Origin: Candidatus Heimdallarchaeota archaeon
GTDB taxonomy: Archaea; Asgardarchaeota; Heimdallarchaeia; Heimdallarchaeales; Heimdallarchaeaceae
Length of the DNA stretch: 64,000 bases
Assembly: GCA_019057375.1 (NCBI GenBank)
Contig: DXJF01000011.1
Span: forward strand, 32,001 to 96,000
Reading direction: 5' to 3'
Both the position numbers and the translations under genes were made by a program. Positions 1 through 64,000 of this stretch are shown here, piece after piece. The notes under the pieces were generated by a model. It saw nothing but the letters and a program-made list of their open reading frames with translations. It was not told the DNA's origin and did not search any database. How positions within the stretch are numbered: the stretch's first letter is position 1; each line of letters begins with the position of its first letter.

Positions 1-537
1 TGCAATTAGTGAAATCTTATCTCGATTGCGGTTGGGAATTAAGTCGTTTGTGGTAACTCTGTTAGTTATATCTCTTCGTTTTAAAAATAACGCATTAATT
101 AATTGAAACCGGCTTTTAAAGTAGTTTCGAAAATTTGCAGATGACGCAACAGATCTTTGTATTTCTGGAGAAAAAATGGTTTCCAAATCTGAAGATATCT
201 TTTCTTTTCTTGATTTAGTTTCTACCTTAATTTCTGATTTCACTTCTTCTTCCTTTGTTTCTTTCTTTTCTTGAATTGGTTGTATTTCTTGTTCTAGTTT
301 TTTAGTTTCTTCTTTTTTCGGGAGAGACTGTTCCAAAATTTCCTCCTTTTTAATTATGTCTTCATTGAGAAATTCATCAATGTCTGCAATAGAGAGAATA
401 GCATTGTTTAGGTTTGAATCGAGAATCTTGTCGATAATATTCTCTACTTCTTGCAAACTATTTAGATAATCATAGGCCTCTGGAGTCAGTTGGTAACCTT
501 CAGCATATAATTCTCTAATTCTTCTAGATGGAGTCAT
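1..537 (-). CDS. polB: DNA polymerase D small subunit DP1, N-terminal part (runs off window)
   Basis: Open frame from ATG at 537 to window edge: MTPSRRIRELYAEGYQLTPEAYDYL... acidic linker ...FRNYFKSRFQLINALFLKR, the DP1 pre-OB segment; DP2 lies 6 kb away on the same strand. Confidence 0.75.
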   Translation of the reverse strand, partial: MTPSRRIRELYAEGYQLTPEAYDYLNSLQEVENIIDKILDSNLNNAILSIADIDEFLNEDIIKKEEILEQSLPKKEETKKLEQEIQPIQEKKETKEEEVKSEIKVETKSRKEKISSDLETIFSPEIQRSVASSANFRNYFKSRFQLINALFLKRRDITNRVTTNDLIPNRNRDKISLIA

Positions 538-590
538 GAACAAACACTTTAGATTTAATGAAAACATAAATGTTTTGTAGAGGAAATAGA

Positions 591-667
591 TGGCGACCCC
601 GACGCGATTCGAACGCGCGACCCCCAACTTAGAAGGCTGGTGCTCTATCCAGCTGAGCTACGGGGTC
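591..667 (-). tRNA. tRNA-Arg(TCT), CCA encoded
   Basis: Revcomp GACCCCGTAGCTCAGCTGGATAGAGCACCAGC CT TCT AA GTTGGGGGTCGCGCGTTCGAATCGCGTCGGGGTCG CCA; full cloverleaf. Confidence 0.97.
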
Positions 668-837
668 AACAATATTATCTTTCTTTGAAATTAATGATAT
701 CTTAAATTTTTTGTTGGTTGGTTTCCTTTGTAAAATACTGATGTTGATTTAAATTCTTTTACATTGTTAACGATTTGGAGAAGAAGTATTGGATAAAAAA
801 TAATATATATCTCTATCTTAAATTGCATTTGATTATT

Positions 838-1020
838 ATGAGTAGAAGTTCTCGAGGACAGAAGAAAAAGAGAGACACAAGCCCAATGCCTGCAACTGGT
901 GCAGGTTTAATGAGATATTACGATGAAGATTTACCAGGTGTAAAAATTGGTCCTTGGTATGTTGTTGCTTTCTGTATTATCTTGATCATCGCTGTACTTG
1001 TTGGTAATATCGTCTATTGA
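838..1020 (+). CDS. secG: Preprotein translocase subunit Sec61beta
   Basis: Basic N-terminus, GAGLMRYYDED..GVKIGP motif, one C-terminal TM helix; ATG 838 preferred over the ORF-track start 775. Confidence 0.9.
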   Translation: MSRSSRGQKKKRDTSPMPATGAGLMRYYDEDLPGVKIGPWYVVAFCIILIIAVLVGNIVY

Positions 1021-1047
1021 TTATCTTGGTTTAGTCAGAAAAGGAGT

Positions 1048-1341
1048 GTGAACATCATTCTCTATTTTCAAGAATTAATGAAAAAACTATATTTTGATAA
1101 AGATCTCAAGCGAGGTTTGGAAAAAACTGTTTTGAAACTTGTAGAAGAAGTAGGTGAGCTCGCGGAAGCTATACTACTACAAGATAAGGAAAAAATAACT
1201 GAAGAAATTGTTGATGTTATAGCATGGACTTTGAGTGTAGCAAACATCGCAGGAATAGACGTTGAGGAAGGTTTTATACATAAATATTCCAACTCATGTC
1301 CCAAATGTAAAAATAACCCTTGTAGTTGTGATTCAATATAA
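1048..1341 (+). CDS. MazG-like nucleotide pyrophosphohydrolase
   Basis: LVEEVGELAEA...EEIVDVIAW acidic motif; C-terminal CPKC..PCSC. Confidence 0.85.
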   Translation: MNIILYFQELMKKLYFDKDLKRGLEKTVLKLVEEVGELAEAILLQDKEKITEEIVDVIAWTLSVANIAGIDVEEGFIHKYSNSCPKCKNNPCSCDSI

Positions 1342-1446
1342 CGACTTTTTCACTAAGTTAAACAACAGGACATTGGTGTAATATTCGCATAACATCTGAG
1401 CTAGTCCCAAAATTTTTGTTGTTTTTTTAATATAGAAACAAAGAAA

Positions 1447-1686
1447 ATGTATGAAATGAAGGAGATAGTACTCTACACCACTGAAGATTGTCCATACTGC
1501 AATATTGCAGAGAATATATTAAAGAATGTTCTAAAAGAGTATGGAGGGTTATTCAACTACAAAAGCGTAGAAATAAAGACAGAAAATCGATTTAATGTAT
1601 CTTCAATTCCTACAATAATTGTGGGAAAAACTAAAATTGAGGGATTACCAGAAAGGGAGCAAATTCATACAGCGCTTTTTTCTTGA
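1447..1686 (+). CDS. Glutaredoxin/thioredoxin-like protein
   Basis: CPYC active site, cis-Pro IPTI motif, 79 aa. Confidence 0.85.
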   Translation: MYEMKEIVLYTTEDCPYCNIAENILKNVLKEYGGLFNYKSVEIKTENRFNVSSIPTIIVGKTKIEGLPEREQIHTALFS

Positions 1687-1743
1687 AAACAAATCATATG
1701 CAAATAATTCATATGTATTAGAAAAATAAATTGAAATTTCTAA

Positions 1744-1983
1744 TTATTCGTTGGAAAAATAGAATTCATGTTGAGCTATTTCTCTCACAAAAACACCAGT
1801 CAAACCTTCCAGATTTAAGATTTTTTGAAGAAAGTCATCCCAAGAAAGGGATCCATAAGCCTTAAGCCAAGCTTCATATCCTTTTTTTAGCTCCCTTTTA
1901 GCTTTGGAATGATTCTTGCAATATTGTGTTTGTAAGTTTTCTATGTCTTTTTTACAAATCGGACATTGTTTATTTGCTTTCAT
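1744..1983 (-). CDS. Small Zn-binding hypothetical protein, overlapping the topA stop
   Basis: MKANKQCPIC...YCKNH; ATG 1981-1983 overlaps the topoisomerase stop by 14 bp. Confidence 0.6.
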   Translation of the reverse strand: MKANKQCPICKKDIENLQTQYCKNHSKAKRELKKGYEAWLKAYGSLSWDDFLQKILNLEGLTGVFVREIAQHEFYFSNE

Positions 1984-4066
1984 TTTTCTCACCTTCTTTC
2001 TTAGAAGGACAATCGGGGGATATACACATTGAAACTTTTCTTCTTCCCTTTTGCCATTCAATTATTGGCAGACCATCATGAATACAAGTTTTTTTTGTAG
2101 ATTTAATGGTTCCCGTATTTGGAACTGGATAAGTAACATTACAAATGATGTCTTTATCAAAATAAGATGAACAAGCTACAAAACGTTTTCTTGTTTTCCT
2201 TGATCTAATAATTCTTAATTCTCCCTTTTTGCATTGTTTACACTCACCTAGTACAATTATATCCGATTTTTCAGAAAGTTGAAGATTTTTGTACAAAGCA
2301 AGACCTATTTCTGTTTCTTTTTGATGAAAAAGCTCTAGAAGGTCTTTCAGTTCTCTTTTTATAAATAGAATTGTGCCTTGAATATCTTTATTTTCAGTTT
2401 GAACATCTTCCATAATTTGTTCTAGATTACGTGTCATTTCCGATTTAACTAGTATAGGATATTGTTCTTGTAAAACGTTAACAACAGATATTCCTAGAGG
2501 TGTAGGCATTATTTCCTTACCTCCTATATACCCTCTGTCGAATAAGGTTTGGATTATTCCTGCTCTTGTCGCTTTTGTACCTATTTTTTCATCTTCCATA
2601 TATTTGAGAAGTGTTGATTCATTAAACCGACGTGGAGGAGAGGTAAGGTGTTCTTGTGACTCAATATAATTGAATATAACTTCTGTACCTATTTCAACAT
2701 CTGGAAGAATGTACTCAGAAATTGAGTAATAAGGTCTGTAATATCTAATCCACCCCTCATTTAATATTTTACTACCTCTTACCTCAAATTTGTGTTTGTT
2801 TACAAGTATTTGTATAGCTCTTTTCAGAAATTCCGCTCGTTTACCAAAGAGTGAAAGGTAACGTTTTACAATTAGATCATAGAGTTTTTTCTCATCAGGA
2901 GGAAGCACTTCATTTAGTTCTTTACCTGTTGGGTGTATTGCTGGATGAGCTGCATCTGTTTGTTTCCCTTCCTTTGGTTTATATTTCTTTGCTGCAATTA
3001 TTTCATTTGCAAAAACATTATAGTTGTGTTGTTTACTTAGCTTTGCAAGAATTGATTTATGTCCTAGCGTCATTGGGAGTTTCTGACTATCTGTTCGTGG
3101 ATATGAAATTAGAGCTTTTAAATAGAGTTTTTCTGCAATTTCAAGTGTTTTTGTTGGAGAAAATTTAAAATGTTTATAGGCATCCCTCTGAAGGTTTCCT
3201 AGATTAAATGGAGGAAAGGGATAAAGAAAACTTGGTTCTTCGGACACATTAGATATTTTACCAGTTAGACCGCTACAATCTTTCACTACTTGTATGGCTT
3301 CCTTCTGGGTTTTCAATTCGGCTTTTTCATAAACTGCTGTGAAGTTTTCATTATTTAGTATAACCTCACTTTTAATGGTCCAATAAGGAATAGGTACAAA
3401 GAATTTAATGCTATTTTCGTGTTCAACAACAGAGCCCAAAGTTGGCCCTTGAACACGACCTATTGATATTGTTTTGAAACGTCCAGATACTCTTTTGAAC
3501 GCAAGACTTAACGCTCGTGAATAATTGATCCCATATAACCAGTCAATATAATGTCGTATTAAACCTGAATTCAGAAAACCCATATCCAGGGATTTTTCTC
3601 TTTGGTCAAATGCATTAATAACATCTCTTCTAGTCAAAGTAGAAAATTTCATTCTTTCTGCATTGCTCTTACCTACTAAATATTTTAAAATTAGATAACC
3701 TATTACCTCACCTTCTCTATCAAAATCAGTCATTATTATGACATCTTCTGCTCCTTTTGCAAGAGATTTGAAAACATCAGTGAAATTTTTTGTTTTTGCG
3801 TTTTTGTTTACAAAATGGCTCGGAACCCATTCATAATCAAGAACAGGATAATTCCAAGTCTTTCCTATTGAAGATAATGTAAATAAATGACCTACTGTAG
3901 GTGCAATTACTATGTTTTTTCCATCTCTTTTACATATGTAAATGGGTATATTTTTCAGACGTTTATTTTGTGGTTTATTATTTTCATCTAAAGCATAAGC
4001 TATTCTTCTAGCTGCTTGCGGTTTTTCAGCAATACCTAAAATATATGGCGTTTCTATAGATGACAC
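1970..4066 (-). CDS. topA: DNA topoisomerase type IA
   Basis: TOPRIM IAEKP and TDFDREGE, GRVQGPTL, active-site ISYPRTDS, C-terminal Zn ribbons. Confidence 0.96.
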   Translation of the reverse strand: MSSIETPYILGIAEKPQAARRIAYALDENNKPQNKRLKNIPIYICKRDGKNIVIAPTVGHLFTLSSIGKTWNYPVLDYEWVPSHFVNKNAKTKNFTDVFKSLAKGAEDVIIMTDFDREGEVIGYLILKYLVGKSNAERMKFSTLTRRDVINAFDQREKSLDMGFLNSGLIRHYIDWLYGINYSRALSLAFKRVSGRFKTISIGRVQGPTLGSVVEHENSIKFFVPIPYWTIKSEVILNNENFTAVYEKAELKTQKEAIQVVKDCSGLTGKISNVSEEPSFLYPFPPFNLGNLQRDAYKHFKFSPTKTLEIAEKLYLKALISYPRTDSQKLPMTLGHKSILAKLSKQHNYNVFANEIIAAKKYKPKEGKQTDAAHPAIHPTGKELNEVLPPDEKKLYDLIVKRYLSLFGKRAEFLKRAIQILVNKHKFEVRGSKILNEGWIRYYRPYYSISEYILPDVEIGTEVIFNYIESQEHLTSPPRRFNESTLLKYMEDEKIGTKATRAGIIQTLFDRGYIGGKEIMPTPLGISVVNVLQEQYPILVKSEMTRNLEQIMEDVQTENKDIQGTILFIKRELKDLLELFHQKETEIGLALYKNLQLSEKSDIIVLGECKQCKKGELRIIRSRKTRKRFVACSSYFDKDIICNVTYPVPNTGTIKSTKKTCIHDGLPIIEWQKGRRKVSMCISPDCPSKKEGEKNESK

Positions 4067-4118
4067 TAATTTACACCTGTTTCTGTTAAATCCCTCAGAT
4101 TTAACTTCTTTGAGGAAA

Positions 4119-4204
4119 TGGAGCCAGGACGGGGATTTGAACCCCGGATCCTATAAGGAACTGATTTTCAAGACCAGCGCCGTTGTCCGCTTGGCTATCC
4201 TGGC
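4119..4204 (-). tRNA. tRNA-Ser(TGA), CCA encoded
   Basis: Revcomp GCCAGGATAGCCAAGCGGACAACGGCGCTGGT CT TGA AA ATCAG + long variable arm + GGTTCAAATCC...TGGCT CCA. Confidence 0.96.
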
Positions 4205-4298
4205 AATCAACAAGCAACATGTTAGAGGGTAAAGTGATTAAAAATATATCTAAAGAAGTTATATATTCTACTCAGATACCTATAAAATTCAATATTTT

Positions 4299-4589
4299 TT
4301 AACCTCCATGTGATATAGGTATAATCCTAATTTCCATATCTGATTCAACTGGAGAGTATAATTTTCCTGTGCTTTTTAGTTCAACTTTATTGGATAATAA
4401 GAGATAACCTGGGCGTATATCTGAATCACTTATCAATATATTTACGACTCTTTCATGTTTAGATAGGAGGAAAATTAAGCCATCTAGCAAATTCGTTTCC
4501 GCATCAATCTTACCTTCTATCAATCGTTGATTAGAAGGAATTGATGGATGGAGCAGGATTGTAATTGAGTAATATTTCAGAAAAATCAC
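4299..4589 (-). CDS. Ubiquitin-like beta-grasp protein (Urm1/SAMP/MoaD family)
   Basis: 96 aa, IRPGYLLLSN segment, C-terminus IIPISHGG. Confidence 0.8.
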   Translation of the reverse strand: MIFLKYYSITILLHPSIPSNQRLIEGKIDAETNLLDGLIFLLSKHERVVNILISDSDIRPGYLLLSNKVELKSTGKLYSPVESDMEIRIIPISHGG

Positions 4590-4616
4590 CTAAAATAAGA
4601 TAAAGAGTAGGTACTA

Positions 4617-5561
4617 TTACCCTACTTCAATTTCAAACATACCTAGCAAATCTTCTATATCTTGAGCAATTGCTTCGTCTTCTTCACTTAACTCGGCCCC
4701 TTCCTCTGGTTTAAGAAATTCTATTGCTCTTACAACACCATTTTCACAAATCATTCTTGGAACATGAGAACTTGAGAAAAATATTCCTTCTGGTGGTTCA
4801 TCCAATTCTTCGAATCCGCCTGTATATGTTTCTGTATATACTTTGTTCCCAATTATTACTAAATCTCTGTAGAATCCTTTAGGGGCTCCTAAATCTTTCA
4901 GAACTTTAAATGATTGATCAAGCATTATGTCACTTTTAACTACTGCTTTTTCTTCAGATGCAACACTTGCTGTATCTTTAGGTATCAATGCTTCTTCAGG
5001 TTTCTTAATTTCTATAGATTCAGACTCTAGTGCTGAGAGTATTGTTGGCATAGGTCTATTTCCTGGTGCCCCCATCTTTGCAAGATGTGTTGGTAATTCA
5101 GAAGCAGGCACTTGTGCTGGACGATCTTTTAGTCTTTCATCACCTCCTTCTTCTGAATCTGGAATAGGAGCTGGTGTAGAAGCTGGTATGCTTTCTTGTT
5201 CGGCTCCTTCCTCAAAAACATTAATTCTACTTTGTCTATCAATTATTTTTTGAGCTCTGTTTATAACAGTATCAGGTACAATATCTGTTTTACCAATTTT
5301 TTGCAGCATGGAAACAAATTCTGCAGTTTCATCATTTTGATCGCAAGATTGTGGAACATACGCAAAGCCATATTCCTTTTTCCTTATATCAGATAAAGCC
5401 CTACTTCCAATAAACTTCTTTCTTATTGGACAATTAGAACCTTTCCACAACCACATTTTTTTATCTTCTTCATCCACAACAATGAGGACTTTTTCTGGAC
5501 CTAGTTGTAATTCATTCAATTCAACTAAATTACCATCCTCTTGCACTTCTAAATATCTCAT
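4617..5561 (-). CDS. Asgard gelsolin-domain protein (single gelsolin domain + linker + C-terminal domain)
   Basis: N-terminal VLIVVDEEDKKMWLWKGSNC...FIGSRAL...DQNDETAEF gelsolin fold; Pro/Glu-rich linker; acidic tail. Confidence 0.75.
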   Translation of the reverse strand: MRYLEVQEDGNLVELNELQLGPEKVLIVVDEEDKKMWLWKGSNCPIRKKFIGSRALSDIRKKEYGFAYVPQSCDQNDETAEFVSMLQKIGKTDIVPDTVINRAQKIIDRQSRINVFEEGAEQESIPASTPAPIPDSEEGGDERLKDRPAQVPASELPTHLAKMGAPGNRPMPTILSALESESIEIKKPEEALIPKDTASVASEEKAVVKSDIMLDQSFKVLKDLGAPKGFYRDLVIIGNKVYTETYTGGFEELDEPPEGIFFSSSHVPRMICENGVVRAIEFLKPEEGAELSEEDEAIAQDIEDLLGMFEIEVG

Positions 5562-5731
5562 TGTAGTTTCACACTCAAATTATCTACAAACTACATATGT
5601 AAATTCGTTTAATAAAACTTATCGAAAGCTACCAGTGAATTAAAATCAAAGTTTTTTCATGTAAAGGTTAGAAATTTGAAAAGAAATAAGATTAGGGAAA
5701 GCCAATCAAAACATTGTTTTCATGAGATCTT

Positions 5732-6460
5732 TTAACCTAAAATACTAGCTACTTTGTTATATATGAACTTCAAAAGATCTATGAAAGAATCTATCCATAA
5801 GCTCACTGTATTTAATATAGGTACACCTTGTCTTTCAATAATAATAGCAAAAAATATTGTACCAAAGAATCCAATGGGTTTTCCTAAAACATCATGTGCC
5901 CAGAACCACGCCGCATTGTATGTAGCCCCATATGAAACATCAATGGTTATTGTCATGGCTATTACAAGAGCAATTCTCAGAAAGTTTCCTACAATTAGAG
6001 CTAAAAGAGAATATATTGAAGCTTTAATCTTTTTACTTGCTTCTGCTGGTGTAACTATTATTAGAGCCATCAATAACGCTCCAGCTTGCATTCCAGTACA
6101 GGCTCTCACAATAGCAAATTGACGACTAGCTGATATTGATTTTATTACAGGGGTATTTCCACCATGACCATCCAAGTTACTTAGAAAATTTGAAATAATT
6201 ATGAAGAGAGAATTTCCATATTCTATTTCATTGTATAAGGGGGCAACTTCTATATTGAATTGGTATAACTCTAACATTCCAAAAACGGTTTCATTTGTGA
6301 TTTTTTCTAGAAAATAGTAATCAGGAACCAGATAAAGTACTAAAGTTAAAACCACTACAACTAAGAATGATAACAAGGAGTAGATATGTTTCTTCCTTCC
6401 TTCTAATTCAGTTAAATTTCTCAATTGAAGAAAAGATTTTTGCTCCACCGCATTTGCCAT
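5732..6460 (-). CDS. Archaeosortase/exosortase family membrane protease
   Basis: Multi-TM; catalytic-triad motifs ACTG (Cys), NFLR (Arg), AHD (His). Confidence 0.8.
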   Translation of the reverse strand: MANAVEQKSFLQLRNLTELEGRKKHIYSLLSFLVVVVLTLVLYLVPDYYFLEKITNETVFGMLELYQFNIEVAPLYNEIEYGNSLFIIISNFLSNLDGHGGNTPVIKSISASRQFAIVRACTGMQAGALLMALIIVTPAEASKKIKASIYSLLALIVGNFLRIALVIAMTITIDVSYGATYNAAWFWAHDVLGKPIGFFGTIFFAIIIERQGVPILNTVSLWIDSFIDLLKFIYNKVASILG

Positions 6461-6543
6461 TACTCTTCATCCTCAAAACATTTCAGATAGTTAAAAACTA
6501 TTCGTTTGTTAAAAAAAACAATTATCTTAAATAATTTATCTAA

Positions 6544-9500
6544 TCATTTTTTGTTCTCAACTTCTGGTTTGATGAAGTAATCAGAAAGTGTCACAGTTCC
6601 ATCAATTTTCTTTGATGTACCCTTCTTTGTTGTTGAAGAGGGGTCTTCAACAAATAGTGATTCAACATTATGCTTGATTACATCTAATCTGTTTCTTAGA
6701 TATTCAGAAAGGCCATATTTGTTAATTAATGATTCAGTCATATCAAAATATTTTGTAATAGATTTTTCAAATACAGTAAGATTCAGATTTGGTTGTTTGC
6801 AGTTTGGACATGTTTCAGATAGAGGTATTCTTCTATACGTCCTATTACATTTGGTACATCGAAATTTTTGTGACCCAAATCTTCTCAAATTTCCAATAAG
6901 ATCAGGGATAAAGTGGTTTACAATAATTCTTGTAGCTACATCAGTAACATCAACAGCTCGAATTAGTTCTGCCACTTTTAGTTGAGCATTCACTTTGTCT
7001 ACCATTGTTGTAAGATTTTTGTAAGCTGTTGAACTAGGGCCATCAAATATGTGTGAAGTTTCATGTGAGTAGTGAAAACCCTCATATGCTGTCTCGTTAT
7101 CTAATCTATTCTGAATTAAGTCAATTAATGGTAATACTAATTTTGGAGAAGAGCCTTTTAAACTAGCTTCGTAGAAGGAAAGAGGATACCTCAAACATGT
7201 ATCAACATTATGGGATTCATCATCAACTTCATGGGGATTGAGATTGGCAACCAAGATTAAAGGAGCGTCCATTTTACCTCCTCTAATCTCGGGAAGGTAA
7301 AATTTAGAGAAGTTGAGAAAAGCGTCAAGAGCTAAAAGGATAGAATCTTCATCACCATCCGCATTGCGTCGCTTCGCTGCATGCCAATATGGATGTGCGA
7401 AATTCACTTTTGCTTTAGTAAATCCAACTATTCTGCCTACAATACCTGCAGAGGTATGGGGTGCAAGTCCAATTATTATTTTTCCAATTATATCTGTCCG
7501 ATTTGTTGCTTTATAAAATCTAGGAAGACCATAAACTTTCTCAAGTAATTCATCGATATAGTTTGCAACTCCTAGAAGATGTTTTCCCCCATCATCGTTT
7601 ATTATAACATCCTGTATTTTTAGTTCAACGGTTTGATCTACTTTTTCCAAAGGCTTACCTTTAACATCTACTGAATAGCCTAATTCATGTAATTTTTGAA
7701 CTGTTACTCCCACTTCTTTAGGTTTAAAGTGTGTTAAGATTGCGTCTGTTGAATCAAACCTTATAGTACCATCTCTGTAGACAAAAATGTTGTGTTTGGC
7801 TCTAAGAATTCCTTTTTCTATTAATTCAGGTATTTTATCCTTATTCATAAGCTTCTTTACAGCTTTAACATTTTTAGGAAAAGGAGCTCCAATTATTTTT
7901 TTAGCTTCCTTTACACGATCACTTATTGGATAAGAAGTTCTCGAGTAATTAACTGCTTTTCTACCGCATTTTGGGCAGGTTTCATCTTTCAAGTTAATTC
8001 CACAAAGTGCACATTTTTTATCAAATTCAGCTTCAACATTACATGAAGAACAGATTGATTTATTGATTAATTCACCACATTGAGGGCATTTTCGTCGAGC
8101 AAGATCAATAGATATTTTGTTATTTTCTGCAGCTTTGTAAAGATCACGAAGTCTTCCTCCTTTTTCTTCGATAGGAAAGAGAAGATGTACTGGTGGTTTC
8201 ATTCTTCTGTCTTTAGCTTTTTCAGGACGTCCCATTCTCGCCCCTGTATACACTGAGCATTTCTCTCTTATTTCGAAGCTACTTACAGAATTAATTGCTG
8301 CTAAGACTTTTTCCTTTGAATTAGTGAGTTTTTCAAGTTTTCCGTTATTTATCCCGAGTGAAATTAAAAGAGGAGAACCGTGCAAACCAAATTTTATATT
8401 GTTATCTACAACGTTATGAGGTATGAATATTTTTTCTAAAATTTCTTTAATTTTCTCATCATAAGTTATAACTAGGTTTTGTTCTTCTTCAGAACTATTA
8501 TCTGCCACATACTTGCGCAATAAAACATATTCATCTATAGAAATGTTTGACCAATGATAGGTATACTCAGGATGAAGGGGGATGTTAAATATCTTTGAAA
8601 TAGCTAAAGTTTCTTCTGACGTTGGAATTTTAAAAAAGGGATCTTTTATAAAACTTCGAACTTTCTTAGCTAAACTTTGAGACAGAATTTCTTTGTCTTT
8701 CAAAGAAACTCCCCTGTATTTTGACTCTAACTCTTGAATCCACCACTCCTCGCAATAACCAGAAGGTACCAAATCATGACTATTTTGGTTAAATTCCCCT
8801 ACACCATATAGCATATCTCCTAAAAACAATATTTCATGAATTTGATTTGCTAGAGACTTGGCCTCTTTGTAACTATTAACTTTTATAACATCACCGTTTT
8901 TCAGTTTAACAATTGGAGGGTGAATAGAATCTACAGGCATAACAATTGCACCTTTACCAGGACGTTCAGTTCGTACATGGGTTCCACAAGCTAGAAAATC
9001 ATCTGTTAATCCCATTAAAGCTGGATGAATTCCCATTCCAGCAAGTCCTGTGGTTCTAGATCTTCCATATCTAATCCTAAAGCCGCCAATTTCAGAGGGA
9101 TGTGCAAAAACAGGACGACCTGCAATTACATCCTTGATATAACCTTCATCAGAATGAATTTCTAGTTCCTCTTCATTTTCAGAATCATCTTTAACGTCAT
9201 ATTCATCTGAAACATCTTCGTCTATATGAGTTCCAGTACCTTCATGAATTTTTATTAATTCTTGAAACCATTCCCAGCCATCCAATTTACTCTCTAAAAT
9301 CCTTCTTTGAAGTTTCTTTGAACGACCAACTAATCCATCATTAAAGACTAAACAAGCACCCCCCCGTAAACGATTTGTTTCAATTCTTTTCAAATCACGA
9401 TTTCCAGTAACTTCGATCTTATCTGTTGGTTCTCCTGTAATTTCAATTGGTAAGTTTTGAGCAGCAAACCTTTGTTCCTCTTTTGTTGTTGGAAGTTGTA

Positions 9501-10107
9501 AATGACTCACTCGATTATATAATTCGAGCTCCTCAATATAGCGTTCCACTTCCCTTTGATTTGGTCTATATCTTGAGATTCCTAATGTTTTCCTTACATA
9601 ATCAGCTAATAGAACACTCATTCCTGCAGCAGTTCCTCCTGCTGAACGAATTGGACCCGCATAATACACAGCCAAATATTCTGAACCATCATCATTTTGT
9701 TTAATCTTTACTTTAGCTATTCCCTCTATTGGAGCAGCTGTTATACTCTCGGTTATAACTGCTAAAGAGCTTCTTATAGCCAGTTCAGCTAATTCCTCTT
9801 TTGTCCCTTGAACCAATTTTCCTAGACATATATCTTCAGCAATCTTAAAAGCTACATGCTCCCTAGACATGTTCTTTCTTTCATACTCGCGAATCTTTTT
9901 CCCAACACCGTCAGGACCTATAAGTCCTTCAACTCTATCAGCAATATCTTTAGCAATAGGAATCTCTACCTCGGGAACTGGATCCAAACCTTTTTTTCTC
10001 GCTTTTGATGCAACAGAGTATATTTTTTTGAGCTGCTTATTTAAATCATCAAAATATGCTTGAATGCTGATAGATAGATGGTTATTTTGACTGATTTTAT
10101 TCACCAT
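6544..10107 (-). CDS. polC: DNA polymerase D large subunit DP2
   Basis: YAGPIRSAGGTA, GRSRTTG, HAAKRRNADGDED catalytic motif, Zn fingers; no intein-sized insertion. Confidence 0.97.
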   Translation of the reverse strand: MVNKISQNNHLSISIQAYFDDLNKQLKKIYSVASKARKKGLDPVPEVEIPIAKDIADRVEGLIGPDGVGKKIREYERKNMSREHVAFKIAEDICLGKLVQGTKEELAELAIRSSLAVITESITAAPIEGIAKVKIKQNDDGSEYLAVYYAGPIRSAGGTAAGMSVLLADYVRKTLGISRYRPNQREVERYIEELELYNRVSHLQLPTTKEEQRFAAQNLPIEITGEPTDKIEVTGNRDLKRIETNRLRGGACLVFNDGLVGRSKKLQRRILESKLDGWEWFQELIKIHEGTGTHIDEDVSDEYDVKDDSENEEELEIHSDEGYIKDVIAGRPVFAHPSEIGGFRIRYGRSRTTGLAGMGIHPALMGLTDDFLACGTHVRTERPGKGAIVMPVDSIHPPIVKLKNGDVIKVNSYKEAKSLANQIHEILFLGDMLYGVGEFNQNSHDLVPSGYCEEWWIQELESKYRGVSLKDKEILSQSLAKKVRSFIKDPFFKIPTSEETLAISKIFNIPLHPEYTYHWSNISIDEYVLLRKYVADNSSEEEQNLVITYDEKIKEILEKIFIPHNVVDNNIKFGLHGSPLLISLGINNGKLEKLTNSKEKVLAAINSVSSFEIREKCSVYTGARMGRPEKAKDRRMKPPVHLLFPIEEKGGRLRDLYKAAENNKISIDLARRKCPQCGELINKSICSSCNVEAEFDKKCALCGINLKDETCPKCGRKAVNYSRTSYPISDRVKEAKKIIGAPFPKNVKAVKKLMNKDKIPELIEKGILRAKHNIFVYRDGTIRFDSTDAILTHFKPKEVGVTVQKLHELGYSVDVKGKPLEKVDQTVELKIQDVIINDDGGKHLLGVANYIDELLEKVYGLPRFYKATNRTDIIGKIIIGLAPHTSAGIVGRIVGFTKAKVNFAHPYWHAAKRRNADGDEDSILLALDAFLNFSKFYLPEIRGGKMDAPLILVANLNPHEVDDESHNVDTCLRYPLSFYEASLKGSSPKLVLPLIDLIQNRLDNETAYEGFHYSHETSHIFDGPSSTAYKNLTTMVDKVNAQLKVAELIRAVDVTDVATRIIVNHFIPDLIGNLRRFGSQKFRCTKCNRTYRRIPLSETCPNCKQPNLNLTVFEKSITKYFDMTESLINKYGLSEYLRNRLDVIKHNVESLFVEDPSSTTKKGTSKKIDGTVTLSDYFIKPEVENKK

Positions 10108-10249
10108 TTCTGTTATGTTTGCGATTTAATTATTCAAATAAATTAAGCTAAGGGGTTCTCGGAGATATTATTAATTACACTTGTTTAAACGTTTCCTTTT
10201 CTGTAAACAAAGTGATAAAGCTTAATTAATATGAGGAGTTTGTTTATTT

Positions 10250-10861
10250 GTGATTAACGTTACAATAGCAACTAAGAATTTTAGGTTTTTGTATAGACTT
10301 AATGAAATCTTAGGCGGTATTAAAGAAATAAAAACAAATCACATTTTACCTAACGAATTTATTCCTGAAAATACAGATGTAGTTATAACAACTGAGATTG
10401 AAAAAAAATCTGTTGACTGGAAAAAAAAATTCATACCAAAAGCATTCAATCGTTATTATTTGTATTCCAATATTTGTTTAATGTATATTGGAAAAGAGAG
10501 TTTTTCTGAAGTAATCATAGGAATAGATCCAGGAAAAACCATTGGATATGCTGTTGTTGCTGATGGGGAAACTATCATAAGCGTATCCGAAATTTACACA
10601 GCTGTTGACGCCGTCAAAGAAGTAATATCCACCTTTTTCAATATTGAAACAAATAAGCTAATCATCAAAATAGGGGTTGGGGGCGGGAAAATTAAGGAAG
10701 AGATAGTTCAAAGACTGAATGAGATTTTTCATGATAAAGTTCCCATACATATAGTTAGAGAAGATTTTACATCAAAAACAAAACTAACTTCAACAGAAGA
10801 AAAATTTAGCAAAAACATAACAGCAGCTTTATTGATTGCAGCTAGAGAGAGCTATGTTTAA
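10250..10861 (+). CDS. RNase H-fold (YqgF/RuvC-like) protein
   Basis: IIGIDPGKTIGYAV, VREDFTS, KNITAALLIA motifs. Confidence 0.65.
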   Translation: MINVTIATKNFRFLYRLNEILGGIKEIKTNHILPNEFIPENTDVVITTEIEKKSVDWKKKFIPKAFNRYYLYSNICLMYIGKESFSEVIIGIDPGKTIGYAVVADGETIISVSEIYTAVDAVKEVISTFFNIETNKLIIKIGVGGGKIKEEIVQRLNEIFHDKVPIHIVREDFTSKTKLTSTEEKFSKNITAALLIAARESYV

Positions 10862-10986
10862 TATTCTTTATTGGATTCTCAAGAAATAGAGTTTTTGCAT
10901 TACCCAAATATCTAAAAGTATTTAAAAGTTCATAGTATAAAACTACCGTTCGAAATTTATAACAAAATTGTAAAGAGGAAAGAGAA

Positions 10987-11871
10987 TTGATGGAAGGCGT
11001 TGTAATGCAAGATAAGACAATTGAAGAAATGATTGAGGAAATACAAAAACAGTATAACATCGTTGGAAGAATAGGTGAGCTCCGAAAATGTTTAGCTGCT
11101 AAACTAGCGAACCGCCACATTTTGCTTGAGGGTGATGTTGGTGTGGGAAAGACAACACTTGCAAATGCAATGGCATCATATTTTTCACAAAATCTAGAAA
11201 GAGTTGACGGTGATGAAAGATATAGTTCTGCTAAACTTGTAGGTCATTTTGATCCTCCAATGGTAATTGAACAAGGTTATTCATGGGATTCTTTTGTTAC
11301 AGGTCCATTGACAAAAGCTATGAAACAAGGTGCTATCCTCTTTCTTAATGAATTAAACAGAATGCCAGAAGGCACTCAAAATGTTCTCCTTTCAGCTATG
11401 GATGAGGGAATTATTATTATTCCAAAACTTGGAGAAGTTAAAGCACAAGAAGGTTTTTTCATTATTAGTGCAATGAATCCTGCTGAACTTGTTGCAACAA
11501 CCCCACTAAGTGAAGCTTTGAGAGACAGATTTGTCTGGATAAGGTTGCAATATCAATCAGAGGAAGAAGAGGAAAATATAGTTAGAGTGCGAACAGGCAT
11601 AAAGGATGATAAAATCATAAAAATAGCTGTAAAAATTGTTAGGCAGACAAGAGATTGGCCTGATTTAAGAAGAGGGGCATCTATCAGAGGAGCACTTGAT
11701 TTAGCGTCTATAATACGTTTTCTTGAATCTAATGATATCGAATCATGGATTGATGGTTCTATTATGGCTCTTGCAACCAAAATAGAATTGGAAGATGGGG
11801 TAGAAAGCCAAATTGAAGATGTGGTTAAAGACATTGTTCAAAGTGCCTTTAAAGATTTGGATTTTTTCTAG
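10987..11871 (+). CDS. MoxR-family AAA+ ATPase
   Basis: Walker A GDVGVGKT, Walker B variant LFLNELNR, AMNP, ALRDRF. Confidence 0.9.
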   Translation: MMEGVVMQDKTIEEMIEEIQKQYNIVGRIGELRKCLAAKLANRHILLEGDVGVGKTTLANAMASYFSQNLERVDGDERYSSAKLVGHFDPPMVIEQGYSWDSFVTGPLTKAMKQGAILFLNELNRMPEGTQNVLLSAMDEGIIIIPKLGEVKAQEGFFIISAMNPAELVATTPLSEALRDRFVWIRLQYQSEEEEENIVRVRTGIKDDKIIKIAVKIVRQTRDWPDLRRGASIRGALDLASIIRFLESNDIESWIDGSIMALATKIELEDGVESQIEDVVKDIVQSAFKDLDFF

Positions 11872-11885
11872 AAGAGGGAGGAGAT

Positions 11886-12950
11886 TTGTATAAAGAGGAC
11901 GTACAGCGTCCTTTTGTCTTTAGAGGAAAGATGGACAAAAACAGATTACTAGAAGCCGAAATTGTTTCAGGAAAGAGGAATCCTTCAGTATACTCCAGTC
12001 TTTCGGAAGGAATGAGTTACTACGAAATCAAAAAACAAACTGAATTAGCAATTGATGTTGATAACATGCCCGCTATTCAAGGCTTAGCAGTTTCGAATAA
12101 ATTTGCTGTCGCTGAAGCACTCAATTCTAAGAAAGGATATACCATGGTTGCTAGACGTGCAGCTAAGGGAGATAATAGTGCTCCAGAATTATTTTTCATG
12201 CTAAGATCTGCATTGGATGAAAGGACTAGACCTGTTTTTCGTAGACTAGCAAGACAAGTTATTTTGAAATCTGCATTTGGAATCACCAGTCAAGGTATCA
12301 GGGGAGAAGTTTACGAACAAACAGAGTATGAAATAGGGTTAGATGAGTTTGATATTGATGAAACACTTGAACGTTTTCTACAAAACAGAAGTAGGATTCT
12401 TCAAACAGAAGATATTGTTAGTTTAGAAAGAAAGGAAAGGATGAAAACAGCTGTTTTAATGTTTGATACTTCAGGTTCATTGTATGGTGAGAGGTTTACA
12501 ACAGCAGCTTTGACTGTTGCTGTAATGTCTTATAATCTTTCTAGGGATAATTTCAGTGTAGTCCTCTTCAATACTCAAGCTTATACAATTAAACGAATTA
12601 AAGAAAAGGTGAAATCTGAGGAACTCATTAATAGAATTCTGGAAAGCGAAAGTGCTGGTTATACCAATATAGCTGAAGGATTAAGATTTGGTGGACTAGA
12701 GCTTGATAAAATTAAGAAGAGAAATAAATTTGGTGTCCTTGTAACAGATGGTGCATTCAATAGAGGGGGCGATCCGCGTCCATTGCTGAAATATTTTCCC
12801 CGTTTGCATGTAATCTCACTTCCAAGTAAACATGATTGGGGTAGAAGGGTTTGCAAAGATCTAGCCAGACTTGGTGGAGGTAAATATGCAGAAGTTTCAA
12901 GTCACCACCAAATACCAAGAATTCTGATGAAGTTACTTAGAGAAGCATAG
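11886..12950 (+). CDS. VWA-domain protein (MoxR partner)
   Basis: MIDAS DTSGS...GYTNI...VTDG; adjacent to MoxR. Confidence 0.9.
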   Translation: MYKEDVQRPFVFRGKMDKNRLLEAEIVSGKRNPSVYSSLSEGMSYYEIKKQTELAIDVDNMPAIQGLAVSNKFAVAEALNSKKGYTMVARRAAKGDNSAPELFFMLRSALDERTRPVFRRLARQVILKSAFGITSQGIRGEVYEQTEYEIGLDEFDIDETLERFLQNRSRILQTEDIVSLERKERMKTAVLMFDTSGSLYGERFTTAALTVAVMSYNLSRDNFSVVLFNTQAYTIKRIKEKVKSEELINRILESESAGYTNIAEGLRFGGLELDKIKKRNKFGVLVTDGAFNRGGDPRPLLKYFPRLHVISLPSKHDWGRRVCKDLARLGGGKYAEVSSHHQIPRILMKLLREA

Positions 12951-12954
12951 GTGG

Positions 12955-14979
12955 GTGGAAAAAATCCAACCTAGTAAGAAGAGAAAAAAGAAAAACATTC
13001 CTTATTTAGGCCCGAATCTTTTGTTCTATTGTTACGATTGTTCTTTGCCAATAATTGGCTCTCATACATGTCCCATTTGTAGTAACAAAGTAAATTTAGT
13101 TCCTTTAACCCCTCCTTATGATGTAAGACCTTCAACCCCGTATGAGACCTCAGAAGTTATAGATTTAATAAAATCCACCTTTGGCAATAATACAAAAATA
13201 ATACATGTGGATGACATTTTACTACTCAACCATATTGGGTCTGAAGATCACATGGACGAAATTATTTTCTATGGAAAGAGTATTGGAACAAGAAGATATG
13301 ATTTAACTTCCAATGGCTGGATTCTCAAACTTAATGGTTATGGATTATCTTTATTGAGTGAAAGTAAAATCAACAAATGGGTTATGATTGATGATGGTGC
13401 AATAGAATATATCATCAAAGGAGCTAGTGTTTTGATTCCTGGTATCATTGATGCTGATGAAAATATCAAAGTTGGAGACTATATTGCCATTATAGATAAA
13501 AAGCACAAAGTTATTGCTGGGGGAATTGCAAGGTTAGACGATACAGAAAGGAAAGAGAAAAAGAAAGGGGTATATGCTAAAACCTACCAAGCTGCGGAGG
13601 AATATGTTCAAGTTCATTATACAAAACGATCGTGGAAGGACATAGTAAAATGGAATGAACAAGAACTAATGCGTTTAGAGAAGAAGGCATTATTCTTCAT
13701 ACAAAAAATAATAGATGACTTAGAACTGCCTGTAATGGTTTCTTATAGTGGGGGGAAAGATAGTTTAGTAACATTATCTCTAGTTAAGCAAGCTTTACCT
13801 GACGGCAATTATGATGTTCTATTTGTTGACACTGGAATTGAATTTCCTGAAACGGTAAACTATGTAAAAGAAAGCAGTAGGAAATTAGGATTCGAAAATA
13901 AATTAATTATAGAACAAGTATCTTCCAAAGTTTTTTGGGATGCTTTTGAAAAATTCGGACCACCAGGAAGAGATTTTCGTCACTGTTGTAAATTTGCAAA
14001 ACTAGCTCCCATTCAACGAGTAATAGACAAGCTCTATCAAGGAGGACAGTGTGTTAGTTTTGTAGGACAAAGGAGATATGAGTCGTTTCGACGAGCTATT
14101 ACTGATATTTGGCAGAATCAATATGTTCCAAACCAAATCAATGTATCTCCAATTCAGAATTGGAATGCTCTTATGATTTGGCTATATATTTACTGGAAAG
14201 ATTTACCGTACAATCCACTTTATAACACAGGATATGAGAGAATAGGATGTTGGGTTTGTCCATCCTCAGACATGGCACAGTTTAAGATTCTAGAGAAGAA
14301 TCATCCAAAACTTTATACAAAACTCCATTCAGCAGTTGAAAAATGGAGAGAAGAAAAAAGTCTACCAAACGGTTTCTGGGAATATGGATTATGGAGATTC
14401 AAGCAAATTCCAACGAAGATTTCAAACATTTTTTCTTTGGATCTTAATGACTTTAGAATCACATCTAAACAGAATGAATTATCATTTATAGAAATAGAAG
14501 CTAGTGACTGCATCACTAATCCAGTTACAGTTATTGGTGGTTTTTCGAATAAAATAAACCTAGACATCGTATCAAGTGCACTAATTATGGTAGGAAAAGT
14601 TCAATTCAATCACAAACTTAACTTTATTCGTGTGTCCAGTAAGAAGTTTTCAGTTATTCTGTACCATGATGGCTCCTTCAAAATTATTTTCAGAAAGCAG
14701 GATAATCTCACAAAGTATGGTATTCAAAATGTAATTGAAAATTTCATTTACACAGTTTTAAGAGCAGTGGAATGTATAAATTGTGAGCTTTGTGTTGGAA
14801 AATGTAAGCTTAAAGCCATATCAATCAACAATAATATTATTTTTGTTGACAAAAAGAGATGCACTAAATGTAATTTGTGTGCAGAAGCTTGCCCAATTGT
14901 CACAATTGTTCATAAGAAGGTCAAAGAAACTATAAAACAAACATTAAAAGAAAATAAACTTCAACAAATTTTAGCATAA
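12955..14979 (+). CDS. PUA + PAPS-reductase-family PP-loop protein with C-terminal 4Fe-4S ferredoxin
   Basis: Zn ribbon, PUA (IDDGA..YIIKGASVLIPGI), SYSGGKDS, HCCK, RIGCWVCP, two CxxCxxCxxxC. Confidence 0.88.
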   Translation: MEKIQPSKKRKKKNIPYLGPNLLFYCYDCSLPIIGSHTCPICSNKVNLVPLTPPYDVRPSTPYETSEVIDLIKSTFGNNTKIIHVDDILLLNHIGSEDHMDEIIFYGKSIGTRRYDLTSNGWILKLNGYGLSLLSESKINKWVMIDDGAIEYIIKGASVLIPGIIDADENIKVGDYIAIIDKKHKVIAGGIARLDDTERKEKKKGVYAKTYQAAEEYVQVHYTKRSWKDIVKWNEQELMRLEKKALFFIQKIIDDLELPVMVSYSGGKDSLVTLSLVKQALPDGNYDVLFVDTGIEFPETVNYVKESSRKLGFENKLIIEQVSSKVFWDAFEKFGPPGRDFRHCCKFAKLAPIQRVIDKLYQGGQCVSFVGQRRYESFRRAITDIWQNQYVPNQINVSPIQNWNALMIWLYIYWKDLPYNPLYNTGYERIGCWVCPSSDMAQFKILEKNHPKLYTKLHSAVEKWREEKSLPNGFWEYGLWRFKQIPTKISNIFSLDLNDFRITSKQNELSFIEIEASDCITNPVTVIGGFSNKINLDIVSSALIMVGKVQFNHKLNFIRVSSKKFSVILYHDGSFKIIFRKQDNLTKYGIQNVIENFIYTVLRAVECINCELCVGKCKLKAISINNNIIFVDKKRCTKCNLCAEACPIVTIVHKKVKETIKQTLKENKLQQILA

Positions 14980-15031
14980 ATAATCATTAACGCTAATCAT
15001 AACATTTTTTTATAAATAGATTGAGCTTGCA

Positions 15032-15460
15032 TTGATAATTATGCCAGCAAACCCTAATCGTGAGTTTTTACTAGAACTTAGTGGTCTTGTTAACAAGAGA
15101 GTAAAAATCTCTCTGAATAATGAGACAATATATACAGGAGTATTACGTGGAATACAGGATAATTCTCTTAACGTTGTTTTAGCAGACGCAAATTGTGGAG
15201 ATGAAAGTTACTTTAGAGTTTTTATCACTGGTTCTAATATTGTTGAAATAACTTTAGCTGAAGAGCCATTTGATTTATCAGGATTAGCAGGTGAGCTTTC
15301 TCAAATGTTTCAACCACAAAACGTTAAAATTATTGAAGAAGCAGCCATCATTCAAGTTTTTGACAGATTTACTGTTAGTGAAGATGGTGTGAAAGGAACT
15401 GGACCTATTTCAGAGAGAATCCAAAAAATCTACGATAAATACAAAGCAGAAAAAGGATAG
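15032..15460 (+). CDS. Augmented Sm-like protein (SmAP3/Lsm type)
   Basis: Sm1/Sm2 motifs (YTGVL...LNVVLADA...FITGSNIVEI) plus ~60-aa C-terminal domain. Confidence 0.85.
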   Translation: MIIMPANPNREFLLELSGLVNKRVKISLNNETIYTGVLRGIQDNSLNVVLADANCGDESYFRVFITGSNIVEITLAEEPFDLSGLAGELSQMFQPQNVKIIEEAAIIQVFDRFTVSEDGVKGTGPISERIQKIYDKYKAEKG

Positions 15461-15494
15461 AGCGAGACTTACAATCGCTTTTTTTTTCTTTTTT
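15461..15494 (+). terminator. Hairpin plus T-tract after the Sm gene
   Basis: AGCGA-gacttacaa-TCGCT followed by a long T run. Confidence 0.5.
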
Positions 15495-15515
15495 AGAAGG
15501 CGGAAGGAATGACAA

Positions 15516-17090
15516 ATGGATGAGATAATTTCCTCGGACTTGCATGGGAGACTAGGTAAAATCTCTTTACCGAAAGGAGATGTAATTACTCCCACTCTTC
15601 TACCTGTCATAGACCCAAGAAAAAATTTAATCTCTGCACAAGAGATGAAGAAAAAATTTGATTTCAATTTTGTAATAACTAGTGCATATTTGTATTATAA
15701 AAGGTATGGAATGCCAAATGATTCAAAAACTATTCATGAAACATTGGGTTTTGATGGCAATATTATGATGGATAGCGGAGCATACCAAGTTCTTGTTTAT
15801 GGTGATGTAGACATAGATCCAATTCAATCTCTTCAAATACAATCCAATCTAAAAACTGATGTTGGTGTCATTTTAGATGTACCTACTTCTCCAGTAGACA
15901 CATTCACACAAGCCAAGCAGAAAGTCGAAGAAACCGTTAGAAGAATTGGTATATCTCTGGCTCATATAGAAGAACATCCCGAAACTATTTGGACTCTTCC
16001 TATACAAGGAGGAAAAAATACCAAGTTGATTGAATATTACTTGAATGAATTGAAACAAAAGGAATATTTGTCTCATTTTAAATTTCATGCACTTGGAAGT
16101 GTTGCACCTATTATGTCACAGTATGATTTTCTATCATTATTTTCTATGATTAAAAAGTCCAGAGAATTGCTTCCACACAATATTCCTTTCCATTTGTTTG
16201 GAGCTGGTCACCCAATGATCTTTCCATTTGTTGTTGCATTAGGAAGTGACACATTTGACAGTGCAGCTTATATTTTGTACGCAAAAGAGAATCGATATAT
16301 GACAAATACAGGAACATATCATTTGCACGAATTATATGAACTACCATGTAACTGTGAAATTTGCTCAAACTGGACTCCAAAAGAGCTCTTAGATACTGAT
16401 GAGGATACTAGAATAAGAAATATAGCTTTACATAATCTTTATGTCTCTCATGCTGAACTGAAAAGAATTAGAGTCAGTCTAAAGGATGGGAACTTATGGG
16501 AATTGTTAGTTAGAAGATCTAAAGCTCATCCGTCTCTCTATAAAGCATTCAAGCATCTAGCAAATGGTTCTGATATTGGATATCTTGAATATGGCACACC
16601 AATCACAAAACAAACTGGTCTTAAAATTTCTGGGGAAGACTCATTTTATCGTCCTGAATATTCTAAAGGCAGAAAACGGATATATGCTAGATACACTCCC
16701 AATAATTCCAAAATAATCTTTCTTATCTCCTCTGGAAGAAACAATCCTGTAGAATTATTAAACCTTAGAAGTGAATTAGAGGACCTAATAAAATCAAAAA
16801 CAGACGAAATGGATTTCGCTTTTCTTATACCTTTCTTCGGTCTTTTACCATTAGAATTAATTGAAACTTACCCATTCAGTCAATATGTTTTTTCGGCAGT
16901 TCTTTCTGAAGGTTTATTAGAAAATCTAAAACCCGAGATAGAGAAATTCTTAGAAATATTCCAATATAAAGAAATTGTACTATGTCCTCTGGATACTTGG
17001 GAAAACTCAGAAATTCTAATCAAACATATCAAAGAAATACTGATAAGGAAGAACACTTCGTTCAAAGAAAAGAATTTTCGCGAGTTATGA
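15516..17090 (+). CDS. tgtA: Archaeal tRNA-guanine(15) transglycosylase (no C-terminal PUA visible)
   Basis: TPTLLPV, MMDSGAYQ, HLFGAGHP, DTFDSAAY, Zn site CNCEIC...HNL. Confidence 0.92.
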   Translation: MDEIISSDLHGRLGKISLPKGDVITPTLLPVIDPRKNLISAQEMKKKFDFNFVITSAYLYYKRYGMPNDSKTIHETLGFDGNIMMDSGAYQVLVYGDVDIDPIQSLQIQSNLKTDVGVILDVPTSPVDTFTQAKQKVEETVRRIGISLAHIEEHPETIWTLPIQGGKNTKLIEYYLNELKQKEYLSHFKFHALGSVAPIMSQYDFLSLFSMIKKSRELLPHNIPFHLFGAGHPMIFPFVVALGSDTFDSAAYILYAKENRYMTNTGTYHLHELYELPCNCEICSNWTPKELLDTDEDTRIRNIALHNLYVSHAELKRIRVSLKDGNLWELLVRRSKAHPSLYKAFKHLANGSDIGYLEYGTPITKQTGLKISGEDSFYRPEYSKGRKRIYARYTPNNSKIIFLISSGRNNPVELLNLRSELEDLIKSKTDEMDFAFLIPFFGLLPLELIETYPFSQYVFSAVLSEGLLENLKPEIEKFLEIFQYKEIVLCPLDTWENSEILIKHIKEILIRKNTSFKEKNFREL

Positions 17091-17127
17091 ACACAACTAA
17101 AGACTAATTGACTTTTTATAGTATATT

Positions 17128-18084
17128 TTGGATATTTTTATGATGAATAGTGCTAAAAGTCAGGACTTGAATGACCCTCCTCAACCTGGAAAGACTATTA
17201 CTCACTTAGAAGGAGAGATACTTTCCGTTAAAATAAGTAAATGGGGCACACATGGTAAATTAAGCACAAAATTCGGAACCTATGATTATAAATTAAAAGA
17301 TTCCAGCTCTTTAGCAAACAATGTATTAGTTGGGTTAAAATTAACAATAAATAACGGGTATTGTTTTAAGAACAAACAAGATGAATTAGTAGTATCTGAT
17401 GGTAAATTCGGTGATATAAAAACAGAGATAGATATGGATCAATTTTACAGTTTTACTGAAAAAGACATTATCATTACAGGAAAAATTACAATGATTGATC
17501 AACAAGATGAGATATCTATTCTCAAACTAGAATTATTATTTCCTCCACATAAATATCAAGAAATCAGAATTTCCTCTAATGTTAGTAATTTTGATATCAA
17601 TTCAATAAAAATTCAAGACTTAACTGCTGGAAAAATAATAAAGATAAAAGGGGTAGGTTCATATAAAGAACTGGAAATTGAAGATATAGAACTTTTACCA
17701 AAGAATCACTTCCTAAACATGGTTGCTGAAATTGAAAGTGGTAATCTCGAAACATTTACAGCATTTAATCATATAATCCTTAATCAAATACAGCATGTGA
17801 AAAATTTTCATGATTCGTTCAAAAATATTCTCATAAATATGGGGAAAGAAGTTTCTAAGTCGTTGCTCACTGAACTAAAAGAGGTTTTACAGAATAAGAT
17901 TTTTGATGGAAATGTTAAATTTCCATATAATACACTCATTCCACATGCTGACATTGGAGATTATTTTAGCTCAATGCTTACGTTTCTTCGCAATATAATC
18001 AACAGTGATGAAGCTTCAAGCAACCCGGAAGATCTGGTTACTATTCTGAAGTTTTATTATCCTGAATATTCTTGTAAAACATAA
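17128..18084 (+). CDS. Hypothetical protein, probable OB-fold domain(s)
   Basis: LEGEILSV...LTINNGYC...ELVVSDGKFGDI resembles RPA/SSB OB strands; second ITGKI...IIKIKG unit. Confidence 0.4.
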   Translation: MDIFMMNSAKSQDLNDPPQPGKTITHLEGEILSVKISKWGTHGKLSTKFGTYDYKLKDSSSLANNVLVGLKLTINNGYCFKNKQDELVVSDGKFGDIKTEIDMDQFYSFTEKDIIITGKITMIDQQDEISILKLELLFPPHKYQEIRISSNVSNFDINSIKIQDLTAGKIIKIKGVGSYKELEIEDIELLPKNHFLNMVAEIESGNLETFTAFNHIILNQIQHVKNFHDSFKNILINMGKEVSKSLLTELKEVLQNKIFDGNVKFPYNTLIPHADIGDYFSSMLTFLRNIINSDEASSNPEDLVTILKFYYPEYSCKT

Positions 18085-18130
18085 TTAGTAATAAAGAAAA
18101 CTACTATTTTTGAAATTGAAAGATAAAAGA

Positions 18131-18445
18131 TTATTTTCTTTCAATTGCTATTTCAATATGAACATCTTCAGGTACATGGATTCTCATTAGCAATCTCATG
18201 CTCTTTTCTTCTGCATCCATGTCAATAATTCTTTTGTGAAGTTTCATCTCTAGATGATCAAATGTAGCAGTACCATTACCACAAGGAGACTTTCTAACAG
18301 GTAATACTATTCTTTTGGAAGGTAAAGGAATTGGTCCCTTAATACGTACTCCTGTTCTCTCAGCAATCTTTCCAATTTGATTGCAGATTTTTTGTAATGA
18401 TTGCGGGTCATTGCTGATTAATTTGATTCTAGCTCTTTGAGCCAT
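18131..18445 (-). CDS. rpsJ: 30S ribosomal protein uS10
   Basis: ARIKL...GPIPLP..R...RKSPCGNG...HKRIID; SD AGGTGA upstream. Confidence 0.97.
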   Translation of the reverse strand: MAQRARIKLISNDPQSLQKICNQIGKIAERTGVRIKGPIPLPSKRIVLPVRKSPCGNGTATFDHLEMKLHKRIIDMDAEEKSMRLLMRIHVPEDVHIEIAIERK

Positions 18446-18550
18446 TGTTTCACCTTTTGTTAAAAAGTTTAGGTGGTTTTAAGAAGATTTCGTTTTTAGT
18501 AAGAAAATAAAAAAGAAAATTGTGAGAGGTTCAATCCTCTATGAATCTAC

Positions 18551-18949
18551 CTAAACACGATGTTCAAGTGTGTTTTCCAAGCGTTGAATCCTTTCCTCTA
18601 AGGTTTCAATTCTTTTAACAATTTGAATCAATGTCTCTTCAATAGCTGACATTTCTGAACTTGTAGTATGTTGAGAAACAGTTGCAGCTGTCGCAGCTAC
18701 TTCTTTTAGTAATATCTCTGCTTCTGAAGTAATTTCTTTTGTAATTTGGTCAATTATAAAATCATTCAAGTAGAGATTTACTTCAGATACAACAGCTTTG
18801 ATATTTTCAAGAACACCAATTTCGCTGAGTTCTTTGACTATTACCTCTGATTCAACAATTCCATCTAGTTTTATCTGGATATACCACTGACCTTTAACGT
18901 TTGTTAAAGCAATAGCATATCTTGTTCCAGGAACTTTAGTTTCATACAT
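18551..18949 (-). CDS. Hypothetical protein with C-terminal coiled coil
   Basis: 132-aa ORF, heptad tail IETLEERIQRLENTLE. Confidence 0.6.
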   Translation of the reverse strand: MYETKVPGTRYAIALTNVKGQWYIQIKLDGIVESEVIVKELSEIGVLENIKAVVSEVNLYLNDFIIDQITKEITSEAEILLKEVAATAATVSQHTTSSEMSAIEETLIQIVKRIETLEERIQRLENTLEHRV

Positions 18950-19085
18950 CTGTTTAACCTCGTAAATGCAGATATTTTTATTTGATATACAAACTATATC
19001 TTTTAAATTTAAAACATTAACGGAAGTAGAATTTTGATTACTTAAGATAAATCTTTAAACCTACAAGCGTATAACACACTCGAAT

Positions 19086-21071
19086 ATGAGTTCATACGTC
19101 AAGAAAGTGTCCTCTTCAATGGGTAACAAACAAAATATTAGAAATGTTAGTGTAGTTAGCCATGTAGATCATGGGAAAACTACTCTTTCGGATCATTTGC
19201 TTCAAGCAGGAGGTTTAATATCTAAAACAATGGCTGGAAGTGCTAGAGCTTTAGATTATCTAGAAGAGGAACAAAAAAGAGGCATTACTATAAAAACAGC
19301 AAATATCTCATTTATTTTTGAACAAGAAAATGAACCTTATTTAGTAAACTTAGTAGATACTCCTGGGCACGTAGATTTCTCAGGAATGGTTTCACAAGCA
19401 TTGAGATTGGTTGACGGAGTGATAATTGTTGTTGATGCTGTTGAACAGATAATGGCTCAAACTGAATCAGTAATTAGACAATCAATGAAAGAATATCTAA
19501 GACCAATTCTTTTCATAAATAAAGTTGACAGGTTGGTAAATGAACTTAAATTACCAAAAGAGGAAATCGAAACAAGGATCAACAACATCATTGAAATGGT
19601 AAACGAACTTATTGACCAATATAGCATTAATTCTGACAACAAAGAGTGGAAAGTAAGATTTGATAAAGGTACAGTAATCATAGGATCGGCATTGAATGGT
19701 TGGGCTATCTCATCCTACTCCAAAATGATTCCGCATTTTGATATGATTATTAAACATCATAAAGAAGATAATGTTGAGCAACTAAGAAGCAATTTTCCAA
19801 TTATGGATGCTTTCCTAACATCAATAATAGAAAATGTTCCTAGTCCTAAAGAAGCTCAATTTAAACGAATTCAATATATTACTCAATTTATGGATGAGGG
19901 CTCAAAAAAAGCAATACAGGAATGCAGTGATGCAGGTCCTTTGATTTCATGCCTTGGGAAGCTGCTTTATGAAGATAATAGGGGTATTATTTCAGTTATA
20001 AGAATATTTTCAGGATCAGTAAAATCAGGTTCTACAATACGAAATCGAAGAACTGGAGAAACAACTAGAATTCAACAGGTTTGTATCTATAAAGGTCAAT
20101 CCTTAGTAACAATTGATTCAGTTGGAGCAGGTAATATCGCGGTTATTATTGGTTTAAAGAATGTACAAATTGGAGATACACTTGTAGTTGAAAGTGAAAA
20201 CCCTCCAAATGTACTTTTTAGTCAAATTTTCTATCTACAAGAATCTGTTATTTCCCAAAGAATAGAGCCAAAAAGAGTTTCAGATATTCCAAAACTACAA
20301 AAGAATCTAGAAATTTTGTCTTTAATTAAACCTAATTTTCATAACTCAACAGATGAAAATACTGGTGAAATGAAAATATATGGGATTGGTGAGCTTCAAC
20401 TTGAAATTATCATTGGAGAGATAGAAAAAACTGGTATAGCTGTTGAAGTTTCAAATCCTGAAGTAACTTTAATAGAGCAAATTGAAGAAGAAGTAAGGCT
20501 ACAAAAGAAAGATTATTTGGATTTGCTCAAAATAGAGTTAACTTGTATGTCTTCACAAGAGGATACTAAGGATTGTATATACAGTGATTACAGAGATAAC
20601 TGTTTGAAAGTAGATACTAAAATTACAACAGAAGAGATTCAAGATTTACTTAGAATTGGTTTTCGAAATGCTATTCTACGTGGTCCCCTGAAAGGATATC
20701 CAGTTCGGAAACTTACTTTAATAATTCATGATATTCAAGAATTATCTCCAGATTCGCTTAGATATGAGATAATTGTTCCATTAGTAAGAAACGCTGTTCA
20801 CGAAGCATTACAAAAGGGGAAAATTGGAATTTTTGAACCAATTTATCGCTTCTCAATAAACACTCCTCTTCATTATCTAGGACCTGTTTTGATTGTTATG
20901 CAGAAATTTGGTAGTACTATTGAAGATACAGAACACATCGCATCAAGATCAACTATAGAAGGTGTAATTAGTGTCGAATCTTCTCTTCAAATAGCTTCGG
21001 AGTTAAGAGCAGCTTCCGATGGTTATGCTTTCTGGCAATTTGAGTTTCTTGGATTCAAAAGAAAAAACTAA
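19086..21071 (+). CDS. Elongation factor 2 paralogue (aEF-2p-like, lacks diphthamide motif)
   Basis: G1 SHVDHGKTT, RGITI, DTPGH, NKVD; domain IV reads ELSPDSLRYEIIVP where canonical aEF-2 has DAIHRGPAQIIP; shortened C-terminus. Confidence 0.85.
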   Translation: MSSYVKKVSSSMGNKQNIRNVSVVSHVDHGKTTLSDHLLQAGGLISKTMAGSARALDYLEEEQKRGITIKTANISFIFEQENEPYLVNLVDTPGHVDFSGMVSQALRLVDGVIIVVDAVEQIMAQTESVIRQSMKEYLRPILFINKVDRLVNELKLPKEEIETRINNIIEMVNELIDQYSINSDNKEWKVRFDKGTVIIGSALNGWAISSYSKMIPHFDMIIKHHKEDNVEQLRSNFPIMDAFLTSIIENVPSPKEAQFKRIQYITQFMDEGSKKAIQECSDAGPLISCLGKLLYEDNRGIISVIRIFSGSVKSGSTIRNRRTGETTRIQQVCIYKGQSLVTIDSVGAGNIAVIIGLKNVQIGDTLVVESENPPNVLFSQIFYLQESVISQRIEPKRVSDIPKLQKNLEILSLIKPNFHNSTDENTGEMKIYGIGELQLEIIIGEIEKTGIAVEVSNPEVTLIEQIEEEVRLQKKDYLDLLKIELTCMSSQEDTKDCIYSDYRDNCLKVDTKITTEEIQDLLRIGFRNAILRGPLKGYPVRKLTLIIHDIQELSPDSLRYEIIVPLVRNAVHEALQKGKIGIFEPIYRFSINTPLHYLGPVLIVMQKFGSTIEDTEHIASRSTIEGVISVESSLQIASELRAASDGYAFWQFEFLGFKRKN

Positions 21072-21086
21072 CCATGAAGATTTGAT

Positions 21087-21145
21087 GGCTCAGTACTCAA
21101 GATCCTCAACATCTAGTTCAGTCAAGGGCTAGATTCTTCATTGCC
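21087..21145 (-). ncRNA. C/D-box guide sRNA (predicted Cm34 of tRNA-Leu CAA)
   Basis: GGC A ATGAAGA(C) ATCTAGCCCTTGA CTGA(D') ACTAG ATGTTGA(C') GGATCTTGAGTA CTGA(D) GCC; terminal stem, 59 nt, 12-13-nt guides. Confidence 0.8.
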
Positions 21146-21171
21146 AGATAAAGATTAACTATCTTATTCTT

Positions 21172-22485
21172 TTATTTTCCCATTTCAGTAAGTATTCTTT
21201 CAGAGATTTTTGAACATTTTTCTATTATTTTATTTTTGTCTAATGTTTTGTGTTTTCTATTTTCATAAATAAAGTTACCATTTACGAAAAGATCTGTAAC
21301 ATCAGAACTTAATGACGAATATATTACATTTGACAAGGGATCATTCTGTGGCCAAGAATGGCTTCTCTCAAATGATAAAAGTGTGATATCTGCAACAGAA
21401 CCTTTTGATATTCCAGATGAAGGTTCTCCTAAAGCTTTCATCCCTTGTATAGTTCCTACAGTAAGAATTTCGGAGTTTCTTATTACTTTAGGGTCATTTG
21501 CCAAATATTTTTGCAACATTGCAGCTGTTGATATTTCCTCTAGCATTCCTAAATCATTGTTGGAAGCATTTCCATCGGTTCCTATTGCTACATCAATTCC
21601 TGAATCTAGATATTTGTAGATTGGAGCAATTCCAGTTGACATCTTTAAATTAGATTGTGGATTATGAAGTACAGTAAAATCATTTTCCTTCATAATACTC
21701 ATGTCTTGTTCATTTGTGTGAACACAGTGTGCACCTAGAATTTTCAAATCTGTTAATCCAATGCTTTGCACATATTGAATTGGAGACATTTGAAACTGAT
21801 CATTGGCATCTTCTACTTCCTTCCTTGTTTCATTTAGATGGATATGAACTGGAATATTATATTCAGATGCTAAATCTGCTATCTGAAGTAAATATTCTTC
21901 AGGTACAGAATATGGTGCATGAGGACCAATTCCATACTTTACAAGTTGATGCTCACCAGAAGCTTTTCTTCTCACAAGATTGGAAACATGCTTCCAAGTA
22001 TTTTCTAGACTCCCAGATTCTGGAGTATTATCAAAAACAGATGGACAAAGAAGAGCTCTGATATTAGCTTCTTTAGCAGCTTTTTCAATGCTTTCAGCGT
22101 AAAAATACTGATCAATGAATCCACTTATTCCTGATTCAATTAGCTCTAAGCATCCTAGAAGTGCCCCATAATACGCATCTTCTGAACTCATTCTCATTTC
22201 AAATGGCCAAATATAATCATTTAACCAAGTAAGGAGTTTTTCATTATCACATATTCCTCTTAGAAGTGTTTCAGGAAGATGGGTATGTGCATTGATGAAA
22301 GAAGGTATTGCAATATGATTATTGCGTTCAATCTTGTCATGCCCTGAAATTAAGCTTTTAACTTCTGCAGATTTTCCTACAGCGATTATTTCACTGTTTT
22401 CAATTAAAATTGCTCCATTTCTAATCAGTTTATTGCAATCGGGACCAGCGATGATATACTTGAGTTCTAGATAATACTCGTTCAT
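21172..22485 (-). CDS. Amidohydrolase, MTA/SAH deaminase family
   Basis: NAHTH, HAPYS, HIHLNET, HNPQSNLK, GTDG. Confidence 0.9.
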   Translation of the reverse strand: MNEYYLELKYIIAGPDCNKLIRNGAILIENSEIIAVGKSAEVKSLISGHDKIERNNHIAIPSFINAHTHLPETLLRGICDNEKLLTWLNDYIWPFEMRMSSEDAYYGALLGCLELIESGISGFIDQYFYAESIEKAAKEANIRALLCPSVFDNTPESGSLENTWKHVSNLVRRKASGEHQLVKYGIGPHAPYSVPEEYLLQIADLASEYNIPVHIHLNETRKEVEDANDQFQMSPIQYVQSIGLTDLKILGAHCVHTNEQDMSIMKENDFTVLHNPQSNLKMSTGIAPIYKYLDSGIDVAIGTDGNASNNDLGMLEEISTAAMLQKYLANDPKVIRNSEILTVGTIQGMKALGEPSSGISKGSVADITLLSFERSHSWPQNDPLSNVIYSSLSSDVTDLFVNGNFIYENRKHKTLDKNKIIEKCSKISERILTEMGK

Positions 22486-22546
22486 TAATAATCAGTTAAA
22501 CTTTCGTTAAACCTAAAAGAAAAATGTTTCCCTTCCCTTGAGCTAT

Positions 22547-23779
22547 TCAAATATCTTCCATTTCGAATATCTTAGTGAGTCGAAACTCTTTTTCTAGAAC
22601 TTCTCTTACTTGTCTGTGAGGAACAGTAAGATGAATTCTCTTTGATCTACCATAACGTCCTTTACTTATTACTTGAGCAGTAACAATTCCTAACATATCT
22701 AACTCATTAATTAGATCACCTACTCGTCTAGCAGTCAATATATCTAGACGAATAAGTTTGCATATCCTAGAATATAGTTCGTAAACATCACCAGTGGTAA
22801 TTTCTTCGGATTTTCCTTCTCCTATAAAAATTGCTTGTAAAACAGCTTTAGTTTGTATCGGTAGAGTGTCAAGTACCTCAATTACTGTGTTCCTTTCAAT
22901 CACTTGTTGTGCTTTTCTAACATGTAATTCTGTAACAGTTTCATCGCCATTCCTCTCCGCCAACTCAGCTGCTACACGAAGTAAATCTAATGATCTTCTT
23001 GCATCTCCATGTTGTTGTGCTCCTACAGCTGAGCAGAGATTAATTACACCAAATTCTAGAACTCCCTTATGAAATGCTATATCAGTTCTTTGTGTAAGGA
23101 TATCTCGAAGTTGTTCAGCAGAATAAGGGGAAAAAACAATTTCTTCTTCACTTAAACTACTTCTAATACGAGGATCAAGAGTTTCTTTGAAGTTCACATC
23201 ATTAGTTATCCCTATAATACTAATCCTAGATGACTCTAAATTACTATTCATGCGTGTTAAAATATACAATGACTCGGAACTTTTACTATATAACATATCC
23301 ACTTCATCTAGAACTGTAACATGAAGTGTGTTGAGTTCATCTAATGCTTCTTTGAATTTCTGATAAACAACATCAAAATGTAAACCTGTAATCGGAACAT
23401 CTATTCCAATATCCTCACATAATTGTGTTAATACTCTATATTTGGTATCAACATGCTGACAATTCATATAACTATATTTAAAAGATAAATTTCTCGTTTC
23501 AGCCCTTTCCCTTAGTTTAGACAGAACTTGTTTTGTTACAGCTGTTTTACCAGTTCCTGTTGTTCCATAAATAAAAACGTTTGAAGGTGCCCCACCTCTT
23601 AAAGAAGGTGCCAAAATTTTTACTAGTTCCTCAAATTTATCGTCTCTATGGGGGAGAACATCTGGTACATGGTTTGGAGTTAATACTTCACGATTACTGA
23701 ATATCTTTGTTTGTGCATCAAGAACTCTATCAAATATTTCATCAATATTGGATTTGTTTTTCTCACCCATTATTGCCAT
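22547..23779 (-). CDS. cdc6: Cdc6/Orc1 replication initiator
   Basis: GTTGTGKT, VLDEVD, HGDARRSLDLLR, C-terminal winged helix with GRYGR. Confidence 0.96.
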   Translation of the reverse strand: MAIMGEKNKSNIDEIFDRVLDAQTKIFSNREVLTPNHVPDVLPHRDDKFEELVKILAPSLRGGAPSNVFIYGTTGTGKTAVTKQVLSKLRERAETRNLSFKYSYMNCQHVDTKYRVLTQLCEDIGIDVPITGLHFDVVYQKFKEALDELNTLHVTVLDEVDMLYSKSSESLYILTRMNSNLESSRISIIGITNDVNFKETLDPRIRSSLSEEEIVFSPYSAEQLRDILTQRTDIAFHKGVLEFGVINLCSAVGAQQHGDARRSLDLLRVAAELAERNGDETVTELHVRKAQQVIERNTVIEVLDTLPIQTKAVLQAIFIGEGKSEEITTGDVYELYSRICKLIRLDILTARRVGDLINELDMLGIVTAQVISKGRYGRSKRIHLTVPHRQVREVLEKEFRLTKIFEMEDI

Positions 23780-23890
23780 CTCTTAGCTACTATGACTGTA
23801 CTTTTGTGACTATTGTTTAACTTTGTCGATAGATGTTGACTAAAACAATTATCAGATTTATGAATTGAATCAAGAAAAAGCTAAACTATT

Positions 23891-24205
23891 TCATGCTAGC
23901 TTGAATAGAACCTTTGGTCTTCCTCTAGTACTTCGTGGAACTGATTCTTTCGCGATAACTCCATTAGATATCATTTTAGTCAAGTTGTCATATAGGGTTG
24001 AACGTGGAATATGAGTTAATGAAACTAGTTCATTTCTGGTAAGTGGTCCATGATCTCTAAGTAAGTTAATCAAAAGATTCTCTAATTCTATTTCTTGATC
24101 GGTTTCGTCTGAGTAAACATACACACGACGACTACTGATAACAACCCCTTGTATAGGAGATTTTTCCTTTATCTTCTTTGTTAGCATATTTTTGCTCTGC
24201 TGCAT
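23891..24205 (-). CDS. Small winged-helix transcription regulator (TrmB/ArsR-like)
   Basis: GPLTRNELV..THIPRSTLYDNL..M...G...GRPKVLF. Confidence 0.75.
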   Translation of the reverse strand: MQQSKNMLTKKIKEKSPIQGVVISSRRVYVYSDETDQEIELENLLINLLRDHGPLTRNELVSLTHIPRSTLYDNLTKMISNGVIAKESVPRSTRGRPKVLFKLA

Positions 24206-24296
24206 TTTATCACTTTGTCGGATTTTCTACATGGTTAGAGGATTAATGTCGAATAAATAATTCAATATAATCTGGAGAATATCAGAGTAATATCTA

Positions 24297-24683
24297 ATGT
24301 TTTTTTATGATGAAAGTATAAATACATGTCTCAAGATGACAGTTGATAAAATAAGTGATGTTAAAATCAATTTGCAGGATGCCATAAAGGATTTAGATTA
24401 TCAAATACAATCTCTCTCACAACAAGATCCTTTATTTGGTTTCATTAGCTCAAAGTATATCAGATGTGGTAGAGAAAACTGTAGATGTAATAAAAGTCCT
24501 AAATCTCAACACGGACCGTATTTCTATCTGAGACTAGAGCCTGAATATAAGTTCACCAAATATCTTGGTAAAAGAATACCAGATGCAGTTGAAGAAAGAA
24601 TTATTATAGGATCTACAATTAAAGAACTAGAAAGGAAAAGAAAAAAACTGAACTTAACTCTAGAAAAAATTGACAACCTTTAA
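24297..24683 (+). CDS. DUF6788-like Zn-binding protein
   Basis: RCGRENCRC...HGPYFY motif with flanking coiled coils. Confidence 0.65.
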   Translation: MFFYDESINTCLKMTVDKISDVKINLQDAIKDLDYQIQSLSQQDPLFGFISSKYIRCGRENCRCNKSPKSQHGPYFYLRLEPEYKFTKYLGKRIPDAVEERIIIGSTIKELERKRKKLNLTLEKIDNL

Positions 24684-25039
24684 ATCCTATTCATTTGCTT
24701 ATCAGTTACCCACTTAAGCCCTTTTTACGTATTTATTTAAACTTGAAAATAGTGTAATACTCAAGTATTACGTTTTCTGATGTTTTTCACAAAATAAATG
24801 TAATACGTAATGAATACAATATACACACTAAACACAAGCGCTTCACTTTTGCTGTAAATGGTCTCTAATTTTGTTATTCTTTGATTATGCTGTCTTCATA
24901 GATCATGTGAAACTTGTTATTATACAGTTCACTGTATTTCCAAAACTTTGTGAACAGAGCTTTTCTTACGACAAAAATTCTAATACTGAACATTGTTAAT
25001 CTAAGAAGAATTTTCACTTTTGTGAATGAAAAAAGTAGA

Positions 25040-25062
25040 CCCCTTTATTTCCACTGGAAAAC
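25040..25062 (-). promoter_or_regulatory. ORB element (Cdc6/Orc1 binding site), cluster 1
   Basis: Revcomp GTTTTCCAGTGGAAATAAAGGGG matches the archaeal ORB consensus with G-string; partial opposed copy TTTTCCAATAGAA at 25147-25159. Confidence 0.8.
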
Positions 25063-25336
25063 TTCAATATCTTCTGTTTTGAACCGTTCACAAGGTGTGA
25101 ATGCGTTATTAGGCCAAAACAATGATGGAATCCTAACTTTGAAAGATTTTCCAATAGAACACTTCACAAAACTTTGTGAATTCATTTGTATAAAATAGTT
25201 TTACAGTTATAATAAGTGATAATAACTCACTACAAAGATAGTTTTTATTTGTTAATGTTTTTGGAAAAATCAAAGAGGAATAGTTAAATAAGAACCGTTG
25301 TTGTAGTATTCAATCAAAGTATAGTAATTCATTTTT

Positions 25337-26482
25337 ATGGTGAATATAATGACTGATTTCAATATCAAAATTTTAGAAGAATTATCAAATGAGTTTGGAC
25401 CTTCTGGTTTTGAATGGGAAGTTCAAACTATTTTAAAGAAATATGTTAAAGCATTTGCTGATGAAATACTTCAAGATAAAACAGGAACACTTGTTTTCAC
25501 ATCCAAAGGAAAAGAAGATGGTCCAAAAATCATGATTGCCGGGCACATGGATGAAATAGGCTTTCAAGTATCAGCCATTACTAAAGATGGTTTTCTCAAA
25601 TTCCATCAGCTTGGTGGATGGTGGGATCAGACCCTTCTATCTCAAAGAGTTAAAATCAGAACAGTAGAAGGTAAACTCTACCCAGGTATCATAGCTGCCA
25701 AACCTCCTCATGTTGTTGACCCTGAAGAACGCAATAAAGTTGTTACGAAGGCTAAAATGTTCATAGATATTGGTTGTACTTCAATCGACGAAGCAAAAGA
25801 ACTAGGTATTCGTATAGGTGATCCTATTATGCCTGATGCCAAATTTGAAATCTGGGAGCGACCTCGTATCAAGAAAGAAGACAAAGATACAGAAGAGAAG
25901 AGTTCGGTTACTCTTGCAGTTGGTAAAGCCTTCGATGACCGTATTGGGGCCTTAATCATCGCTGAAGTTATCCGCAAACTCAAAGAGGCAAATATTACTC
26001 ATCCTAACATTGTATATGGAGCTGCTACTGTCCAAGAAGAGGTTGGTTTAAGGGGGGCACGCACAGCTGCTCAGATGATCAAACCTGACATAGGTATAGC
26101 TCTAGAAGTAGATATAGCTGGAGATGTTCCAGGTATTGACGATACAAAAGCCCCAGCAAAGATGGGTAAAGGACCTAGTATTTTAACCTATGATGGATCA
26201 ATGATACCTAACCCCCGATTCAGAGATTTCGTTATCAAGACAGCTGAAGAACTAGACATTCCACACCAACTTTCTCTAGTACCAGGAGGAGGAACAGATG
26301 CAGGAGTAATCCATTTAACAGATATGGGGTGCCCAAGTATAGTCATAGGAATACCAACAAGACATATTCATGCACATAATGGGATATTAGATCTAAACGA
26401 CGTAACCAATGCAATTAAGCTCATAATCAAGTTGGTTGAAAGGCTGGATAAAGAGACAGTAGAAGGATTTACAAGAATTTAA
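25337..26482 (+). CDS. M42 (TET) aminopeptidase
   Basis: GPSGFE, GHMDEIG, KAFDDR, QEEVGLRGA, HIHAH. Confidence 0.93.
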   Translation: MVNIMTDFNIKILEELSNEFGPSGFEWEVQTILKKYVKAFADEILQDKTGTLVFTSKGKEDGPKIMIAGHMDEIGFQVSAITKDGFLKFHQLGGWWDQTLLSQRVKIRTVEGKLYPGIIAAKPPHVVDPEERNKVVTKAKMFIDIGCTSIDEAKELGIRIGDPIMPDAKFEIWERPRIKKEDKDTEEKSSVTLAVGKAFDDRIGALIIAEVIRKLKEANITHPNIVYGAATVQEEVGLRGARTAAQMIKPDIGIALEVDIAGDVPGIDDTKAPAKMGKGPSILTYDGSMIPNPRFRDFVIKTAEELDIPHQLSLVPGGGTDAGVIHLTDMGCPSIVIGIPTRHIHAHNGILDLNDVTNAIKLIIKLVERLDKETVEGFTRI

Positions 26483-26546
26483 CAAGAAGAGGGGGAGGAG
26501 AAAGGATTTTTTTATAAAAAAAGAACAGTAAAAGAGACCAAGAAAA

Positions 26547-26649
26547 TCTTACCACAAAGTAATAAAATTGTGTTGTAAGAAGAATAAAAAAGTAGGAGAA
26601 AGGAAAAAATGAAAATCTTACCACAAGAAAAATAATTTGCGTGGTAAGA
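26547..26649. repeat. Two copies of a 9-16-9 inverted repeat TCTTACCAC-N16-GTGGTAAGA
   Basis: 26547-26580 (one mismatch) and 26616-26649; third copy at 52301-52334. Confidence 0.75.
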
Positions 26650-26691
26650 TTCTTGCAGCTTTAATTTCGCTGCAGTGGATGTTAAAAATAG

Positions 26692-27153
26692 TTATTTCAA
26701 GAGATCTGCTGGTATTTCAAGAACCTTTAGTTCTCCGTAGTTTTCTAAGAGTTTCTTTGTAACTGAATACAATCTTTGTGATACACTTCCCTTTCTATTT
26801 AACATTTTTTCATCTGCTAATCTCGATAAGTAAGTGCTAACTGTACTCATTTTTACCCCTTCCCTGAATATTATTTCGTATAATTCACATACTTCATTTG
26901 AAATAAACCAATCACCTTCAGGATAATGGTTTCGAATTATACTTGCAATTCTTTCTATCTTTGAAGCCCCTAAAAGATCATTAATGCTTGTAACCTTTTG
27001 CTGTTCTCTTTCTTCTTCAGCTGGATCTGTTCCCTCAGATTTTCCTGTAACTAGAGCAAGTGTTGTCTTAAGACTCTCTGTATCTCCAGAAGGTATTCGT
27101 ATGATCGTTCCATCAGGTAGTTTGATTGTAACCTCTTTAGGCATATTACTCAC
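26692..27153 (-). CDS. Winged-helix protein adjacent to origin
   Basis: C-terminal wHTH WFISNEVCELYE...STVSTYLSRL..E..L.RKG....RLYS. Confidence 0.65.
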   Translation of the reverse strand: MSNMPKEVTIKLPDGTIIRIPSGDTESLKTTLALVTGKSEGTDPAEEEREQQKVTSINDLLGASKIERIASIIRNHYPEGDWFISNEVCELYEIIFREGVKMSTVSTYLSRLADEKMLNRKGSVSQRLYSVTKKLLENYGELKVLEIPADLLK

Positions 27154-27273
27154 TTTATTACTTACAATACTTTTTCAATCTAAGTTTATAAGGATAGATA
27201 TCATGTTAGACTATTTATAAACCATTAAAAACTTTAGTAATATCTTAGATTTGTAAGGCAAATATATCTCCCA

Positions 27274-27451
27274 CCCCATTTCTTCCAGTAGAACTGTTTA
27301 TATTAAAAAATAGATATTTTCCTAATTGAAAAACGAAACATTTATATAATTAGACATTTATTTTCATCTAGGACTATGTACAAATAATATATGTACACAT
27401 ATCTCCATAATATGTACAAATATACCTTTTTCCAATAGAAACAAAGGGGGG
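27274..27451. promoter_or_regulatory. Probable replication origin: inverted ORB pair flanking AT-rich DUE (cluster 2)
   Basis: Minus-strand ORB GTTCTACTGGAAGAAATGGGG (27274-27294), plus-strand ORB TTTTCCAATAGAAACAAAGGGGGG (27428-27451), AT-rich spacer; cdc6 3.5 kb away. Confidence 0.75.
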
Positions 27452-27525
27452 CGAGTGTGTACAAATTTTTCACATTCTAGCAGTTCCACAAGTTTAAAAT
27501 ATTTCAATTGTGAATTTTCGATATC

Positions 27526-27807
27526 ATGGTTACACGAGTGCGTTTTTGTGCGAAGTGTGGAAGACCTGTTCCAAATAAAGCTAGTTACTGCGCAGATTGT
27601 ACTGCTGATCTAACAGCAGGTATTCAAGATAGATGTGATATTTGTGGTAAAAGTAAACATATGTCTCCACTAACATACAATACTAGAATTAAGAAAGTTT
27701 ATTGCAAAGATTGTCTTAACGTCTTTGTTGCTGGACTTAGGAGTAAAGAAATACCTCAGAGAGAAATTAATAAGATGCTAACCAAGGATTTTGTCCCAAT
27801 TACCTAA
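27526..27807 (+). CDS. Small multi-Zn-finger protein
   Basis: CAKC..CADC, CDIC..H...CKDC. Confidence 0.65.
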   Translation: MVTRVRFCAKCGRPVPNKASYCADCTADLTAGIQDRCDICGKSKHMSPLTYNTRIKKVYCKDCLNVFVAGLRSKEIPQREINKMLTKDFVPIT

Positions 27808-27833
27808 TAAACCATAAAATAGCATATTTTTAG

Positions 27834-29693
27834 TTATGTTCTTTTATTTTTGTAAAGTGAGTTATAAATTTGTTTTAATCCTTTTTTGCTTGCCATTGTT
27901 GACCCTATATACCCTGAAAGTATAAACCAAACAATTATTCCAAAGAGAAATGCTAGATAATAACCCAATTTTGTGTATGGTACAAGGAAATATCTTGTTA
28001 TTATTGATCCAAAATAGCTTCCAAACAATATTCCAGGGACTAGTTGCAGTAGTATTGAATTAACATTTATCTTTGAGATCTTCTTTTTCTCGATACCTAG
28101 CTTATACAAAAGTTCATAGTCTTTCTTATAAGTTAAATAATACAAGAATGCAAACACAATAATTTGAAAGGTAAAAATGCAAAATAGAATTATTCCCAGT
28201 ATGTCAAACATATATGAAAAGTTGTCATATTCTTTGATGTTTTCTTCTCTTATTTCGGAAATTTCTCTCATCACGTATCCGTTTGTTTCTACTAAACTTA
28301 CTATTGTTGAATAAGTAGTTGAATTAAGATCTTCTAGCAAGATCAGATTTGGACCATTTGATATGGATTCTGTATTCAATTTGCTTATTGGTACATAGAC
28401 TGTAAAACCTGATGCAAATACATCTAAAGCAACCCCACTTATACCGTACTTACTCGAATTTTCAGTTAGTTCTATTTTCTGCATAGTACTGTTCTCAAAG
28501 ATTAAGTTATCCAGAGAGTCACCTATAACCACTTCACTTGAACCTGGTAAAGAACCCCAGAGCAGCAACTCATCAAAAATACTTGTTTCTTTATATCCTA
28601 TAATTGTGGCATGAAAAGTTCTATTGGATCCTACTTGTACATATCCTTCCGGTGTAACATCTAGGGAAGCAACTTCTTGAACATCCAGTTTCGTAAGGAA
28701 TAGTTTCTTCGCATCAATACCTGTGCCATCTACATCATTAAGAAAACTTATGTCAAATGAATTATTCTTAAAGAAATTAATATCCTCTAGTTCGCTTATG
28801 TATGATTCATTAACATACTCTTGAGCACCAAAATTTGAACTATAAAAATCTATTATTCCTTTTTGACCTATCACATAGGTACTGTCGTAAAATCTATTGT
28901 CTAGATAGTGATTGTACGTTTCTGCTATTGCAACAGGTCCCAGTGCGAAAGATATTGAGGAAAAAGCCAGAAAAAAACTGAATAGAAAACTTGCCAGGAT
29001 CTTTCCTGATCTAAGATAATTCTTACTAGCCAGCTTTTTTACTACTTTAAATTTGCTTAATAACCCGTTAAATTCGAAGATACTCTTATAAGAACTCAGT
29101 CTGCTGGAGGAAACTTCGAAATTTTTCTCTTCAATGAATTTAATTATTGTGTAATGAGATTTCAGATAAGAAATAATAATTATGGCTATATTTGCTCCTA
29201 AGACTGGTATGAACCTAATATGATTAAAGAAGAAACTGAATTTGAATGAATAGAAAATTACCGCTAGTAAGATGAGAGCTAGGATTATACCTAATATTAG
29301 CATAATAATTGAGGTTAAAATTTGATTAAAGATGAAATAACTATATATCCACTTGTTCTTCCCCCCTACGTTTTTCATTATAGCAATATCATCCTTTTGA
29401 CTCATAAACTTCAAATCGATTGATCTTGCTGTGACAACTGCTCCGATAACAATACTTACTACAATAAACAGAATTCCCATTATAGTATAGGATTTGTAAA
29501 AAACACTGTTCACGGACCAATTTAGATAAGGTTTCACTATTGAGAATATGGCAATACTTATCGTTATTGCTGAATATGTTACAATTTGGCTAATGAAAGA
29601 AAACATTGATGCAAGAAATGATCTCTTAAAACCAATCCACGCAAATTTCATTTGACCTATCATAACATCAACTTCTGATACTTTCTTATTCAA
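27834..29693 (-). CDS. ABC transporter permease (FtsX/MacB-like)
   Basis: Two TM bundles around a large extracytoplasmic loop; DIAIMKNVG and YELLYKLG motifs; overlaps ATPase gene. Confidence 0.8.
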   Translation of the reverse strand: MNKKVSEVDVMIGQMKFAWIGFKRSFLASMFSFISQIVTYSAITISIAIFSIVKPYLNWSVNSVFYKSYTIMGILFIVVSIVIGAVVTARSIDLKFMSQKDDIAIMKNVGGKNKWIYSYFIFNQILTSIIMLILGIILALILLAVIFYSFKFSFFFNHIRFIPVLGANIAIIIISYLKSHYTIIKFIEEKNFEVSSSRLSSYKSIFEFNGLLSKFKVVKKLASKNYLRSGKILASFLFSFFLAFSSISFALGPVAIAETYNHYLDNRFYDSTYVIGQKGIIDFYSSNFGAQEYVNESYISELEDINFFKNNSFDISFLNDVDGTGIDAKKLFLTKLDVQEVASLDVTPEGYVQVGSNRTFHATIIGYKETSIFDELLLWGSLPGSSEVVIGDSLDNLIFENSTMQKIELTENSSKYGISGVALDVFASGFTVYVPISKLNTESISNGPNLILLEDLNSTTYSTIVSLVETNGYVMREISEIREENIKEYDNFSYMFDILGIILFCIFTFQIIVFAFLYYLTYKKDYELLYKLGIEKKKISKINVNSILLQLVPGILFGSYFGSIITRYFLVPYTKLGYYLAFLFGIIVWFILSGYIGSTMASKKGLKQIYNSLYKNKRT

Positions 29694-30486
29694 TTGGATC
29701 CAGTAATGCTTCTTCTATGAATATGTCCTCTTTCCCTCTTTCTAGAGAATCTATTGGACGGTATTCAATTTCTTCACCTTTTCTTCTTTCTTCATGTTCT
29801 TCTTCTAGTTCAACTTGTTTCGATCCTACTCTATACACTAACGTTGCAATTTCATTCATCTTTTGATCATGAGAAGAAACAATAACTGTAATGTCTGTTG
29901 TTAAAAAGAGTTCCTCAATTAAATTACAGAGTTCATCTGCAGACTCTCTATCAAGATTTCCTGTTGGTTCATCTAAAATCAGTATATATGGATCATTTGA
30001 TAATGCTCTAGCAATAGCGACTCTCTTCTTTTCCCCCCCACTAAGTTGTACTGGAAAACTATCTTTTCTGTGGTCTATTCCAAGTTTTTTTAATAGTAAG
30101 TCAATTTTTTCCTCTTTACCCTCTACCTCATAACCACACAGTTCTTGAAAGAGTATAATATTCTCTTTTACTGTTAGAGTTGATACCAAGTTATTTTCTT
30201 GAAAAACTATTCCTAGGTAGTTTGATCTAAAGTCTGACTTCTCTTTTTCCGGTATTAAATCAACATACAATCCTGCTACTTGAATTTCTCCTTCATCAGG
30301 GTTCAGTAATCCGGTTAGCAAGTTGATTAGAGTAGTCTTTCCGCTTCCACTTGGACCATAGAAAAGCACTAATTCATTTCTTTCAATATCCAAATTTATC
30401 TTTTCGAAGATCACTATTTCTTCCCAGAACAATTGAAATTTCTTTGAAACATTACTGAATTTCACAATTAAATCCATATGAAGCAA
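29686..30486 (-). CDS. ABC transporter ATP-binding protein (LolD/MacB-like)
   Basis: GPSGSGKTT, LSGGE, ILDEPTGNLD, SSHD. Confidence 0.93.
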   Translation of the reverse strand: MLHMDLIVKFSNVSKKFQLFWEEIVIFEKINLDIERNELVLFYGPSGSGKTTLINLLTGLLNPDEGEIQVAGLYVDLIPEKEKSDFRSNYLGIVFQENNLVSTLTVKENIILFQELCGYEVEGKEEKIDLLLKKLGIDHRKDSFPVQLSGGEKKRVAIARALSNDPYILILDEPTGNLDRESADELCNLIEELFLTTDITVIVSSHDQKMNEIATLVYRVGSKQVELEEEHEERRKGEEIEYRPIDSLERGKEDIFIEEALLDPIE

Positions 30487-30557
30487 CCACTACTAAATCA
30501 TCGTTAAACCTTTATGAAGATATTTATTTTGAGTAATAAGGCTAAGGAATAAAATGA

Positions 30558-30633
30558 TAGCGAAGTTTCGAAGTGAGACTTTCATCCAAGGCTATATGCC
30601 ATAAGTCTAGTCCCACACGAGAAAACTTCGCTG
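30558..30633. other. Structured intergenic element, possible ncRNA or leader
   Basis: TAGCGAAGTTT/AAACTTCGCTG closing stem with nested AGACTT/AAGTCT and GGC/GCC helices. Confidence 0.35.
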
Positions 30634-30708
30634 ATATACTGTAGCTGTTATTCAATATAAATACATCTTTGAGATATACAAAAAGAAGTTTGTATATTGT
30701 TTTTACAA

Positions 30709-31521
30709 TCATACTGTGCTGAAATCTATGTTGATATGGATAACATTCAGAGTTAGATGAAATGTTTCAGGAGCAATAGGATAAACAATATTTTGAGAAA
30801 AATCACTCGTTAATGCAGTCATACTCAAGTCGTCATTCCTATCTCCTAAATCATAAGTTTCTGTTATTTGGCTCTCTTTGGTAATCATAATTTTACTTGC
30901 TGTGTTAATTATGGGGAAATATTCTCCTTGCCCCTCAGCTGTTCTAGTAGTTCTCAAATTAACAATCATGAAATTAATCTCAACTTTGGTATCTGATACC
31001 TTTTCAATATTTAAGTAAGCACTATAGAATAATTTCAAAACCTTATACCCATCGAATGATTGATGGGCAATATTTGTGATTTGTGTGGTTCTATTAATAG
31101 AATAAACAAGTAAGATGGGACTTCCAAAATCATAAATTAAACCGCCAGATCCTTTGAAATTTCCTTCAATTCTGTAAAGAACTTCTCCTGAAGAGTATGA
31201 ATAATTTAGTAGATTATCCCCACCTGAAGTAATTATTAGAAAATTTTCTCGTTCTTCTGTCAAATCTAAGACTCCACTATCTAAATTGTATCTAACCACA
31301 CTTGATGAGTTATCAGGAGCTGAAATTAACCTTTTAATTTCAGAATCAAATGAGAGGAAAGAATTTGTTGCTGTAATCATATCGCTTTCTGTTTGAAATC
31401 TTTCTAGAGACGGAACTATTTGTGAAAAGGCTAGTCCCAAAGCACTTACCATTACAGTGAAAATAACCAGCGTAGATATAATGTTTGATACTCCTCGCTT
31501 TGATCTGATAAGTTTTTTCAT
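30709..31521 (-). CDS. Archaeal type IV pilin-like protein (class III signal peptide)
   Basis: MKKLIRSKRG|VSNIISTLVIFTVMVSALGLAF. Confidence 0.8.
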   Translation of the reverse strand: MKKLIRSKRGVSNIISTLVIFTVMVSALGLAFSQIVPSLERFQTESDMITATNSFLSFDSEIKRLISAPDNSSSVVRYNLDSGVLDLTEERENFLIITSGGDNLLNYSYSSGEVLYRIEGNFKGSGGLIYDFGSPILLVYSINRTTQITNIAHQSFDGYKVLKLFYSAYLNIEKVSDTKVEINFMIVNLRTTRTAEGQGEYFPIINTASKIMITKESQITETYDLGDRNDDLSMTALTSDFSQNIVYPIAPETFHLTLNVIHINIDFSTV

Positions 31522-31584
31522 GTAAGAATAGTTTATTTCTTAGTCTTATTTAATTTTATGGAACTTCTCACTGAAATAATTTCT

Positions 31585-32118
31585 TCATTCTTCTAGTTCA
31601 GATATGGTTAGTGTTACCTTATCCCCTTCTATCTTAACGAGTGAGTTATCAGCTAGAATTGGTAAAATCCTGTTTTTTAAAGTAACTGCTGGAATTGTAG
31701 TTTCCTTATGAAGCTTCTTGAAAGTTGATTCGTGATTTGGTGATGAAGCTAATGCAACAAGAACATCAATATTTTCTTTTTGACTTGGAATCCATTTTAA
31801 TATTACTTTAATTGTGAATATATACCCTTCCCGTTCAAATTCTGATTTTTTGATTTGATCCTTTAATGAGTCACACTAATCTTCTAGTGGTTTGAGTTCA
31901 TCATTTCTCTCTTGTAACTTTCCGCTTCTTTCCTTGAATAAGTATAACTCATTAGTTAGTTCTTTGACTTTCGAATGAATAGATGACAAATTCTCTTCTG
32001 AATCTTGAAACAGAAGAAGCTTTTCTTTTAGTTCATCTATTTGTTCTTCTGTTCTTCTTGATTCTGAGTCAACAATTTAATCAATTTTTTTTAGTAATTC
32101 TCTAATTTCTTCCAACAT
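31585..32118 (-). pseudogene. Coiled-coil + winged-helix gene interrupted by two in-frame stops
   Basis: Single frame of 178 codons with TAA at 32077-32079 and TAG at 31876-31878; C-terminus STFKKLHKETTIPAVTLKNRILPILADNSLVKIEGDKV is wHTH-like. Confidence 0.7.
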
Positions 32119-32260
32119 TAATTCATGTGGAAATATTAGAAGTAAAAAACTTATTGACAAAGAATATCCTGTATTAAACTAGAATTATAGATGTATTATA
32201 TTTGTAATATGTACCTTTACATTTCTTTCCTGAATGCATACTAAACTTTCCATAGTGACC

Positions 32261-33196
32261 TTAGAAGCATTTTACATTTTCACAGTAGTTTCTTATTGCA
32301 ATAACATTATGAAGATACAATTTTTCTATAACAGGCCTTCCAGGATACTCATAATTTTCTAATCTCAATGATCTTAATTTGTCACAAAAGTAACAGTCAC
32401 ATTTAGTTAAAGCATCATCACTAAATCTATGTTTAACAAGATTTTTATCTACAAAGTATAGTTCAGAAGTTAAAGCTCTCGCAATTGTACTATCAAATGA
32501 ATCAATGTTAGCACATCTACCATAACATTTGATCTGATCAAGGTTCACTATTCCAAAAGCATGTAAGAAATTTTCCTTTGTAATTTGTCTAGAATATTTT
32601 ATTGTTTCACAATACAGATTGTTTTTTCTTTTAATTGGTATGAGTCCTCCTCGAGCAAAAATGGTTATCCCATGATCTTTTTCAAAATCATATAAATTAT
32701 CCATAGTTTTACTAGTTACTCCTTGGATTACTCCTATTACCTTGCTCTTTGGAAAGCGGTCTAGAGTTTTTATTACATTTTCTTTCATATTTTTTATTTT
32801 CTTTTTTACTATAGTATCAGAATCCATGGGTAGAATAATTTCATCAGGGACTACTAGTAAATCAGGGTCCATTAATTCATATCCTTCAAGAACATCGTTA
32901 ATTGGCAAAGTGATTTTGGAATAATCTTGATTAAATGATTTTCCCTTAAAAAATTTAAACCATTCCAGCATGAATATTCCTGTATCCGCAAAAATTTTTG
33001 TTTTTTTGGGGAAACCATTTTCTCTCATTAATTCTTTTAATGTCATAGATTTGCTATGTAGATCATATATAATACTATCATTTCTTAATAGGTCAAAAGC
33101 TGTTAATAATATTGATTCAGTGTAATCCCATTCTATGAAAATTGGATCCCAAAACACTGGATTTGATAAAAAGTAGTGCTTTGGGACATATTCCAT
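32261..33196 (-). CDS. Second TGT-family transglycosylase (catalytic domain only)
   Basis: FADTG, PDE, GVIQG, GG, LHAFGI, DSFDS, Zn site CDCYFC...LHNV. Confidence 0.75.
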   Translation of the reverse strand: MEYVPKHYFLSNPVFWDPIFIEWDYTESILLTAFDLLRNDSIIYDLHSKSMTLKELMRENGFPKKTKIFADTGIFMLEWFKFFKGKSFNQDYSKITLPINDVLEGYELMDPDLLVVPDEIILPMDSDTIVKKKIKNMKENVIKTLDRFPKSKVIGVIQGVTSKTMDNLYDFEKDHGITIFARGGLIPIKRKNNLYCETIKYSRQITKENFLHAFGIVNLDQIKCYGRCANIDSFDSTIARALTSELYFVDKNLVKHRFSDDALTKCDCYFCDKLRSLRLENYEYPGRPVIEKLYLHNVIAIRNYCENVKCF

Positions 33197-33595
33197 AACA
33201 TCTCACACAGACAGTTAAACCTGTTTAATACAGATTTTGTATTGCATAATACTGCCTAATTGAATATTTAAAGTTGAGAAAATACCTCTTTCGCCTTCTT
33301 TTATCTAGATACTTACTTATGGTTTGTTTAACTGTTTTTTTCATCTTTCCTAAAATGATATTATTAAGCTGAAAATTTGTTGATAGAATATCACTTTGTA
33401 AAACTCCCGACAAAAAATTTATCTAACTTAGAATGTCGAAATTGAGCGATTACAGAATGAAATTTCACGTTTTTTGTCGGTGTAAAGCGTACTTTTCGAT
33501 AGTTCAGCTGTTTCAGCAGAAAATAATGGTTTAAAAGCTAATTTTTACCGCATCTAGAATAAAAAATACAATAAAAAAACTGTTGAAAAAGTACT

Positions 33596-33811
33596 CTATC
33601 TTCTAATCATTTTGTATATTGAATAAGCTATTCCAAAACTCAGTAAACCAATAGCTGAGTATACAATAGCTGAATAGTTTATTAGAAGTCCTTTGGCTAG
33701 AAGTAGAATCAGAAAGGCAATTGTAGGTATTCCAATAAAACAATTGAGAATAGCAAATTTACTGATTTTCTTTTTCTCCCTTTCATCTTCGTGATCATAG
33801 CTTGGAATCAA
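33596..33811 (-). CDS. Small two-TM membrane protein
   Basis: 71 aa, two hydrophobic segments. Confidence 0.5.
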   Translation of the reverse strand: MIPSYDHEDEREKKKISKFAILNCFIGIPTIAFLILLLAKGLLINYSAIVYSAIGLLSFGIAYSIYKMIRR

Positions 33812-33880
33812 TTATATCAGTATTGCATCTCTTTTATCTTATATATTCCCCACAATTGTTCATACTCTTTGCTTGCTTGA

Positions 33881-35791
33881 TCAACCTTGGAAAAGAAATG
33901 GAGATATAACTTCTGTTCCATACTTTTCCTTGGCTTCCAATAATCTTTGTCGTTGTTGTTCTAACTCATTAAAGAATTCTTCAGGAACATCCTTTTCATT
34001 TTTGAATATTGCATCTATTCTTTCAATTTTCTTTAAGAATTTCTGAATTCTGATAGAGAATTCTGCTACATACCTTTCCTTACCATAATCAAAATCAAAA
34101 GCTTCTTTGAATAAAGCTTTAATATCTTCATATTCTGGAATATGACCTATTGGCGTTTCTATTGCAGAATATTCGCCATGAACTCTCTTTTCTGCCCAAA
34201 GTAACCATATTTTTTTATCAAGAATTTCGTCATAGTATCGTCCCTTTTTATCCTTGAGGAAATAGTTTGTTGAGAATATTTTTGGAACCTTATTTTGTGC
34301 AATTCGTCTTCCAAAACCTAGATGTGCTTCAAGATACTCTCCTAGAGGAACTACTATGAAATCGAGATTAGCCATTGGTTGATGTTTTCTAACACCTGCT
34401 TCCCCTAAAGTTGCAGCTGTTGTTTCAGATTCTACAGAAGCACCAATATAAACACCATGCTCCCAACTGAAAGATTCATAAACTGGAACAGATGTATCGC
34501 TGTCTCTTCCTCCATAAATAATAGCTGAAACCTCTACTCCATTAGGATCATGTAATGCTTCATCAACATTTTCTAACTCCTCTAATCTTATTGTATAACG
34601 AGCATTTGGGTGTGAAAACTTGAATTCCTTTCCTTCCTCATTACAACAGAAACCTGCATGCCATTCACCAAGCTTAGACGAAGTCCAGTTCATTCCAGTA
34701 TCTGGAATAGTTACTTGTTTACCCATACCTAGCCAGTATGATTTTCCTTCTGAAACCAATATATTAGAAAAAATAGTTTCTCTTGGTGTCATTAAGCTGT
34801 TATAGATAACTGGATCATCTTTTGGACTAACATCCTTAATGATTCCAAAAATCCCTCTTTCAATATTGACAGCCCTAACCTCACCACTTTCATAGATTCT
34901 AAGATAAGCAATGTCATCTCCAATAATTGTGTTTCCTGGAACCATTGCTGTGCTTGTTTTTCCACATGCGCTTGGAAAAGCTCCAAGGAAGTAAGTTTTT
35001 CTACTTTTATCTAATGGCCAGATGGCGCTAATGAACATATGTTCAGTTAACCAGTCTTCATGAATTGCTTTGTTTATAGCTAAACGAAGTGCAAGTTTTT
35101 TCAAACCTAAACTGTTTCCAGCATATTGATTGTTAACTGATAGAACTCGATTTTCTTGTAGATCAATGTAAATGCGTCTATTATCAACATTTTTTGTTAC
35201 ATATTTATCTGTTAACTCTCCTGCTGAGTGAATGAAGTAGAAAAAGTCTTCAGAGTCTTCTAATCTTTTAAATTCTTCATAACCTTGTCTATATAGTAAA
35301 TCTTCAGAATGAGCTACGTAAGCTGAATCTGTAATTTGCAAAGCGCAAAGTGAAAATTTTGACTTAGTTGGACCTAGACTGAAGAATCTAATAATAGCAA
35401 TCTTTCCTTCCATTGCTCCGTCCATAATTTCTAAAACTTCTTTTAGTCCTTCGTCACGATCAACTGTATTGATATGTTGACCATATTTTTCCTTCTCTCC
35501 AGCAGGCACTAAAAGTCGTGTATTCTCTTTATCACGAGCTTGATCATAATAACCATCAAAATGTACTGTTTGTCCTTCTAGACCTAATTCTATTTCTTCT
35601 TTATTGTCAATCGCTAATTGACGTACAAAAGCAATATCCTCTAGTGAATCATCTATAACTTTAGCTTTGGTAGGTTTACAGAGAGTAAGATACTCTTCAA
35701 TAACTCTTTCAACTTCAGGGTTTTCTAAAGCTTTAAGCTTTTTCAAATCCTCTTTATCTATCCACTTTTCAAGACTCATTTTACAGTCCAT
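33881..35791 (-). CDS. pckG: Phosphoenolpyruvate carboxykinase (GTP)
   Basis: GAFPSACGKTS, IGDDIAY, HPNARY, GGRDSDT. Confidence 0.95.
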   Translation of the reverse strand: MDCKMSLEKWIDKEDLKKLKALENPEVERVIEEYLTLCKPTKAKVIDDSLEDIAFVRQLAIDNKEEIELGLEGQTVHFDGYYDQARDKENTRLLVPAGEKEKYGQHINTVDRDEGLKEVLEIMDGAMEGKIAIIRFFSLGPTKSKFSLCALQITDSAYVAHSEDLLYRQGYEEFKRLEDSEDFFYFIHSAGELTDKYVTKNVDNRRIYIDLQENRVLSVNNQYAGNSLGLKKLALRLAINKAIHEDWLTEHMFISAIWPLDKSRKTYFLGAFPSACGKTSTAMVPGNTIIGDDIAYLRIYESGEVRAVNIERGIFGIIKDVSPKDDPVIYNSLMTPRETIFSNILVSEGKSYWLGMGKQVTIPDTGMNWTSSKLGEWHAGFCCNEEGKEFKFSHPNARYTIRLEELENVDEALHDPNGVEVSAIIYGGRDSDTSVPVYESFSWEHGVYIGASVESETTAATLGEAGVRKHQPMANLDFIVVPLGEYLEAHLGFGRRIAQNKVPKIFSTNYFLKDKKGRYYDEILDKKIWLLWAEKRVHGEYSAIETPIGHIPEYEDIKALFKEAFDFDYGKERYVAEFSIRIQKFLKKIERIDAIFKNEKDVPEEFFNELEQQRQRLLEAKEKYGTEVISPFLFQG

Positions 35792-35923
35792 CTCCTTTAA
35801 AACTATATAGTTTCCAAATTACCTTCAAATGAATTATGATTATAATTATTCCGCTATGACAACTAAAAAAGAAATTTAAAAAGATGCAATTCTAATTACA
35901 TTTCGAACTTAACTAAGGATTAC

Positions 35924-36469
35924 TTATTCATCCTCAAATAGTTCTTTGTATAATTTCATCGAATGGCTTATTGTCTTAAATGCTTCTTCTTTTGAATCCC
36001 ATCCAACAACTTCAACCTTTTTTCCATGTTCTAATCCTTTATAGGTTTTGAAGAATTCAGCAATTTCGTTCAGGGTGTGAGGGTATACATCATCTAAACA
36101 ATAGACTCCATGGAAGAAAGGATCCTTGGAAGCAACAGCTAAAATTTTGTCGTCGTGTCCTTTCTCATCTTTCATTCGTATAATACCTATAGGTCGAGAA
36201 GTTAGAACACATCCAGTAAATGTGGGTTCAGAGATTAGTACTAGAATATCTAAAGCATCTCCATCTTCAAAGTATGTTTGTGGTATTAATCCGTAATCAC
36301 CGGGAAAATGAACAGCTGAATGTAACACACGATCTAAATATAGAATACCATCTTTACCTAATTCGTACTTGTTTCTGTTATTCTTAGGATTTTCAATGAT
36401 AGCATATACTTCTTCAGGAGGATTAGGTCCTGTTTCAATTTTATGCCAGAGAGAATCATTCTTCATCAT
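35924..36469 (-). CDS. ppa: Soluble inorganic pyrophosphatase
   Basis: NKYE...LDRVL...YG.IPQTY.EDGDALD...DDKI. Confidence 0.95.
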   Translation of the reverse strand: MMKNDSLWHKIETGPNPPEEVYAIIENPKNNRNKYELGKDGILYLDRVLHSAVHFPGDYGLIPQTYFEDGDALDILVLISEPTFTGCVLTSRPIGIIRMKDEKGHDDKILAVASKDPFFHGVYCLDDVYPHTLNEIAEFFKTYKGLEHGKKVEVVGWDSKEEAFKTISHSMKLYKELFEDE

Positions 36470-36610
36470 ATCTTGTCATTTAACTTAAATTGATTTGAGA
36501 TAAAAATCTTGCCAATGATAAGCAATAATTCTTACTTTGGCACATTATTCCTTGGGGCGTTTTAATAGTTTCTTTTAACTATTAGAGTAACCTTTCCTAA
36601 GAGTCGATGT

Positions 36611-36685
36611 ATGATGTACAATGAAAAAAATGACCCGGATGAAGGAGACGGAGACATTCTCCCCCCAGCATGGTCTCCAGGTTAA
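36611..36685 (+). CDS. 24-aa conserved micropeptide, copy 1 (MMYNEKNDPDEGDGDILPPAWSPG)
   Basis: Three copies, identical length, synonymous divergence, conserved ~60-bp upstream element. Confidence 0.75.
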   Translation: MMYNEKNDPDEGDGDILPPAWSPG

Positions 36686-36896
36686 TCCTCCTTCCTTTTT
36701 TGTTTTTACTCACTAAACTGCAATTAAACAACTTCTAAATTGTATTCAATCTTTGTAGATTAAATCAATCGAAGTAAGACTTTATGACTAAAATCTTTCA
36801 TTACTCACTTTATCATTCTTTTCTCTTGACATTTTTTCTTTGGGGTGTTTTAATAGTTTTGTTGAACTAGTAGAGTACCCTTTCCAAGAGTGAGAT

Positions 36897-36971
36897 ATGA
36901 TGTACGAACCAAAATATGATCCTGAAGGCGGAGACGAAGGTATTTTACCACCTATGTGGTTCCCAAACTGA
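36897..36971 (+). CDS. 24-aa conserved micropeptide, copy 2 (MMYEPKYDPEGGDEGILPPMWFPN)
   Basis: As copy 1; SD-like GAGTGA before ATG. Confidence 0.75.
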   Translation: MMYEPKYDPEGGDEGILPPMWFPN

Positions 36972-36976
36972 AAAAA

Positions 36977-37074
36977 TTTTAGTTGATGAACCTCTTTCTA
37001 TAGCTAGCTTCAATATTTTTCTTAACAAGAATTTTTATTGTAAACTAAAATTAGCTGACAATAACTCTCCTAGA
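36977..37074. repeat. 98-bp direct repeat, distal copy of the 23S trailer
   Basis: Identical to 47211-47308 except 2 substitutions; contains 24 of 25 nt of the 23S processing-stem 3' arm. Confidence 0.95.
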
Positions 37075-37151
37075 TAAGGTATTTATTTTTGAGATGATTA
37101 ACGGAAAAAGATAAATTTTGTCTTCTGTACTCTCAGTAACCATCTTAGTAT

Positions 37152-37763
37152 TTAATTCACTTGAGAGATTAATTCTTTTCTTTTAAATATTGAAGTATAT
37201 TTATTTTGAATTCGAGAAGTTGGTTTCCAATCTGAATTGTTATTATGTCCCTTAAAACTACGGTATACTATGCGTTTTCTGCCTTTACCATCAATGAAAT
37301 ATCCATTAAACAATACTTTTCCAAATTTCCAGTCAGTTGAATCTTTTGGGATTATAACTGAAACTATTTGAACATTTCCATTATCGGATTTTATCGGAAA
37401 TGCTTTCTCATCCTCATAATCTAGAGGAGGAGAACTCTCATAAGACGGATAGATTGCAATTTGTATCTGTAATTTAACTAAGATACTTATACTCCCAGGA
37501 TTTTTAAAACTAATACGAAGAAAATGTGTAACAATATCTTCAGAATAACGAGATTGTTTAAGCCCACTTTCTACAAGTTTTATCCAAAATATTGCTAATT
37601 TTGGTTCATTGAATCTAGTTTTTCTTCTTGTATAATATAAGCTAATGAATGATGCTACTAATGCACAAATAGATATAATGTCCAAGCTTTCCATTGTTTT
37701 GAGATCCCTATTTAAATTAATAGCATATATGAAATTTACAAATTGATTGAATGAAAGTAACAT
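37152..37763 (-). CDS. Hypothetical protein with N-terminal TM anchor
   Basis: MESLDIISICALVASFISLYYTRRK (likely true start is this internal Met), beta-rich remainder. Confidence 0.55.
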   Translation of the reverse strand: MLLSFNQFVNFIYAINLNRDLKTMESLDIISICALVASFISLYYTRRKTRFNEPKLAIFWIKLVESGLKQSRYSEDIVTHFLRISFKNPGSISILVKLQIQIAIYPSYESSPPLDYEDEKAFPIKSDNGNVQIVSVIIPKDSTDWKFGKVLFNGYFIDGKGRKRIVYRSFKGHNNNSDWKPTSRIQNKYTSIFKRKELISQVN

Positions 37764-37883
37764 GTTTCAGACAAACAATATATTACTCAAACGTATTTAA
37801 AACCCAAAAAAATTCTACTATAACTAGCTTCAAAATTCACTTAACAACTATTTTTAGTTCACAAAAAATAGTTGTATATTAAC

Positions 37884-39455
37884 TCAGTCATCTAGAGTTA
37901 TAAAATCCGTAAGAAGTTTCTGTTGAGTTGAAAATGTTCCATCTTTAAGTCTCTTAATATCATCTATTATTCTTGAAATTGTTTTTCTGTTTTGATTAGT
38001 AATTTTATGTTTTAATTGTTCAACAAGTTCGTCACTTGAAATTAAAACAAATTTCTTTTCAGAGTTATTCTTTGTTTGTGATTCTACGTACAAGCACCAG
38101 AATTTCACATTTTTGGCATATTGAGGATAAATAACTAAGTCTTTATGTGTTAATGCTAAGGGGGATTTTTTGACTTCTATAATTTCTAATGAACCATCAG
38201 GCTCTTCTATAAGTATTTCGGGTAATATCCAATTTCTTTCTTCAACCTCTGGCGTCTCAATCTTTGGTTGCCACTCCCATTTTTTTCCCTTAAATAGTTG
38301 TTGCGCAATTCTGTGACAAATCCTTTCCCATAGATATCCTATTATCTCTACACCACCCACTAGATTACAAGAAGGACACCCCGATTTGTTATGGACTCTA
38401 TTGTTGATTCTTGCTACCCACACATGTTTAGAATTTTTCGAACATTGCCACCACACTTCTCTGTGAGAACCTCCAATTACTTCTTCTGGTGTCAATCCTT
38501 CATTTTTTGTTGGATGCCACTCTTTTGCTATTTCTGGATAAAGAGTTTGTAGTGAATTAAATGGAGATAATCTTCTATGAGAACATATTGGACAACCTGT
38601 TTTATATGGCCCAGTTCTATGATATACTTTAGAATCCCACACATGTTTAGAATTTTTCGAACATTGCCACCACACTTCTTTATCAGATCCTGCTATTATT
38701 TTTTCAGCTGTAAGTTCTCCATTTAGTGTTGGATGTAGTTCTTTAGCTATTTCAGGAAATTTTGTAGCAAGAGAATTCGTAACTGAGACTTTTTTATTTG
38801 CACAACAAGGACATCCATAACCTCTTCTAGTTCTACTATCAATAACTGCTCTCCAAATATGATCTGGTCCTTTATCACAAATCCAATAAACTCTTCTTCC
38901 TGAACCAGGAGATACTTGATTTGGAAGAATCCCTCTATTCTTATCATAAAACCATTGAGCACCTATTTCTGGGAACAATGCTTCTAAAGATTCTTCTTCT
39001 AAAACTAGTTTTCCTGAACAATATGGACATCCTGATTTATTTATACCGCTTCTATCATTTATTTTAGCAGGCCAGTTATGTTTAGGGTTTTTCAAACATT
39101 GCCACCACACTTTTTCACTAGATTTCATAATTGCGTTTTCAGGAGTAAAATCTCCATTTTTTGTTGGATGCCATTCAGCTGCTACTTCTGGAAAGTTGAT
39201 TGCTAATGAATTTGTAACTGAAACTCTTTTACTAGCACAAAATGGGCATCCTGTAATTTTTTTTACTCCGGTTCTGTTGTTTGGACTAGTTGGCCATTCA
39301 TGGTCTGGTCCTTTCTCGCATTTCCACCAAATTGGTTGTTTGGAACCATAGGAAATATTTTCGGGTTTTAAGTTTCCATTTTTTGTTGGATGCCATTGTT
39401 TAACTAGTTCAGGAAAATCAGCAATAGTTTTAGTTTCAATTTTATTCTTTGACAT
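37884..39455 (-). CDS. Five zinc-ribbon (DUF4379-like) repeats + C-terminal PD-(D/E)XK-like nuclease
   Basis: 5x WHPTKN...VWWQC...H.W...R...GCPxC; C-terminal WILPEILI...IIEVKKS. Confidence 0.75.
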   Translation of the reverse strand: MSKNKIETKTIADFPELVKQWHPTKNGNLKPENISYGSKQPIWWKCEKGPDHEWPTSPNNRTGVKKITGCPFCASKRVSVTNSLAINFPEVAAEWHPTKNGDFTPENAIMKSSEKVWWQCLKNPKHNWPAKINDRSGINKSGCPYCSGKLVLEEESLEALFPEIGAQWFYDKNRGILPNQVSPGSGRRVYWICDKGPDHIWRAVIDSRTRRGYGCPCCANKKVSVTNSLATKFPEIAKELHPTLNGELTAEKIIAGSDKEVWWQCSKNSKHVWDSKVYHRTGPYKTGCPICSHRRLSPFNSLQTLYPEIAKEWHPTKNEGLTPEEVIGGSHREVWWQCSKNSKHVWVARINNRVHNKSGCPSCNLVGGVEIIGYLWERICHRIAQQLFKGKKWEWQPKIETPEVEERNWILPEILIEEPDGSLEIIEVKKSPLALTHKDLVIYPQYAKNVKFWCLYVESQTKNNSEKKFVLISSDELVEQLKHKITNQNRKTISRIIDDIKRLKDGTFSTQQKLLTDFITLDD

Positions 39456-39519
39456 CCAACCAGACCTTTCTTCTTCTTATTCCTGTATATCTAGAAGATT
39501 TTGCTTCTTAAAGTTAGTT

Positions 39520-39540
39520 TCTGATCGAACCAATTTCCAT
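39520..39540 (-). repeat. 21-nt copy of the 23S trailer (putative TnpB guide position)
   Basis: ATGGAAATTGGTTCGATCAGA vs ATGGAAATTGGTTCG-TCAGA at 47330-47310. Confidence 0.8.
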
Positions 39541-39597
39541 ACACATACTATGAAGCTCATCCAAGTTTATTATAACTTGAATAGTCTTGACGAGTAG

Positions 39598-41499
39598 TTA
39601 TCTCGTTCCCCTCGTATGTGGAGAGGGGGAATTTGATTTTAACAATTGCTCACCCTTATCTTTTACATTTTTTGCTGCATTTATGTGAGTATTCACCATT
39701 TTACCACACTTTTTACATTTTGCGATGTCATAAGAACCAATTTTTCTTTCGACTTTTCCTCCACAACCATTATGTTTTGTACTTGTTCCTCTTGGATTAA
39801 CATAAACAAGTTTAACCTTATATCCAAGTATTGAAGACGCTAATAATACTGCTTTTTCAAATATTTCTTGATTATCAGGCATATTGTATATTGCTTTAGC
39901 TAAAGCTCCTCTTTTTCCTCTAGGATCTATTTGAAAGTCTTCGACACAAAGTAGATTACTCTTATTTTTTACAATTTCAGCAGCAATGAAATGAGTTGCA
40001 AAATTTTTAATTTCTTCAAGAATGTTTTTCCTTCTTCTGTAGACTCTGTACAATTCTCCCTTAGTCTTAACATACCCTCTAGTGTCTTTCTTCTTTCCCT
40101 TATTCGTTAAACTATAGCTCAACTGAGGGATAATAACATTTGATAGTTTATTGTATTTTCTAGCTAGAAGCAACAAATTCTTTGATAAGGGCTCTTTGTT
40201 AGAAAGCGCAATCATATGTTCACTAACTCGGTTAATATCTACTCCTATGGATTTTACTTTCTTTGTACTCCCTTTCTTTGACAATTGCTTGAGAAGTTTT
40301 GTACTAAGAAACTTACTGGGAGTTCCTTCTATAATAACAGAAACTCTAACCTTATAGCTAGGTGAACTGTTGCTGCGAATGAGCAATGATCTAATTCGAG
40401 CTCCTTTGTTAAGATATTCTAAGATTTTCTTTGAAAAGATAAGCTTACATGTAATTCTAGGGAATCCTCTAAGAACGAATCCCAACTCGAAATACCCATC
40501 TTTTCTTGCAAGTTCCGTCATAACTTTTGAACTACCAGGTCTGAGAACAACATGTTTTGGACACATAATTAGTTGGATAGGTAATCTTCCTTTCTTTTTC
40601 TTTCTAAATGGTGGATGAACAATTTTAGTTGGGTGAGTTTTCTGAATTATTTCTATAACAGTCTTCTCTAATGTAGAGTAGAGTGCGAAGATCACTATTG
40701 CTCTTAAAGCAGAAAATAGTCTTCTATTTTTCTCACCTATTGATTCAGCAATTCTTTTACTTAAAAATTTCAAGCTTTTCCAACGAGAAGGATGTACAGT
40801 ATTATTCCACGAAGTAAGAAGAGGTGCTACAATATCCGCCTTTAAAGCTAACAAACGTAAGTTTTCTAGAAACACATTTGTTTTTGAATTGATTGGTTTT
40901 GATGTTAGTTCTAGGCATTTGGACTTATTACACTTCTGTATCGCTCTTTCGAATTCTTTCTGTGCTAAAAGTGGAAGCATAGTGTTGAATTTTAATCGTT
41001 GATTGCAAAATTTGTCTATTTGCCTTCTTGTACTGGTTAGTACATTGATTACATATAATCTCTTTACCTTCCATCTGTAGATAAGAATACTTTCAATTCT
41101 AGGACTTCTTCCAAAAATATACCATTCAATTGCTTGCTCTTTCCAATTCGACATTAAATCGAAAAATACTTCAACTTTCCTCTCTAAGGTAACTGTGCCT
41201 TTGGCTGCTAAAAATAAGTAAGTATATGCACTATCAGCAATACTAGGACTCTTCTTTGTGATTCTTTTGATGTTAGTTAAACCCACCATATTCGGCATTT
41301 TGGGTTCATTTCTTGCAATTGATAATGCAGCGTTTATTGCCTTTTTATCATGAATTAAATCTTCTTGTCTGACTTGCAAACCTTTTACTCTTTGGTTAGC
41401 TTCTTTTTCTTGTATTCTACGTTTCTCTCTAGTACCCTCAAACCTAACACCCATTTGATAAGTGCGAGTGACTAATGTTTGCTTTGTTTGAGAGGACAT
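39598..41499 (-). CDS. tnpB: Large TnpB-like RuvC protein (633 aa), no TnpA
   Basis: RuvC-I SIGVDIN, RuvC-II CVEDF, Zn finger HNGC...CKKC, RuvC-III NTHINAAKN (His at the Asp position); hairpin-rich 3' end. Confidence 0.85.
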   Translation of the reverse strand: MSSQTKQTLVTRTYQMGVRFEGTREKRRIQEKEANQRVKGLQVRQEDLIHDKKAINAALSIARNEPKMPNMVGLTNIKRITKKSPSIADSAYTYLFLAAKGTVTLERKVEVFFDLMSNWKEQAIEWYIFGRSPRIESILIYRWKVKRLYVINVLTSTRRQIDKFCNQRLKFNTMLPLLAQKEFERAIQKCNKSKCLELTSKPINSKTNVFLENLRLLALKADIVAPLLTSWNNTVHPSRWKSLKFLSKRIAESIGEKNRRLFSALRAIVIFALYSTLEKTVIEIIQKTHPTKIVHPPFRKKKKGRLPIQLIMCPKHVVLRPGSSKVMTELARKDGYFELGFVLRGFPRITCKLIFSKKILEYLNKGARIRSLLIRSNSSPSYKVRVSVIIEGTPSKFLSTKLLKQLSKKGSTKKVKSIGVDINRVSEHMIALSNKEPLSKNLLLLARKYNKLSNVIIPQLSYSLTNKGKKKDTRGYVKTKGELYRVYRRRKNILEEIKNFATHFIAAEIVKNKSNLLCVEDFQIDPRGKRGALAKAIYNMPDNQEIFEKAVLLASSILGYKVKLVYVNPRGTSTKHNGCGGKVERKIGSYDIAKCKKCGKMVNTHINAAKNVKDKGEQLLKSNSPSPHTRGTR

Positions 41500-41633
41500 A
41501 GTGTAACTGTTAATATTATATGTACTTTCATTTATAAACTGAGAAAAAAAGATGATTCTTCTTGAATTATTATTGTATTACTTCTGTACCATTTATTTTT
41601 GTTTTTTTACTCTTAATAAACAGTACATATGTT

Positions 41634-44093
41634 CTATGATAATTTTAACCAGAATTCAAAATCATCTAAAACTTTGATGTGTTTGTCTCCTACGATTACA
41701 TCTGCAAGAATTTCCAAAGGAATTTCCTCGTTATGTCCTTGGCTTTTAGCTTGAATTATATTCAGAGTGAAATCCCAATCATATGACCTTTTATTATCTA
41801 ATAACAGTTTCTTGATCTCCTTTAAACCTTTTATTCTAATCTCATCGTCATTTTCATGAGCATAAAGATAGAAGTAGTACTCTAATTCAATCGATTCTTT
41901 AAATCTTGATTTTTCTATGTACTTCATAGCTTTATCTAGGTATTCAAACCCTTCTTCCCTTCCTTGAGAAAGAAGTAAAGATGCATAATTAATCAAGTTA
42001 TTTGCATTTTCAGAATCTATCTCATTTGCTTTGTTAAAATACTTCTCAGACATTTCAAGATTCTTGAAATCATGATACATTAGCACTGCAAGTTGTCCCC
42101 AAATCTCTGCATTCTTAGGTTCAATTTTTATTGCTTTCTTCAAATGGGATTCAGCCTTTTTATAATCATTATAAATCTTAGACACGAAATATGAATAATT
42201 ATAATGACCAAATGCATTGTTTGAATCTAACTCAAGTGCCTTCTTATACATCTTTTCTGATTCTGAATAGCGTTTCACTCTTTTCTGCAGGAATATAGCA
42301 TAATAAACATAGTACGTAGAATTTTCTGGAGATTTCTCAATTGCCTCTTTTAGGTATCTCTCCGCTTTTTTATAATCTCCTAATTTCTCTGAATAAAAAT
42401 ATCCTATATCTAGAATATATTCAGCATTTTCAGGATTCAAAACTAGTGCTTGATTATAATATGAATTAGCTTTTTTGATATCCTCTCTTGAATAAGCTAG
42501 AAACCTTGCATAATTTAAAACTCCACGTGAATAATTAGGATTTGTATCAATTGTTTTTTCAAAATACTCCTCCGCTAGATTATAGTTTTTCCGAATTTTT
42601 TCTTGAAATAAAGCATAACCTTCTAAAATTGTTGGCATATTAGGAGATATTTCTAAGGCTCGTTTGTAATACTCTTCAGCCTTTTTATAGTTTTCATCAT
42701 CCTTGACAATTTCCCATAAAAAGCCTGCGTAATTACTTAGGTTTGCAGAACTGTGTGGGTTCAATTCCAATGCTAATTTGTAGAATTCTTCTGCTAATGT
42801 GTGATTCCCCACTATTCTATGCAGGAAACTTGCATAATTTACTACTAAAGCTGGAAATTTTGGGGCAACAGATAGTGCTCTTTTGTATATTTTCTTTGCC
42901 TTTTCGATGTTTAATGTAGACTGTAGGAAGAAAGCATAATTAGTTAAAAGATTGATATTATTTCCAAAGATTTTCAGACCACTTTCATAAATGTCAATGG
43001 CTTTATCAGGATTCTTCCATTTCCATTCGGCAGCCTTCAACTCAACGTATTTCCAAGCTAGTAATTCTTCGCTTAGTTCAGATAAAGCAAACGAAAAAGC
43101 TACTGAAAATTTCTTTTGTTCCTTCGGATTTTTTTGTTCAATATCTTTTGGTATCTCTCCTAATCGTTCATAAAATTGATTAATAAGTCCTTCAATTCTT
43201 TCTTTGTCTGGAAGTTTCAAAGAAAATTCCTTTAGAATCAATAGCATTAGTTCATCAAAATCTCTATGCTGTATCCATACACCATCCCTATCTTTAATCC
43301 AATTACCTAGTTTGGTGTTTGGAAACTCATTTCCTATCCAATAAACTCCCCATGGAAGAGCGCTTTCGGGGAGTTTTGAAAGAATTTCGGCTATGCTCCC
43401 GTCATTTCCACCATATCCCATGAATATAAGTCCTGTATCAGAAAGAACCTTTTGAATAGCTACTTTAGTGTTTTTTGCAAGAGTCTTAGTTTCAATTTCT
43501 GTATTTTTTGGCTCAAGTCTAGCATCACCATGAAGTTTAATGACTAAAGGTTTCACCCTCGAAGATCTTACAAAACCTGCTAAAGTGTCATGCACAATTA
43601 CAAGTGGTTTTTTATTTGTGTATAGATATAATGCATCTGCAATTAAATCATCAAAATTGACAGTCAAAGCTACATTACAATGCTTTCCATATTTTTCATC
43701 TGACATTAAACAAGAAAGGACACCATAACCAAATCCTGGATCTTTTTTATCAATTATGTTCTCAATTTCCTTTTGCCTTTCTTCAGGTTTATGAAATAAT
43801 AATTGAATTATTTTACCATAAAATAAAGCTGCTTGAGAGTCATCATAATTTGGGAGAATCTCTTTGATATTTTGAAGAGAATAATCTGCATCTTTTCCTT
43901 TTCTCTGCCTAATTAATCGAAAGAGCCATCTTTTTGCGAGTTCTCCTGCTGTTGGAATACCTGAAGAAACAGAACACCCCGCTCCAAGAAAGAACACATA
44001 TTTGCATTCTTCATAATTATCCATATTGTATTTGATTTTTCTTATGAATTCTTCAATATCCATCTTTTTTATTTCTATATTTGCTCCTTCCAT
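41634..44093 (-). CDS. SIR2-like domain + TPR array, putative antiviral NADase
   Basis: FFLGAGCSVSSGIP, TVNFDDL, IKLHGD, FMGYGG; many TPRs of type AEEYYKRALEISP. Confidence 0.85.
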   Translation of the reverse strand: MEGANIEIKKMDIEEFIRKIKYNMDNYEECKYVFFLGAGCSVSSGIPTAGELAKRWLFRLIRQRKGKDADYSLQNIKEILPNYDDSQAALFYGKIIQLLFHKPEERQKEIENIIDKKDPGFGYGVLSCLMSDEKYGKHCNVALTVNFDDLIADALYLYTNKKPLVIVHDTLAGFVRSSRVKPLVIKLHGDARLEPKNTEIETKTLAKNTKVAIQKVLSDTGLIFMGYGGNDGSIAEILSKLPESALPWGVYWIGNEFPNTKLGNWIKDRDGVWIQHRDFDELMLLILKEFSLKLPDKERIEGLINQFYERLGEIPKDIEQKNPKEQKKFSVAFSFALSELSEELLAWKYVELKAAEWKWKNPDKAIDIYESGLKIFGNNINLLTNYAFFLQSTLNIEKAKKIYKRALSVAPKFPALVVNYASFLHRIVGNHTLAEEFYKLALELNPHSSANLSNYAGFLWEIVKDDENYKKAEEYYKRALEISPNMPTILEGYALFQEKIRKNYNLAEEYFEKTIDTNPNYSRGVLNYARFLAYSREDIKKANSYYNQALVLNPENAEYILDIGYFYSEKLGDYKKAERYLKEAIEKSPENSTYYVYYAIFLQKRVKRYSESEKMYKKALELDSNNAFGHYNYSYFVSKIYNDYKKAESHLKKAIKIEPKNAEIWGQLAVLMYHDFKNLEMSEKYFNKANEIDSENANNLINYASLLLSQGREEGFEYLDKAMKYIEKSRFKESIELEYYFYLYAHENDDEIRIKGLKEIKKLLLDNKRSYDWDFTLNIIQAKSQGHNEEIPLEILADVIVGDKHIKVLDDFEFWLKLS

Positions 44094-44140
44094 TAATAAC
44101 AGATATTAATTTTCAGCTATATAAATCTGTGATAATACTA

Positions 44141-46858
44141 TTAGAGATGTTTTATTGAATCTTCATTTATTTCTCTTTTACATTTGGGACAAATAGTTTT
44201 AACTTTCATCCATTCTTGAAGATGATTGTTATGAAACGTATGACCACAATCTATTATGTAGACTAAATTTTCTTCTGCTACCATGTAATTCAAACATATT
44301 TCACACTTTCTTGTTTTCTTTCCACAGTTTAAACAAATAAGTGGTCCTCCATCCTTTACTCTTTCAAGCAAAGCATCGCAGAAGTAACAGAATAACTTTT
44401 CATCTTGCTTCTTAATATTGCCAACAGTGCTTTTCTCTTCAGTGATTTTTACCTCTTTCTTAGGATTTTCTTGTAGTCTACTCTGTTTAATTTTTCTGAG
44501 TACTACTCCTTGATTTGTGAAAAACTCTGCAAGTGAAGGTTTGCTCTGTTCCTTTTTCTGCTTTCCAAATCTCATATATCCTATAAACAATATGAAAAAT
44601 AATCCAGAAACAATAACTGACCACGGAAATAGCTTTCCAGAATTATTCTTCTTCAGATAGCTGAATAACAACCATCCAGATATAAAGAAAACATATTTTG
44701 CATATCTGAAAAGGAACTTGTTTTTACTATGAAGATCTTTGTAGAAGGTATTTGTAGAAGAGTTGACTACTACTGAAAACCAAAAGAAAGTAGAAGCAAA
44801 TAGTATGGTTGTAAAAACATTGAACGAGATTTTACCCAAGATAACAAATTCAAACCCAGTATTATCACTGTTAGCTATTGAAACTAATCTCCCAAGAATC
44901 AGAAAGAATCCCACGTTCTTCAGGATTACAAAAACAGCTGCTAATCCCAGTAATACTTTTCTCATGTTACCTAAAATACTGAAATTGAAGAAACGCTCTG
45001 TTTTAATATATCCTCCATTGAATTGAAGTTCGTATTCTTCATCATCAAGTTTTACTTTAGCATTCCTGTTTGTTTCTTTGTTTTTCTTTTCTAAATGTCT
45101 TACTAAAACAATTAATGCTATTGCATCTAGAATGAGACTAATGCTCATTAGAGTTGGTAATGAAGGTTTGAAAGGTTTTGAGTCACTGCTTGGGTTAGGA
45201 AGTTCAAAGGGGTTCGTCGGTGTGACAACTTCTTCAGAAGTAGCTGCGAGTCTGTAGCTAAGCTCCCCTATTGTAACCGATAAACCTTCACCATAGATTG
45301 ATAATATTATTTCTATTTCTTGATAACCTTGGTTAATTTCTATGATTACTCTATCATTGATCGTTTGTTTATCATTGAATGATTGAAAGAAAACCTGATT
45401 ATCGTTTATCTTAATTCGCAGATTGAATTGATCAACAGAAGAGTAAAATTCGTTGTATAAATTCAAGGAGAAAGAAAGATTGAAGGTAGTTGAAGAAGAA
45501 TCAAAATAGAAAACATCTGTGAATTTAACTGTTAAAGGTCCTGTAATTGATGTTTCATAAGTTTTTGAGGAGACCATCGTTTTTTCTAGAGTGCTATTTT
45601 CATCAAGTATAGGAACGGGCTCTATTTCAATAGTACTGGTATTGAGTAGGTAAAAAATACCCTCTCCTGTTGCTATTCCATAAACCCGAAAAGCAATATT
45701 AGAGGAGTAATTTACAGTGTAGGTATCAATAATACTTTCAGGATAGCTGAAATGAATAGCCCCTGAATAGATGACATCGGAATCCGAAAGAATTTCATAA
45801 TTTAAAATAGGTAAGATTGCTGAACCTATATAATCATAATATAACGAAATGAACAAATTCTGTTCACTAATGCTAGAAAAAGGTTTTAGTGATGATAAAT
45901 CAAAGGAATGGTCTACTGAAGGGCCATCGCAGGAAAACCAATCAAAAGATTCTTCTGGAATTTCGTCTTCGAGAAGTTGGAGTTCTCCAAACAAAGCTAT
46001 ATTAGTAAACCATATCTCATCTACACCTAGGTTAACACAGAAATAGAAACGGATTATGTTCGTCCCCTGCTCTAACGGAATAGAAAAAGAGACAATAACA
46101 AAAGGAACTTTAGAAAAACTTGTAGTAGCGATGATTGTGTTATTTATTTCTACTTCTAAATATCGAGAAAGGGCACTAAAGGAATTTGTATTAAAAGAAA
46201 GAGTTACGTTTAAAGTGGTGGAACCATTGATTGAATAAACTGCTGTTTCAACATAATCACTTCTGACACCTGAAAGATCTCCATAATAGCCTATTTGACC
46301 AGGATTACAAGGAAGGGAGGTTAAATTCTTATCAAGAACAGGAATTGTAATTGGTTCTATTGTTGATGAACTTAATATTTGAATAGCGCCAGAATTAAGG
46401 ATATTCGAAGTTTTACCTTCACATGAAATAACAATAATCATTGAACCGATGAAGTTTTGAGGATAAGAAAATGATTTAGAAATAGAGTGTTCATTAGAAT
46501 CCTGATAAATACGGTTAATGTTAATTTCTACTTCAGTAGTGTCCAAATACAAAATAATCGTTAATCCATTTGAGTCAGTCCTATCACCAGAAAAGAGAAA
46601 AAATATAGTTAAACTATTATATTCTTGAAGTTCAAGATTGACTAGTTCAAAAGTAAAATTTTGTTTTACAGAAGTTGAGTCATAAGAATACAGTATATTT
46701 TCATCTATTATAGTAGAGCTATAAATAGAAGGGGGATTAGGAACGTTATTTTGATTTCTTGCAATAGCTAAAGAACTAGTAAAACAAAAGAGTGTTAACA
46801 CTAATAACATGTTTCTAGTTGTGTTTTTCATTATCAGTTTTATAATCCGAAAATTCAT
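44141..46858 (-). CDS. Signal-peptide/ectodomain multi-TM protein with C-terminal Zn ribbon and RING-H2-like finger
   Basis: ~520-aa beta-rich ectodomain, ~5 TM helices, CEIC...CGHTFHNNH..W....CPKC; likely true start ATG 46831. Confidence 0.8.
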   Translation of the reverse strand: MNFRIIKLIMKNTTRNMLLVLTLFCFTSSLAIARNQNNVPNPPSIYSSTIIDENILYSYDSTSVKQNFTFELVNLELQEYNSLTIFFLFSGDRTDSNGLTIILYLDTTEVEININRIYQDSNEHSISKSFSYPQNFIGSMIIVISCEGKTSNILNSGAIQILSSSTIEPITIPVLDKNLTSLPCNPGQIGYYGDLSGVRSDYVETAVYSINGSTTLNVTLSFNTNSFSALSRYLEVEINNTIIATTSFSKVPFVIVSFSIPLEQGTNIIRFYFCVNLGVDEIWFTNIALFGELQLLEDEIPEESFDWFSCDGPSVDHSFDLSSLKPFSSISEQNLFISLYYDYIGSAILPILNYEILSDSDVIYSGAIHFSYPESIIDTYTVNYSSNIAFRVYGIATGEGIFYLLNTSTIEIEPVPILDENSTLEKTMVSSKTYETSITGPLTVKFTDVFYFDSSSTTFNLSFSLNLYNEFYSSVDQFNLRIKINDNQVFFQSFNDKQTINDRVIIEINQGYQEIEIILSIYGEGLSVTIGELSYRLAATSEEVVTPTNPFELPNPSSDSKPFKPSLPTLMSISLILDAIALIVLVRHLEKKNKETNRNAKVKLDDEEYELQFNGGYIKTERFFNFSILGNMRKVLLGLAAVFVILKNVGFFLILGRLVSIANSDNTGFEFVILGKISFNVFTTILFASTFFWFSVVVNSSTNTFYKDLHSKNKFLFRYAKYVFFISGWLLFSYLKKNNSGKLFPWSVIVSGLFFILFIGYMRFGKQKKEQSKPSLAEFFTNQGVVLRKIKQSRLQENPKKEVKITEEKSTVGNIKKQDEKLFCYFCDALLERVKDGGPLICLNCGKKTRKCEICLNYMVAEENLVYIIDCGHTFHNNHLQEWMKVKTICPKCKREINEDSIKHL

Positions 46859-47210
46859 TTATAAACTGAGTAAAACCATATTTACTATATCTGAATCTTG
46901 TTGGGTTTAAATAGATATTTTGCATTTCATTATTGAGATAGATGTTCGTAATTACATTCCTTAAGTCTTTAAGATCAAAGAAAAAAGGGGGACCTATTCT
47001 AGAAGAGATTCTACTTATTGGTATAGCAGTTCTTGTCTTTGCAATAATCTTTGCACTAATTTTTAGCTTAATAGATTGGTCTACATCTCCTTTTGAAGAA
47101 CTTTTCAAGTGAAGAGTTTTTTCTTTCAATTTCAAGAAACTTAGACTTTTAGTGGGTTTATAAGGGGAATTACTATATTTTCTTTGAAGCTAGCAATACG
47201 CAAGATAACA

Positions 47211-47308
47211 TTTTAGTCGATGAACCTCTTTCTATAGCTAGCTTCAATATTTTTCTTAACAAGAATTTTTATTGTAAACCAAAATTAGCTGACAATAACT
47301 CTCCTAGA
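47211..47308. repeat. 98-bp direct repeat, proximal copy (native 23S trailer)
   Basis: Matches 36977-37074. Confidence 0.95.
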
Positions 47309-47309
47309 A
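47285..47309. other. 3' arm of pre-23S processing stem
   Basis: Perfect 25-bp inverted repeat of 50935-50959, adjoining a BHB-like motif (AGA bulge, GGCG/CGUC helix). Confidence 0.85.
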
Positions 47310-47671
47310 TCTGACGAACCAATTTCCATTTTTCCTAACTACGCTTGAGCAATTAGTGATTGTGGGCTAAACATCTCGCCGAAGCTCGACGCGTACACCC
47401 CAATTCTATCAACCGGATCTTCTTTCCGCGCTCTCATCTATATCGAAGGTTACTGTCACCAGTCCCCTTATAGTGATACAGAGTGGGTGACTCGTTTCGA
47501 GAGTAGCTTCGAGCGTTGATGCATTCCGCTCTTATCTACGAGGGCTTAGCTACCCGGCGATACCCTTTAGGATAACCGGTACACCAGAGGCCCCAGCCGC
47601 CTGTTCCTCTCGTACTGTGGAGACTTTACTCTCAATCACCCGCCAGCACCATCAGATAGAATCCAACCTGT

Positions 47672-47826
47672 TTTGCGTGAATTTAAGCCCGAGTATTGAT
47701 CTTCGATAGAAGGGATTTCCCGTAAGGGGGGTTTACAACTATCAAAGACTTTTACATACTTGGATGAAGTTCAATTGAAGTATTACTACTATACTTCTAC
47801 AGAACTCCACTATAGCTTAAATCCAT
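47672..47826 (-). other. 155-nt BHB intron in 23S (about E. coli G2599/A2600)
   Basis: Removal restores GUGAG|ACAGG; UGUG/CGCA central helix, AGA and AAA bulges, 11-bp intron stem. Confidence 0.88.
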
Positions 47827-47975
47827 CTCACAACGGTCTAAACCCAGCTCACGTTCCCTTTTAATGGGCGAACAACCCCACTCTTGGCGGCTGAATCACC
47901 ACCAAGCTAGGAAGAGCCGACATCGAGGTAGCAAGCCGTGAGGTCGATGTGAACTCTTACCCACGACAACTCCGT

Positions 47976-48364
47976 TCAGGGCTGCGCTTGCGCTATGCGC
48001 ACATCGGCTTTAAGGATCAGTTGTCACCTGGTATAACGACATAGGCAGTTACATAATCCTTAACCTTATCTTCATGTCCTCACGCTTATTTTTGGCTCTC
48101 CATCTTTCGTGTTTATTTAGGGATTTATCTATTCTAAATGGATTTGTGACAGAAATTAGATTCACTCTGCTCAAGTTTTGTAGCCTTTTAATGGCGAAAA
48201 CTTTCGTTTCCTCACGTGGAAGAAAGACTGAAGCTATAATTAAATTCACTCAATTTTACTTTTCTGCCTCGGAAAAGATGGACTTTATCAATAAGCGTTA
48301 CAGACAGAGAGCACTCTTTGTGATAAACAATCACTTCTTCGTGATAAACACTCAGAAGCGCAGT
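47976..48364 (-). other. 389-nt intron in 23S (about E. coli A2450/A2451), BHB junctions
   Basis: Removal restores GGGGUA|ACGG; GGGG/CCCU helix, UAA and GAA bulges, CUGCGCUU/AAGCGCAG stem. Confidence 0.88.
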
Positions 48365-50934
48365 TACCCCTGGAGTAACTTTTCTGCCACCTCCGCCGCC
48401 TACTAATGGCACTGCGAAGGATCGCTAGGCCCTGCGTTAACATCTGCGAACTGTATTGGTGAGTTCACAGTCAACCGAGCTTTTGCCCTTGCACTCTTCA
48501 CCGGATTTCTGTCCCGGTTGAGCTCGGCTTTGGGCCCTCTTGATATCTTTTCAAGAGGCTACCGCCCCAGTGAAACTGCCAGGCAGGGGGTGTCCCCCTC
48601 GCAAGAGGTAAGTCGTACCAATGCGCAAGGTCAGTATTTCAAGTTCGACTCCCCTACATCCCGGAGAATGTAGGATCAGCATCTCCTGACTATGCTATGC
48701 ATGCACACCAATACAACAGCCCCTGACAGCAGTAAAGCTTCACAGGGTCTTCTCTTCCCGATGGTGCGCTCCAGACTGTTCGCTGGACTGTGGGTTCAGT
48801 AGGCTTCGGGTGGAGACAGTGGGCACCTCGTTGGTCCCTTCATGGACGTCTGTAATTAGCAGACAAGGCATTTGCCTACCTTAAGAAGCTCATAGTTAGC
48901 TCCGGCGTTTACTGGGTCTTAGCCTGGTTGAACCCAGGTTTCAATCACCAGCACCGGCCAGGATTCACTAACTGTACTAAGGCTTTCGCCCTTGCAGTTA
49001 GCTATGTTTTTATTAAACAGTCGGGTGCCCCTAGTCACTGCGACCTGGTAAGGCATACACCTTCCCAGGCATCCCTTATACCCAAGGTACGGGACTAATT
49101 TGCCGATTTCCTTCACCCGAGCTCCCCTAACACGCTTTAGCCTTCTAAGCTAGCCACACCTGTGTCGGTTCTGGGTACGGTCACGCGTAATCGTTCTCTT
49201 TGCTTTTTCATGGGCTGTTGGGGTTGATGGCAGCCAGCAACCTATGGCCGGCCTCTTCATCTATTCTTCTGGTTCTCACCTTAACGGTTCTTCCCAGAAT
49301 TCTATAATTTAACTAGGATATGCTCCTAGGCCACCTACCCACCAGCGTTAGCTCAGAGCTTGCGTCGCCGCGTCTATACGCGTGGTACAGGAATATGAAC
49401 CTGTTTCCCTTTCGAACGACTCGTTTTAAGATCGTCCTTAGGACCGACTAACCCTTGGCTGACGAACAGTGCCAAGGAACCCTTGGGCTTTCAGCGATGA
49501 GGATTCTCACCTCACTATGCTCCTACTACCACCGAGATCTGCAAATCTAATCGGTCCACTGGGAATCACTCCCCAGCTTCTGCCCAACCAGATCGCCCCC
49601 CTACCTGAGACTCTTGCGGAGTCCAAATGGGTATCGGGACCCGGTTTAGCCCCGTCCATTTTCTGAGCCCAACAACTCGATGAGTAAGCTGTTACGCTTT
49701 TTTTAACGGATAGCTGCCTCTAAGCTTACCGCCTCATTGTCTTAGTCGTTGGACGTCATTCTGTTTAACATTTAACCGGGATTTAGGGCCCTTAACCCAT
49801 TGTAGGGTTGTTCCCCTTTCGGCCATATCCCTTGCGGATACGCGCCCGTCTGTCGCCTTCTACAGCGCTTGCAAGTTCGGAGTTGGAAGGGAGGGTGAGG
49901 ATTTCACTCCCCAGAACCTCCCGTCCGTAGCTCTACCTCACAAGCCGCCTTCAGCGACGCTATCCTGTGGTGATACTTCGGGGGGAACCAGCTATCAGCA
50001 GTTTAGATTGGTCTTTTGCCACTATCCCCAACTCAGAGGAATGAATTGCATATCAATAACCCTTCAGGCCTCCACGCTCCTTTCGAAGCGCTTCACCTTG
50101 GTCAGGGATAGATCAACTGCTTTCGGGTCTTACACCTGTGACTTCACGCCCTTATCGGACGTCGCGCCTTGCCGAAGCTGCGCGCTGGTCGCTTTCGCTA
50201 CGCCACCGTATTAACTTAGGCTTGCCACAGACATAAACTCCTCGGCCCGTGTTTCAAGACGGAACGGATAACTCTGGTCCTCTCAGCTCGTACTACCACC
50301 TCACGATGGGTTCCTTCACCGAGACTCTACCCTTTCAAGCCATCCACGTCTGTTACCATGTAGTTTCAGGGACTTTTCACTCTCGTATTTCGAATACTTT
50401 TCAACTTTCACTCACGTTACTAGTGCGCTATCGGTCTAGGGGAGTATTTAGGCTTGGGAGTTAGTCCTCCCATATTTGCGCGACAAATCCAAGCCACGCT
50501 AGTCTTGATACTACTAAGCCGAGCGCTTACGTTTACGGGGTTATTACCCTCTATGACGCCCCTTTCCAGGGGCCTTCAACTTCACGCTTTCGGTCTATGT
50601 TGTAGTCAAAACACCACATCTACCTTAATTTTTCAAAAAAGGAATTCGGTTTGGCCTGTTCCGGTTTTACTCGCCGTTACTACCGGAATCACAATTGTTT
50701 TCTTTTCCTGCAGGTACTTGAATGTTTTGGTTCCCTGCGTTCCCCGCCATTACTGGCTGTTACAGTTTATTAGACTGTAACCGGAAATCCGATTCGGGAA
50801 TCTGTGGATCGTAGACTGTCTGCGTCTTCCCACAGCGTTTCGCCGCTTACCGCGCCCTTCATCGGCTCCCTAGCCGAGTCATCCACTACATGGCGTATGC
50901 ATAGTGTAGGTTACTCTAGAAATCAGTTTTCGCC

Positions 50935-50959
50935 TTCTAGGAGAGTTATTGTCAGCTAA
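50935..50959. other. 5' arm of pre-23S processing stem
   Basis: Inverted complement of 47285-47309. Confidence 0.85.
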
Positions 50960-51226
50960 CTAAACGTAATCGTTTAGGGATTATCATAAATCCTGGAGGT
51001 GATAAACACGCAAACTATTGCGCGAGTAGGGTTTTTATTCCCTTTGTTTATAATTGTTCCGTTTTTGAACATAATCGCAATCTTTCTGATCGCGTTCCTA
51101 CCCGTTAAGGTAAGATACAACAGATAAGCAAACATCGATAGATATTCACATTATCAACAAAATGAGCTATAGATAAAAAGGTATTGTTTTAAGATAAAAT
51201 TTCCTTAAAGCTACGGAAGATTTTTA

Positions 51227-51670
51227 GTGCTTGAGAACGACTCTTATTTGAGTTACATGAACCTTGATGAACATCTCTCCGAACTTAAACAACGTGCTGA
51301 AGAATCAAGTGTCAATGCTTTTGCTCCTTACAGTGATTTTATTATTGGTGCAGCTTTGCTAATGAAGAGTGGTAACATCTATACTGGATGTAATGTTGAG
51401 TTCTCAGATTATCTTGCTCTTCATGCTGAAGTTAATGCTATAGGGACAGCTATCAACAGTGGTGAAAATGATATTCAAGCTGTAGTAGTTTTTTCAAAAA
51501 GTTCACCACCTGTTCTACCTTGTGGATCATGTAGACAAAAATTATCTGAGTTCGCTCAGTTGAATAACCACGATATACAAGTGATTGCTTTTAACGATAA
51601 ACAAGAGCAAATAGAGTTCTTACTAAGTGAACTTTTACCAGGAGCTAAGATACAAGTAAATAAAAAATAA
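51227..51670 (+). CDS. cdd: Cytidine deaminase
   Basis: AFAPYS.F.IGAA...GCNVE, HAEVNA, PCGSCRQ. Confidence 0.93.
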   Translation: MLENDSYLSYMNLDEHLSELKQRAEESSVNAFAPYSDFIIGAALLMKSGNIYTGCNVEFSDYLALHAEVNAIGTAINSGENDIQAVVVFSKSSPPVLPCGSCRQKLSEFAQLNNHDIQVIAFNDKQEQIEFLLSELLPGAKIQVNKK

Positions 51671-51675
51671 CTTAC

Positions 51676-51819
51676 CTATTCAATTATTTCGTAGTACATA
51701 CAAGAGCCACATAACCAGAATTTCTTAATTTCAGTTAAATTATAATCATCAGGAAGATAGTTCTCTCTTTTGATCATTAATGCCCCACATTTTGGACATT
51801 CTTTTTGTTCATCACTCAT
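51676..51819 (-). CDS. Small Zn-ribbon protein
   Basis: MSDEQKECPKCG...WLCGSCMY. Confidence 0.55.
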   Translation of the reverse strand: MSDEQKECPKCGALMIKRENYLPDDYNLTEIKKFWLCGSCMYYEIIE

Positions 51820-52300
51820 AGACTTATCACATTCATCTAAACTTCTATACAAATGCACATTAATATTTTACGAAAGTCCTAGCGGAATCATTTGATTTTT
51901 AGGCTAGTAAAAACCCATTCTAAGCCTAGGTTGAAGAATGAATATAATTGGATTTGAGATCTATATACTACGAGTGAAATAACCCTTTTCTTCCTTCCAT
52001 TTGGATTTTAAAAGGGGCAGTCAAACATTATTAGAGACATACAAACAAAACATGATTATTAACAGAAATATAGAAGAAATTCAGAAGAGGAAATTAAAGG
52101 AAGGACCCTTTGTGTAAGATTAAAGCTGTCATTGCTTTAGTTTTTTCCCTTTTGATTTGTTTTGCGATTGTCTCAAGAGTTTTTGCGTTCTTTTCCATTT
52201 TTTGCACCTATCCTAACATAAGCTCTCCTTTTAAAATAGGTTAACCACAAGTTATGGTCACAAGTTGTGTCATAATCGCGAAAAAAATGATTGTAAAAAA

Positions 52301-52334
52301 TCTTACCACACAATTATAATTTTCTGTGGTAAGA
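52301..52334. repeat. Third copy of the 9-16-9 inverted repeat
   Basis: TCTTACCAC-acaattataattttct-GTGGTAAGA. Confidence 0.75.
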
Positions 52335-52432
52335 TACATCTAATGACTTTTGGGGGGGTTAAATTCTGATTAACAAAACCCTCCTTTTCATCAATCCTTA
52401 TAAATCGCTACTTCACACAACATGCGTTTATC

Positions 52433-52768
52433 ATGAAAGAAGTATTTCCGGAAGCAATAAGAAAACTACCTGAAGCAGATATTCCCATACAAGGACTTAC
52501 AGCCTTTTTATCCCAAGATAAGAATCATCAAATTGTCTTTATGCATTTCAATCAAGATGTAGAAGTTCCCGCACACTCACATGGAGCTCAATGGGGAATT
52601 GTGCTAGAAGGGGAAATAGTATTAACAATAGAGGACAATGAACAAAAATATACTAAAGGAGATCGTTTCTATATTTTGGAAGGAGAGACACATTCCGCAG
52701 AAATACATGCAGGATATGCTAGCATGGAATTTTTTGCAGATAACGATAGATACAAAGCTAAGGAATAG
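52433..52768 (+). CDS. Cupin-domain protein
   Basis: PAHSH..QWG.VLEG...GD.F.I..G..HSA. Confidence 0.88.
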   Translation: MKEVFPEAIRKLPEADIPIQGLTAFLSQDKNHQIVFMHFNQDVEVPAHSHGAQWGIVLEGEIVLTIEDNEQKYTKGDRFYILEGETHSAEIHAGYASMEFFADNDRYKAKE

Positions 52769-52780
52769 AGATAAATTAAT

Positions 52781-52855
52781 TTAAGCTGGTGACCAAAATG
52801 GTGGAGTTATGCTTTCGTCGCCATCTTCAGGATCGTATTTCGGTTCATTCATCAT
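52781..52855 (-). CDS. 24-aa conserved micropeptide, copy 3 (MMNEPKYDPEDGDESITPPFWSPA)
   Basis: Same length, motif and upstream element as the copies at 36.6 and 36.9 kb. Confidence 0.75.
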   Translation of the reverse strand: MMNEPKYDPEDGDESITPPFWSPA

Positions 52856-53035
52856 GTTCATCTCAGGAAAGGTTATCATTTTAGTTAGACAAAGCTATTA
52901 AAGCACCCCAAAGAAAAGACTGACAGTTACAGCTATTTCTGATTGGAAGAGTTGGCTAATAGATAATTGGCTTGATGAGTTTGAAAGATTAAAACCTTAT
53001 TTTCTTAATTCAGAGCAATTATGACAACTAAAAAA

Positions 53036-53093
53036 CTCCAAGGAATACAAGAACCCCGAGAGAAAGATTCTACAGAAGTAGAGAAATAAGGGG
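53036..53093 (-). repeat. R1: degenerate copy of the 16S trailer stem arm
   Basis: AATACAAGAACCCCGAGA identical in R1, R2 and R3, followed by CTACAGAA.TAGAGAA. Confidence 0.85.
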
Positions 53094-53185
53094 TGAAAGA
53101 ACGAGTTTTATTAAATAGAAATTGTAAAAGTTGTTTCAAATGTTGTGCTTAGAAACAATTTTGAAGATTATATAAAATATCAAGG

Positions 53186-56100
53186 TTAATTTATGTTTTC
53201 AACATATTTTATTATTTCATGACTTATCATGTAACTTATTCTTTTTCCAATACCATCAATTAAATTTGACATAAAAATATCTCCTGCGTATGTATCCTCC
53301 ATAATCTCAAGAATCAAAGATGGATTTATATGGTGGAAGATATCCAATAGAATTTTTGGATTGTAATTGCTTTCTACATGGGTTGCTGCATATGTTAACC
53401 AAAGAACATCCTCTTTATTTCTGATTAATTGCACTAAATTTGGTATTAATTTTATAGCTATATCTTCTTCTAAGCCTGCAATTTCTAGAAAAGGATAAAC
53501 TACCGTATCAAATGAATAATCATAATTTAGTATAATTGATTCAGAATTAATTTTATCTATTAAAAATACAGTTAGATCTTTGTTAAATACACATAATCCT
53601 TTGATAAAATGAAACAAATCAACAATATTCCATTTATCTTCTAGCTTATTTTTAATAAAATCAGAATCAAGTATAGAATTTATATCTAAAAGAAGATCGT
53701 TTTTTGCAATATATCTCAGAGAATACAAAGTAACACCAATGTCATGAAGATCTTTTTCCGTTTTTATTTTTTCATAAAGAACATCCTTATCTAGTAATAC
53801 AAGTATTCGAGAAATTAAATCCTCAGAAAAAAGTGATGCACTACTCAAAAGACATTTAACACCAATTAAATCTTCAGAACAATTAACTTTTTCAACTAAA
53901 TTCTTAATATTTTTCTTGTTCAATACAAGATTAATTGAGTCTGTTTCACCTAAAAAATCTAAAATTATCTCTATCTGAGACAAGTTTGTTTCAGAGTCAA
54001 TTCTTTTCGTAAAATAATCAAAAATTCTTGTTTTTTTGATATTAAACTGTTTGTTTTTTCCTAAGTTATAATAAAAAAGTTTATTCATGAAATTAATAAG
54101 ATGAATAAAATCTTCATGCTCTATTGTTTTACTCAAAATGATAGATTTTCCAATGATTCCAGAGGCTATCTTAGCTAGATTATAATTTTGGTTGATTATA
54201 GTACTAAGAAAAGAAAACGAACTATCAGGCAATATCCAGTTTATTCTCTTCAAAATTTTTCTGATTTTAATTTTCCTAAGAAATATTCTTATATTTTTAT
54301 TACTCATTTGCCAAAATAAAGATTCAATACTTTGTACAAACATCTTGCAATCTATAACATTTTTGAATTTCTTAATAAGAATATTCAGATATTCTTTTTG
54401 GTACTTCGAAATGATGAATCTTTCATAAAGCATTGTTATAAAGTATAAATCTTCTTCGTACTTCATGCTTTCTAATAAATATTTCATAATCTCTCCGTCG
54501 CTAAGAAGATAATCAACAATACCTTTGGTATTATCATTCATAAGAAATTTCAAAATTTTAATTTTATAATCCTCATTTGAGTGAAGTATGTACTCTTTGA
54601 AGAGATTAAAATCATCCTCGTATCTTTCACCAAGTAAAAGTCGCAAATTATAGGAAATGCAATTTGAGAATTTTATTGCAGAATAATAGAGCTGTGCAAC
54701 AGATTGATGTGACAGAATATAAGTAATCTGAAAATAAGCACTACCAATGTGATGAATGTTGTGTTTTTCGTATAAATTCCAAACGTTTGATATATGGACT
54801 ATTTCTACTGGATAGTATAGCAAATGTTCAATTATTTCATGCTTTTCTAACAAATATTCAAGGATATGATTATGAATTTTTAAATTCTGAATTAGATAAT
54901 TTTTCTCAACCCTAATATTATGTTTGGAGAATACAGATAAAATAAATACACAATCATAAAATTGATCAAGCTCTTTATGATTAAAAACTTCATCTAGACT
55001 TTCAAGTATATATTGATAGATTTCCTCTTCATGAACTTCACATTTTTCATGATCTATTGAGTTTAGAGCAAATTCTAACAACCACAAATCTTGCCAATAC
55101 TTACTCAATTGAATTTGAAGTTTAGAAAAGTTATTATGATTTCGCAAATTAGAATCATTCGGTATATGTTTTTTTACGATTTCTTCAGCAATTTCTTCAG
55201 CTGTAATTTTTAATATGGGATTTCTCTCAAATTCAGAATTTCCTCTTATTTTGAATTCAATAAGTCTTGTTCCTGCAAGTACCAAGCTTTTTGAAGACGC
55301 ATTATGTAATTTACATATGTTATTAAAAGAATTGAGATTTTCATGAATATCATCAAGAATTATTAATGGTTCTTTTCTATCATATAGAAGTATTTTGCAA
55401 AGTTCTTCTATTTTTTCACGATTTTCTTCCTTAAAACTCAGATAATATACTGGTCGTTTTTTTGCCAATATAAAACCCACGTGCTTCAAGAATACAGATT
55501 TTCCTGATGCTGAATCACCTAAAACTATAGTTCTTTTCTGTTTTTCCAATTCTTGAATGCATTCTTTAAGTACTCTTCTTTCAACTATTTTTCCTTCCTC
55601 AAAATTTGACCAAACAGGTATTTTTTGTTTACTTTCAAAAACCTGATCTTTCCTTAAAACATGCTCAATCGAGTTTTTTTCTATTTCCAAATATATGTAT
55701 GAACTAGATCCCTTCTCTCTCAAGTAATCATGTATAATATGTTTCTTAATTGTCGTTCCTTTACAATAATTTTTAGAATTAATGTGACCAAGAAAGTATC
55801 TTATATTGCTTTTGTTTGTTTGATATCCATATTGTTCAGCAATTTCTATTATATGATCTTCTAGTGAATCAAGTTGGATACATTTGAATTCTACTTTTTT
55901 AATGAAATCTGATAGAATATCAACTGTTATTTTACTACCAAACATTTCAGAATAATTTTCCGGAATAATTTTACATATATCCGATAGTTCTTCTTTTGGT
56001 ATTATAATTTTTGAATCTGAAAAAAACTCATCTTTGATAGGTATATTACTATAAAAAACGAAAGTCTCAACTCCTTTTGAACGAACCAATAATTGAAGCA

Positions 56101-56323
56101 AAGGACCTCTTTTTCCTGAATAGAAAAGTTGTTTTGGAGTCCAGCTACTGCTGCTTTGGATACTTTTAGCTTCCCCAATGCAGATTTTTCTTCCGTTAGT
56201 ATAAAAAGAACTGTCTTCATAGTTTTTTTCTATAGAAAATTCATCATATTTGTTTGATAGAATATGGTATAGTGCAGTTAAAATTTGGTAATTAAATTTA
56301 TGTCCAAGATGCTCATCTATCAT
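53186..56323 (-). CDS. Nuclease + STAND-type P-loop NTPase + helical repeats (Avs-like defence protein)
   Basis: N-terminal ED...IGEAKS PD-(D/E)XK-like motif, Walker A GDSASGKS, Walker B IILDDIHE, C-terminal helical repeats; visibly AT-richer than core genes. Confidence 0.7.
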   Translation of the reverse strand: MIDEHLGHKFNYQILTALYHILSNKYDEFSIEKNYEDSSFYTNGRKICIGEAKSIQSSSSWTPKQLFYSGKRGPLLQLLVRSKGVETFVFYSNIPIKDEFFSDSKIIIPKEELSDICKIIPENYSEMFGSKITVDILSDFIKKVEFKCIQLDSLEDHIIEIAEQYGYQTNKSNIRYFLGHINSKNYCKGTTIKKHIIHDYLREKGSSSYIYLEIEKNSIEHVLRKDQVFESKQKIPVWSNFEEGKIVERRVLKECIQELEKQKRTIVLGDSASGKSVFLKHVGFILAKKRPVYYLSFKEENREKIEELCKILLYDRKEPLIILDDIHENLNSFNNICKLHNASSKSLVLAGTRLIEFKIRGNSEFERNPILKITAEEIAEEIVKKHIPNDSNLRNHNNFSKLQIQLSKYWQDLWLLEFALNSIDHEKCEVHEEEIYQYILESLDEVFNHKELDQFYDCVFILSVFSKHNIRVEKNYLIQNLKIHNHILEYLLEKHEIIEHLLYYPVEIVHISNVWNLYEKHNIHHIGSAYFQITYILSHQSVAQLYYSAIKFSNCISYNLRLLLGERYEDDFNLFKEYILHSNEDYKIKILKFLMNDNTKGIVDYLLSDGEIMKYLLESMKYEEDLYFITMLYERFIISKYQKEYLNILIKKFKNVIDCKMFVQSIESLFWQMSNKNIRIFLRKIKIRKILKRINWILPDSSFSFLSTIINQNYNLAKIASGIIGKSIILSKTIEHEDFIHLINFMNKLFYYNLGKNKQFNIKKTRIFDYFTKRIDSETNLSQIEIILDFLGETDSINLVLNKKNIKNLVEKVNCSEDLIGVKCLLSSASLFSEDLISRILVLLDKDVLYEKIKTEKDLHDIGVTLYSLRYIAKNDLLLDINSILDSDFIKNKLEDKWNIVDLFHFIKGLCVFNKDLTVFLIDKINSESIILNYDYSFDTVVYPFLEIAGLEEDIAIKLIPNLVQLIRNKEDVLWLTYAATHVESNYNPKILLDIFHHINPSLILEIMEDTYAGDIFMSNLIDGIGKRISYMISHEIIKYVENIN

Positions 56324-56679
56324 ACAAATATCATCTTTTTTGTTTATTTCAATAAAGTTTGAAATTAAATATCGAATTCAACTTAATCTATATGTTATTT
56401 TTTACAAAGCTACTTAAATGCTTTTTTTTCTATTGGTAAAGATGAAAAATTAATATTTATAGATAAATGGAAACCTTTTGAAGATTTTGAGAGAAATATG
56501 AATAAGTTGTTAGAAACTCTAGAAGTATTAATTTAAGATATCATATTGAGAGAAATATAAGTAAAACCTGAATAAGTTAATTATATAGATATATGGATGA
56601 ATGCTAATTTGTTGGAAGAATTTACTTCAATTAAACATTATTTTTACTAAAATAAATTTCAAACTATGAAGAATAAATA

Positions 56680-56789
56680 CCCCCAAATAATACAAGAACC
56701 CCGAGAATAAGATTCTACAGAAGTAGAGAATAAAGGGTTGGGGTTGGGAAGTCTTGAAAACTTCCGAACGTAGGAGGTGATCCATCAGC
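56680..56789 (-). repeat. R2: degenerate copy of the 16S 3' end (anti-SD) plus trailer
   Basis: 56762-56789 matches 62343-62370 at 26/28 incl. GGATCACCTCCT; trailer arm at 56680-56737. Confidence 0.9.
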
Positions 56790-56832
56790 TTTGAATTAAA
56801 AATTCCTTGGGGTTTAACAATGCAAGTTTATA

Positions 56833-57144
56833 TTAAATATCAATGTAACAGTTCCTGATAAGAAAATGCTTGGTAGTTGAGGTAATATGGATTCCAAAGG
56901 AAGTGCTAGACGTAATATTGTAGTTCTCAATCAAGTAAGGATCTTCATATGTACCTGAACCTGGAAAAGCTAAGAAATCTTCATCTGAAGTAATCTCTAT
57001 AGGGTCATGGTTTGTAAGATAATTAGTGTTATTAGATTGGTTAGCTTTAGTTTCTCCGTCAACAGTAATTGTTACAGAAACTAAAAAACAAAGTAGGATA
57101 AGTGTTCTTCTACATCTAGGGGACATAGTATTCTCTAGATTCAC
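56833..57144 (-). pseudogene. Truncated secreted protein (N-terminus of NosD/beta-helix-type surface protein)
   Basis: Signal peptide then HDPIEITSDEDF..FPGSGT.EDPYLIENYNI...FLIRNC; ends abruptly next to R2. Confidence 0.65.
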
Positions 57145-57237
57145 TTAATTATTCTATATAAACCAGCAAGAAATTATTCAATACATTTTGGTTTTACCAC
57201 GTTTTTAAGTCATTTTAATTATAATAACTCAGAAACA

Positions 57238-60200
57238 ATGAGAAACAGAATTTGGCTTTGTAAAATCCTCTTATTGGCTAGCATACTTTGTGGAGGCTTT
57301 CTTCTAATTAACAGTGAGGTTGAAGCTGAACCAGGATTAAGAGATGTGACAACCAATGCTTTATTACCTTATGATATTAATTTTGAATTTAACTTCTCTG
57401 GCAGTGAAGAAGTTTATAATTTGCATTCAAATCAAATTGAATTAGGAGAACTAAATAAACTCACACTTTCTTTCCGAGTAAACGGTATGAGCGGTTCTCC
57501 AGGATTAAAAATAGTGTTCATTTTCATGACTATTAAAGTTGGATTTGTTGTTGACCGAATTTTTAATGATGATACTTTACACAATTTAACTGAGACTTTT
57601 CTTTTTCCTCACAACTATTCAGGTAGTATGGATATTACTGTCATTTGTAGTGGTAGTTCAACTTCTACAAGAAATGGATTTCTTACCATATTTAATAGCA
57701 CTAAAATAGAACAAATGAATATTCCCACAATATCAGAGGATTCTTTTTCTCTTCCAACTTCCCAGGATTGGGTGATGTTCAAAGGTAATATATATTCTTG
57801 GAATAGAGGAGGAATTACATCTGCTTTTTACAATTACGATGAAATGGCACTAGTAAGTCTTAACATATCCTTCTCTTCAAATTATTTTCAGTCAATAGAA
57901 AATGTAGTTGAAATTTCTTTAAATGGTAATTTTGTTGCAGAAGATTATTTCATTGAAGATTTAAGTAATAATATTGATATTCAATTTCAACCTGAAATAG
58001 GTTTGAATCTCTTATCATTGAATTTCTCTGTTTCTTATTCCTTTAATCCAATTTATATTTCAAATATCTCTCTTTTTGGCTCTCTTTTTAATTATGAATC
58101 TAGCAGTTCTACTTCAGATTCATTTAGTTGGGAAAGTGGTTTTTTTTCCTACTCTTTTGATTTATCTACGTTAAAACCCCCTGGGTACTATTCAGAACAA
58201 GTTCTTCACTTAACAATCAATTACCAATGTTTCGGAATGAAAATCTCTTCAGGAATAAACTATTTTCTAAAAATAGGGACATCTATTCTCGAGGAAGGAA
58301 CCATAAGCTATCTCGAGCAAATGTATGAGAATAATAGTTTAAAGATCGAGACCTTTACTACGGAATATCACAACCCTCTTACGTTTAAAATTTTCGGCAC
58401 TTCGAATGGGGTGGGAGGACTTACTATTTTAAATTCAAGTACGATTGAAATATCTCACATAGGTGAGCTAACAAAACAACCTTTGAGTAGAACCATAGCA
58501 GATGAAAGAAGTGTTAATGGTCCTTCTCTTGCTGTTTCGCTTAGTTTTTATGATGTCTTTCAAACTTATAGGATTGCAGCTCCTGTACAATTAGCTGTTA
58601 ATTTTAATACAGTTTCTACTTATGAACATCCCTTTGATTTACTTACAGTAACAGTCAAAATTGATGGTGTAAGAGTAATATCAAAAAATGTTCATATTCT
58701 CGGTTTTGCAAATTTTAGTAAAGAATTTTCCTTAGAACATGGGTATCACGAAGTTAGAATAAATTTCCAATTTTCTGGCATTAATACTCCTCTCACAGTA
58801 GAACAATTGAAGTACCAACTAGCTTTACAAATTGAAGAAGAAATTACTGTCTCAACAGCACTCTCTTATGCTCGTCAATCAACATTCTATCTTCTAGCCT
58901 TTTACGCCCTCCTCTATGTCCTTCTAGATGTTAAAGAAATAAATCGAGAGAGAATCAAGGAAAAAGAAAGTTCTATTCGTGAAGATTCTATCGAAGATGC
59001 AAATGATGACTCTAGGAATTTATTACGTACGGCTCTCATGGTTGTTGTAAATATATCTATTAATTTGACTCCTTCTGTTTTCTTCTTGTTGCATGGAATT
59101 AATTACTGGTTTATTTTACCCTTAAGCTTCTTTGTAGCTTTACATTTCAGTATCAAAATTCTCTTTTCGAATTTTTCGAAAGATGCAATAGTTGGGTTTT
59201 GGAACAAAACAAGAGACTTCTTTAGAGATATCTATTCCCTCTCAGGCTTTCTTAATAAAGTTACAAGATCATTCGGAAAACTCTCTTTTAGAAGCTTAAC
59301 TAGATTATTGGTCTTCGCTATAGCTTTTCTGAGCTTTGGCTTATTGTTTTTCTTGGCAGATAATATTCCTTCAAATGCTGTCAAGGAAGTCTGGATTGTC
59401 TATGCTCTTTTGCTAGTTTGTATTGTTATATCCTCTCTTACTTTATTCTACACCCTTCATTTAGTTAGAGACATGGCTTTTATAGAGGACAATCTGAAAA
59501 GAATAAAGAGGTTAGGTTATGCTTCCATCACACTTGTTGCTGGTTTTCTATTTGTTCTTATCAGCATGTTAGGCACTAAACTCAGTCTTTCAAGCATCTG
59601 GGGTTTCCTTTCTCCAATCCTCCTTTTTGGTATTTTTCGTACAACAACTAAACTAGGAAAGATTTCTGCCAAAGAAGAAAAGCTCTCCTTTGACGATTTT
59701 CTGGATAAAGGAATGTTCTTCACTGATAAGAAGGAGATGCGAAAAGCTGTCAGTTTTGGTATCAATACTCGCTCTACTTGGGAAAAGAAAGGGTATGAAC
59801 TCCAGAAACATCAGATAAAAGGTGTTATCGCTTACGATTACAACCCTGGAGATAAGATCAATCTCTATGAACTGGCTGAGAAGATTAAACTCCCCTTTAA
59901 GAAAACAGAGGAACTTGTTCAGGAGATAGAAAAAGAAGTTCCTAGATTAGGAAAATATGACCCTCAATCTAAAATCTATACCAAGAGCAAAGAGAATATT
60001 ATAGAAGCTCAGGAAATTCAGGAAAAAATTGTTCCAGATAAATATGAAAATGAAGAAAAGAATGTAGAGATGAGTAAAATACCAACAAAGAATATTTCTA
60101 CAAAAGAAAGATTTCAGAAGCTGCTTGAAGAGGTAGTAGGAGAGAGTGACGAGGAGAAGAGGAGAACTCTAGAATATGTGAATCATTTGACAGCTAAAGA

Positions 60201-62181
60201 AGCGGAAGTATATCAAAAATTCTTGAAAAAGGGATTGGGAGACCAAGATATAGTCATAACTAATTCTGACAGAGAATTTTTACAAAGAGCATGGAAGAAG
60301 ATACATGTTCAAGAAGATATTTTTCAAAGAAACAGTTCTAGCAATTTGCTGAGGGAATATTATGATAAGATATCAGATGCTCACAACGGTTTTGATGATG
60401 TTGTGTTTGAGATAAAAAAAGAATTATTCAAAATATCCTTTTTGGAGTATAAAGTAGGTGATCGTGCAACTTACTATCCTTGGGAGTATATTCCTAAATT
60501 TGGATATCATTTGCTACGTAGAGAATTAAATGAAAAACAACTTCTTAAGTACATAGAAAAAAACCCAATAGTTGAATCTCTTTTTTCATCTCAATCAAAT
60601 TTGGGGAAAAAGAAAGTTCCTTTAATCATTAGAAAGCTATACTACGACAGAAACAGGCAGTATCATATCATTGGAAATGATTGGTTAGTCAAATTCATGA
60701 ATGGAGACTTTCAGAATGCTCTTTCTCATTTAGTCACTAAAGGTCTACTAACAAACAAACAGAAAAAGAGAATTACTGTGGGATTATCGGAATTTAACCA
60801 ATTGGTAGGTTTAGCTCAGAATGGACACACTTTTCGAGTTTTCGATAATACGAAAAAAATACAATTAGAATCTTGTGCAGAAATAACATTAGGTGGAAAA
60901 CAAATTATCTTATACCACGATTTCTTTTTACCTAAGTTTGAGATTAATCAAGAAAAAATCAGCATAAGTCTTCAAGGTTTTAATAAGATAACAACTTCTA
61001 AACACAATCAATTGAACCTGCTAATTAAGAAAGAATACTTCCTCAGAGACGATCAAGAGGACAAGATTCTTGTTCTCTATGCTAAACTTAAAAGAGAATT
61101 TCTTTTAGATTTGATAAAATCTAAATTAATGGACCATTTACAGGTTTTATATGATAAAAGATATATTTCTGGACTTGATACAATTACATCATCAGATTTT
61201 ATTCCGTCTATTGATAAATTAAAAAAGCAACCCACAAGACAGAGGGGTATAGTTTGGTTTTATGATGATATTCAAGTTTCACCTATTGATTTTCTTACTA
61301 ACAAAAAATTCAAAGAAATTCTACAGGAAAAAGATGAAGAATTGCTATTTTCTAAATTAGCTTCATTACTAAGTGACACTGAAACTTTTTTTGAAGACGA
61401 AGGTAGAAAGCAATTTTCTATAGCTTATGAAGCCTATAAGAATGGACATTTCGATTTCTTTCTTTTTAATCAAAGTGTTAATGAGATCTATAAACCTCCT
61501 ACTTACTCTTTTAGGCAAGGTAATATTCCTAAAACTGGTGTTATATTAGTTGACCACAACAATAGAATAATCAACTTAATTTCCCCCTCAAAAGCTGTTA
61601 GTATTCTACTAGAAGAGGGTGATATATTGCTTAACTTTCCTTTTAGATGGGATTCACACTATGGTTATTTTGCATTCACCCAAAAAGGAAATAGAATGAG
61701 TAATGTTGCCAAGTCTTGGTATGATTGGTTGATTAAGGCAAATCTTCCCATTCCTTCAGGTTCCAGTGGTAGAATTCCTGATATATCAGTAATTGCAATG
61801 TTACTAGAGTGGTGGACAAGGCAAGAAAATTTTGTTATCAATAGGATTCTTTCAAACCAAGTTTTTATTGAGAGTTGTAGGAAACACAAAATTGTGGTTG
61901 ATAAAGATTCTACAATGGTTATTGATTCAAAAAAGAATTCTTACAAACTTGCACGAGTTTCTGTTACTCAAACAGGAAATATTAGACATAAAGAAAATTG
62001 GAAATATTACGCGTTTTATAATGACAAAATACGCACAGTTATTGATGTTCTTAAAGCTGCAATTTTTGATTTAGTTTTACAGAAAGGCAATATTTCTTCC
62101 GCTCAAATACCTGATTTGAGAAATTGGTTGAAGATAAATTGGTTGGAAGAATTTGAAAAACTGAAAGAATATTTCTTTTGA
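57238..62181 (+). CDS. 1647-aa receptor-like membrane protein: ectodomain paralogous to 44141-46858, multi-TM, PCI/winged-helix-like region, large unknown C-terminal domain
   Basis: Ectodomain aligns by eye (DRIFNDDTLHNLTETFLFPHNYSGSMDITVICSG vs NRIYQDSNEHSISKSFSYPQNFIGSMIIVISCEG). Confidence 0.8.
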   Translation: MRNRIWLCKILLLASILCGGFLLINSEVEAEPGLRDVTTNALLPYDINFEFNFSGSEEVYNLHSNQIELGELNKLTLSFRVNGMSGSPGLKIVFIFMTIKVGFVVDRIFNDDTLHNLTETFLFPHNYSGSMDITVICSGSSTSTRNGFLTIFNSTKIEQMNIPTISEDSFSLPTSQDWVMFKGNIYSWNRGGITSAFYNYDEMALVSLNISFSSNYFQSIENVVEISLNGNFVAEDYFIEDLSNNIDIQFQPEIGLNLLSLNFSVSYSFNPIYISNISLFGSLFNYESSSSTSDSFSWESGFFSYSFDLSTLKPPGYYSEQVLHLTINYQCFGMKISSGINYFLKIGTSILEEGTISYLEQMYENNSLKIETFTTEYHNPLTFKIFGTSNGVGGLTILNSSTIEISHIGELTKQPLSRTIADERSVNGPSLAVSLSFYDVFQTYRIAAPVQLAVNFNTVSTYEHPFDLLTVTVKIDGVRVISKNVHILGFANFSKEFSLEHGYHEVRINFQFSGINTPLTVEQLKYQLALQIEEEITVSTALSYARQSTFYLLAFYALLYVLLDVKEINRERIKEKESSIREDSIEDANDDSRNLLRTALMVVVNISINLTPSVFFLLHGINYWFILPLSFFVALHFSIKILFSNFSKDAIVGFWNKTRDFFRDIYSLSGFLNKVTRSFGKLSFRSLTRLLVFAIAFLSFGLLFFLADNIPSNAVKEVWIVYALLLVCIVISSLTLFYTLHLVRDMAFIEDNLKRIKRLGYASITLVAGFLFVLISMLGTKLSLSSIWGFLSPILLFGIFRTTTKLGKISAKEEKLSFDDFLDKGMFFTDKKEMRKAVSFGINTRSTWEKKGYELQKHQIKGVIAYDYNPGDKINLYELAEKIKLPFKKTEELVQEIEKEVPRLGKYDPQSKIYTKSKENIIEAQEIQEKIVPDKYENEEKNVEMSKIPTKNISTKERFQKLLEEVVGESDEEKRRTLEYVNHLTAKEAEVYQKFLKKGLGDQDIVITNSDREFLQRAWKKIHVQEDIFQRNSSSNLLREYYDKISDAHNGFDDVVFEIKKELFKISFLEYKVGDRATYYPWEYIPKFGYHLLRRELNEKQLLKYIEKNPIVESLFSSQSNLGKKKVPLIIRKLYYDRNRQYHIIGNDWLVKFMNGDFQNALSHLVTKGLLTNKQKKRITVGLSEFNQLVGLAQNGHTFRVFDNTKKIQLESCAEITLGGKQIILYHDFFLPKFEINQEKISISLQGFNKITTSKHNQLNLLIKKEYFLRDDQEDKILVLYAKLKREFLLDLIKSKLMDHLQVLYDKRYISGLDTITSSDFIPSIDKLKKQPTRQRGIVWFYDDIQVSPIDFLTNKKFKEILQEKDEELLFSKLASLLSDTETFFEDEGRKQFSIAYEAYKNGHFDFFLFNQSVNEIYKPPTYSFRQGNIPKTGVILVDHNNRIINLISPSKAVSILLEEGDILLNFPFRWDSHYGYFAFTQKGNRMSNVAKSWYDWLIKANLPIPSGSSGRIPDISVIAMLLEWWTRQENFVINRILSNQVFIESCRKHKIVVDKDSTMVIDSKKNSYKLARVSVTQTGNIRHKENWKYYAFYNDKIRTVIDVLKAAIFDLVLQKGNISSAQIPDLRNWLKINWLEEFEKLKEYFF

Positions 62182-62207
62182 TATTCAATTTGGGTGAAAT
62201 AAAAAAG

Positions 62208-62266
62208 CCCCCAAAGAATACAAGAACCCCGAGAGAATGACACTACAGAAATAGAGAATATAAGGG
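62208..62266 (-). repeat. R3: native 16S trailer incl. 3' arm of the leader-trailer stem
   Basis: 62239-62258 pairs with leader 63973-63994 (7 bp, 2-nt bulge, 13 bp). Confidence 0.85.
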
Positions 62267-62351
62267 GACTTCTTTCGAAGCCAGAGTTGGTCATAACAAG
62301 GCCTAAAAACAGGCCCTGCATGATCAAGGAATCCTTGAAGGATTCCAAACG

Positions 62352-63863
<1,512 letters not shown>

Positions 63864-64000
63864 CCTGATTCGATTATGATACGATCTATTTGCTATCTTC
63901 CATGAATTGAACTATTTTAGCGCACATACACGTACTAGTGTTTTTGTACATACTAAATTTTGTTCCTTAAAATTCTCTAAATTTCTGTAGCATCAGAACA

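Follow-up and report, generated by a model that had tools for sequence, protein, structure and literature searches.

In this Heimdallarchaeota genome, the 16S and 23S rRNA genes appear, on balance, to have 3′ ends that act as gene-capture sites, where stretches of DNA, each with one to several genes, have entered successively between an rRNA gene and the trailer behind it. After each event, a working trailer lies by the rRNA gene and an older copy has been displaced downstream; the displaced copies comprise the end of the rRNA gene or the initial trailer bases, a hairpin, and the processing-stem 3′ arm. We found that these sites are polymorphic between species and that units recur across genomes and positions. 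The window analyzed here is a 64,000-nucleotide stretch of a 159-contig MAG (G000; 3.47-Mb assembly, 89% complete), which we compared to genomes of relatives (numbered from G001), likewise incomplete MAGs, and to metagenome contigs. Coordinates are positions in the window, and features lie on the minus strand unless marked (+). The 16S gene (62353..63863; Rfam RF01959, 1294 bits) anchors array 1 and the 23S gene (47333..50910; RF02540, 2463 bits) anchors array 2, and the two are separated by 11 kb.

The core of the 16S trailer is present three times, at 62190-62268 (R3), 56662-56740 (R2), and 53017-53095 (R1), with 71-82% identity and BLAST matches between copies at E 1e-12 to 1e-17 within the genome, while BLAST found no further copy elsewhere in the 3.47-Mb assembly. 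Each copy is complementary to the 16S leader, with duplex energies of -75.3 (R3), -68.6 (R1), and -63.4 (R2) kcal/mol compared to -25 ± 4 for shuffled sequences, which bears out the claim of a first-pass annotation that the trailer with its leader-pairing arm occurs three times. The predicted leader-trailer pairing covers about 60 nt and includes a central bulged helix, a feature of archaeal pre-rRNA processing stems, and its 5′ arm, assigned by complementarity to the trailer core, lies in the leader (63965..64000) and extends about 27 nt past the window end. R3 (62190..62352) is the working trailer and holds a hairpin at 62328-62352, two more hairpins, and the 3′ stem arm (62190-62268). R2 (56594..56789) is a displaced copy that includes 16S-like sequence, GCTGATGGATCACCTCCT, corresponding to the final 18 nt of the 16S gene, together with a hairpin whose stem differs through compensatory changes, the stem arm, and C-terminal remains of fam1 (a relic). 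R1 (52953..53095), the oldest 16S trailer copy, has the stem arm and a fam1 C-terminal relic but lacks the hairpin.

The DNA between these copies is accessory, as had been proposed, and relatives differ in the cargo they carry behind both rRNA genes. Next to R3 lies a gene for a 1647-aa fam1 surface or membrane protein (57238..62181, (+)), which is convergent with the 16S gene and also adjoins it in G013, G022, G023, and metagenome contigs. The relics in R1 and R2, which we add to the features described earlier, are C-terminal codons from a gene like this one, and the final codons of the 1647-aa gene are their source. The other parts of array 1 are an N-terminal 103-aa fragment of a fam4 beta-helix surface protein (56833..57144), truncated 43 nt before R2, whose full-length homologues in relatives are 385-394 aa with Beta_helix/NosD domains; a cassette encoding a 1045-aa STAND NTPase (53186..56323; Pfam nSTAND_NTPase5) with a deviant G+C content of 25-28%; and an upstream element with a 24-aa peptide gene (52781..52917, gene at 52781-52855). 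This last region is an orphan remnant of a peptide plus TPR-protein module, and G001 has the peptide gene together with the TPR gene (fam0) at this place.

At the 23S end, the working trailer (47254..47332) is predicted to fold into a segment a (47310-47330), a 3-nt bulge, and a 3′ stem arm (47285-47309), with further pairing beyond the bulge, again as in archaeal processing stems. The arm pairs perfectly over 25 bp with the 5′ arm at 50935..50959, and the trailer is conserved genus-wide down to about 47262-47281. The previously noted duplication of this trailer held up, since 47204-47308 matches 36970-37074 with 96% identity over 105 nt (E 6e-44) and 39520-39540 matches 47310-47330 at 21 of 22 positions, with 12- to 15-mers of the latter stretch found almost nowhere else in the window. 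Its reading as a trailer repeat stands, whereas the distal 50 nt belong to an inserted module, X2, and not to the trailer. We also identified a third, decayed copy, b′′, at 37818-37885 (76%).

The displaced 23S trailer is itself split. Its first 21 nt, a′, lie at 39520..39540, and its stem arm, b′, lies at 36970..37074 together with a 50-nt relic of the X2 end, and is orthologous to the single copy in G013. Between them is insert X1 (37075..39519), which holds a DUF4379 zinc-finger protein (37884-39455), b′′, and a 203-aa protein (37152-37763), and which interrupts the trailer no more than 1 nt from the 3-nt bulge that adjoins the 25-bp helix, without a target duplication. X1 was also considered as a conserved mobile unit, and this was ruled out because in G001 and G009, the homology to the DUF4379 gene is confined to the ORF and does not reach into its flanks. 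Beyond b′, 36545..36971 (+) is taken up by a pair of upstream elements that each precede a 24-aa peptide gene (at 36611-36685 and 36897-36971).

Module X2 (39541..47253; Pfam, PADLOC) comprises a 106-aa ORF, a 905-aa fam1 protein with a RING finger, a SIR2-TPR protein, and a 633-aa TnpB-like protein with a conserved 3′ RNA-scaffold end (39542-39597). The TnpB-like protein scores above the cut-off for Cas12f1-like_TNB (32.6 bits) and below it for NCBIfam guided_TnpB (E 4.5e-8). Since the third RuvC position is His throughout this TnpB family where Asp is expected, its nuclease activity is uncertain. A motif common to TnpB genes (10 paralogues, 2 orthologues) stops at 39542, with the sequence diverging beyond, so that X2 has a conserved right end with an RNA scaffold and then a variable flank in the guide position, exactly where a′ starts. 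X2 is also found at tRNA-Cys in G010, G011, and G018, with homology stopping exactly at 47253/4, and there it likewise restores the tRNA end, in the order full tRNA, element, and partial tRNA with a diverged T arm; the tRNA-Cys of G000 is an empty site. No Y1 (HUH) TnpA transposase (PF01797) was found in G000, and ARAGORN found no tRNA genes next to its own TnpB paralogues. By eye, a tRNA-like end was seen about 100 nt from one of these paralogues, C47.

The first-pass annotation had suggested aligning rRNA flanks across relatives, and this comparison yielded both empty sites and alternative cargo. Between the pyrophosphatase gene and the 23S gene, relatives carry either nothing or one or more peptide genes with or without fam0: G020 has the pyrophosphatase, 60 nt, and then the trailer, with nothing inserted; G013 and G023 have the peptide gene only; and G001, G009, and G016 have the peptide gene and fam0, compared to 10.1 kb of extra genes in G000. 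At the 16S site, genomes and metagenome contigs range from no unit to at least five, with unrelated cargo, and on metagenome contig L090, the 16S gene, trailer, a deaminase gene, and the 23S gene all fall inside 1.65 kb. Empty and alternative alleles are thus represented by G020, G013, G023, and L090 on one side and G000 on the other. Arrays are found behind the 16S gene in G005 and G002 even though the 16S and 23S genes are divergent there, and direct repeats of the gene end flank units throughout, in the window (R1-R3; a/b, a′/b′, and b′′) and in the arrays of relatives. In G030, from another genus of the same order, the trailer repeat was not found within 17 kb of the 16S gene, and neither the trailer arm nor the fam1 module was found on viral contigs.

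The cargo has recurring members. As had been claimed, the genes nearest the two rRNA genes belong to one ectodomain family, their products having in common an N-terminal domain of 550 aa (26% identity, E 3e-46). The same annotation proposed that both arrays end at a 24-aa micropeptide gene, and such genes do stand at both; as terminators they fail, since they are part of the peptide plus fam0 module, which is the commonest cargo and neighbor in the genus and is held by most units, while other units carry hydrolase, peptidase, HEPN, Schlafen, or STAND genes. The fam0 protein is a confidently predicted all-helical TPR solenoid, and its structural matches are generic TPR proteins, including the NprR and Rap peptide sensors, which rules it out as a mobilizing enzyme.

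Several observations suggest that units came from elsewhere. At three diagnostic sites, the 23S-proximal copy b groups with another species, G024, while the displaced b′ groups with G013, where the site is uninterrupted, which fits an incoming unit bringing its own trailer. An internal 16S fragment in G022 is of the G001/G016 type and not G022's own, and arm type travels together with fam0 lineage, as unit 2 of G001 matches unit 3 of G023. The deviant G+C of the STAND cassette points the same way. Earlier, cargo accretion with a replacement trailer had been put forward as a dedicated route. Accretion and trailer replacement are supported by the variable alleles, by internal copies that keep the rRNA end, hairpin, and stem arm, and by the b and b′ variants, whereas "dedicated" is not, as no recombinase was found in or near the cassettes and the 16S-fragment boundary is fuzzy.

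We tentatively regard host homologous recombination, acting on the 100-250 nt of trailer homology, as the most likely catalyst. Incoming circular or linear DNA with its own trailer segment would recombine with the chromosomal trailer in a Campbell-type event, automatically producing two hybrid copies around the cargo, and the homology would be conserved across species because rRNA processing maintains it. Recombination between array copies would free circles of one trailer plus cargo, which would explain shuffling, expansion, and loss. That each unit seems to carry a replacement trailer would follow if only insertions keeping a stem arm near the rRNA gene survive. For X2, where the initial 21 nt of the trailer occupy the guide position of the TnpB RNA, cutting of unoccupied trailers could aid spread of the module. 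By extension, the arrays may be the work of a not yet recognized system directed at pre-rRNA trailers, in which, for example, the TnpB-like RNA-guided protein might cut unoccupied trailers and so drive copying of trailer-bearing cassettes, an integrase-less, RNA-guided form of capture; we consider this improbable.

Homologous recombination leaves the first duplication unexplained, and a rather unlikely but substantial alternative is that a site-specific recombinase, acting in trans or encoded on unsampled complete elements, recognizes a short core located where the rRNA gene has its 3′ end. The rRNA end and trailer would then be the attachment site, as for tRNA-targeting integrases, and the cassettes would be integrase-less satellites or decayed elements. 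Internal 16S fragments begin about 11-20 nt from the 16S end (one copy at about 52 nt), 23S-side units begin 4 nt beyond the 23S end, and differing cargo directly abuts the internal 16S fragments, a combination of narrow starts and unrelated cargo more suggestive of a defined crossover site. The layout of X2 at tRNA-Cys is the classical one for such enzymes, and in G011, the tRNA repeat of only about 35 nt with its diverged T arm offers too little for homologous recombination. Integrase-less remnants are also known between partial tRNAs in tycheposon islands (10.1101/2020.12.28.424599). On the other hand, boundaries differ between copies and half-arm 16S units exist (G009 and G010), and the enzyme itself did not turn up. 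The first-pass annotation's statement that no integrase is present proved correct for the window, no recombinase domain was found among the cargo proteins scanned (window, seven relatives' genomes, and metagenome contigs), and its suggestion to look for a recombinase or reverse transcriptase elsewhere in the genome met with little success: a search of the 89%-complete G000 gave no tyrosine recombinase (PF00589, including the integron IntI type), no reverse transcriptase, and no Y1 transposase. G000 does have four serine-recombinase ORFs, which would suit this alternative, although they are on other contigs and unlinked to the arrays or TnpB, and as the genomes are incomplete MAGs, a recombinase may also be encoded in parts that the assemblies lack.

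Purely local evolution would require no import of cassettes at all, but an ancestral tandem duplication reaching from the rRNA end to the edge of the neighboring gene, followed by unequal crossing-over and in-place gene replacement. The presence of fam0 in most units of relatives, the partial clustering of its paralogues within a genome (three in G004; three in G001, including the copy behind its 23S gene), and the same fam1 C-terminal relic in all copies are in keeping with this. We nevertheless doubt it strongly, as other fam0 copies are closest to those of other genomes, the same position holds unrelated cargo in different species, b and b′ group with different species, G022 has a foreign-type 16S fragment, and X2 moves between tRNA-Cys and the 23S gene. 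Insertion linked to RNA, for example by ligation of a foreign RNA to a trailer cleaved at a bulge-helix-bulge site and copying into DNA, is very improbable: the position of X1 at the bulge, without a target duplication, would suit it, yet this is a single coincidence, expected by chance about once in 40-60 cases, G000 yielded no reverse transcriptase, and a supposed match of the half-arm 16S boundaries to the bulge was dropped on inspection because those in G009 and G010 are not exactly there. Least credible of all is an assembly artefact around collapsed rRNA copies. Although rRNA regions assemble poorly and G000 is a 159-contig MAG, the copies are 71-96% identical rather than identical, each has unique flanks, and the same architecture recurs on 14 metagenome contigs (18 stretches) and in >15 genomes that were assembled independently.

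Gene capture at rRNA ends would bring rRNA genes under the landing-pad idea for stable-RNA gene ends, alongside tRNA and tmRNA genes, and it gives a simple reason for a duplicated pre-rRNA processing arm at every event. It also would explain the 11-kb separation of the 16S and 23S genes here and how rRNA genes in this genus become unlinked. The arrays mark a place of turnover of defense-type and signaling genes in Asgard archaea, and they offer a tractable case of integrase-less gene capture, by trailer homology or an RNA-guided nuclease.

Our literature search found no direct description of integration into rRNA gene ends. The earlier remark that no description for Asgard archaea was known needs correction, since HeimM2 (Wu et al. 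2022, PMC8813620), an Asgard mobile element of 8 kb that carries a homing-endonuclease-like gene, has integrated immediately next to the only 16S rRNA gene of Ca. Heimdallarchaeum, as the arrays have here; unlike here, the accessible part of that paper describes one element and reports no arrays or duplicated processing arms. The flexible region HVR2 of SAR11 (PMC2217521, PMC3448164) is similarly bounded by rRNA genes, with cargo that differs between close relatives. Integron arrays share co-oriented short repeats between one-gene cassettes by a fixed anchor, with the newest presumably nearest the anchor. Compared to integrons, however, the window has no IntI gene and no attC-type imperfect inverted repeat at cassette ends; the repeats reproduce the rRNA tail of the anchor itself, with the 19-nt trailer hairpin as the only hairpin, and the cassettes are in mixed orientation with their own upstream elements. 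X2 resembles IS200/IS605 TnpB (OMEGA) systems in its TnpB-like gene, conserved RNA-scaffold end, flanking 21 nt in the guide position, and lack of target duplication at that junction, but differs in having no Y1 transposase, 7.7 kb with cargo, the third RuvC His, and, at the opposite end, a stem arm copied from the target. The closest likeness in layout is to element accretion at tRNA and tmRNA 3′ ends, as in the tycheposon islands of Prochlorococcus and archaeal tRNA-targeting elements, where insertion is also at a stable-RNA 3′ end (here 16S, 23S, and, for X2, tRNA-Cys), the gene end is restored, units that arrived earlier move inward, fragments of the gene are dispersed through the island, and variable cargo includes defense genes. 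In contrast to those islands, no integrase was found in the scanned units or this genome, the anchor here is an rRNA gene, and the part restored is a pre-rRNA processing trailer of 100-250 nt instead of the 3′ half of a tRNA.

The 16S (62353-63863, minus strand) and 23S (47333-50910, minus strand) rRNA genes, both identified with Rfam, are co-oriented in the window and separated by 11.4 kb. Along the rRNA strand, 16S is followed by R3 (the working copy of its trailer, which holds the processing-stem 3' arm), a convergent 1647-aa protein gene, a 103-aa N-terminal fragment of a beta-helix protein, the second trailer copy R2, a STAND NTPase, the third copy R1, a 24-aa peptide gene, a cupin, a cytidine deaminase and the 23S leader. 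Behind 23S lie trailer segments a (47310-47330) and b (47204-47308), a 106-aa ORF, a 905-aa RING protein, a SIR2-TPR protein, a TnpB-like protein, the displaced segment a' (39520-39540), a DUF4379 zinc-finger protein, a decayed trailer copy b'' (37818-37885), a 203-aa protein, the displaced segment b' (36970-37074), two 24-aa peptide genes, a pyrophosphatase and PEPCK. The STAND NTPase cassette (53001-56000) has a G+C content of 25-28%, compared to 31-35% in its surroundings, pointing to a foreign origin.

The first-pass annotation had described these trailers as duplicated stem arms, and their pairing bears this out. R1-R3 share a 60-nt core complementary to the 16S leader, with duplex energies of -75.3 (R3), -63.4 (R2) and -68.6 (R1) kcal/mol compared to -25 ± 4 for shuffles, and R2 also possesses the last 18 nt of 16S together with the first hairpin of the trailer, in which stem changes are compensatory. 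The 23S leader (50935-50959) pairs perfectly with 47285-47309 over 25 bp, and segment a lengthens this stem beyond a 3-nt bulge. Segments a' and b', separated at the bulge by 37075-39519, together rebuild the whole 23S trailer to within 1 nt. No further copy of either trailer repeat was found elsewhere in the 3.47-Mb assembly.

The rRNA genes themselves carry additional sequence. Since 23S spans 3578 nt compared to a 2987-nt model, it contains large insertions or expansion segments. Short insertions in the 16S 3' region, comprising ~31 nt inside helix 45 here (about 62380-62410) and a 32-nt hairpin 13 nt ahead of the 16S end in relatives G001 (L021, about 10085-10120), G010 and G016, may be mini-introns, and the 16S gene of a metagenome relative (L086:4577-5311) is interrupted by a ~800-nt insertion coding for a LAGLIDADG-type protein.

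The 16S arm repeat is present throughout the genus, with arrays of two to at least five units behind 16S in ten relatives (G001, G003, G004, G009, G010, G013, G015, G016, G022 and G023) and on 14 metagenome contigs; in G005 and G002, 16S and 23S are divergent and the arrays are still at the 16S end. In G030, from another genus of the same order, the stem is present and no trailer repeat was found within 17 kb of 16S. A typical unit comprises the last 11-20 nt of 16S, the trailer hairpin and the stem arm, followed by a C-terminus relic from the family of the 1647-aa gene, a 24-aa peptide gene with its upstream element, and a 525-aa TPR protein (fam0). Other units hold a beta-lactamase-like protein, an alpha/beta hydrolase, a molybdopterin oxidoreductase, S8 and S9 peptidases, HEPN, Schlafen/AlbA_2, an S-Me-THD protein or STAND. 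Metagenome contig L090 is cassette-free, with 16S, trailer, deaminase and 23S all inside 1.65 kb. Empty alleles and alternative cargo, which the first-pass annotation had proposed to look for, thus exist at 16S, and they also exist at 23S, where the locus is polymorphic within the genus: G020 has the pyrophosphatase, 60 nt and the trailer, G013 and G023 only the peptide gene, G001, G009 and G016 peptide gene(s) and fam0, and the source genome 10.1 kb of additional DNA. G013 is uninterrupted (peptide gene, b, a, 23S) where the source genome has the insertion. At three diagnostic positions, b' has the bases of G013 and the 23S-proximal b those of G024, which, for so few sites, would be compatible with an incoming unit bearing its own trailer.

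The SIR2/TnpB-bearing block behind 23S (39541-47253) recurs in G010, G011 and G018, adjoining tRNA-Cys(GCA). Since the homology ends exactly at 47253/4, the module includes the distal 50 nt of b. G011 has, in order, the full tRNA-Cys, 73 nt of spacer, the module, 15 nt of spacer, a 35-nt piece of the tRNA 3' end whose T arm has diverged, and native flank; the tRNA-Cys of the source genome represents the empty site. One and the same module is thus found at the end of a tRNA gene in some species and of 23S here, in both settings alongside a copy of the tail that restores the RNA gene. Within it, the 106-aa ORF (46815-47135) and the start of the 905-aa gene (44141-46858) overlap by 44 nt; the pair is present again in G011 and G018, so this may be one gene read through a frameshift, or a conserved overlap.

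The TnpB-like gene (39598-41499) has nine paralogues on contigs C117, C47, C21, C92, C144, C145 (two), C102 and C65, all of about 630 aa with 40-47% mutual identity and a common 3' RNA-scaffold motif. All ten, and two orthologues, share one conserved end motif and diverge beyond it. In the window this motif stops at 39542 and a' follows immediately, which places the first 21 nt of the 23S trailer in guide position. Activity is uncertain, since the third RuvC position is invariably His where Asp is expected; the family may have a rearranged active site or be a nuclease-dead guide-RNA protein.

The commonest cargo of the arrays is fam0. The 24-aa peptides (genes at 36611-36685, 36897-36971 and 52781-52855; pattern MMYxxKYDPxxGDxxILPPxWxP) are each preceded by a conserved element comprising a TATA-like box and a hairpin, and in relatives they are paired with fam0, which makes the two a candidate module for peptide-receptor signalling, present as many paralogues in each genome. 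The predicted fam0 structure is a confident TPR solenoid (pLDDT 88) matching generic TPR proteins, among them the peptide sensors NprR and Rap; it looks like the receptor of such a pair, and a recombinase role was set aside. One full module, with three peptide genes and fam0, is kept in the source genome (C12:126881-129136; L028:6881-9136), on contig C12, whose positions 32001-96000 form the window. Both arrays do end at peptide genes, as first annotated, and these are orphan remains of such modules.

Together, these findings show that the rRNA ends took serial insertions, each with trailer duplication; an assembly artefact is less likely. The fam0 tree intermingles within-genome clusters with cross-genome pairs of copies, and arm type and fam0 lineage travel together, so the arrays grow by local duplication and by exchange; purely local duplication is also less likely. 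As first annotated, no integrase accompanies the arrays: every cargo protein scanned lacks a recombinase domain. The first-pass annotation had also proposed looking for a recombinase or reverse transcriptase elsewhere in the genome. The assembly, 89% complete, yielded no tyrosine recombinase (not even Xer-type), no Y1 transposase and no reverse transcriptase, and its four serine-recombinase ORFs are on other contigs, unlinked. An RNA-linked route is likewise less likely.

We favor host homologous recombination, in which incoming DNA and chromosome would recombine, Campbell-type, within a common trailer segment. Such a crossover would need no integrase and would automatically yield two trailer copies, and crossover between array copies would release one trailer with cargo, able to re-enter whichever trailer within the genus. 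The narrow unit boundaries, the unrelated cargo directly abutting them and the short tRNA-Cys repeat count against homologous recombination and would fit a site-specific enzyme that acts in trans. Of the dedicated accretion route with replacement trailers proposed at first pass, serial insertion and trailer duplication stand; the enzymes named here are candidates.

In the literature, we found no description of arrays bounded by duplicated pre-rRNA arms. An Asgard precedent is HeimM2, described as adjoining the only 16S gene in Ca. Heimdallarchaeum (PMC8813620). In principle, the arrays come closest to the tandem accretion known from tRNA genes, where newcomers displace older elements inward and partial tRNAs stay behind (10.1101/2020.12.28.424599).

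Follow-up and report, generated by a model that had tools for sequence, protein, structure and literature searches.

The window, by which we mean the whole 64,000-nucleotide stretch analysed here (contig C12:32001-96000), comes from a Heimdallarchaeota archaeon with a G+C content of 33% and carries the three micropeptide genes whose positions are collected in Table 1. When we re-read the sequence, the three open reading frames (ORFs) of 24 codons, their translations and their TAA, TGA and TAA stop codons were all as the initial annotation had given them. Copies 2 and 3 encode canonical members of the peptide family described below; copy 1 has asparagine at residue 7, a position held by Y or F in 59 of 60 homologues, and this residue may be a first sign of relaxed constraint. 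A second in-frame ATG lies 6 nt upstream of the copy 3 start (52861), so that its product could be 26 aa long. A cupin gene (52433-52768) converges on copy 3, the two stops being 12 nt apart. When the three loci are aligned, similarity ends at the stop codon.

All three ORFs had been placed at the distal ends of "rRNA arrays", a description that does not hold. The window contains a single LSU rRNA gene and, apart from it, a single SSU rRNA gene; copy 3 lies 1.9 kb, and copies 1 and 2 lie 10.4 kb, from the LSU gene. The link between the peptide genes and rRNA is positional only.

Table 1. Positions of the micropeptide genes, their signals and neighbouring features in the window
Feature	Position	Strand	Remarks
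Promoter block, copy 1	36539-36596	+	TATA-like TTTAATAG at 36561-36568, 50 nt before the ATG, then ACTATTAGAGTAACCTTTCC; nhmmer E 5.8e-14
Micropeptide gene, copy 1	36611-36685	+	24 codons, product MMYNEKNDPDEGDGDILPPAWSPG, stop TAA; orphan; N7 where Y/F otherwise
T-rich tract TTTTTTGTTTTT	36696-36707	+	10 nt after the copy 1 stop
Promoter block, copy 2	36830-36884	+	TTTAATAG at 36849-36856, 48 nt before the ATG
Micropeptide gene, copy 2	36897-36971	+	24 codons, product MMYEPKYDPEGGDEGILPPMWFPN, stop TGA; orphan
10.3-kb block in place of the TPR gene after copies 1 and 2	36972-47272	-	Synteny with G009:C23 (L035); Pfam, PADLOC
SIR2-TPR protein	41634-44093	-	Matches PADLOC pAgo-associated SIR2 models, E 2e-35
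LSU rRNA gene	47333-50910	-	Context; separate from the SSU rRNA gene at 62353-63863
Micropeptide gene, copy 3	52781-52855	-	24 codons, product MMNEPKYDPEDGDESITPPFWSPA, stop TAA; orphan
Promoter block, copy 3	52867-52923	-	TTTAATAG is the reverse complement of 52895-52902; nhmmer E 4.4e-11
STAND NTPase, 1045 aa	53186-56323	-	Pfam nSTAND_NTPase5; sits where G009 has a further peptide and TPR cassette

A peptide family under purifying selection

The peptide family has seven copies in the source genome (profile E values from 1e-13 to 5e-9), all clustered on a single contig within 60 kb. The four further copies, on the same contig but outside the window, came to light when the whole assembly was searched with nhmmer and scanned for the motif in six frames; they encode 22-23 aa, differ from the window copies by whole-codon indels and, in one case, keep the ORF behind an unrelated upstream region. 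With a profile built from the seven copies, we searched 24 other genomes of the genus and found between 1 and 20 copies in 22 of them; these sister records are MAGs labelled Candidatus Heimdallarchaeota, AB_125 included. Nearly all of these hits are open frames of 21-25 codons, with one internal stop among the ~150 hits listed. Across 16 genomes of other genera in the order, the best profile match had an E value of ~0.5, and a wider profile added a second genus of the same family and nothing more.

The peptides are acidic and share the core (Y/F)DPxxGDxx(I/L)xPPx(W/Y)xP. In 60 homologous cores of 17 codons each, the first, second and third codon positions have diversities of 0.165, 0.191 and 0.56. 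Read in the proposed frame, these cores give a pN/pS of 0.28, compared with 2.06 and 1.13 when the frame is shifted; the three window copies alone give 0.31. All four proline codons are in use at the invariant prolines. The way the homologues were collected, by filtering on motif and profile, accounts for part of the apparent invariance of D, P, PP, W and P, but not for the synonymous saturation. The family has also escaped annotation. The exact peptides are not found in a collection of 15 billion proteins, the three independent assemblies that cover the copy 1-2 locus all leave it without a called gene, and a six-frame motif search of the source genome found the motif inside none of its larger proteins.

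These ORFs are coding and constrained. The initial annotation had called them an unannotated micropeptide family under purifying selection, had suggested dN/dS on homologues as a check and had named frameshifted homologues without codon-position bias as the pattern that would speak against it. Run as pN/pS, the check falls below 1 only in the proposed frame; the indels are in frame and the third position is about three times more diverse than the first two. The proposal is thereby borne out by the profile search, the codon-position diversity, the pN/pS values and the absence from the protein collection, and the synonymous codon variation that it had noted at conserved residues extends across the 60 homologues. 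The residues that it listed as invariant do form a conserved core, but the absolute invariance claimed for W21 fails, the orthologous pair in the sister genome G009 having tyrosine there.

The same data bear on the notion that a promoter, small RNA or repeat is what is conserved here and that the open frame is incidental, which we find scarcely credible. The upstream block is indeed more conserved than the synonymous sites of the ORF, but neither the excess of third-position diversity nor the confinement of pN/pS values below 1 to a single frame suits such an element, and copies with a different upstream region keep the ORF. We also rejected a structured RNA: the predicted transcripts fold like their shuffles (z = 0.39, -0.42 and 0.41), with no structure above these controls, and no Rfam family matches.

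Promoter, start and termination signals

The upstream element that the initial annotation had seen to be shared by the three ORFs is real, and alignment and nhmmer extend it to a block of ~58 nt common to all three loci. The block contains TTTAATAG 48-50 nt before the ATG, followed by a conserved ACTATTAGAGTAACCTTTCC. Within the whole genome it stands solely before peptide genes, at five of the seven copies, and a genome search for the block elsewhere, as the mark of a wider regulon, returned peptide genes only. Closer to the start codon, the family has an SD-like GAGnTGA a few nt before the ATG that is complementary to the 16S 3' end GGATCACCTCCT; at copy 2 the SD-like GAGTGAG lies 3 nt before the ATG.

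Downstream, a T5+ tract occurs within 80 nt of the stop codon in 53 of 64 family copies (median distance 12 nt) against a background of 30%. The T-rich tract that follows copy 1 has the form of an archaeal oligo-T terminator. Copy 3 has lost both the downstream T-tract and the spacer.

Cassettes of a peptide gene and a TPR gene

Arrays in the sister genomes are built of peptide genes in alternation with ~1.6-kb genes, a pattern that can repeat as many as five or six times. These genes encode TPR proteins of ~525-560 aa overall, which fall into class A and a diverged class B of ~560 aa. Among the 80 best-scoring class-A copies (525-533 aa), drawn from 25 genomes, 71 have peptide genes on the same strand directly upstream at a median gap of 114 nt; 46 have one such gene, 18 have two and 7 have three, so that 25 of the 71 are tandem. 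An independent second sample yielded an upstream peptide gene for 47 of 52 TPR genes. The recurrent unit is a cassette made up of an upstream peptide gene and the gene of a soluble, all-TPR, Rap-like protein, although the relation of peptide to TPR gene is not strictly one to one, because intact orphans occur and a single TPR gene can have two or three peptide genes.

The two partners also share a distribution. The TPR protein is present in 27 of 30 genomes of the family and absent from all 52 that represented other families of the class, and genomes without the peptide either lack the TPR protein too or have a fragment only. It is a rare protein (78 matches at E < 1e-10 in a library of 1.84 billion representatives) whose gene number ranges from 0 to 12 per genome. 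The source genome has only two TPR paralogues, of 524 aa at L001:6563-8134 and of 558 aa at L002:867-2540, one per class and both beside peptide genes. Two TPR genes in sister genomes, G019:C82:9122-10692 and G042:C1:63499-65054, belong to decaying cassettes: they contain 4-9 internal stops and the peptide gene is still adjacent.

Class B differs in layout. Its peptide gene is often convergent on the 3' side of the TPR gene, and the TPR gene usually adjoins that of a divergent 942-aa protein, an arrangement that we traced in at least 16 genomes of the genus. The 942-aa protein has two N-terminal membrane segments and a HerA/FtsK/TrwB-type P-loop (L002:2850-5678 = C12:98850-101675); this HerA/FtsK-like ATPase is a candidate translocase of the system. 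The class-B module of the source genome sits directly beside the ribosomal protein L1-L10-L12 genes; cdc6/orc1 and the gene of RNA polymerase subunit D are neighbours of other cassettes.

Peptide gene and TPR gene appear, from the signals between them, to be separate transcription units. Of 47 spacers, 39 have a T5+ tract shortly behind the peptide stop and 36 have a TATA-like box of the TPR gene's own, ~38 nt before its ATG; both signals point against a shared cis transcript of micro-ORF and TPR gene. Some of the spacers (L036:2231-2347, L040 and L035) contain a direct repeat, ACTGCAAT, 3 nt, ACTGCAAT, with an 11-bp period, and a single ACTGCAAT unit remains after window copy 1 (36713-36730). 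The tandem repeat could be an operator.

Four roles had been floated for the peptides in the initial annotation, namely RiPP precursor, signalling peptide, ribosome-stalling peptide and defence modulator. Of these, the role of signalling peptide or ligand agrees best with the data, the RiPP and stalling roles are disfavoured, and a defence modulator keeps some plausibility, with cassettes that swap places with SIR2 and STAND genes. The initial annotation had no view of the cassette, in which the peptide gene forms the upstream half and the gene of a Rap-like TPR protein the other. For a RiPP precursor, a peptide modified post-translationally with the TPR protein as recognition or scaffold factor for the modifying enzyme, one could cite the short ORF, the conserved core rich in Pro, Trp, Asp and Gly, and a conserved partner gene adjacent in many diverged copies. 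Such a precursor is nevertheless very improbable here: the neighbourhood check for radical-SAM enzymes, ATP-grasp enzymes and peptidases that accompanied the idea found none recurring in the window and eight arrays, nor did Pfam return YcaO, lanthipeptide synthetase or P450 genes as recurrent neighbours there, and the peptide, which is conserved from end to end, has no leader/core split.

Loss of the TPR genes from the window

The sister genome G009, 94-97% identical to the source genome in the flanking genes, retains the cassettes that the window has lost. On its contig C23 (L035) the order is pyrophosphatase, two peptide genes, a 1.6-kb TPR gene and the LSU rRNA flank, and two more peptide and TPR cassettes lie on the other side of the LSU gene. 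This is the general arrangement in the sister genomes, where cassettes directly flank rRNA genes and the LSU gene is flanked on both sides. After copies 1 and 2 of the window, the place of the TPR gene is taken by a 10.3-kb block that encodes a 203-aa unknown protein, a DUF4379 zinc-finger protein, a TnpB-like protein, the SIR2-TPR protein, a 905-aa RING-finger protein and a 106-aa ORF. Because it is absent from so close a sister genome, this SIR2/TnpB block looks like a recently acquired defence or mobile island. The companions of the SIR2-TPR gene at 39598-41499, 37884-39455 and 44141-46858 are, in that order, the TnpB-like gene, the gene of a protein with five DUF4379 treble-clef zinc fingers and the gene of the 905-aa protein, whose RING is C-terminal.

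At copy 3 the TPR gene has been deleted: G009 and G001 both have a TPR gene between the peptide gene and a conserved flank, which in G001 includes the cupin gene. The STAND NTPase gene that occupies the site of a further G009 cassette is bounded by synteny breakpoints (L035 46-196 = window 56789-56633; L035 2093-2355 = window 53057-52793), and the NTPase has no PADLOC match. A search of the window with an unfiltered profile returned no remnant of a TPR gene, the best E value being 1.3. All three window copies are orphans whose partner TPR genes have been lost, and the identity of 94-97% in the flanks of the sister genome dates this loss as recent. The copy 1-2 arrangement is not an assembly artefact, because three independent assemblies from different samples carry it identically, with 0 mismatches over 691 nt.

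Two further comparisons illustrate how these loci change. The G009:C23 peptides that are positionally orthologous to copies 1 and 2, L035:11290-11361 (-) and L035:11632-11703 (-), end in PPLYFPN and PPMYFPN. Identity between the window and G009 drops from ~94% to ~77% in the first codons of the copy 1 ORF, which suggests recombination inside the peptide gene. In G001:C8 (L036:4322-8220, compared with window 62131-63999), a complete cassette has been inserted immediately at the SSU rRNA 3' end, between sequences that in the window are separated by only 47 nt.

What the orphans now do is a question apart from the reality of the family. They might be relics of destroyed cassettes, functionless and not yet decayed, as the loss of the TPR gene at both loci without remnant, its recent date, the asparagine of copy 1 and the missing T-tract and spacer of copy 3 would allow. 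We think this doubtful, if worth serious consideration, given that each of the three copies keeps an intact ORF, promoter block and SD-like box, that the copy 1-2 locus is identical in three assemblies and that pN/pS among the three copies stays low; the 524-aa and 558-aa TPR proteins, moreover, remain in the genome as possible partners in trans.

Predicted fold of the TPR protein and its co-variation with the peptide

The TPR proteins have no family in Pfam, PADLOC or a PDB sequence profile. AlphaFold (AF2) models the protein as an all-helical TPR solenoid (pLDDT 87, pTM 0.84), for which plain Foldseek returns generic TPR scaffolds only, NprR among them, with TM scores up to 0.60. Rap chains align from their first residues, and over nearly their full length, to model residues 15-384. 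The predicted fold is Rap-like. The archaeal protein carries a highly conserved extra segment of ~140 aa at its C-terminus, and an HTH was found neither by Pfam nor in the models.

To the extent that related, non-independent (kin-confounded) pairs allow, distances between peptides and distances between TPR proteins correlate unevenly along the TPR protein: over five segments from N- to C-terminus, Mantel r is 0.20, 0.39, 0.62, 0.63 and 0.36. Partial r reaches 0.40-0.41 in the two central segments only and is ~0 in the N-terminal fifth. Mere linkage would favour the N-terminal segment, which is encoded nearest the peptide gene, yet that segment has the weakest correlation. Peptide variation thus appears to track the central TPRs. 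In the G009 cassette, both peptides share the W-to-Y change.

We set aside one further argument, charge complementarity (TPR +5.3 and peptide cores -4.8 on average), since the excess positive charge does not lie in the co-varying central segments. A complex prediction for the 524-aa TPR protein and its adjacent 22-aa peptide, encoded at L001:6355-6420, scored 0.02 against a mark of 0.32, with a tool that is uncalibrated for chains of fewer than 30 residues; the score speaks neither for nor against binding.

Leader peptides and conflict modules as alternatives

The position of the ORF immediately upstream of the TPR gene, on the same strand, in most class-A cassettes is also what one would expect of a cis-acting leader or arrest peptide whose stalling at PPxWxP-stop controls read-through or translation of the TPR gene. 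Such a peptide would be consistent with the conservation of PPxWxP at the C-terminus and with the stop codon that in many copies follows a Pro directly or after one more residue; the T-tract, too, begins within reach of a terminating ribosome. TnaC, the leader peptide of the E. coli tna operon, SecM, the E. coli secretion-monitor arrest peptide, and CMV uORF2 offer obvious parallels in their ~24 codons, their Trp and Pro near the C-terminus, their Pro-stop or near-stop and their place upstream of another gene. Unlike their settings, however, the downstream TPR gene has its own TATA-like promoter, every peptide gene has its own promoter block, and peptide genes occur in tandem, in convergent orientation to or downstream of class-B TPR genes, and as intact orphans with no downstream gene on their strand. 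The acidic N-terminal half of the peptide is conserved as well, and its variation tracks the central TPRs of the partner protein, which a function in the ribosome tunnel does not predict. We judge a leader peptide to be distinctly unlikely.

A second alternative shares with our preferred ligand reading the binding of peptide to TPR protein, and differs in purpose. The cassettes would be a conflict module for defence, addiction or kin discrimination, with the TPR protein as sensor or effector scaffold, the peptide as inhibitor or self-marker, and the whole as fast-turnover cargo of variable islands, not as a means of physiological signalling. Several observations are of that kind: the cassettes share hot spots with the SIR2-TPR/TnpB block and the STAND NTPase gene, as the comparison with the 94-97% identical sister reveals; TPR genes vary from none to a dozen per genome and include several pseudogenes with multiple stops; insertion sites vary between genomes, as at the SSU rRNA 3' end in G001; and the nearest structural matches from the ESM Atlas are TPR sensor arms that belong to NACHT, kinase and CHAT proteins. 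Neither TPR paralogue, however, matches any PADLOC model; only the SIR2-TPR protein nearby, which is unrelated, does so. Domains of nuclease, toxin or NTPase type are neither part of class-A cassettes nor consistently beside them, and orphan peptides and peptide-less TPR genes are tolerated. A conflict module strikes us as an unlikely purpose for these genes.

A proposed peptide-receptor system and its relatives

We lean, with some reserve, towards a role of the peptide as a ligand that its cognate TPR protein recognises. Each micro-ORF would be transcribed and translated alone, from a TATA-like promoter ~50 nt upstream and an SD-like box, as a product of 22-24 codons that is usually followed by an oligo-T tract. 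The peptide would then bind the concave central TPRs of its cognate protein, in a groove expected at model residues ~210-420, and binding would switch the action of that protein through its conserved C-terminal TPR cap, much as Phr peptides act with Rap proteins. Both the physical binding and its effect are inferred. The many diverged cassettes of a genome could in this way act as separate channels, and the orphan copies of the window may act in trans on the two remaining TPR proteins or may be beginning to decay.

The nearest counterparts of such a system are the Rap-Phr pairs of Bacillus, its plasmids and phages, together with the RRNPP transcription factors NprR-NprX, PlcR-PapR, Rgg-SHP, PrgX-cCF10 and AimR-AimP. 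The archaeal cassettes resemble them in that a cognate peptide gene lies beside the receptor gene (71 of 80 and 47 of 52 in our two samples). The archaeal TPR protein has no detectable sequence homology with Rap and carries the extra C-terminal segment; its peptide gene lies upstream with a promoter of its own, whereas phr genes lie downstream of and overlap rap; and the cassettes belong to an Asgard archaeon, not to the Bacillota. The peptides differ too. Phr-type peptides are exported and processed to 5-10 aa, a feature that we do not find here: the archaeal peptides are 22-24 aa long and strongly acidic, with no signal peptide or obvious processing site. Their N-terminus is MMYEPKYDP-like, conservation runs over the full length, and a hydrophobic N-terminal stretch occurs in 0 of 62 aligned peptides. 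Because the peptides have neither signal sequence nor hydrophobic stretch, the secreted-pheromone route of RRNPP systems does not apply as such. Since no sequence homology, export signal or output domain was recognised, and since gene order and domain of life differ, we would not at present count the cassettes among the RRNPP systems.

A different likeness is to eukaryotic TPR scaffolds that recognise short linear motifs. These include an APC/C subunit (chain O, which we take to be APC5), kinesin light chain with its tryptophan-acidic cargo peptides, LGN, Tom70/71 and TSK-H3.1. Their ligands are motifs inside larger proteins, whereas the ligand proposed here is a free-standing gene product, and we see no evidence of common descent. 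Full-text literature searches on archaeal and Asgard small proteins, TPR proteins, RRNPP systems and peptide quorum sensing turned up no description of an archaeal peptide-receptor gene pair, and the pairing of peptide and TPR protein looks like an undescribed system of this kind.

The peptide genes are invisible to gene callers. If their products bind the neighbouring Rap-like TPR proteins, then Asgard archaea hold a large, fast-evolving set of matched ligands and receptors, in pairs small enough for direct biochemistry with a synthetic 22-mer and one soluble protein. What the window contributes is the orphan state and the exchange of cassettes for defence-type genes, together with the segment-wise co-variation seen in its genus. 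The window amounts to a natural experiment, in which one population has just lost the receptors of two cassettes, kept the peptide genes and received defence-type genes in exchange; it is relevant both to a possible action of the peptides in trans and to the nature of the cassette loci.

A bolder reading would have the Heimdallarchaeaceae own a peptide code. Acidic peptides of 22 aa, diverged and numbering dozens, would have matched Rap-like TPR proteins as their respective readers, and a membrane-anchored ATPase of HerA/FtsK type, able to move peptide or DNA across the membrane, would be coupled to at least one module. The whole would serve cell-cell or self/non-self signalling, independent of the bacterial RRNPP systems and built on a Trp-acidic motif like those that eukaryotic TPR scaffolds read. 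Taken together, this is a speculation that we regard as improbable; if true, it would place peptide signalling in the archaeal lineage closest to eukaryotes.

Other features of the window

An ORF of 1647 aa without a Pfam match (57238-62181, +) lies between the STAND NTPase gene and the SSU rRNA gene. The LSU and SSU rRNA genes are unlinked, and the LSU match spans 3578 nt against an archaeal model of 2987 positions, leaving ~590 nt extra. Large LSU expansion segments have been reported for Asgard archaea, and the extra length could represent such segments or an insertion.

Follow-up and report, generated by a model that had tools for sequence, protein, structure and literature searches.

A candidate homing guide for the 23S rRNA trailer in a transposase-less TnpB cassette of a Heimdallarchaeota archaeon

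A 21-nt copy of the start of the 23S rRNA trailer directly follows the scaffold of a tnpB-like gene. Sequence comparison suggests that this copy is probably the omegaRNA guide segment in a TnpB cassette that has no transposase, and that it might be a guide, carried by the element itself, for homing to the 3' end of a stable-RNA gene. Since tnpB lies within a 10-kb block of accessory genes inserted at that very spot, the guide would most likely mark and defend the landing site of the block, rather than regulate rRNA. All positions refer to the window, which is the whole stretch of DNA analysed (64,000 nucleotides).

The TnpB-like protein

The gene and the residues discussed below are as follows.

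39598..41499, minus strand: tnpB-like gene encoding 633 aa; RuvC residues D421, E520, and H605; zinc finger H576-C579-C595-C598

The 633-aa protein matched the Pfam family Cas12f1-like_TNB (PF07282) with 32.6 bits (cut-off 26.3), and PADLOC also returned Cas12f matches. A Foldseek search with the AF2 model (pLDDT 84.6) identified AsCas12f, CnCas12f1, ISFba1 TnpB, and ISDra2 TnpB, all with a probability of 1.0 and with E-values down to 5e-9. The protein has the TnpB/Cas12f fold and is accompanied by an omegaRNA-like scaffold. The fold, together with the scaffold boundary described below, supports the proposal of an earlier note on this DNA that a TnpB-like protein has a trailer match at its guide position.

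In RuvC-III, NTHINAA was aligned to NADYNAA of a solved Cas12f; the catalytic Asp is replaced by His (H605), as the earlier note had read it. The canonical D-E-D triad is thus not present: D421 and E520 are retained, and the third position is H605. This position is His in 50 of 53 homologues, the HCCC zinc finger (H576, C579, C595, C598) is conserved in 52, and overall D421, E520, H605, and the zinc finger are kept in 50-53 of the 53. The D-E-H site with the HCCC finger is a trait of the family. A conserved His in RuvC-III is already known from other TnpB clades. This family-wide conservation speaks against the idea that the D-to-H change hints at a dead, TldR-like derivative. The length of 633 aa, once regarded as unusually large, is ordinary in this Asgard family, whose members have 630-650 aa. 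The tnpB paralogues in the genome are 41-47% identical to the query; no near-identical copies were found there.

The scaffold, the guide position, and the trailer target

The elements at the 3' end of tnpB and at the 23S trailer are listed below.

39541..39630, minus strand: omegaRNA-like scaffold, overlapping the tnpB stop codon; from paralogue and homologue alignments and covariation
39630-39625 / 39612-39606, minus strand: scaffold stem 1
39605-39602 / 39594-39591, minus strand: scaffold stem 2
39579-39574 / 39567-39562, minus strand: scaffold stem 3
39556-39541, minus strand: conserved scaffold tail
39520..39540, minus strand: guide position; repeats the beginning of the 23S trailer over 21 nt, including an extra A at guide position 16
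47310..47329, minus strand: resident target, the first 20 nt of the functional 23S trailer and inner arm of the pre-23S processing stem
50917..50961, minus strand: 23S leader arm pairing with the trailer (27-bp helix plus inner helices)

The tnpB stop codon is at 39600-39598, and the trailer match starts at 39540, which agrees with the spacing of 57 nt first reported. The three hairpins described after tnpB are real. Compensatory changes were found at 11 of 16 predicted pairs of stems 1 and 2 (15 homologues); the stem 3 hairpin is kept at the same position, and its length varies. Similarity of the scaffold among 10 paralogues and ~30 homologues ends just past the conserved tail, here ...CTTCATAGTATGTGT, at most 1-2 nt from the start of the trailer match. 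That the match begins at a boundary set by these paralogues and homologues supports a homing guide, as far as alignments can indicate.

Rfam places the 23S end at 47333, and the trailer copy starts 4 nt beyond the gene. The match comprises 20 of 21 bases with one extra A, so that the 20-nt trailer match with a single 1-nt indel stands. Within the window, exact copies of the 15-mer ATGGAAATTGGTTCG exist only at 39526-39540 and 47315-47329, both on the minus strand; a shuffled-sequence control gave 0.24 hits even with two mismatches tolerated. Past the extra A of the tnpB-side copy, both trailer copies read TCAGA. The guide-position sequence is identical across four independent assemblies. Guide position 9 is T, where the trailers of all sampled relatives have C, and the extra A at position 16 is absent from every sampled trailer; therefore, a perfectly matching target is not known. 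The extra A may blunt attack on the host's own trailer, which retains a perfect 15-nt match to the guide.

In a cofold of leader and trailer, 47313-47328 is paired with 50917-50934, and the three nucleotides 47310-47312 form a bulge. The point at which the 21-mer ends coincides with the trailer-side bulge of the bulge-helix-bulge cut site, and also with the cutting distance of TnpB.

Anatomy of the insert at the 23S locus

A 10.2-kb strain-specific insert lies between two trailer repeats. It carries the RING, SIR2-TPR, tnpB, and DUF4379 genes and a 203-aa ORF, with the following parts.

47210..47308, minus strand: direct repeat copy A; 63 nt of trailer, in which the 27-bp processing helix has its 3' strand, and the initial 36 nt of the cassette left end
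36976..37074, minus strand: direct repeat copy B; 96% identical to copy A (99 nt), with conserved downstream genes next to it
47185..47245, minus strand: cassette left end; hairpin kept in five genomes (folds)
44141..46858, minus strand: cargo gene whose 905-aa product has a RING finger at its C-terminus; synteny with tnpB is kept in G010 and G011
41634..44093, minus strand: cargo gene for an 819-aa SIR2_2 + TPR protein, a defence-type SIR2 (Pfam)
37075..39519, minus strand: 2.4-kb segment separating the 21-mer from the remaining copy B
37884-39455, minus strand: DUF4379 gene, inside the 2.4-kb segment
37813-37847, minus strand: degenerate third trailer/left-end junction, inside the 2.4-kb segment
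37152-37763, minus strand: 203-aa ORF, inside the 2.4-kb segment

All cargo genes are on the rRNA strand, directly downstream of 23S. The SIR2_2 + TPR protein matched the pAgo-associated SIR2 of PADLOC (E = 2e-35). Both ends of the cassette are structured, with the hairpin on the left and the scaffold on the right, and the same left boundary recurs in G010, G011, G018, and G024.

According to the earlier note, similarity to the trailer stops after the 21-mer. This is true locally; however, the trailer continuation at 47308-47210 recurs at 37074-36976, 2.4 kb beyond the 21-mer, with 96% identity. A displaced trailer copy of 120 nt begins with the 21-mer. That similarity ends behind the 21-mer, which had been taken as guide length, is caused by the 2.4-kb segment with the DUF4379 gene that splits this copy. 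The DUF4379 unit also occurs elsewhere in G001 and G009, and its homology begins at ~39514.

The same continuation, in the same orientation, refutes a chance resemblance of AT-rich stretches, which is left with a negligible probability. The genome is AT-rich, and matches of 13-16 nt to other guides are common; however, the exact 15-mer is followed by five further matching bases and starts at the scaffold boundary. A one-step insertion at the trailer start was also considered and rejected: it does not reproduce the observed order of pieces, whereas a single crossover within the repeated segment does. Single-base differences assign copy A to the cassette type and copy B to the native type of G013; a crossover near the left edge of the repeat would leave this pattern.

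In the same window, the 16S gene has the same kind of tail-repeat cassette array, with three tail copies and without TnpB or scaffold. A resident TnpB is therefore not required for such arrays to form, or to persist.

The element might also be a passive relic or passenger, a reading that we consider rather unlikely. The tail-repeat arrays would have arisen in some other way, for example through an unlinked recombinase or by simple homologous recombination; an insertion sequence with TnpB would have landed at the start of a spare trailer copy, and its guide would be role-less and decaying. The earlier note had offered a similar alternative, a remnant of insertion into a trailer copy, and the 21-mer does begin a displaced copy. 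The TnpB-free 16S array fits such a history, as do the absence of near-identical tnpB copies in the genome and the extra A, which spoils the match to all known trailers. The 21-mer (20/21) is also no better kept than the adjacent 99-nt repeat (96%), so that it bears no sign of special selection. On the other side, tnpB is intact with all conserved residues present, the scaffold is intact and covarying, and the relatives described next also speak against a relic.

Empty sites and relatives at tRNA-Cys

Clean empty sites were found in G018 and G011, where the 23S trailer is directly joined to the genes at window position 36975 and below. At the same trailer, G013 has one repeat unit only, and G024 retains the left end and ~314 nt of the cassette. 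The host cassette (47254-39653) is 73% identical to G010:C45 over 7.7 kb, and the RING part reaches 84% identity to G011:C4, where the left boundary is the same. In sister genomes, the RING/SIR2-TPR/tnpB cassette adjoins tRNA-Cys, and its 20-nt guide resembles the tRNA-Cys D-arm. The tRNA-Cys locus of the host genome (G000) is an empty site for the G011 cassette. The G011 insert is 5.3 kb long and flanked by a ~36-nt repeat (the tRNA 3' end); its guide is internal, at a distance of ~26 nt from this repeat.

In the phylogenetic tree, a monophyletic tRNA-Cys clade forms the sister group of the C12 protein; tRNA-Asn-like or tRNA-Pro guides occur in other subclades. Within the tRNA-Cys clade, the 20-nt guide is conserved in nine genomes; the DNA immediately after it is not conserved. 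The same cassette has been retargeted between tRNA-Cys and the 23S trailer, in one direction or the other, presumably by exchange of the 20 guide bases. The suggestion that the guide targets cargo to this site fits these observations: a 10.2-kb insert lies exactly there, and the cassette with the tRNA-Cys guide lies at tRNA-Cys in the sister genomes.

Compared with foreign or unoccupied alleles, the tRNA-Cys guides agree at 15-18 of 20 positions, including exact runs of 17 and 18 nt; compared with the allele of their own host, they agree at only 10-16 of 20. This better fit to foreign alleles argues that a matching target is harmful, and hence that the D-E-H RuvC enzyme may be active. A passive relic would not lead one to expect a 20-nt guide kept in nine genomes beside DNA that is not kept, own alleles that are selectively mismatched, or a cassette that retains a stable-RNA guide despite a change of target.

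The TnpB-omegaRNA complex could instead be a self-directed regulator, binding the resident 23S trailer DNA (15 matching bases, then a bulge) without cutting, and modulating read-through, rRNA 3' processing, or expression of the cargo downstream of the rRNA promoter. Such a role is improbable, although the catalytic Asp is replaced, nuclease-dead TnpB repressors are known (PMC10705468), the cargo lies in line behind the 23S gene, and the resident target offers a perfect 15-nt seed with the same upstream bases as in relatives. The D, E, and H residues are conserved across the family and not eroded, and the C-terminus is untruncated, unlike that of TldR. The arrangement is also strain-specific and missing from the closest relatives, so that no conserved host function is apparent. 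In addition, the guide has the same sense as the pre-rRNA and therefore cannot pair with the trailer RNA. The regulation of rRNA that had been suggested thus found no evidence in its favour beyond that intact 15-nt match.

Mobility genes, junctions, and TAM

A search covering one genome for each of 185,579 species and the JGI metagenomes found no second scaffold/23S-trailer junction. The guide part of the search pattern accepted every trailer variant encountered in the genus; the scaffold tail was given as TTCAT, three free bases, ATG, and three free bases, and misses other tail variants of the homologues, such as those with TTG for ATG.

No TnpA, integrase, or Cas1 linked to the tnpB family was found. 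The Y1 TnpA family (PF01797) had no match in the genome, which is 89% complete. The genome has four resolvase genes, all on other contigs and unlinked to tnpB, and no resolvase was found in the 87 loci examined, ~30 of which carry tnpB homologues. With no recombinase linked, an assignment of the family to the IS607 type finds no support. A guide-capture architecture of the aCas1 type was rejected, since the single Cas1 of the genome is unlinked to tnpB and the motif GTTCACTCA, which follows the variable region in the aCas1-linked Asgard TnpB (Altae-Tran 2023), occurs in 0/34 flanks.

No common TAM motif is shared by the 5' flanks of the tRNA-Cys and 23S targets. AAAAT precedes the cassette left end in three of four genomes, and would also precede the 23S target if the guide started 2 nt later; it was dropped as a TAM because tRNA-Cys targets lack it.

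A model for homing of the cassette

The model builds on what the comparison established: the anatomy of the insert, the existence of empty sites, a cassette that has changed its target between tRNA-Cys and the 23S trailer, and, in the tRNA-Cys relatives, a guide internal to the insert. To these we add, by inference, a cleavage activity, a TAM, and a route of repair. The mobile unit would consist of the left-end hairpin, the cargo (RING and SIR2-TPR), tnpB, and the scaffold. Its guide copies the 20 trailer nucleotides that flank the repeated segment on the 23S side. Lying there, the target stays single-copy and attached to the working rRNA gene. The TnpB-omegaRNA complex might recognise unoccupied trailers and cut ~20 nt from the target start, which is the edge of the repeated segment. 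The 21-mer and the remaining copy B part company ~21 nt from the guide start, the same distance at which ISDra2 TnpB cleaves the target strand (PMC8612924). The cut could then be repaired from element-bearing DNA via the short shared segment. Repair might install the cassette (homing or Campbell-type insertion), or restore it after loss. The guide would now be an internal, inherited part of the element; it probably originated as flanking DNA, when an older insertion entered a trailer copy.

Several observations count against homing. The perfect 15-nt match in the resident trailer is unlike the clear self-immunity of the tRNA-Cys clade, and there is no linked TnpA, integrase, or Cas1 to account for the joining step. 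The mismatches of the guide to known trailers, the lone scaffold/23S-trailer junction, and the TnpB-free 16S array also weigh on this side.

A wider version is put forward tentatively, as less likely than the homing guide itself. The His-site Asgard TnpB lineage might be the targeting device of integrase-free cassettes, each sublineage having a guide to one stable-RNA gene (tRNA-Cys, tRNA-Asn-like, tRNA-Pro, or the 23S trailer). A cut beside a short shared segment would admit the cassette by recombination, and repeated rounds could build the arrays found behind rRNA and tRNA genes of these archaea. Such cassettes would be an RNA-guided counterpart of integrase attachment sites, and their guides a natural transition from flank-derived to inherited ones.

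Comparison with known systems

The TnpB/omegaRNA elements of IS200/IS605 and IS607 (ISDra2 TnpB, PMC8612924; ISFba1 TnpB, PDB 8iaz) share the TnpB/Cas12f fold with the Asgard protein. In both, the guide-RNA scaffold begins within the 3' end of the gene and gives way sharply to the guide, whose sequence is that of the DNA adjoining the right end, and a role in homing or retention via cutting of unoccupied sites is proposed. However, there is no TnpA near the Asgard tnpB and no Y1 gene in the genome, the resolvase genes being unlinked; the protein has 630-650 aa instead of ~400, a His for Asp in RuvC-III, and an HCCC zinc finger; and the unit carries large cargo genes. The IS200/IS605 and IS607 elements make no target duplication and have the immediate flank as guide, whereas 99-nt repeats are present here, and ~36-nt repeats with an internal guide in G011.

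The replacement of the RuvC-III Asp by a conserved His is also found in the RIIIr branches, some of which are nearly exclusive to archaea; conserved RuvC-III rearrangements were read as probably active (Altae-Tran et al. 2023 PNAS, PMC10691335). The D-to-H branch RIIIr-4 is without a C4 zinc finger (PMC10691335), unlike the Asgard family with its conserved HCCC finger. The TnpB described here also differs from the aCas1-linked Asgard one, having neither an adjacent Cas1 nor its motif in the 34 flanks.

Integrase-borne islands at tRNA 3' ends likewise duplicate the 3' end of the stable-RNA gene on insertion and accrete in tandem, and homing endonuclease genes in rRNA genes likewise encode a nuclease that recognises the unoccupied allele. 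The Asgard cassette has no integrase, and recognition would be by an RNA guide, not by a protein. TldRs are without RuvC residues and have a shortened C-terminus. They are TnpB derivatives found in bacteria that have lost nuclease activity and, like the Asgard protein, have a guide matching a host locus (PMC10705468). The Asgard family differs from them by keeping the D, E, and conserved H at full length, and by occurring in strain-specific inserts instead of a conserved host-gene context. Type V-K CRISPR-associated transposons are reported to have homing guides that target tRNA attachment sites (bioRxiv 10.1101/2021.02.06.429022); as in the cassette, the end of the element encodes a guide dedicated to its attachment site next to a stable-RNA gene. 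These transposons combine nuclease-dead Cas12k with Tn7 transposition proteins, whereas the Asgard cassette is without transposition genes.

If the homing model is true, TnpB would do more than retain a small insertion sequence. It would anchor a cargo cassette at a fixed address, the end of an essential RNA gene, with neither integrase nor transposase. The system is compact and testable, as the guide, the target, and the empty site are all known. It would bear on whether the D-E-H RuvC site is an active nuclease, and on how guides ceased to be taken from the flank and became inherited, which is a move in the direction of CRISPR-like systems. It would also bear on how, in the closest archaeal relatives of eukaryotes, accessory and defence genes come to collect behind rRNA and tRNA genes.

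The trailer match and its displaced copy

Archaeal 23S and 16S rRNA genes were identified in the window with Rfam. The 15-mer ATGGAAATTGGTTCG starts at 39540, 57 nt past the tnpB stop codon. Its second and only other copy in the window lies at 47329-47315, 4 nt beyond the 23S end; 0.24 hits were expected by chance in shuffled sequence (2 mismatches tolerated). Past the 15-mer, the tnpB-side copy has one additional A, and both copies then read TCAGA. The identical sequence, including the extra A, is common to four independent public assemblies, and therefore the 21-mer is not an assembly artefact. The match is real and above chance. The features are as follows.

62353-63863 (-): 16S gene
47333-50910 (-): 23S gene
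47308-47210: trailer continuation, copy A of the 99-nt direct repeat
47254-39653: cassette (RING, SIR2-TPR, tnpB)
39598-41499 (-): tnpB, 633 aa
39520-39540 (-): 21-mer, putative guide
37813-37847: degenerate third trailer/left-end junction
37074-36976: copy B of the repeat

The cofold assigned the trailer equivalent of the 21-mer to the processing stem as its inner arm, and a 3-nt bulge lies at 47310-47312; the label "BHB arm" in the earlier note is reasonable. That note also stated that similarity stops after the guide length, which missed the continuation. A genus search with the 23S end and trailer as query showed that copy A recurs as copy B (96% identity, same orientation), and the 3' strand of the 27-bp processing helix falls within the recurring stretch. 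Together, the 21-mer and the 99-nt piece form a single displaced trailer copy, split by a 2.4-kb segment. This segment contains a DUF4379 gene with five internal repeats, the degenerate junction, and a 203-aa ORF. The DUF4379 unit is also found elsewhere in two genomes of the genus (G001 and G009), and homology starts within ~6 nt of the 21-mer end. In one public NCBI assembly (locus L089, 6109-8563), the interval from tnpB to the 203-aa ORF is ~620 nt longer, and the DUF4379 gene was not called; the difference may be due to repeat-number variation or mis-assembly.

In the relatives G018 and G011, the trailer is directly joined to the genes of window 36975 and below. The closest relative, G013, has a single repeat unit, which is what a recombination of one repeat with the other would leave; G024 retains the cassette left end and ~314 nt. 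These empty or reduced sites indicate a strain-specific insert of 10.2 kb, bracketed by the repeats. A ~120-nt repeat family (77-79% identical) is located just past both rRNA-tail arrays (36833-36952, 36545-36666, and 52814-52917), with one copy fewer in G013. The 23S gene is longer than its model (3578 nt vs 2987 positions), so it contains intron-like or expansion inserts. One 154-nt stretch within it (47672-47825) is absent from G002, G004, G005, G008, G019, and G023, and present in the closest relatives.

The TnpB-like protein and its scaffold

The only Pfam match of the 633-aa protein is the Cas12f1-like TNB domain, and its AlphaFold model (pLDDT 84.6) matches Cas12f, ISFba1 TnpB, and ISDra2 TnpB in Foldseek. 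HMMER aligned NTHINAA with NADYNAA of Cas12f, so the RuvC-III Asp is replaced by His, as the earlier note had read. Among 53 distinct homologues, D421 is invariant, E520 is found in 52 and H605 in 50, and a zinc finger (H576-C579-C595-C598) is conserved. Homologues are Asgard and measure 626-653 aa; a source name was available for 2 of the top 20 matches (Heimdallarchaeota for one, Thorarchaeota for the other). Altae-Tran et al. (2023) described a conserved Asp-to-His change in RuvC-III, and argued that conserved rearrangements indicate retained activity (PMC10691335). Together with the conservation of H605, this makes the His a trait of the lineage and no mark of a dead copy; the "possibly dead" reading was not upheld. 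The RIIIr-4 branch of that study lacks the zinc finger, whereas this family has one, and hence does not belong to that branch as described (PMC10691335). Outside this family, the genome contains 17 further TnpB-type genes (TNB domain), with open frames mostly of 418-571 aa (range 131-752).

Each of the 24 genomes sampled from the genus has family members, and the genome of the window contains 10 full-length paralogues (41-47% identity). Alignment of the 3' regions of paralogues and homologues showed a conserved RNA-like scaffold across the stop codon, ending in a conserved tail, beyond which no relatedness was found. Compensatory changes support two scaffold stems (11 of 16 predicted pairs). 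In the window copy, the last base of the tail is 39541 and the trailer match begins at the next one, 39540, which supports the proposed guide position.

The guide and the pre-rRNA are of the same sense, so pairing of the guide with the trailer RNA is impossible, which speaks against rRNA regulation, a minority reading. The extra A is in none of the sampled trailers, and a T shared by guide and resident trailer is a C in all sampled relatives; no perfect target thus exists among the sampled trailers. The resident trailer offers 15 perfect bases. The native guide of ISDra2 is ~16 nt (PMC8612924), and by analogy self-binding or self-cutting may occur there. Either an escape change or decay might account for the extra A.

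Related cassettes at tRNA-Cys

The cassette shares 73% identity with G010:C45 across 7.7 kb, and its RING part 84% with G011:C4. The left boundary, where a conserved hairpin is formed, is common to G010, G011, G018, and G024. In these relatives the cassette adjoins tRNA-Cys(GCA), and the 20 nt past the scaffold resemble the tRNA-Cys D-arm. In the window's genome (G000), the tRNA-Cys locus represents the site of the G011 cassette in its empty state. The G011 insert (5.3 kb) is flanked by a ~36-nt repeat that consists of the final 27 nt of the tRNA and 9 further nt, with a foreign allele on the left and the native one on the right. Its guide is inside the insert, ~26 nt from the repeat, and is therefore an inherited internal part in the tRNA-Cys clade, not a flank. 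Guides of this clade agree with alleles that are foreign or unoccupied in 15-18 of 20 positions (with uninterrupted matches of 17 and 18 nt), vs only 10-16 for the own host allele; several hosts have D-loop insertions. This difference suggests selection against self-targeting, and hence, indirectly, an enzyme with an action on matching DNA.

In the FastTree phylogeny, the sister group of the window's protein is the tRNA-Cys clade, which is monophyletic. Subclades next to them have tRNA-Asn-like and tRNA-Pro guides, and in a subfamily further away the guide position is mostly taken by ordinary flanks. No further 23S-trailer-guided member was found with a scaffold-tail/trailer pattern in one genome for each of 185,579 species and in JGI metagenomes; the pattern reduced the tail to TTCAT, three free positions, ATG, and three free positions, and misses known variants such as TTG for ATG.

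At locus L085 (G018:C113, 5990-6110), two elements stand in tandem: the scaffold end of the first with its tRNA-Cys-like guide, then a 27-nt tRNA-Cys 3' fragment, then the left end of a second cassette, a case of cassettes accreting at one tRNA. An intron-containing tRNA-Val(GAC) is upstream of one paralogue (G000:C65:38335-38443 and 40657-40770). At the guide position of this paralogue is a partial copy of that tRNA-Val without the intron, and the intron breaks the guide match after 13 nt.

Proposed insertion mechanism and function

At both loci the cassette lies just past the 3' end of an RNA gene, the insert is bracketed by two copies of the 3'-terminal segment, and the guide matches the gene part directly inside the duplicated segment. 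A circular form of the element might recombine with the chromosome by a single crossover within the shared segment. Such a crossover reproduces the piece order at both loci, and also the pattern of single-base changes that separates the repeat copies. ISDra2 TnpB makes its target-strand cut at 20-21 bp from the TAM (PMC8612924). By analogy, a cut would fall where the 21-mer meets the repeated segment, the position at which a break would best promote the crossover. Searches of the G000 contigs and homologue loci found no transposase or integrase linked to the family, and no linked Cas1 (the single Cas1 of G000 is unlinked). In the G000 genome (89% complete) no Y1 transposase was detected, and its four resolvase genes are all on other contigs.

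The SIR2-TPR cargo protein (41634-44093) matches SIR2 domains linked to prokaryotic Argonaute defence systems (E = 2e-35). A defence gene is thus probably part of the cassette.

The window has three copies of the 16S 3' end with its trailer (52939-53093, 56672-56789, and 62111-62370; 75-84% identical). Between them lie two cassettes, one with an ORF of 1647 aa and the other with one of 1045 aa, which explain the 11-kb distance between 16S and 23S. No TnpB gene or scaffold was found in this array, and therefore resident TnpB is not required for such arrays to exist. A decaying relic is a serious rival explanation, favoured by these three TnpB-free tail copies and by the extra A if it is decay. 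Most likely, the function is to home a cargo cassette to the 3' end of the 23S gene or to retain it there, and the 21-mer is part of a coherent family behaviour.

Follow-up and report, generated by a model that had tools for sequence, protein, structure and literature searches.

In Heimdallarchaeota the 16S and 23S rRNA genes are parted by protein-coding genes and are probably transcribed separately, as stated in the parts of Juttner and Ferreira-Cerca 2022 (PMC8997704) that deal with these genes, and in Brewer et al. 2020, which that paper cites. Unlike the unlinked Asgard rRNA genes described there, both genes of the locus considered here still lie on one strand, 6-11 kb apart, and in the gap between them the 16S end and its trailer still stand in serial copies, a feature not mentioned in those parts of PMC8997704. 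The spacers of rRNA operons are kept alike within a genome by homologous recombination or gene conversion, as reported for the 16S-23S spacers of C. difficile (PMC4164361) and the rrn operons of E. coli (PMC8022953). However, such concerted spacers belong to complete operons at other chromosomal sites, whereas here they are fragments of the 16S end of one operon, placed in tandem inside the operon and interleaved with genes.

The islands at tRNA and tmRNA 3' ends are similar to the locus in that direct repeats of an RNA-gene end separate blocks of accessory genes while the functional gene stays intact. The differences are that the target here is a 16S gene, the repeat (140-330 nt) includes a strand of the processing helix and the end of a neighbouring gene, the boundaries are uneven, an old family of paralogues makes up the main cargo, and no integrase was found in the genome's own assembly or in the array genes and flanks. 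Integron arrays likewise line up units, mostly of one gene and each flanked by a structured repeat, beside a fixed platform and with variable content, but the present locus differs from them by the lack of an IntI-type integrase in the same searches, by repeats that are near-identical within a genome in place of diverse attC sites, by the mixed orientation of the genes and by their being mostly paralogues. In the papers searched, unlinked rRNA genes are described and no trailer array was found; the separation of Asgard rRNA genes is known, while this manner of operon break-up has not been seen before in that literature.

The window, that is, the whole analysed stretch of 64,000 nucleotides, carries the 16S and 23S rRNA genes on the minus strand, with the 23S gene 11.4 kb downstream of the 16S gene according to Rfam, and the features of the interval are collected in the table.

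Features of the 16S-23S interval, in positions of the window
Feature	Position	Strand	Basis and remarks
16S leader strand of the leader-trailer helix	63968-64000	-	extends to about 64032 past the window, read from L038; cofold with R3
16S rRNA gene	62353-63863	-	Rfam RF01959, 1294 bits
R3, native 16S trailer, long type	62125-62352	-	hairpin 62328-62346; extra ~60 nt 62269-62327; core 62190-62268
1647-aa membrane protein gene, convergent to 16S	57238-62181	+	orthologues of relatives at the equivalent place
NosD/beta-helix secreted protein, 103-aa N-terminal fragment	56833-57144	-	53% identity to residues 8-104 of a 392-aa G023 protein; Pfam on full-length relatives
R2, short type	56594-56789	-	pseudo-16S end 56772-56789; hairpin 56747-56765; core 56662-56740; relic of giant-gene C-terminus 56594-56650
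STAND NTPase gene, 1045 aa	53186-56323	-	Pfam nSTAND_NTPase5, E 4.8e-10, 39.9 bits (cut-off 34); GC 24-28%
R1	52953-53095	-	core 53017-53095; relic of giant-gene C-terminus 52953-53024 on +
Small peptide ORF (..NEPKYDPEDGDESITPPFWSPA), downstream of R1	52781-52879	-	~90% identity to the spacer and peptide region of module 2 in G009
Conserved 23S-proximal frame (cupin, Zn-ribbon, deaminase)	51227-52768		Pfam
Cupin	52433-52768	+	Pfam; kept in G001, G003, G004, G010
Zn-ribbon	51676-51858	-	Pfam
Cytidine deaminase	51227-51670	+	Pfam
23S rRNA gene	47333-50910	-	Rfam RF02540, 2463 bits

The 3' strand of the 16S leader-trailer helix is found three times in the interval, as R1, R2 and R3. A repeat search of the window returned their 79-nt core three times and the adjoining 50-nt block also three times, and the 18-mer AATACAAGAACCCCGAGA occurs exactly three times against 0.02 expected; thus, the triplicated 16S trailer proposed in the sequence-only reading is real. 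The complement of the 16S end, in the form of the 15-mer AGGAGGTGATCCATC, is present exactly twice in the window (at 56772 and 62353) against 0.00 expected. The same reading had described R2 as a duplicate of the 16S end (18 nt) and of the hairpin that follows it, and this was borne out by 84% identity over 43 nt between R2 (56747-56789) and the native 16S end with its hairpin (62328-62370), as well as by the compensatory changes in the stem, GGAATCC/GGATTCC in R3 and GGAAGT/ACTTCC in R2. R1 has neither the 16S end nor the hairpin, and it holds the AGATTCTACAGAAGTAGAGAA block in common with R2, at which R3 differs, as had also been noted. The copies derive from genuine 16S 3' ends with their trailers; they diverge from one another by 16-29%, with no homogenisation of R1 and R2 with R3 in the present genome, and the far end of R3 overlaps the final codons of the 1647-aa gene.

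The leader-trailer helix has the core as its 3' strand, and long complementarity between the upstream and downstream flanks, which marks an archaeal 16S processing helix, was found for the leader and R3. In cofold on the 65-nt leader segment (64032-63968), R3 gave -69 kcal/mol with 49 intermolecular pairs, R1 -64 kcal/mol with 44 pairs and R2 -59 kcal/mol with 43 pairs, versus -27 +/- 3 kcal/mol for shuffled sequences; the figures refer to this segment, since duplexfold on long flanks over-extends the pairing. By eye, the helix centre shows a 5-nt/1-nt asymmetric loop and not the canonical 3-4-3 bulge-helix-bulge motif. An inverse, leader-like copy was also seen upstream of the 16S gene in two relatives, G001 and G010.

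Among the genes of the interval, the 1647-aa gene had been regarded as cargo that arrived with the repeats, but it is a resident of the locus. It has a full-length counterpart of 33% identity at the same position in G017 and a split orthologue, again at the same position, in G023 (77% nucleotide identity over 2.9 kb); moreover, some 20-30 codons of its 3' end form part of R1, R2 and the repeats of relatives, and this gene end lies inside the repeat even in genomes without the giant gene. Its product gave no Pfam match. The beta-helix fragment breaks off 44 nt short of R2; the end of a TPR gene, considered as a relic upstream of R2, was set aside, the alignment being ambiguous and the same bases coding for the beta-helix fragment in another frame. 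The STAND NTPase gene is the only strain-specific gene in the interval, with no relative among 40 related genomes or in genome_contigs, and together with its low GC profile this agrees with the part of the earlier proposal that made it arriving cargo. However, the designation "Avs-like" was not established: the gene has the Pfam match alone, PADLOC gave no match for the nSTAND, 1647-aa and TPR proteins, and a sequence search of the PDB with the nSTAND protein returned no solved structure. The small peptide ORF beside R1 is an orphan, the first gene of a peptide and TPR module, and the deaminase/23S-proximal flank is conserved in G001, G009 and G010.

The triplication is not peculiar to the present genome, where the sequence-only reading had seen two foreign integrations, but belongs to a genus-wide array architecture. 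At least 13 of the 25 genus genomes, which are MAGs and, being related, non-independent samples, contain two to six core copies each, between 16S and 23S wherever both genes were assembled. The order of 16S, copies about 2 kb apart and 23S is seen directly in G009 and G001, and an equivalent order in G010 terminates in the conserved 23S-proximal genes; no repeated trailer was found downstream of 16S, within 13 kb and 4.4 kb, at the two loci taken from other families, G025 and G027 respectively. The repeating module consists of a trailer copy, a small peptide gene and a TPR gene. Internal copies with a pseudo-16S end were found in seven genomes (G000, G001, G003, G004, G015, G016 and G023), so that direct repeats of the 16S 3' part flanking inserted DNA, as in R2, occur in six relatives as well. 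In most of the seven, the stop codon of a TPR gene (~530 aa) lies a few nucleotides upstream of the pseudo-16S end, its place being taken by a gene for a 622-aa protein without a Pfam match in G016 and by the truncated beta-helix gene in G000. All pseudo-16S ends share one left boundary, within CCTGCGGA of helix 45, while in many other copies the 16S end and hairpin are missing, or the core is reduced to its second half.

Short- and long-type trailers trade places between native and internal positions (G000 versus G001), and trailers of the short R2 type are indeed native to the 16S gene of other genomes, namely G009, G013 and G018, so that the refuting condition set in the earlier reading, no relative with such an arm at its native 16S, does not hold. 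The donor lineage expected for R1 and R2 did not emerge, as the best matches to R2 in the 24 other genus genomes are native short-type trailers at 81-83%. Exchange between lineages can be seen in G001, one of whose internal copies is very close to the trailer native to G023. In addition, copies are separated by single genes other than TPR genes, of at least seven kinds and in both orientations (beta-helix, peptidase S9, alpha/beta hydrolase, beta-lactamase-like, HEAT, nSTAND and a 341-aa ORF without a name); this looks like cassette capture and counts against the reading of the locus as an array of duplicated modules.

Nevertheless, that reading is held with moderate confidence: R1-R3 would be inter-module spacers of an old tandem array between 16S and 23S in a genus of Heimdallarchaeaceae, with an origin in the 16S end, an upkeep by recombination and a role in termination. 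The array may have been seeded by a tandem duplication whose limits were a point ~19 nt within the 16S 3' end and the stop codon of a TPR gene further downstream, and because the duplication would have begun there, each unit starts with a pseudo-16S end, after which come the hairpin of the trailer and, closing in a U-run, the 3' strand of the leader-trailer helix. The remainder of the proposed unit comprises the relic of the convergent giant-gene 3' end, a promoter region, the gene for a ~25-aa peptide and the ~530-aa TPR gene. The pattern of likeness suggests that homologous recombination or gene conversion between spacers holds them alike in each genome, and such recombination could also lengthen or shorten the array and let the contents of modules be swapped or replaced. 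In the present genome the array would have decayed with the loss of its TPR genes, leaving R2 after the truncated beta-helix gene, the foreign low-GC nSTAND gene between R2 and R1, and R1 with the orphan peptide gene only. The copies are, on this account, a record of an rRNA operon pulled apart and not scars left behind by two foreign elements. How the gap grew, through repeated duplication and replacement of units, would thus be readable across about 12 related genomes, at a locus that seems to be a fast-changing site for accessory genes such as the STAND NTPase, with an rRNA processing sequence reused many times beside protein genes.

The evidence for an array maintained by recombination comes from its genes and spacers. 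The TPR genes of one array are only 43-61% identical and form lineages common to several genomes (tree supports 100/99, 100/99 and 97/98), while identity in the variable 26-nt centre of the core is 89% within genomes versus 70% between them, a difference reached in 0 of 5000 permutations. In G004, four internal copies are near-identical from the hairpin to the U-run, and the DNA on both flanks diverges. Homologous units, spacers alike within a genome and old paralogous genes, by which a tandem paralogue array with concerted evolution is recognised, were found together. The hairpin shows double changes at 7 of 7 predicted pairs across 21 copies and at 7 of 8 across 18 whole modules, including a G-C pair turned into A-U in one internal copy of G004, and this covariation points to selection on the hairpin. 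Nearly all copies terminate in GGAG(G) followed by T5-6, with the exception of R2, in which the run is broken, and of two G017 copies in which C's precede or interrupt it. Both the hairpin and the G-rich/U-run part may be kept because they give the gene upstream an RNA 3' end or terminator, a use to which the trailer copies have probably been put. A U-run is sufficient for archaeal terminators, and the conserved CU-rich helix strand is for this reason left unexplained by a terminator role. A closing stem between the anti-SD and GGAGG at the core end folds in single sequences, but it shows no covariation and is not claimed.

Att-type site-specific integration, by which successive mobile cassettes carrying an attP copy of the 16S 3' end and trailer would have entered as in tRNA islands, is considered unlikely. 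A part of this earlier proposal that stands is the repetition of an RNA-gene end. The partial 3' ends at the junctions share one left boundary, and the native 16S gene remains intact; the single-gene cargo is diverse and turns over rapidly among close relatives (the 23S flank of G009 shows 97% identity, yet its array content is different), and the trailer types change between native and internal sites. The constant left boundary and the still recognisable pseudo-16S ends would also fit a site-specific mechanism. However, a precise uniform boundary was not found at every junction, being constant only where the 16S end is present, and the non-TPR cargo has ragged edges, with the truncated beta-helix gene, hairpin-less copies and half-core copies. 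Besides, the main cargo consists of paralogues common to the genomes and not of mobile-element genes, the repeat takes in the 3' end of the resident giant gene, and the array is genus-wide. The tyrosine recombinase profile PF00589 had no match at E<=0.001 in the genome's own 89%-complete assembly, in a genome-wide search directed at tyrosine and not serine recombinases that matched 14 of 14 control genomes; the array genes and scanned neighbours contained no recombinase domain.

An integron-like capture platform built on the rRNA processing signal, in which the nearly invariant strand would be a homology anchor throughout the genus or a recombinase site for the capture and exchange of single genes, and the transcripts would be handed to rRNA maturation by the retained pseudo-16S end, hairpin and strand, is likewise doubtful. 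Of the integron hallmarks, a tyrosine recombinase was lacking in the same search, and the repeats are trailer copies and not attC-like imperfect palindromes. Gene capture by such a platform would include defence-type genes.

There is, furthermore, a small chance that the internal copies are working RNA signals of rRNA maturation, which pair with the single 16S leader or are cut by Nob1/EndA and thereby release or regulate the peptide and TPR transcripts together with pre-16S rRNA. Such a role is suggested by the retained pairing of R1 and R2 with the leader, by the hairpin covariation, by the basal-helix strand CGGGGTTCYTGTATTCYTTGGAG, which is nearly invariant in about 40 copies, even in those stripped of all else, and by the pseudo-16S ends that are still recognisable beside genes so diverged. 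However, a single long 16S-23S transcript is unlikely because convergent genes (the giant gene, the cupin and the deaminase) intervene, and the core centre is not constrained by pairing, since it varies freely while the leader is constant. The lack of covariation in the anti-SD/GGAGG stem, the weaker pairing of R1 and R2 than of R3 and the failure to see a clear bulge-helix-bulge motif by eye also speak against it.

A misjoining of repeats near the rRNA genes in the MAG is very improbable, since, although rRNA regions are difficult to assemble and many relatives' contigs end at the 16S gene, the copies are too far apart in sequence to be collapsed or duplicated reads, the architecture recurs in more than 10 MAGs from separate studies, and the arrangement is identical in three assemblies, with 0 mismatches over 47186-62323 (15,138 bases) in two further ones (ENA, JGI), whose underlying reads may be common, a match that argues against a one-off misassembly.

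Along the rRNA direction of the window, the gene order is 16S, the native trailer copy R3, a gene for a 1647-aa protein, a beta-helix gene fragment, the internal trailer copy R2, a STAND NTPase (nSTAND) gene, the internal copy R1 and a small peptide ORF, followed by cupin, Zn-ribbon and cytidine deaminase genes and then 23S. A tRNA was sought within the 11.4-kb interval between 16S and 23S and none is present; the identical 15 kb were found in two further assemblies. The 79-nt core of the repeat is the 3' strand of the 16S leader-trailer helix and, like the 50-nt block adjoining it, occurs three times. The triplicated trailer and duplicated 16S end noticed in the sequence-only reading proved to be real: a core-internal 18-mer is exact in all three copies (chance expectation 0.02), the complement of the 16S end matches exactly at two sites (expected 0.00), and R2 duplicates the hairpin together with the ACGTT linker and the 18 nt of 16S end that precede it, with the stem altered on both strands (GGAATCC/GGATTCC in R3 versus GGAAGT/ACTTCC in R2). 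Cofolded with the leader (64032-63968), R3, R2 and R1 form 49, 43 and 44 pairs, respectively; their energies lie between -59 and -69 kcal/mol, and shuffled sequence gives -27. In R3 the 50-nt block encodes the end of the 1647-aa protein, and in R1/R2 it survives as a dead relic of that gene end (..WLIDNWLDEFERLKPYF.. and ..NLLEEFTSIKHYFY versus ..WLKINWLEEFEKLKEYFF).

Features of the rRNA locus and related sites (window positions unless a region is named)
Feature	Position	Strand	Remark
16S gene	62353-63863	-	Rfam
23S gene	47333-50910	-	Rfam
R3, native trailer			directly after 16S in rRNA direction
79-nt core, three copies	53017-53095, 56662-56740, 62190-62268		repeat search of window
1647-aa gene	57238-62181	+	strand opposite to rRNA
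103-aa fragment of secreted beta-helix (NosD-like) gene	56833-57144
1045-aa STAND NTPase gene	53186-56323
Small peptide ORF (a peptide/TPR gene site)	52781-52879	-
Other peptide/TPR gene sites	L035 260-345, 2290-2360, 4255-4330; L038 2868-4544		extracted regions; L038 reaches beyond the window
16S-start-like trailer stretch	62311-62334	-
16S start	63840-63866	-
Helix 45 insertion, source genome	62380-62410
Helix 45 insertion, relatives	L033 ~10085-10120; L037 ~170-215		extracted regions
905-aa RING-finger protein	44141-46858	-	downstream of 23S
633-aa protein	39598-41499	-	~6 kb downstream of 23S

A trailer query matched 19 of the 24 other genomes of the genus, and at least 13 of 25 (source genome included) are multi-copy, with no fewer than two each; the copies commonly share a contig at a spacing of ~2 kb, and the series commonly begins at a contig end adjoining 16S. 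Among the eight multi-copy regions of relatives extracted for inspection, the order is plain in G009 and G001 (16S, three copies, deaminase, 23S). The typical unit, all in the rRNA direction, is a trailer copy, a ~25-aa peptide gene (xKYDPEDGDE..PPxW.P) and a ~530-aa TPR-type protein gene, while single beta-helix, peptidase S9, alpha/beta hydrolase, beta-lactamase-like and HEAT genes also lie between copies in both orientations. The array content turns over fast, since the 23S-proximal flank of G009 is 97% identical to that of the source genome and the array content differs. A similar array was absent at both 16S loci examined from other families. Passages of PMC8997704 already describe Heimdallarchaeota with unlinked rRNA genes; this trailer array is not described in the papers that were searched.

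The peptides are paired with ~530-560-aa TPR-type proteins ending KCRxYGFSRLExKLL, a family of more than 130 members, every one in Heimdall-type MAGs, and the two look like a fast-diversifying peptide-receptor pair. TPR proteins of one array share only 43-61% identity, and their tree contains lineages common to several genomes (the first G004 gene with two G001 genes, G003 with G009, both 100/99), which indicates that the TPR paralogues predate the species. The spacers evolve in the opposite manner, being alike within a genome: the 26-nt core centre varies freely among genomes, the leader being constant, with 89% identity within genomes versus 70% between, a value reached in 0 of 5000 label permutations, a test inflated by kinship. 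Four internal copies of G004 are near-identical from the hairpin through the U-run and diverge on both sides, in the pseudo-16S end (a copied piece of the 16S 3' end) and in the DNA past the U-run. One peptide/TPR copy also lies upstream of 16S.

Compensatory change affects 7/7 predicted hairpin pairs (21 copies) and seven of eight when 18 whole modules are compared; one internal G004 copy has G-C replaced by A-U. GGAG(G) and a T run close nearly all copies; R2 and two copies of G017 depart from this. In archaea, termination is signalled by a U-run.

From this pattern we infer a single old tandem duplication, whose unit would have begun ~19 nt before the 16S 3' end and closed with the stop codon of the TPR gene; the spacers would then have undergone unequal crossing-over and gene conversion, module contents would be replaced occasionally, and the hairpin with the G-rich/U-run part would be kept as a 3'-end module. 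Such duplication, spacer recombination and content replacement are, on balance, probably the simplest account of the array, of which the window holds a decayed version. The internal copies may take part in processing of the rRNA type. That an integrase-type mechanism built the array, in line with the att-type arrival proposed earlier, is improbable, because no enzyme was found in the array genes, the flanks or the source assembly and the copy boundaries are not uniform; a search of the whole 89%-complete assembly for Phage_integrase (PF00589, E<=0.001), positive in 14/14 control genomes, gave none, XerA-type included.

R2 is not unique, since internal copies starting with a pseudo-16S end and hairpin occur in six relatives, G001 (2), G003 (2), G004 (3), G015 (2), G016 (1) and G023 (1). 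In most of them the TPR stop codon is a few nucleotides upstream (in G016 the preceding gene encodes 622 aa that match no Pfam family), and in all the 16S homology begins at one common place, which falls in the 3' strand of helix 45. Some 16S genes of the genus carry a ~31-nt insertion at that spot, and a decayed version of it is present in the G016 copy. The source genome has a ~31-nt insertion in helix 45, and a different one, a hairpin of ~31 nt, is inserted between CTGCGGA and TGGATCACC in G001, G017 and G010, at a site coinciding with the repeated unit's left boundary.

Two trailer types exist, long (~60 extra nt) and short, and either may be native with the other internal: the source genome has a long native trailer and the short R2, and G001 a short native trailer and one long internal copy closely matching the G023 native trailer. 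Since short R2-like trailers are native elsewhere, an arm of the R1/R2 type does occur at native 16S genes of relatives, as the claimed foreign origin would predict; no relative stands out as donor of R2 (best match 83%). The long-type stretch ..TTGATCATGCAGGGCCT.. resembles the 16S start ..TTGATCATGCCGGACCT.. (15/17), so a 16S-5'-end-like sequence lies within ~20 nt after the 16S 3' end; either mimicry or a former head-to-tail junction, of which this is a relic, may explain it.

The two genes taken for cargo fared differently. For the 1647-aa gene, G017 holds a full-length orthologue (33% identity, same position and orientation) and G023 a split one at the same place; in both, the next gene is the beta-helix gene of which the source genome keeps a truncated form. 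The 3' end of the 1647-aa gene forms part of the repeat even in genomes without the gene, so the gene is an old resident of the locus. Unlike it, the nSTAND gene agrees with the cargo claim, having no homologue in 40 relatives or among a wider set of genome contigs and a GC content of 24-28% versus 30-35% in its surroundings. Its first ~215 residues, which look like a shared effector-like domain, have a 39%-identical paralogue within a 735-aa open frame on another contig (G000:C84:7047-7694, region L040). The 1647-aa protein and the 905-aa RING-finger protein have an N-terminal domain of ~550 aa in common (26% identity, E 2e-48) and differ in their C-terminal parts. The 633-aa protein carries a Cas12f1-like TNB domain (TnpB/IS200-605 type).
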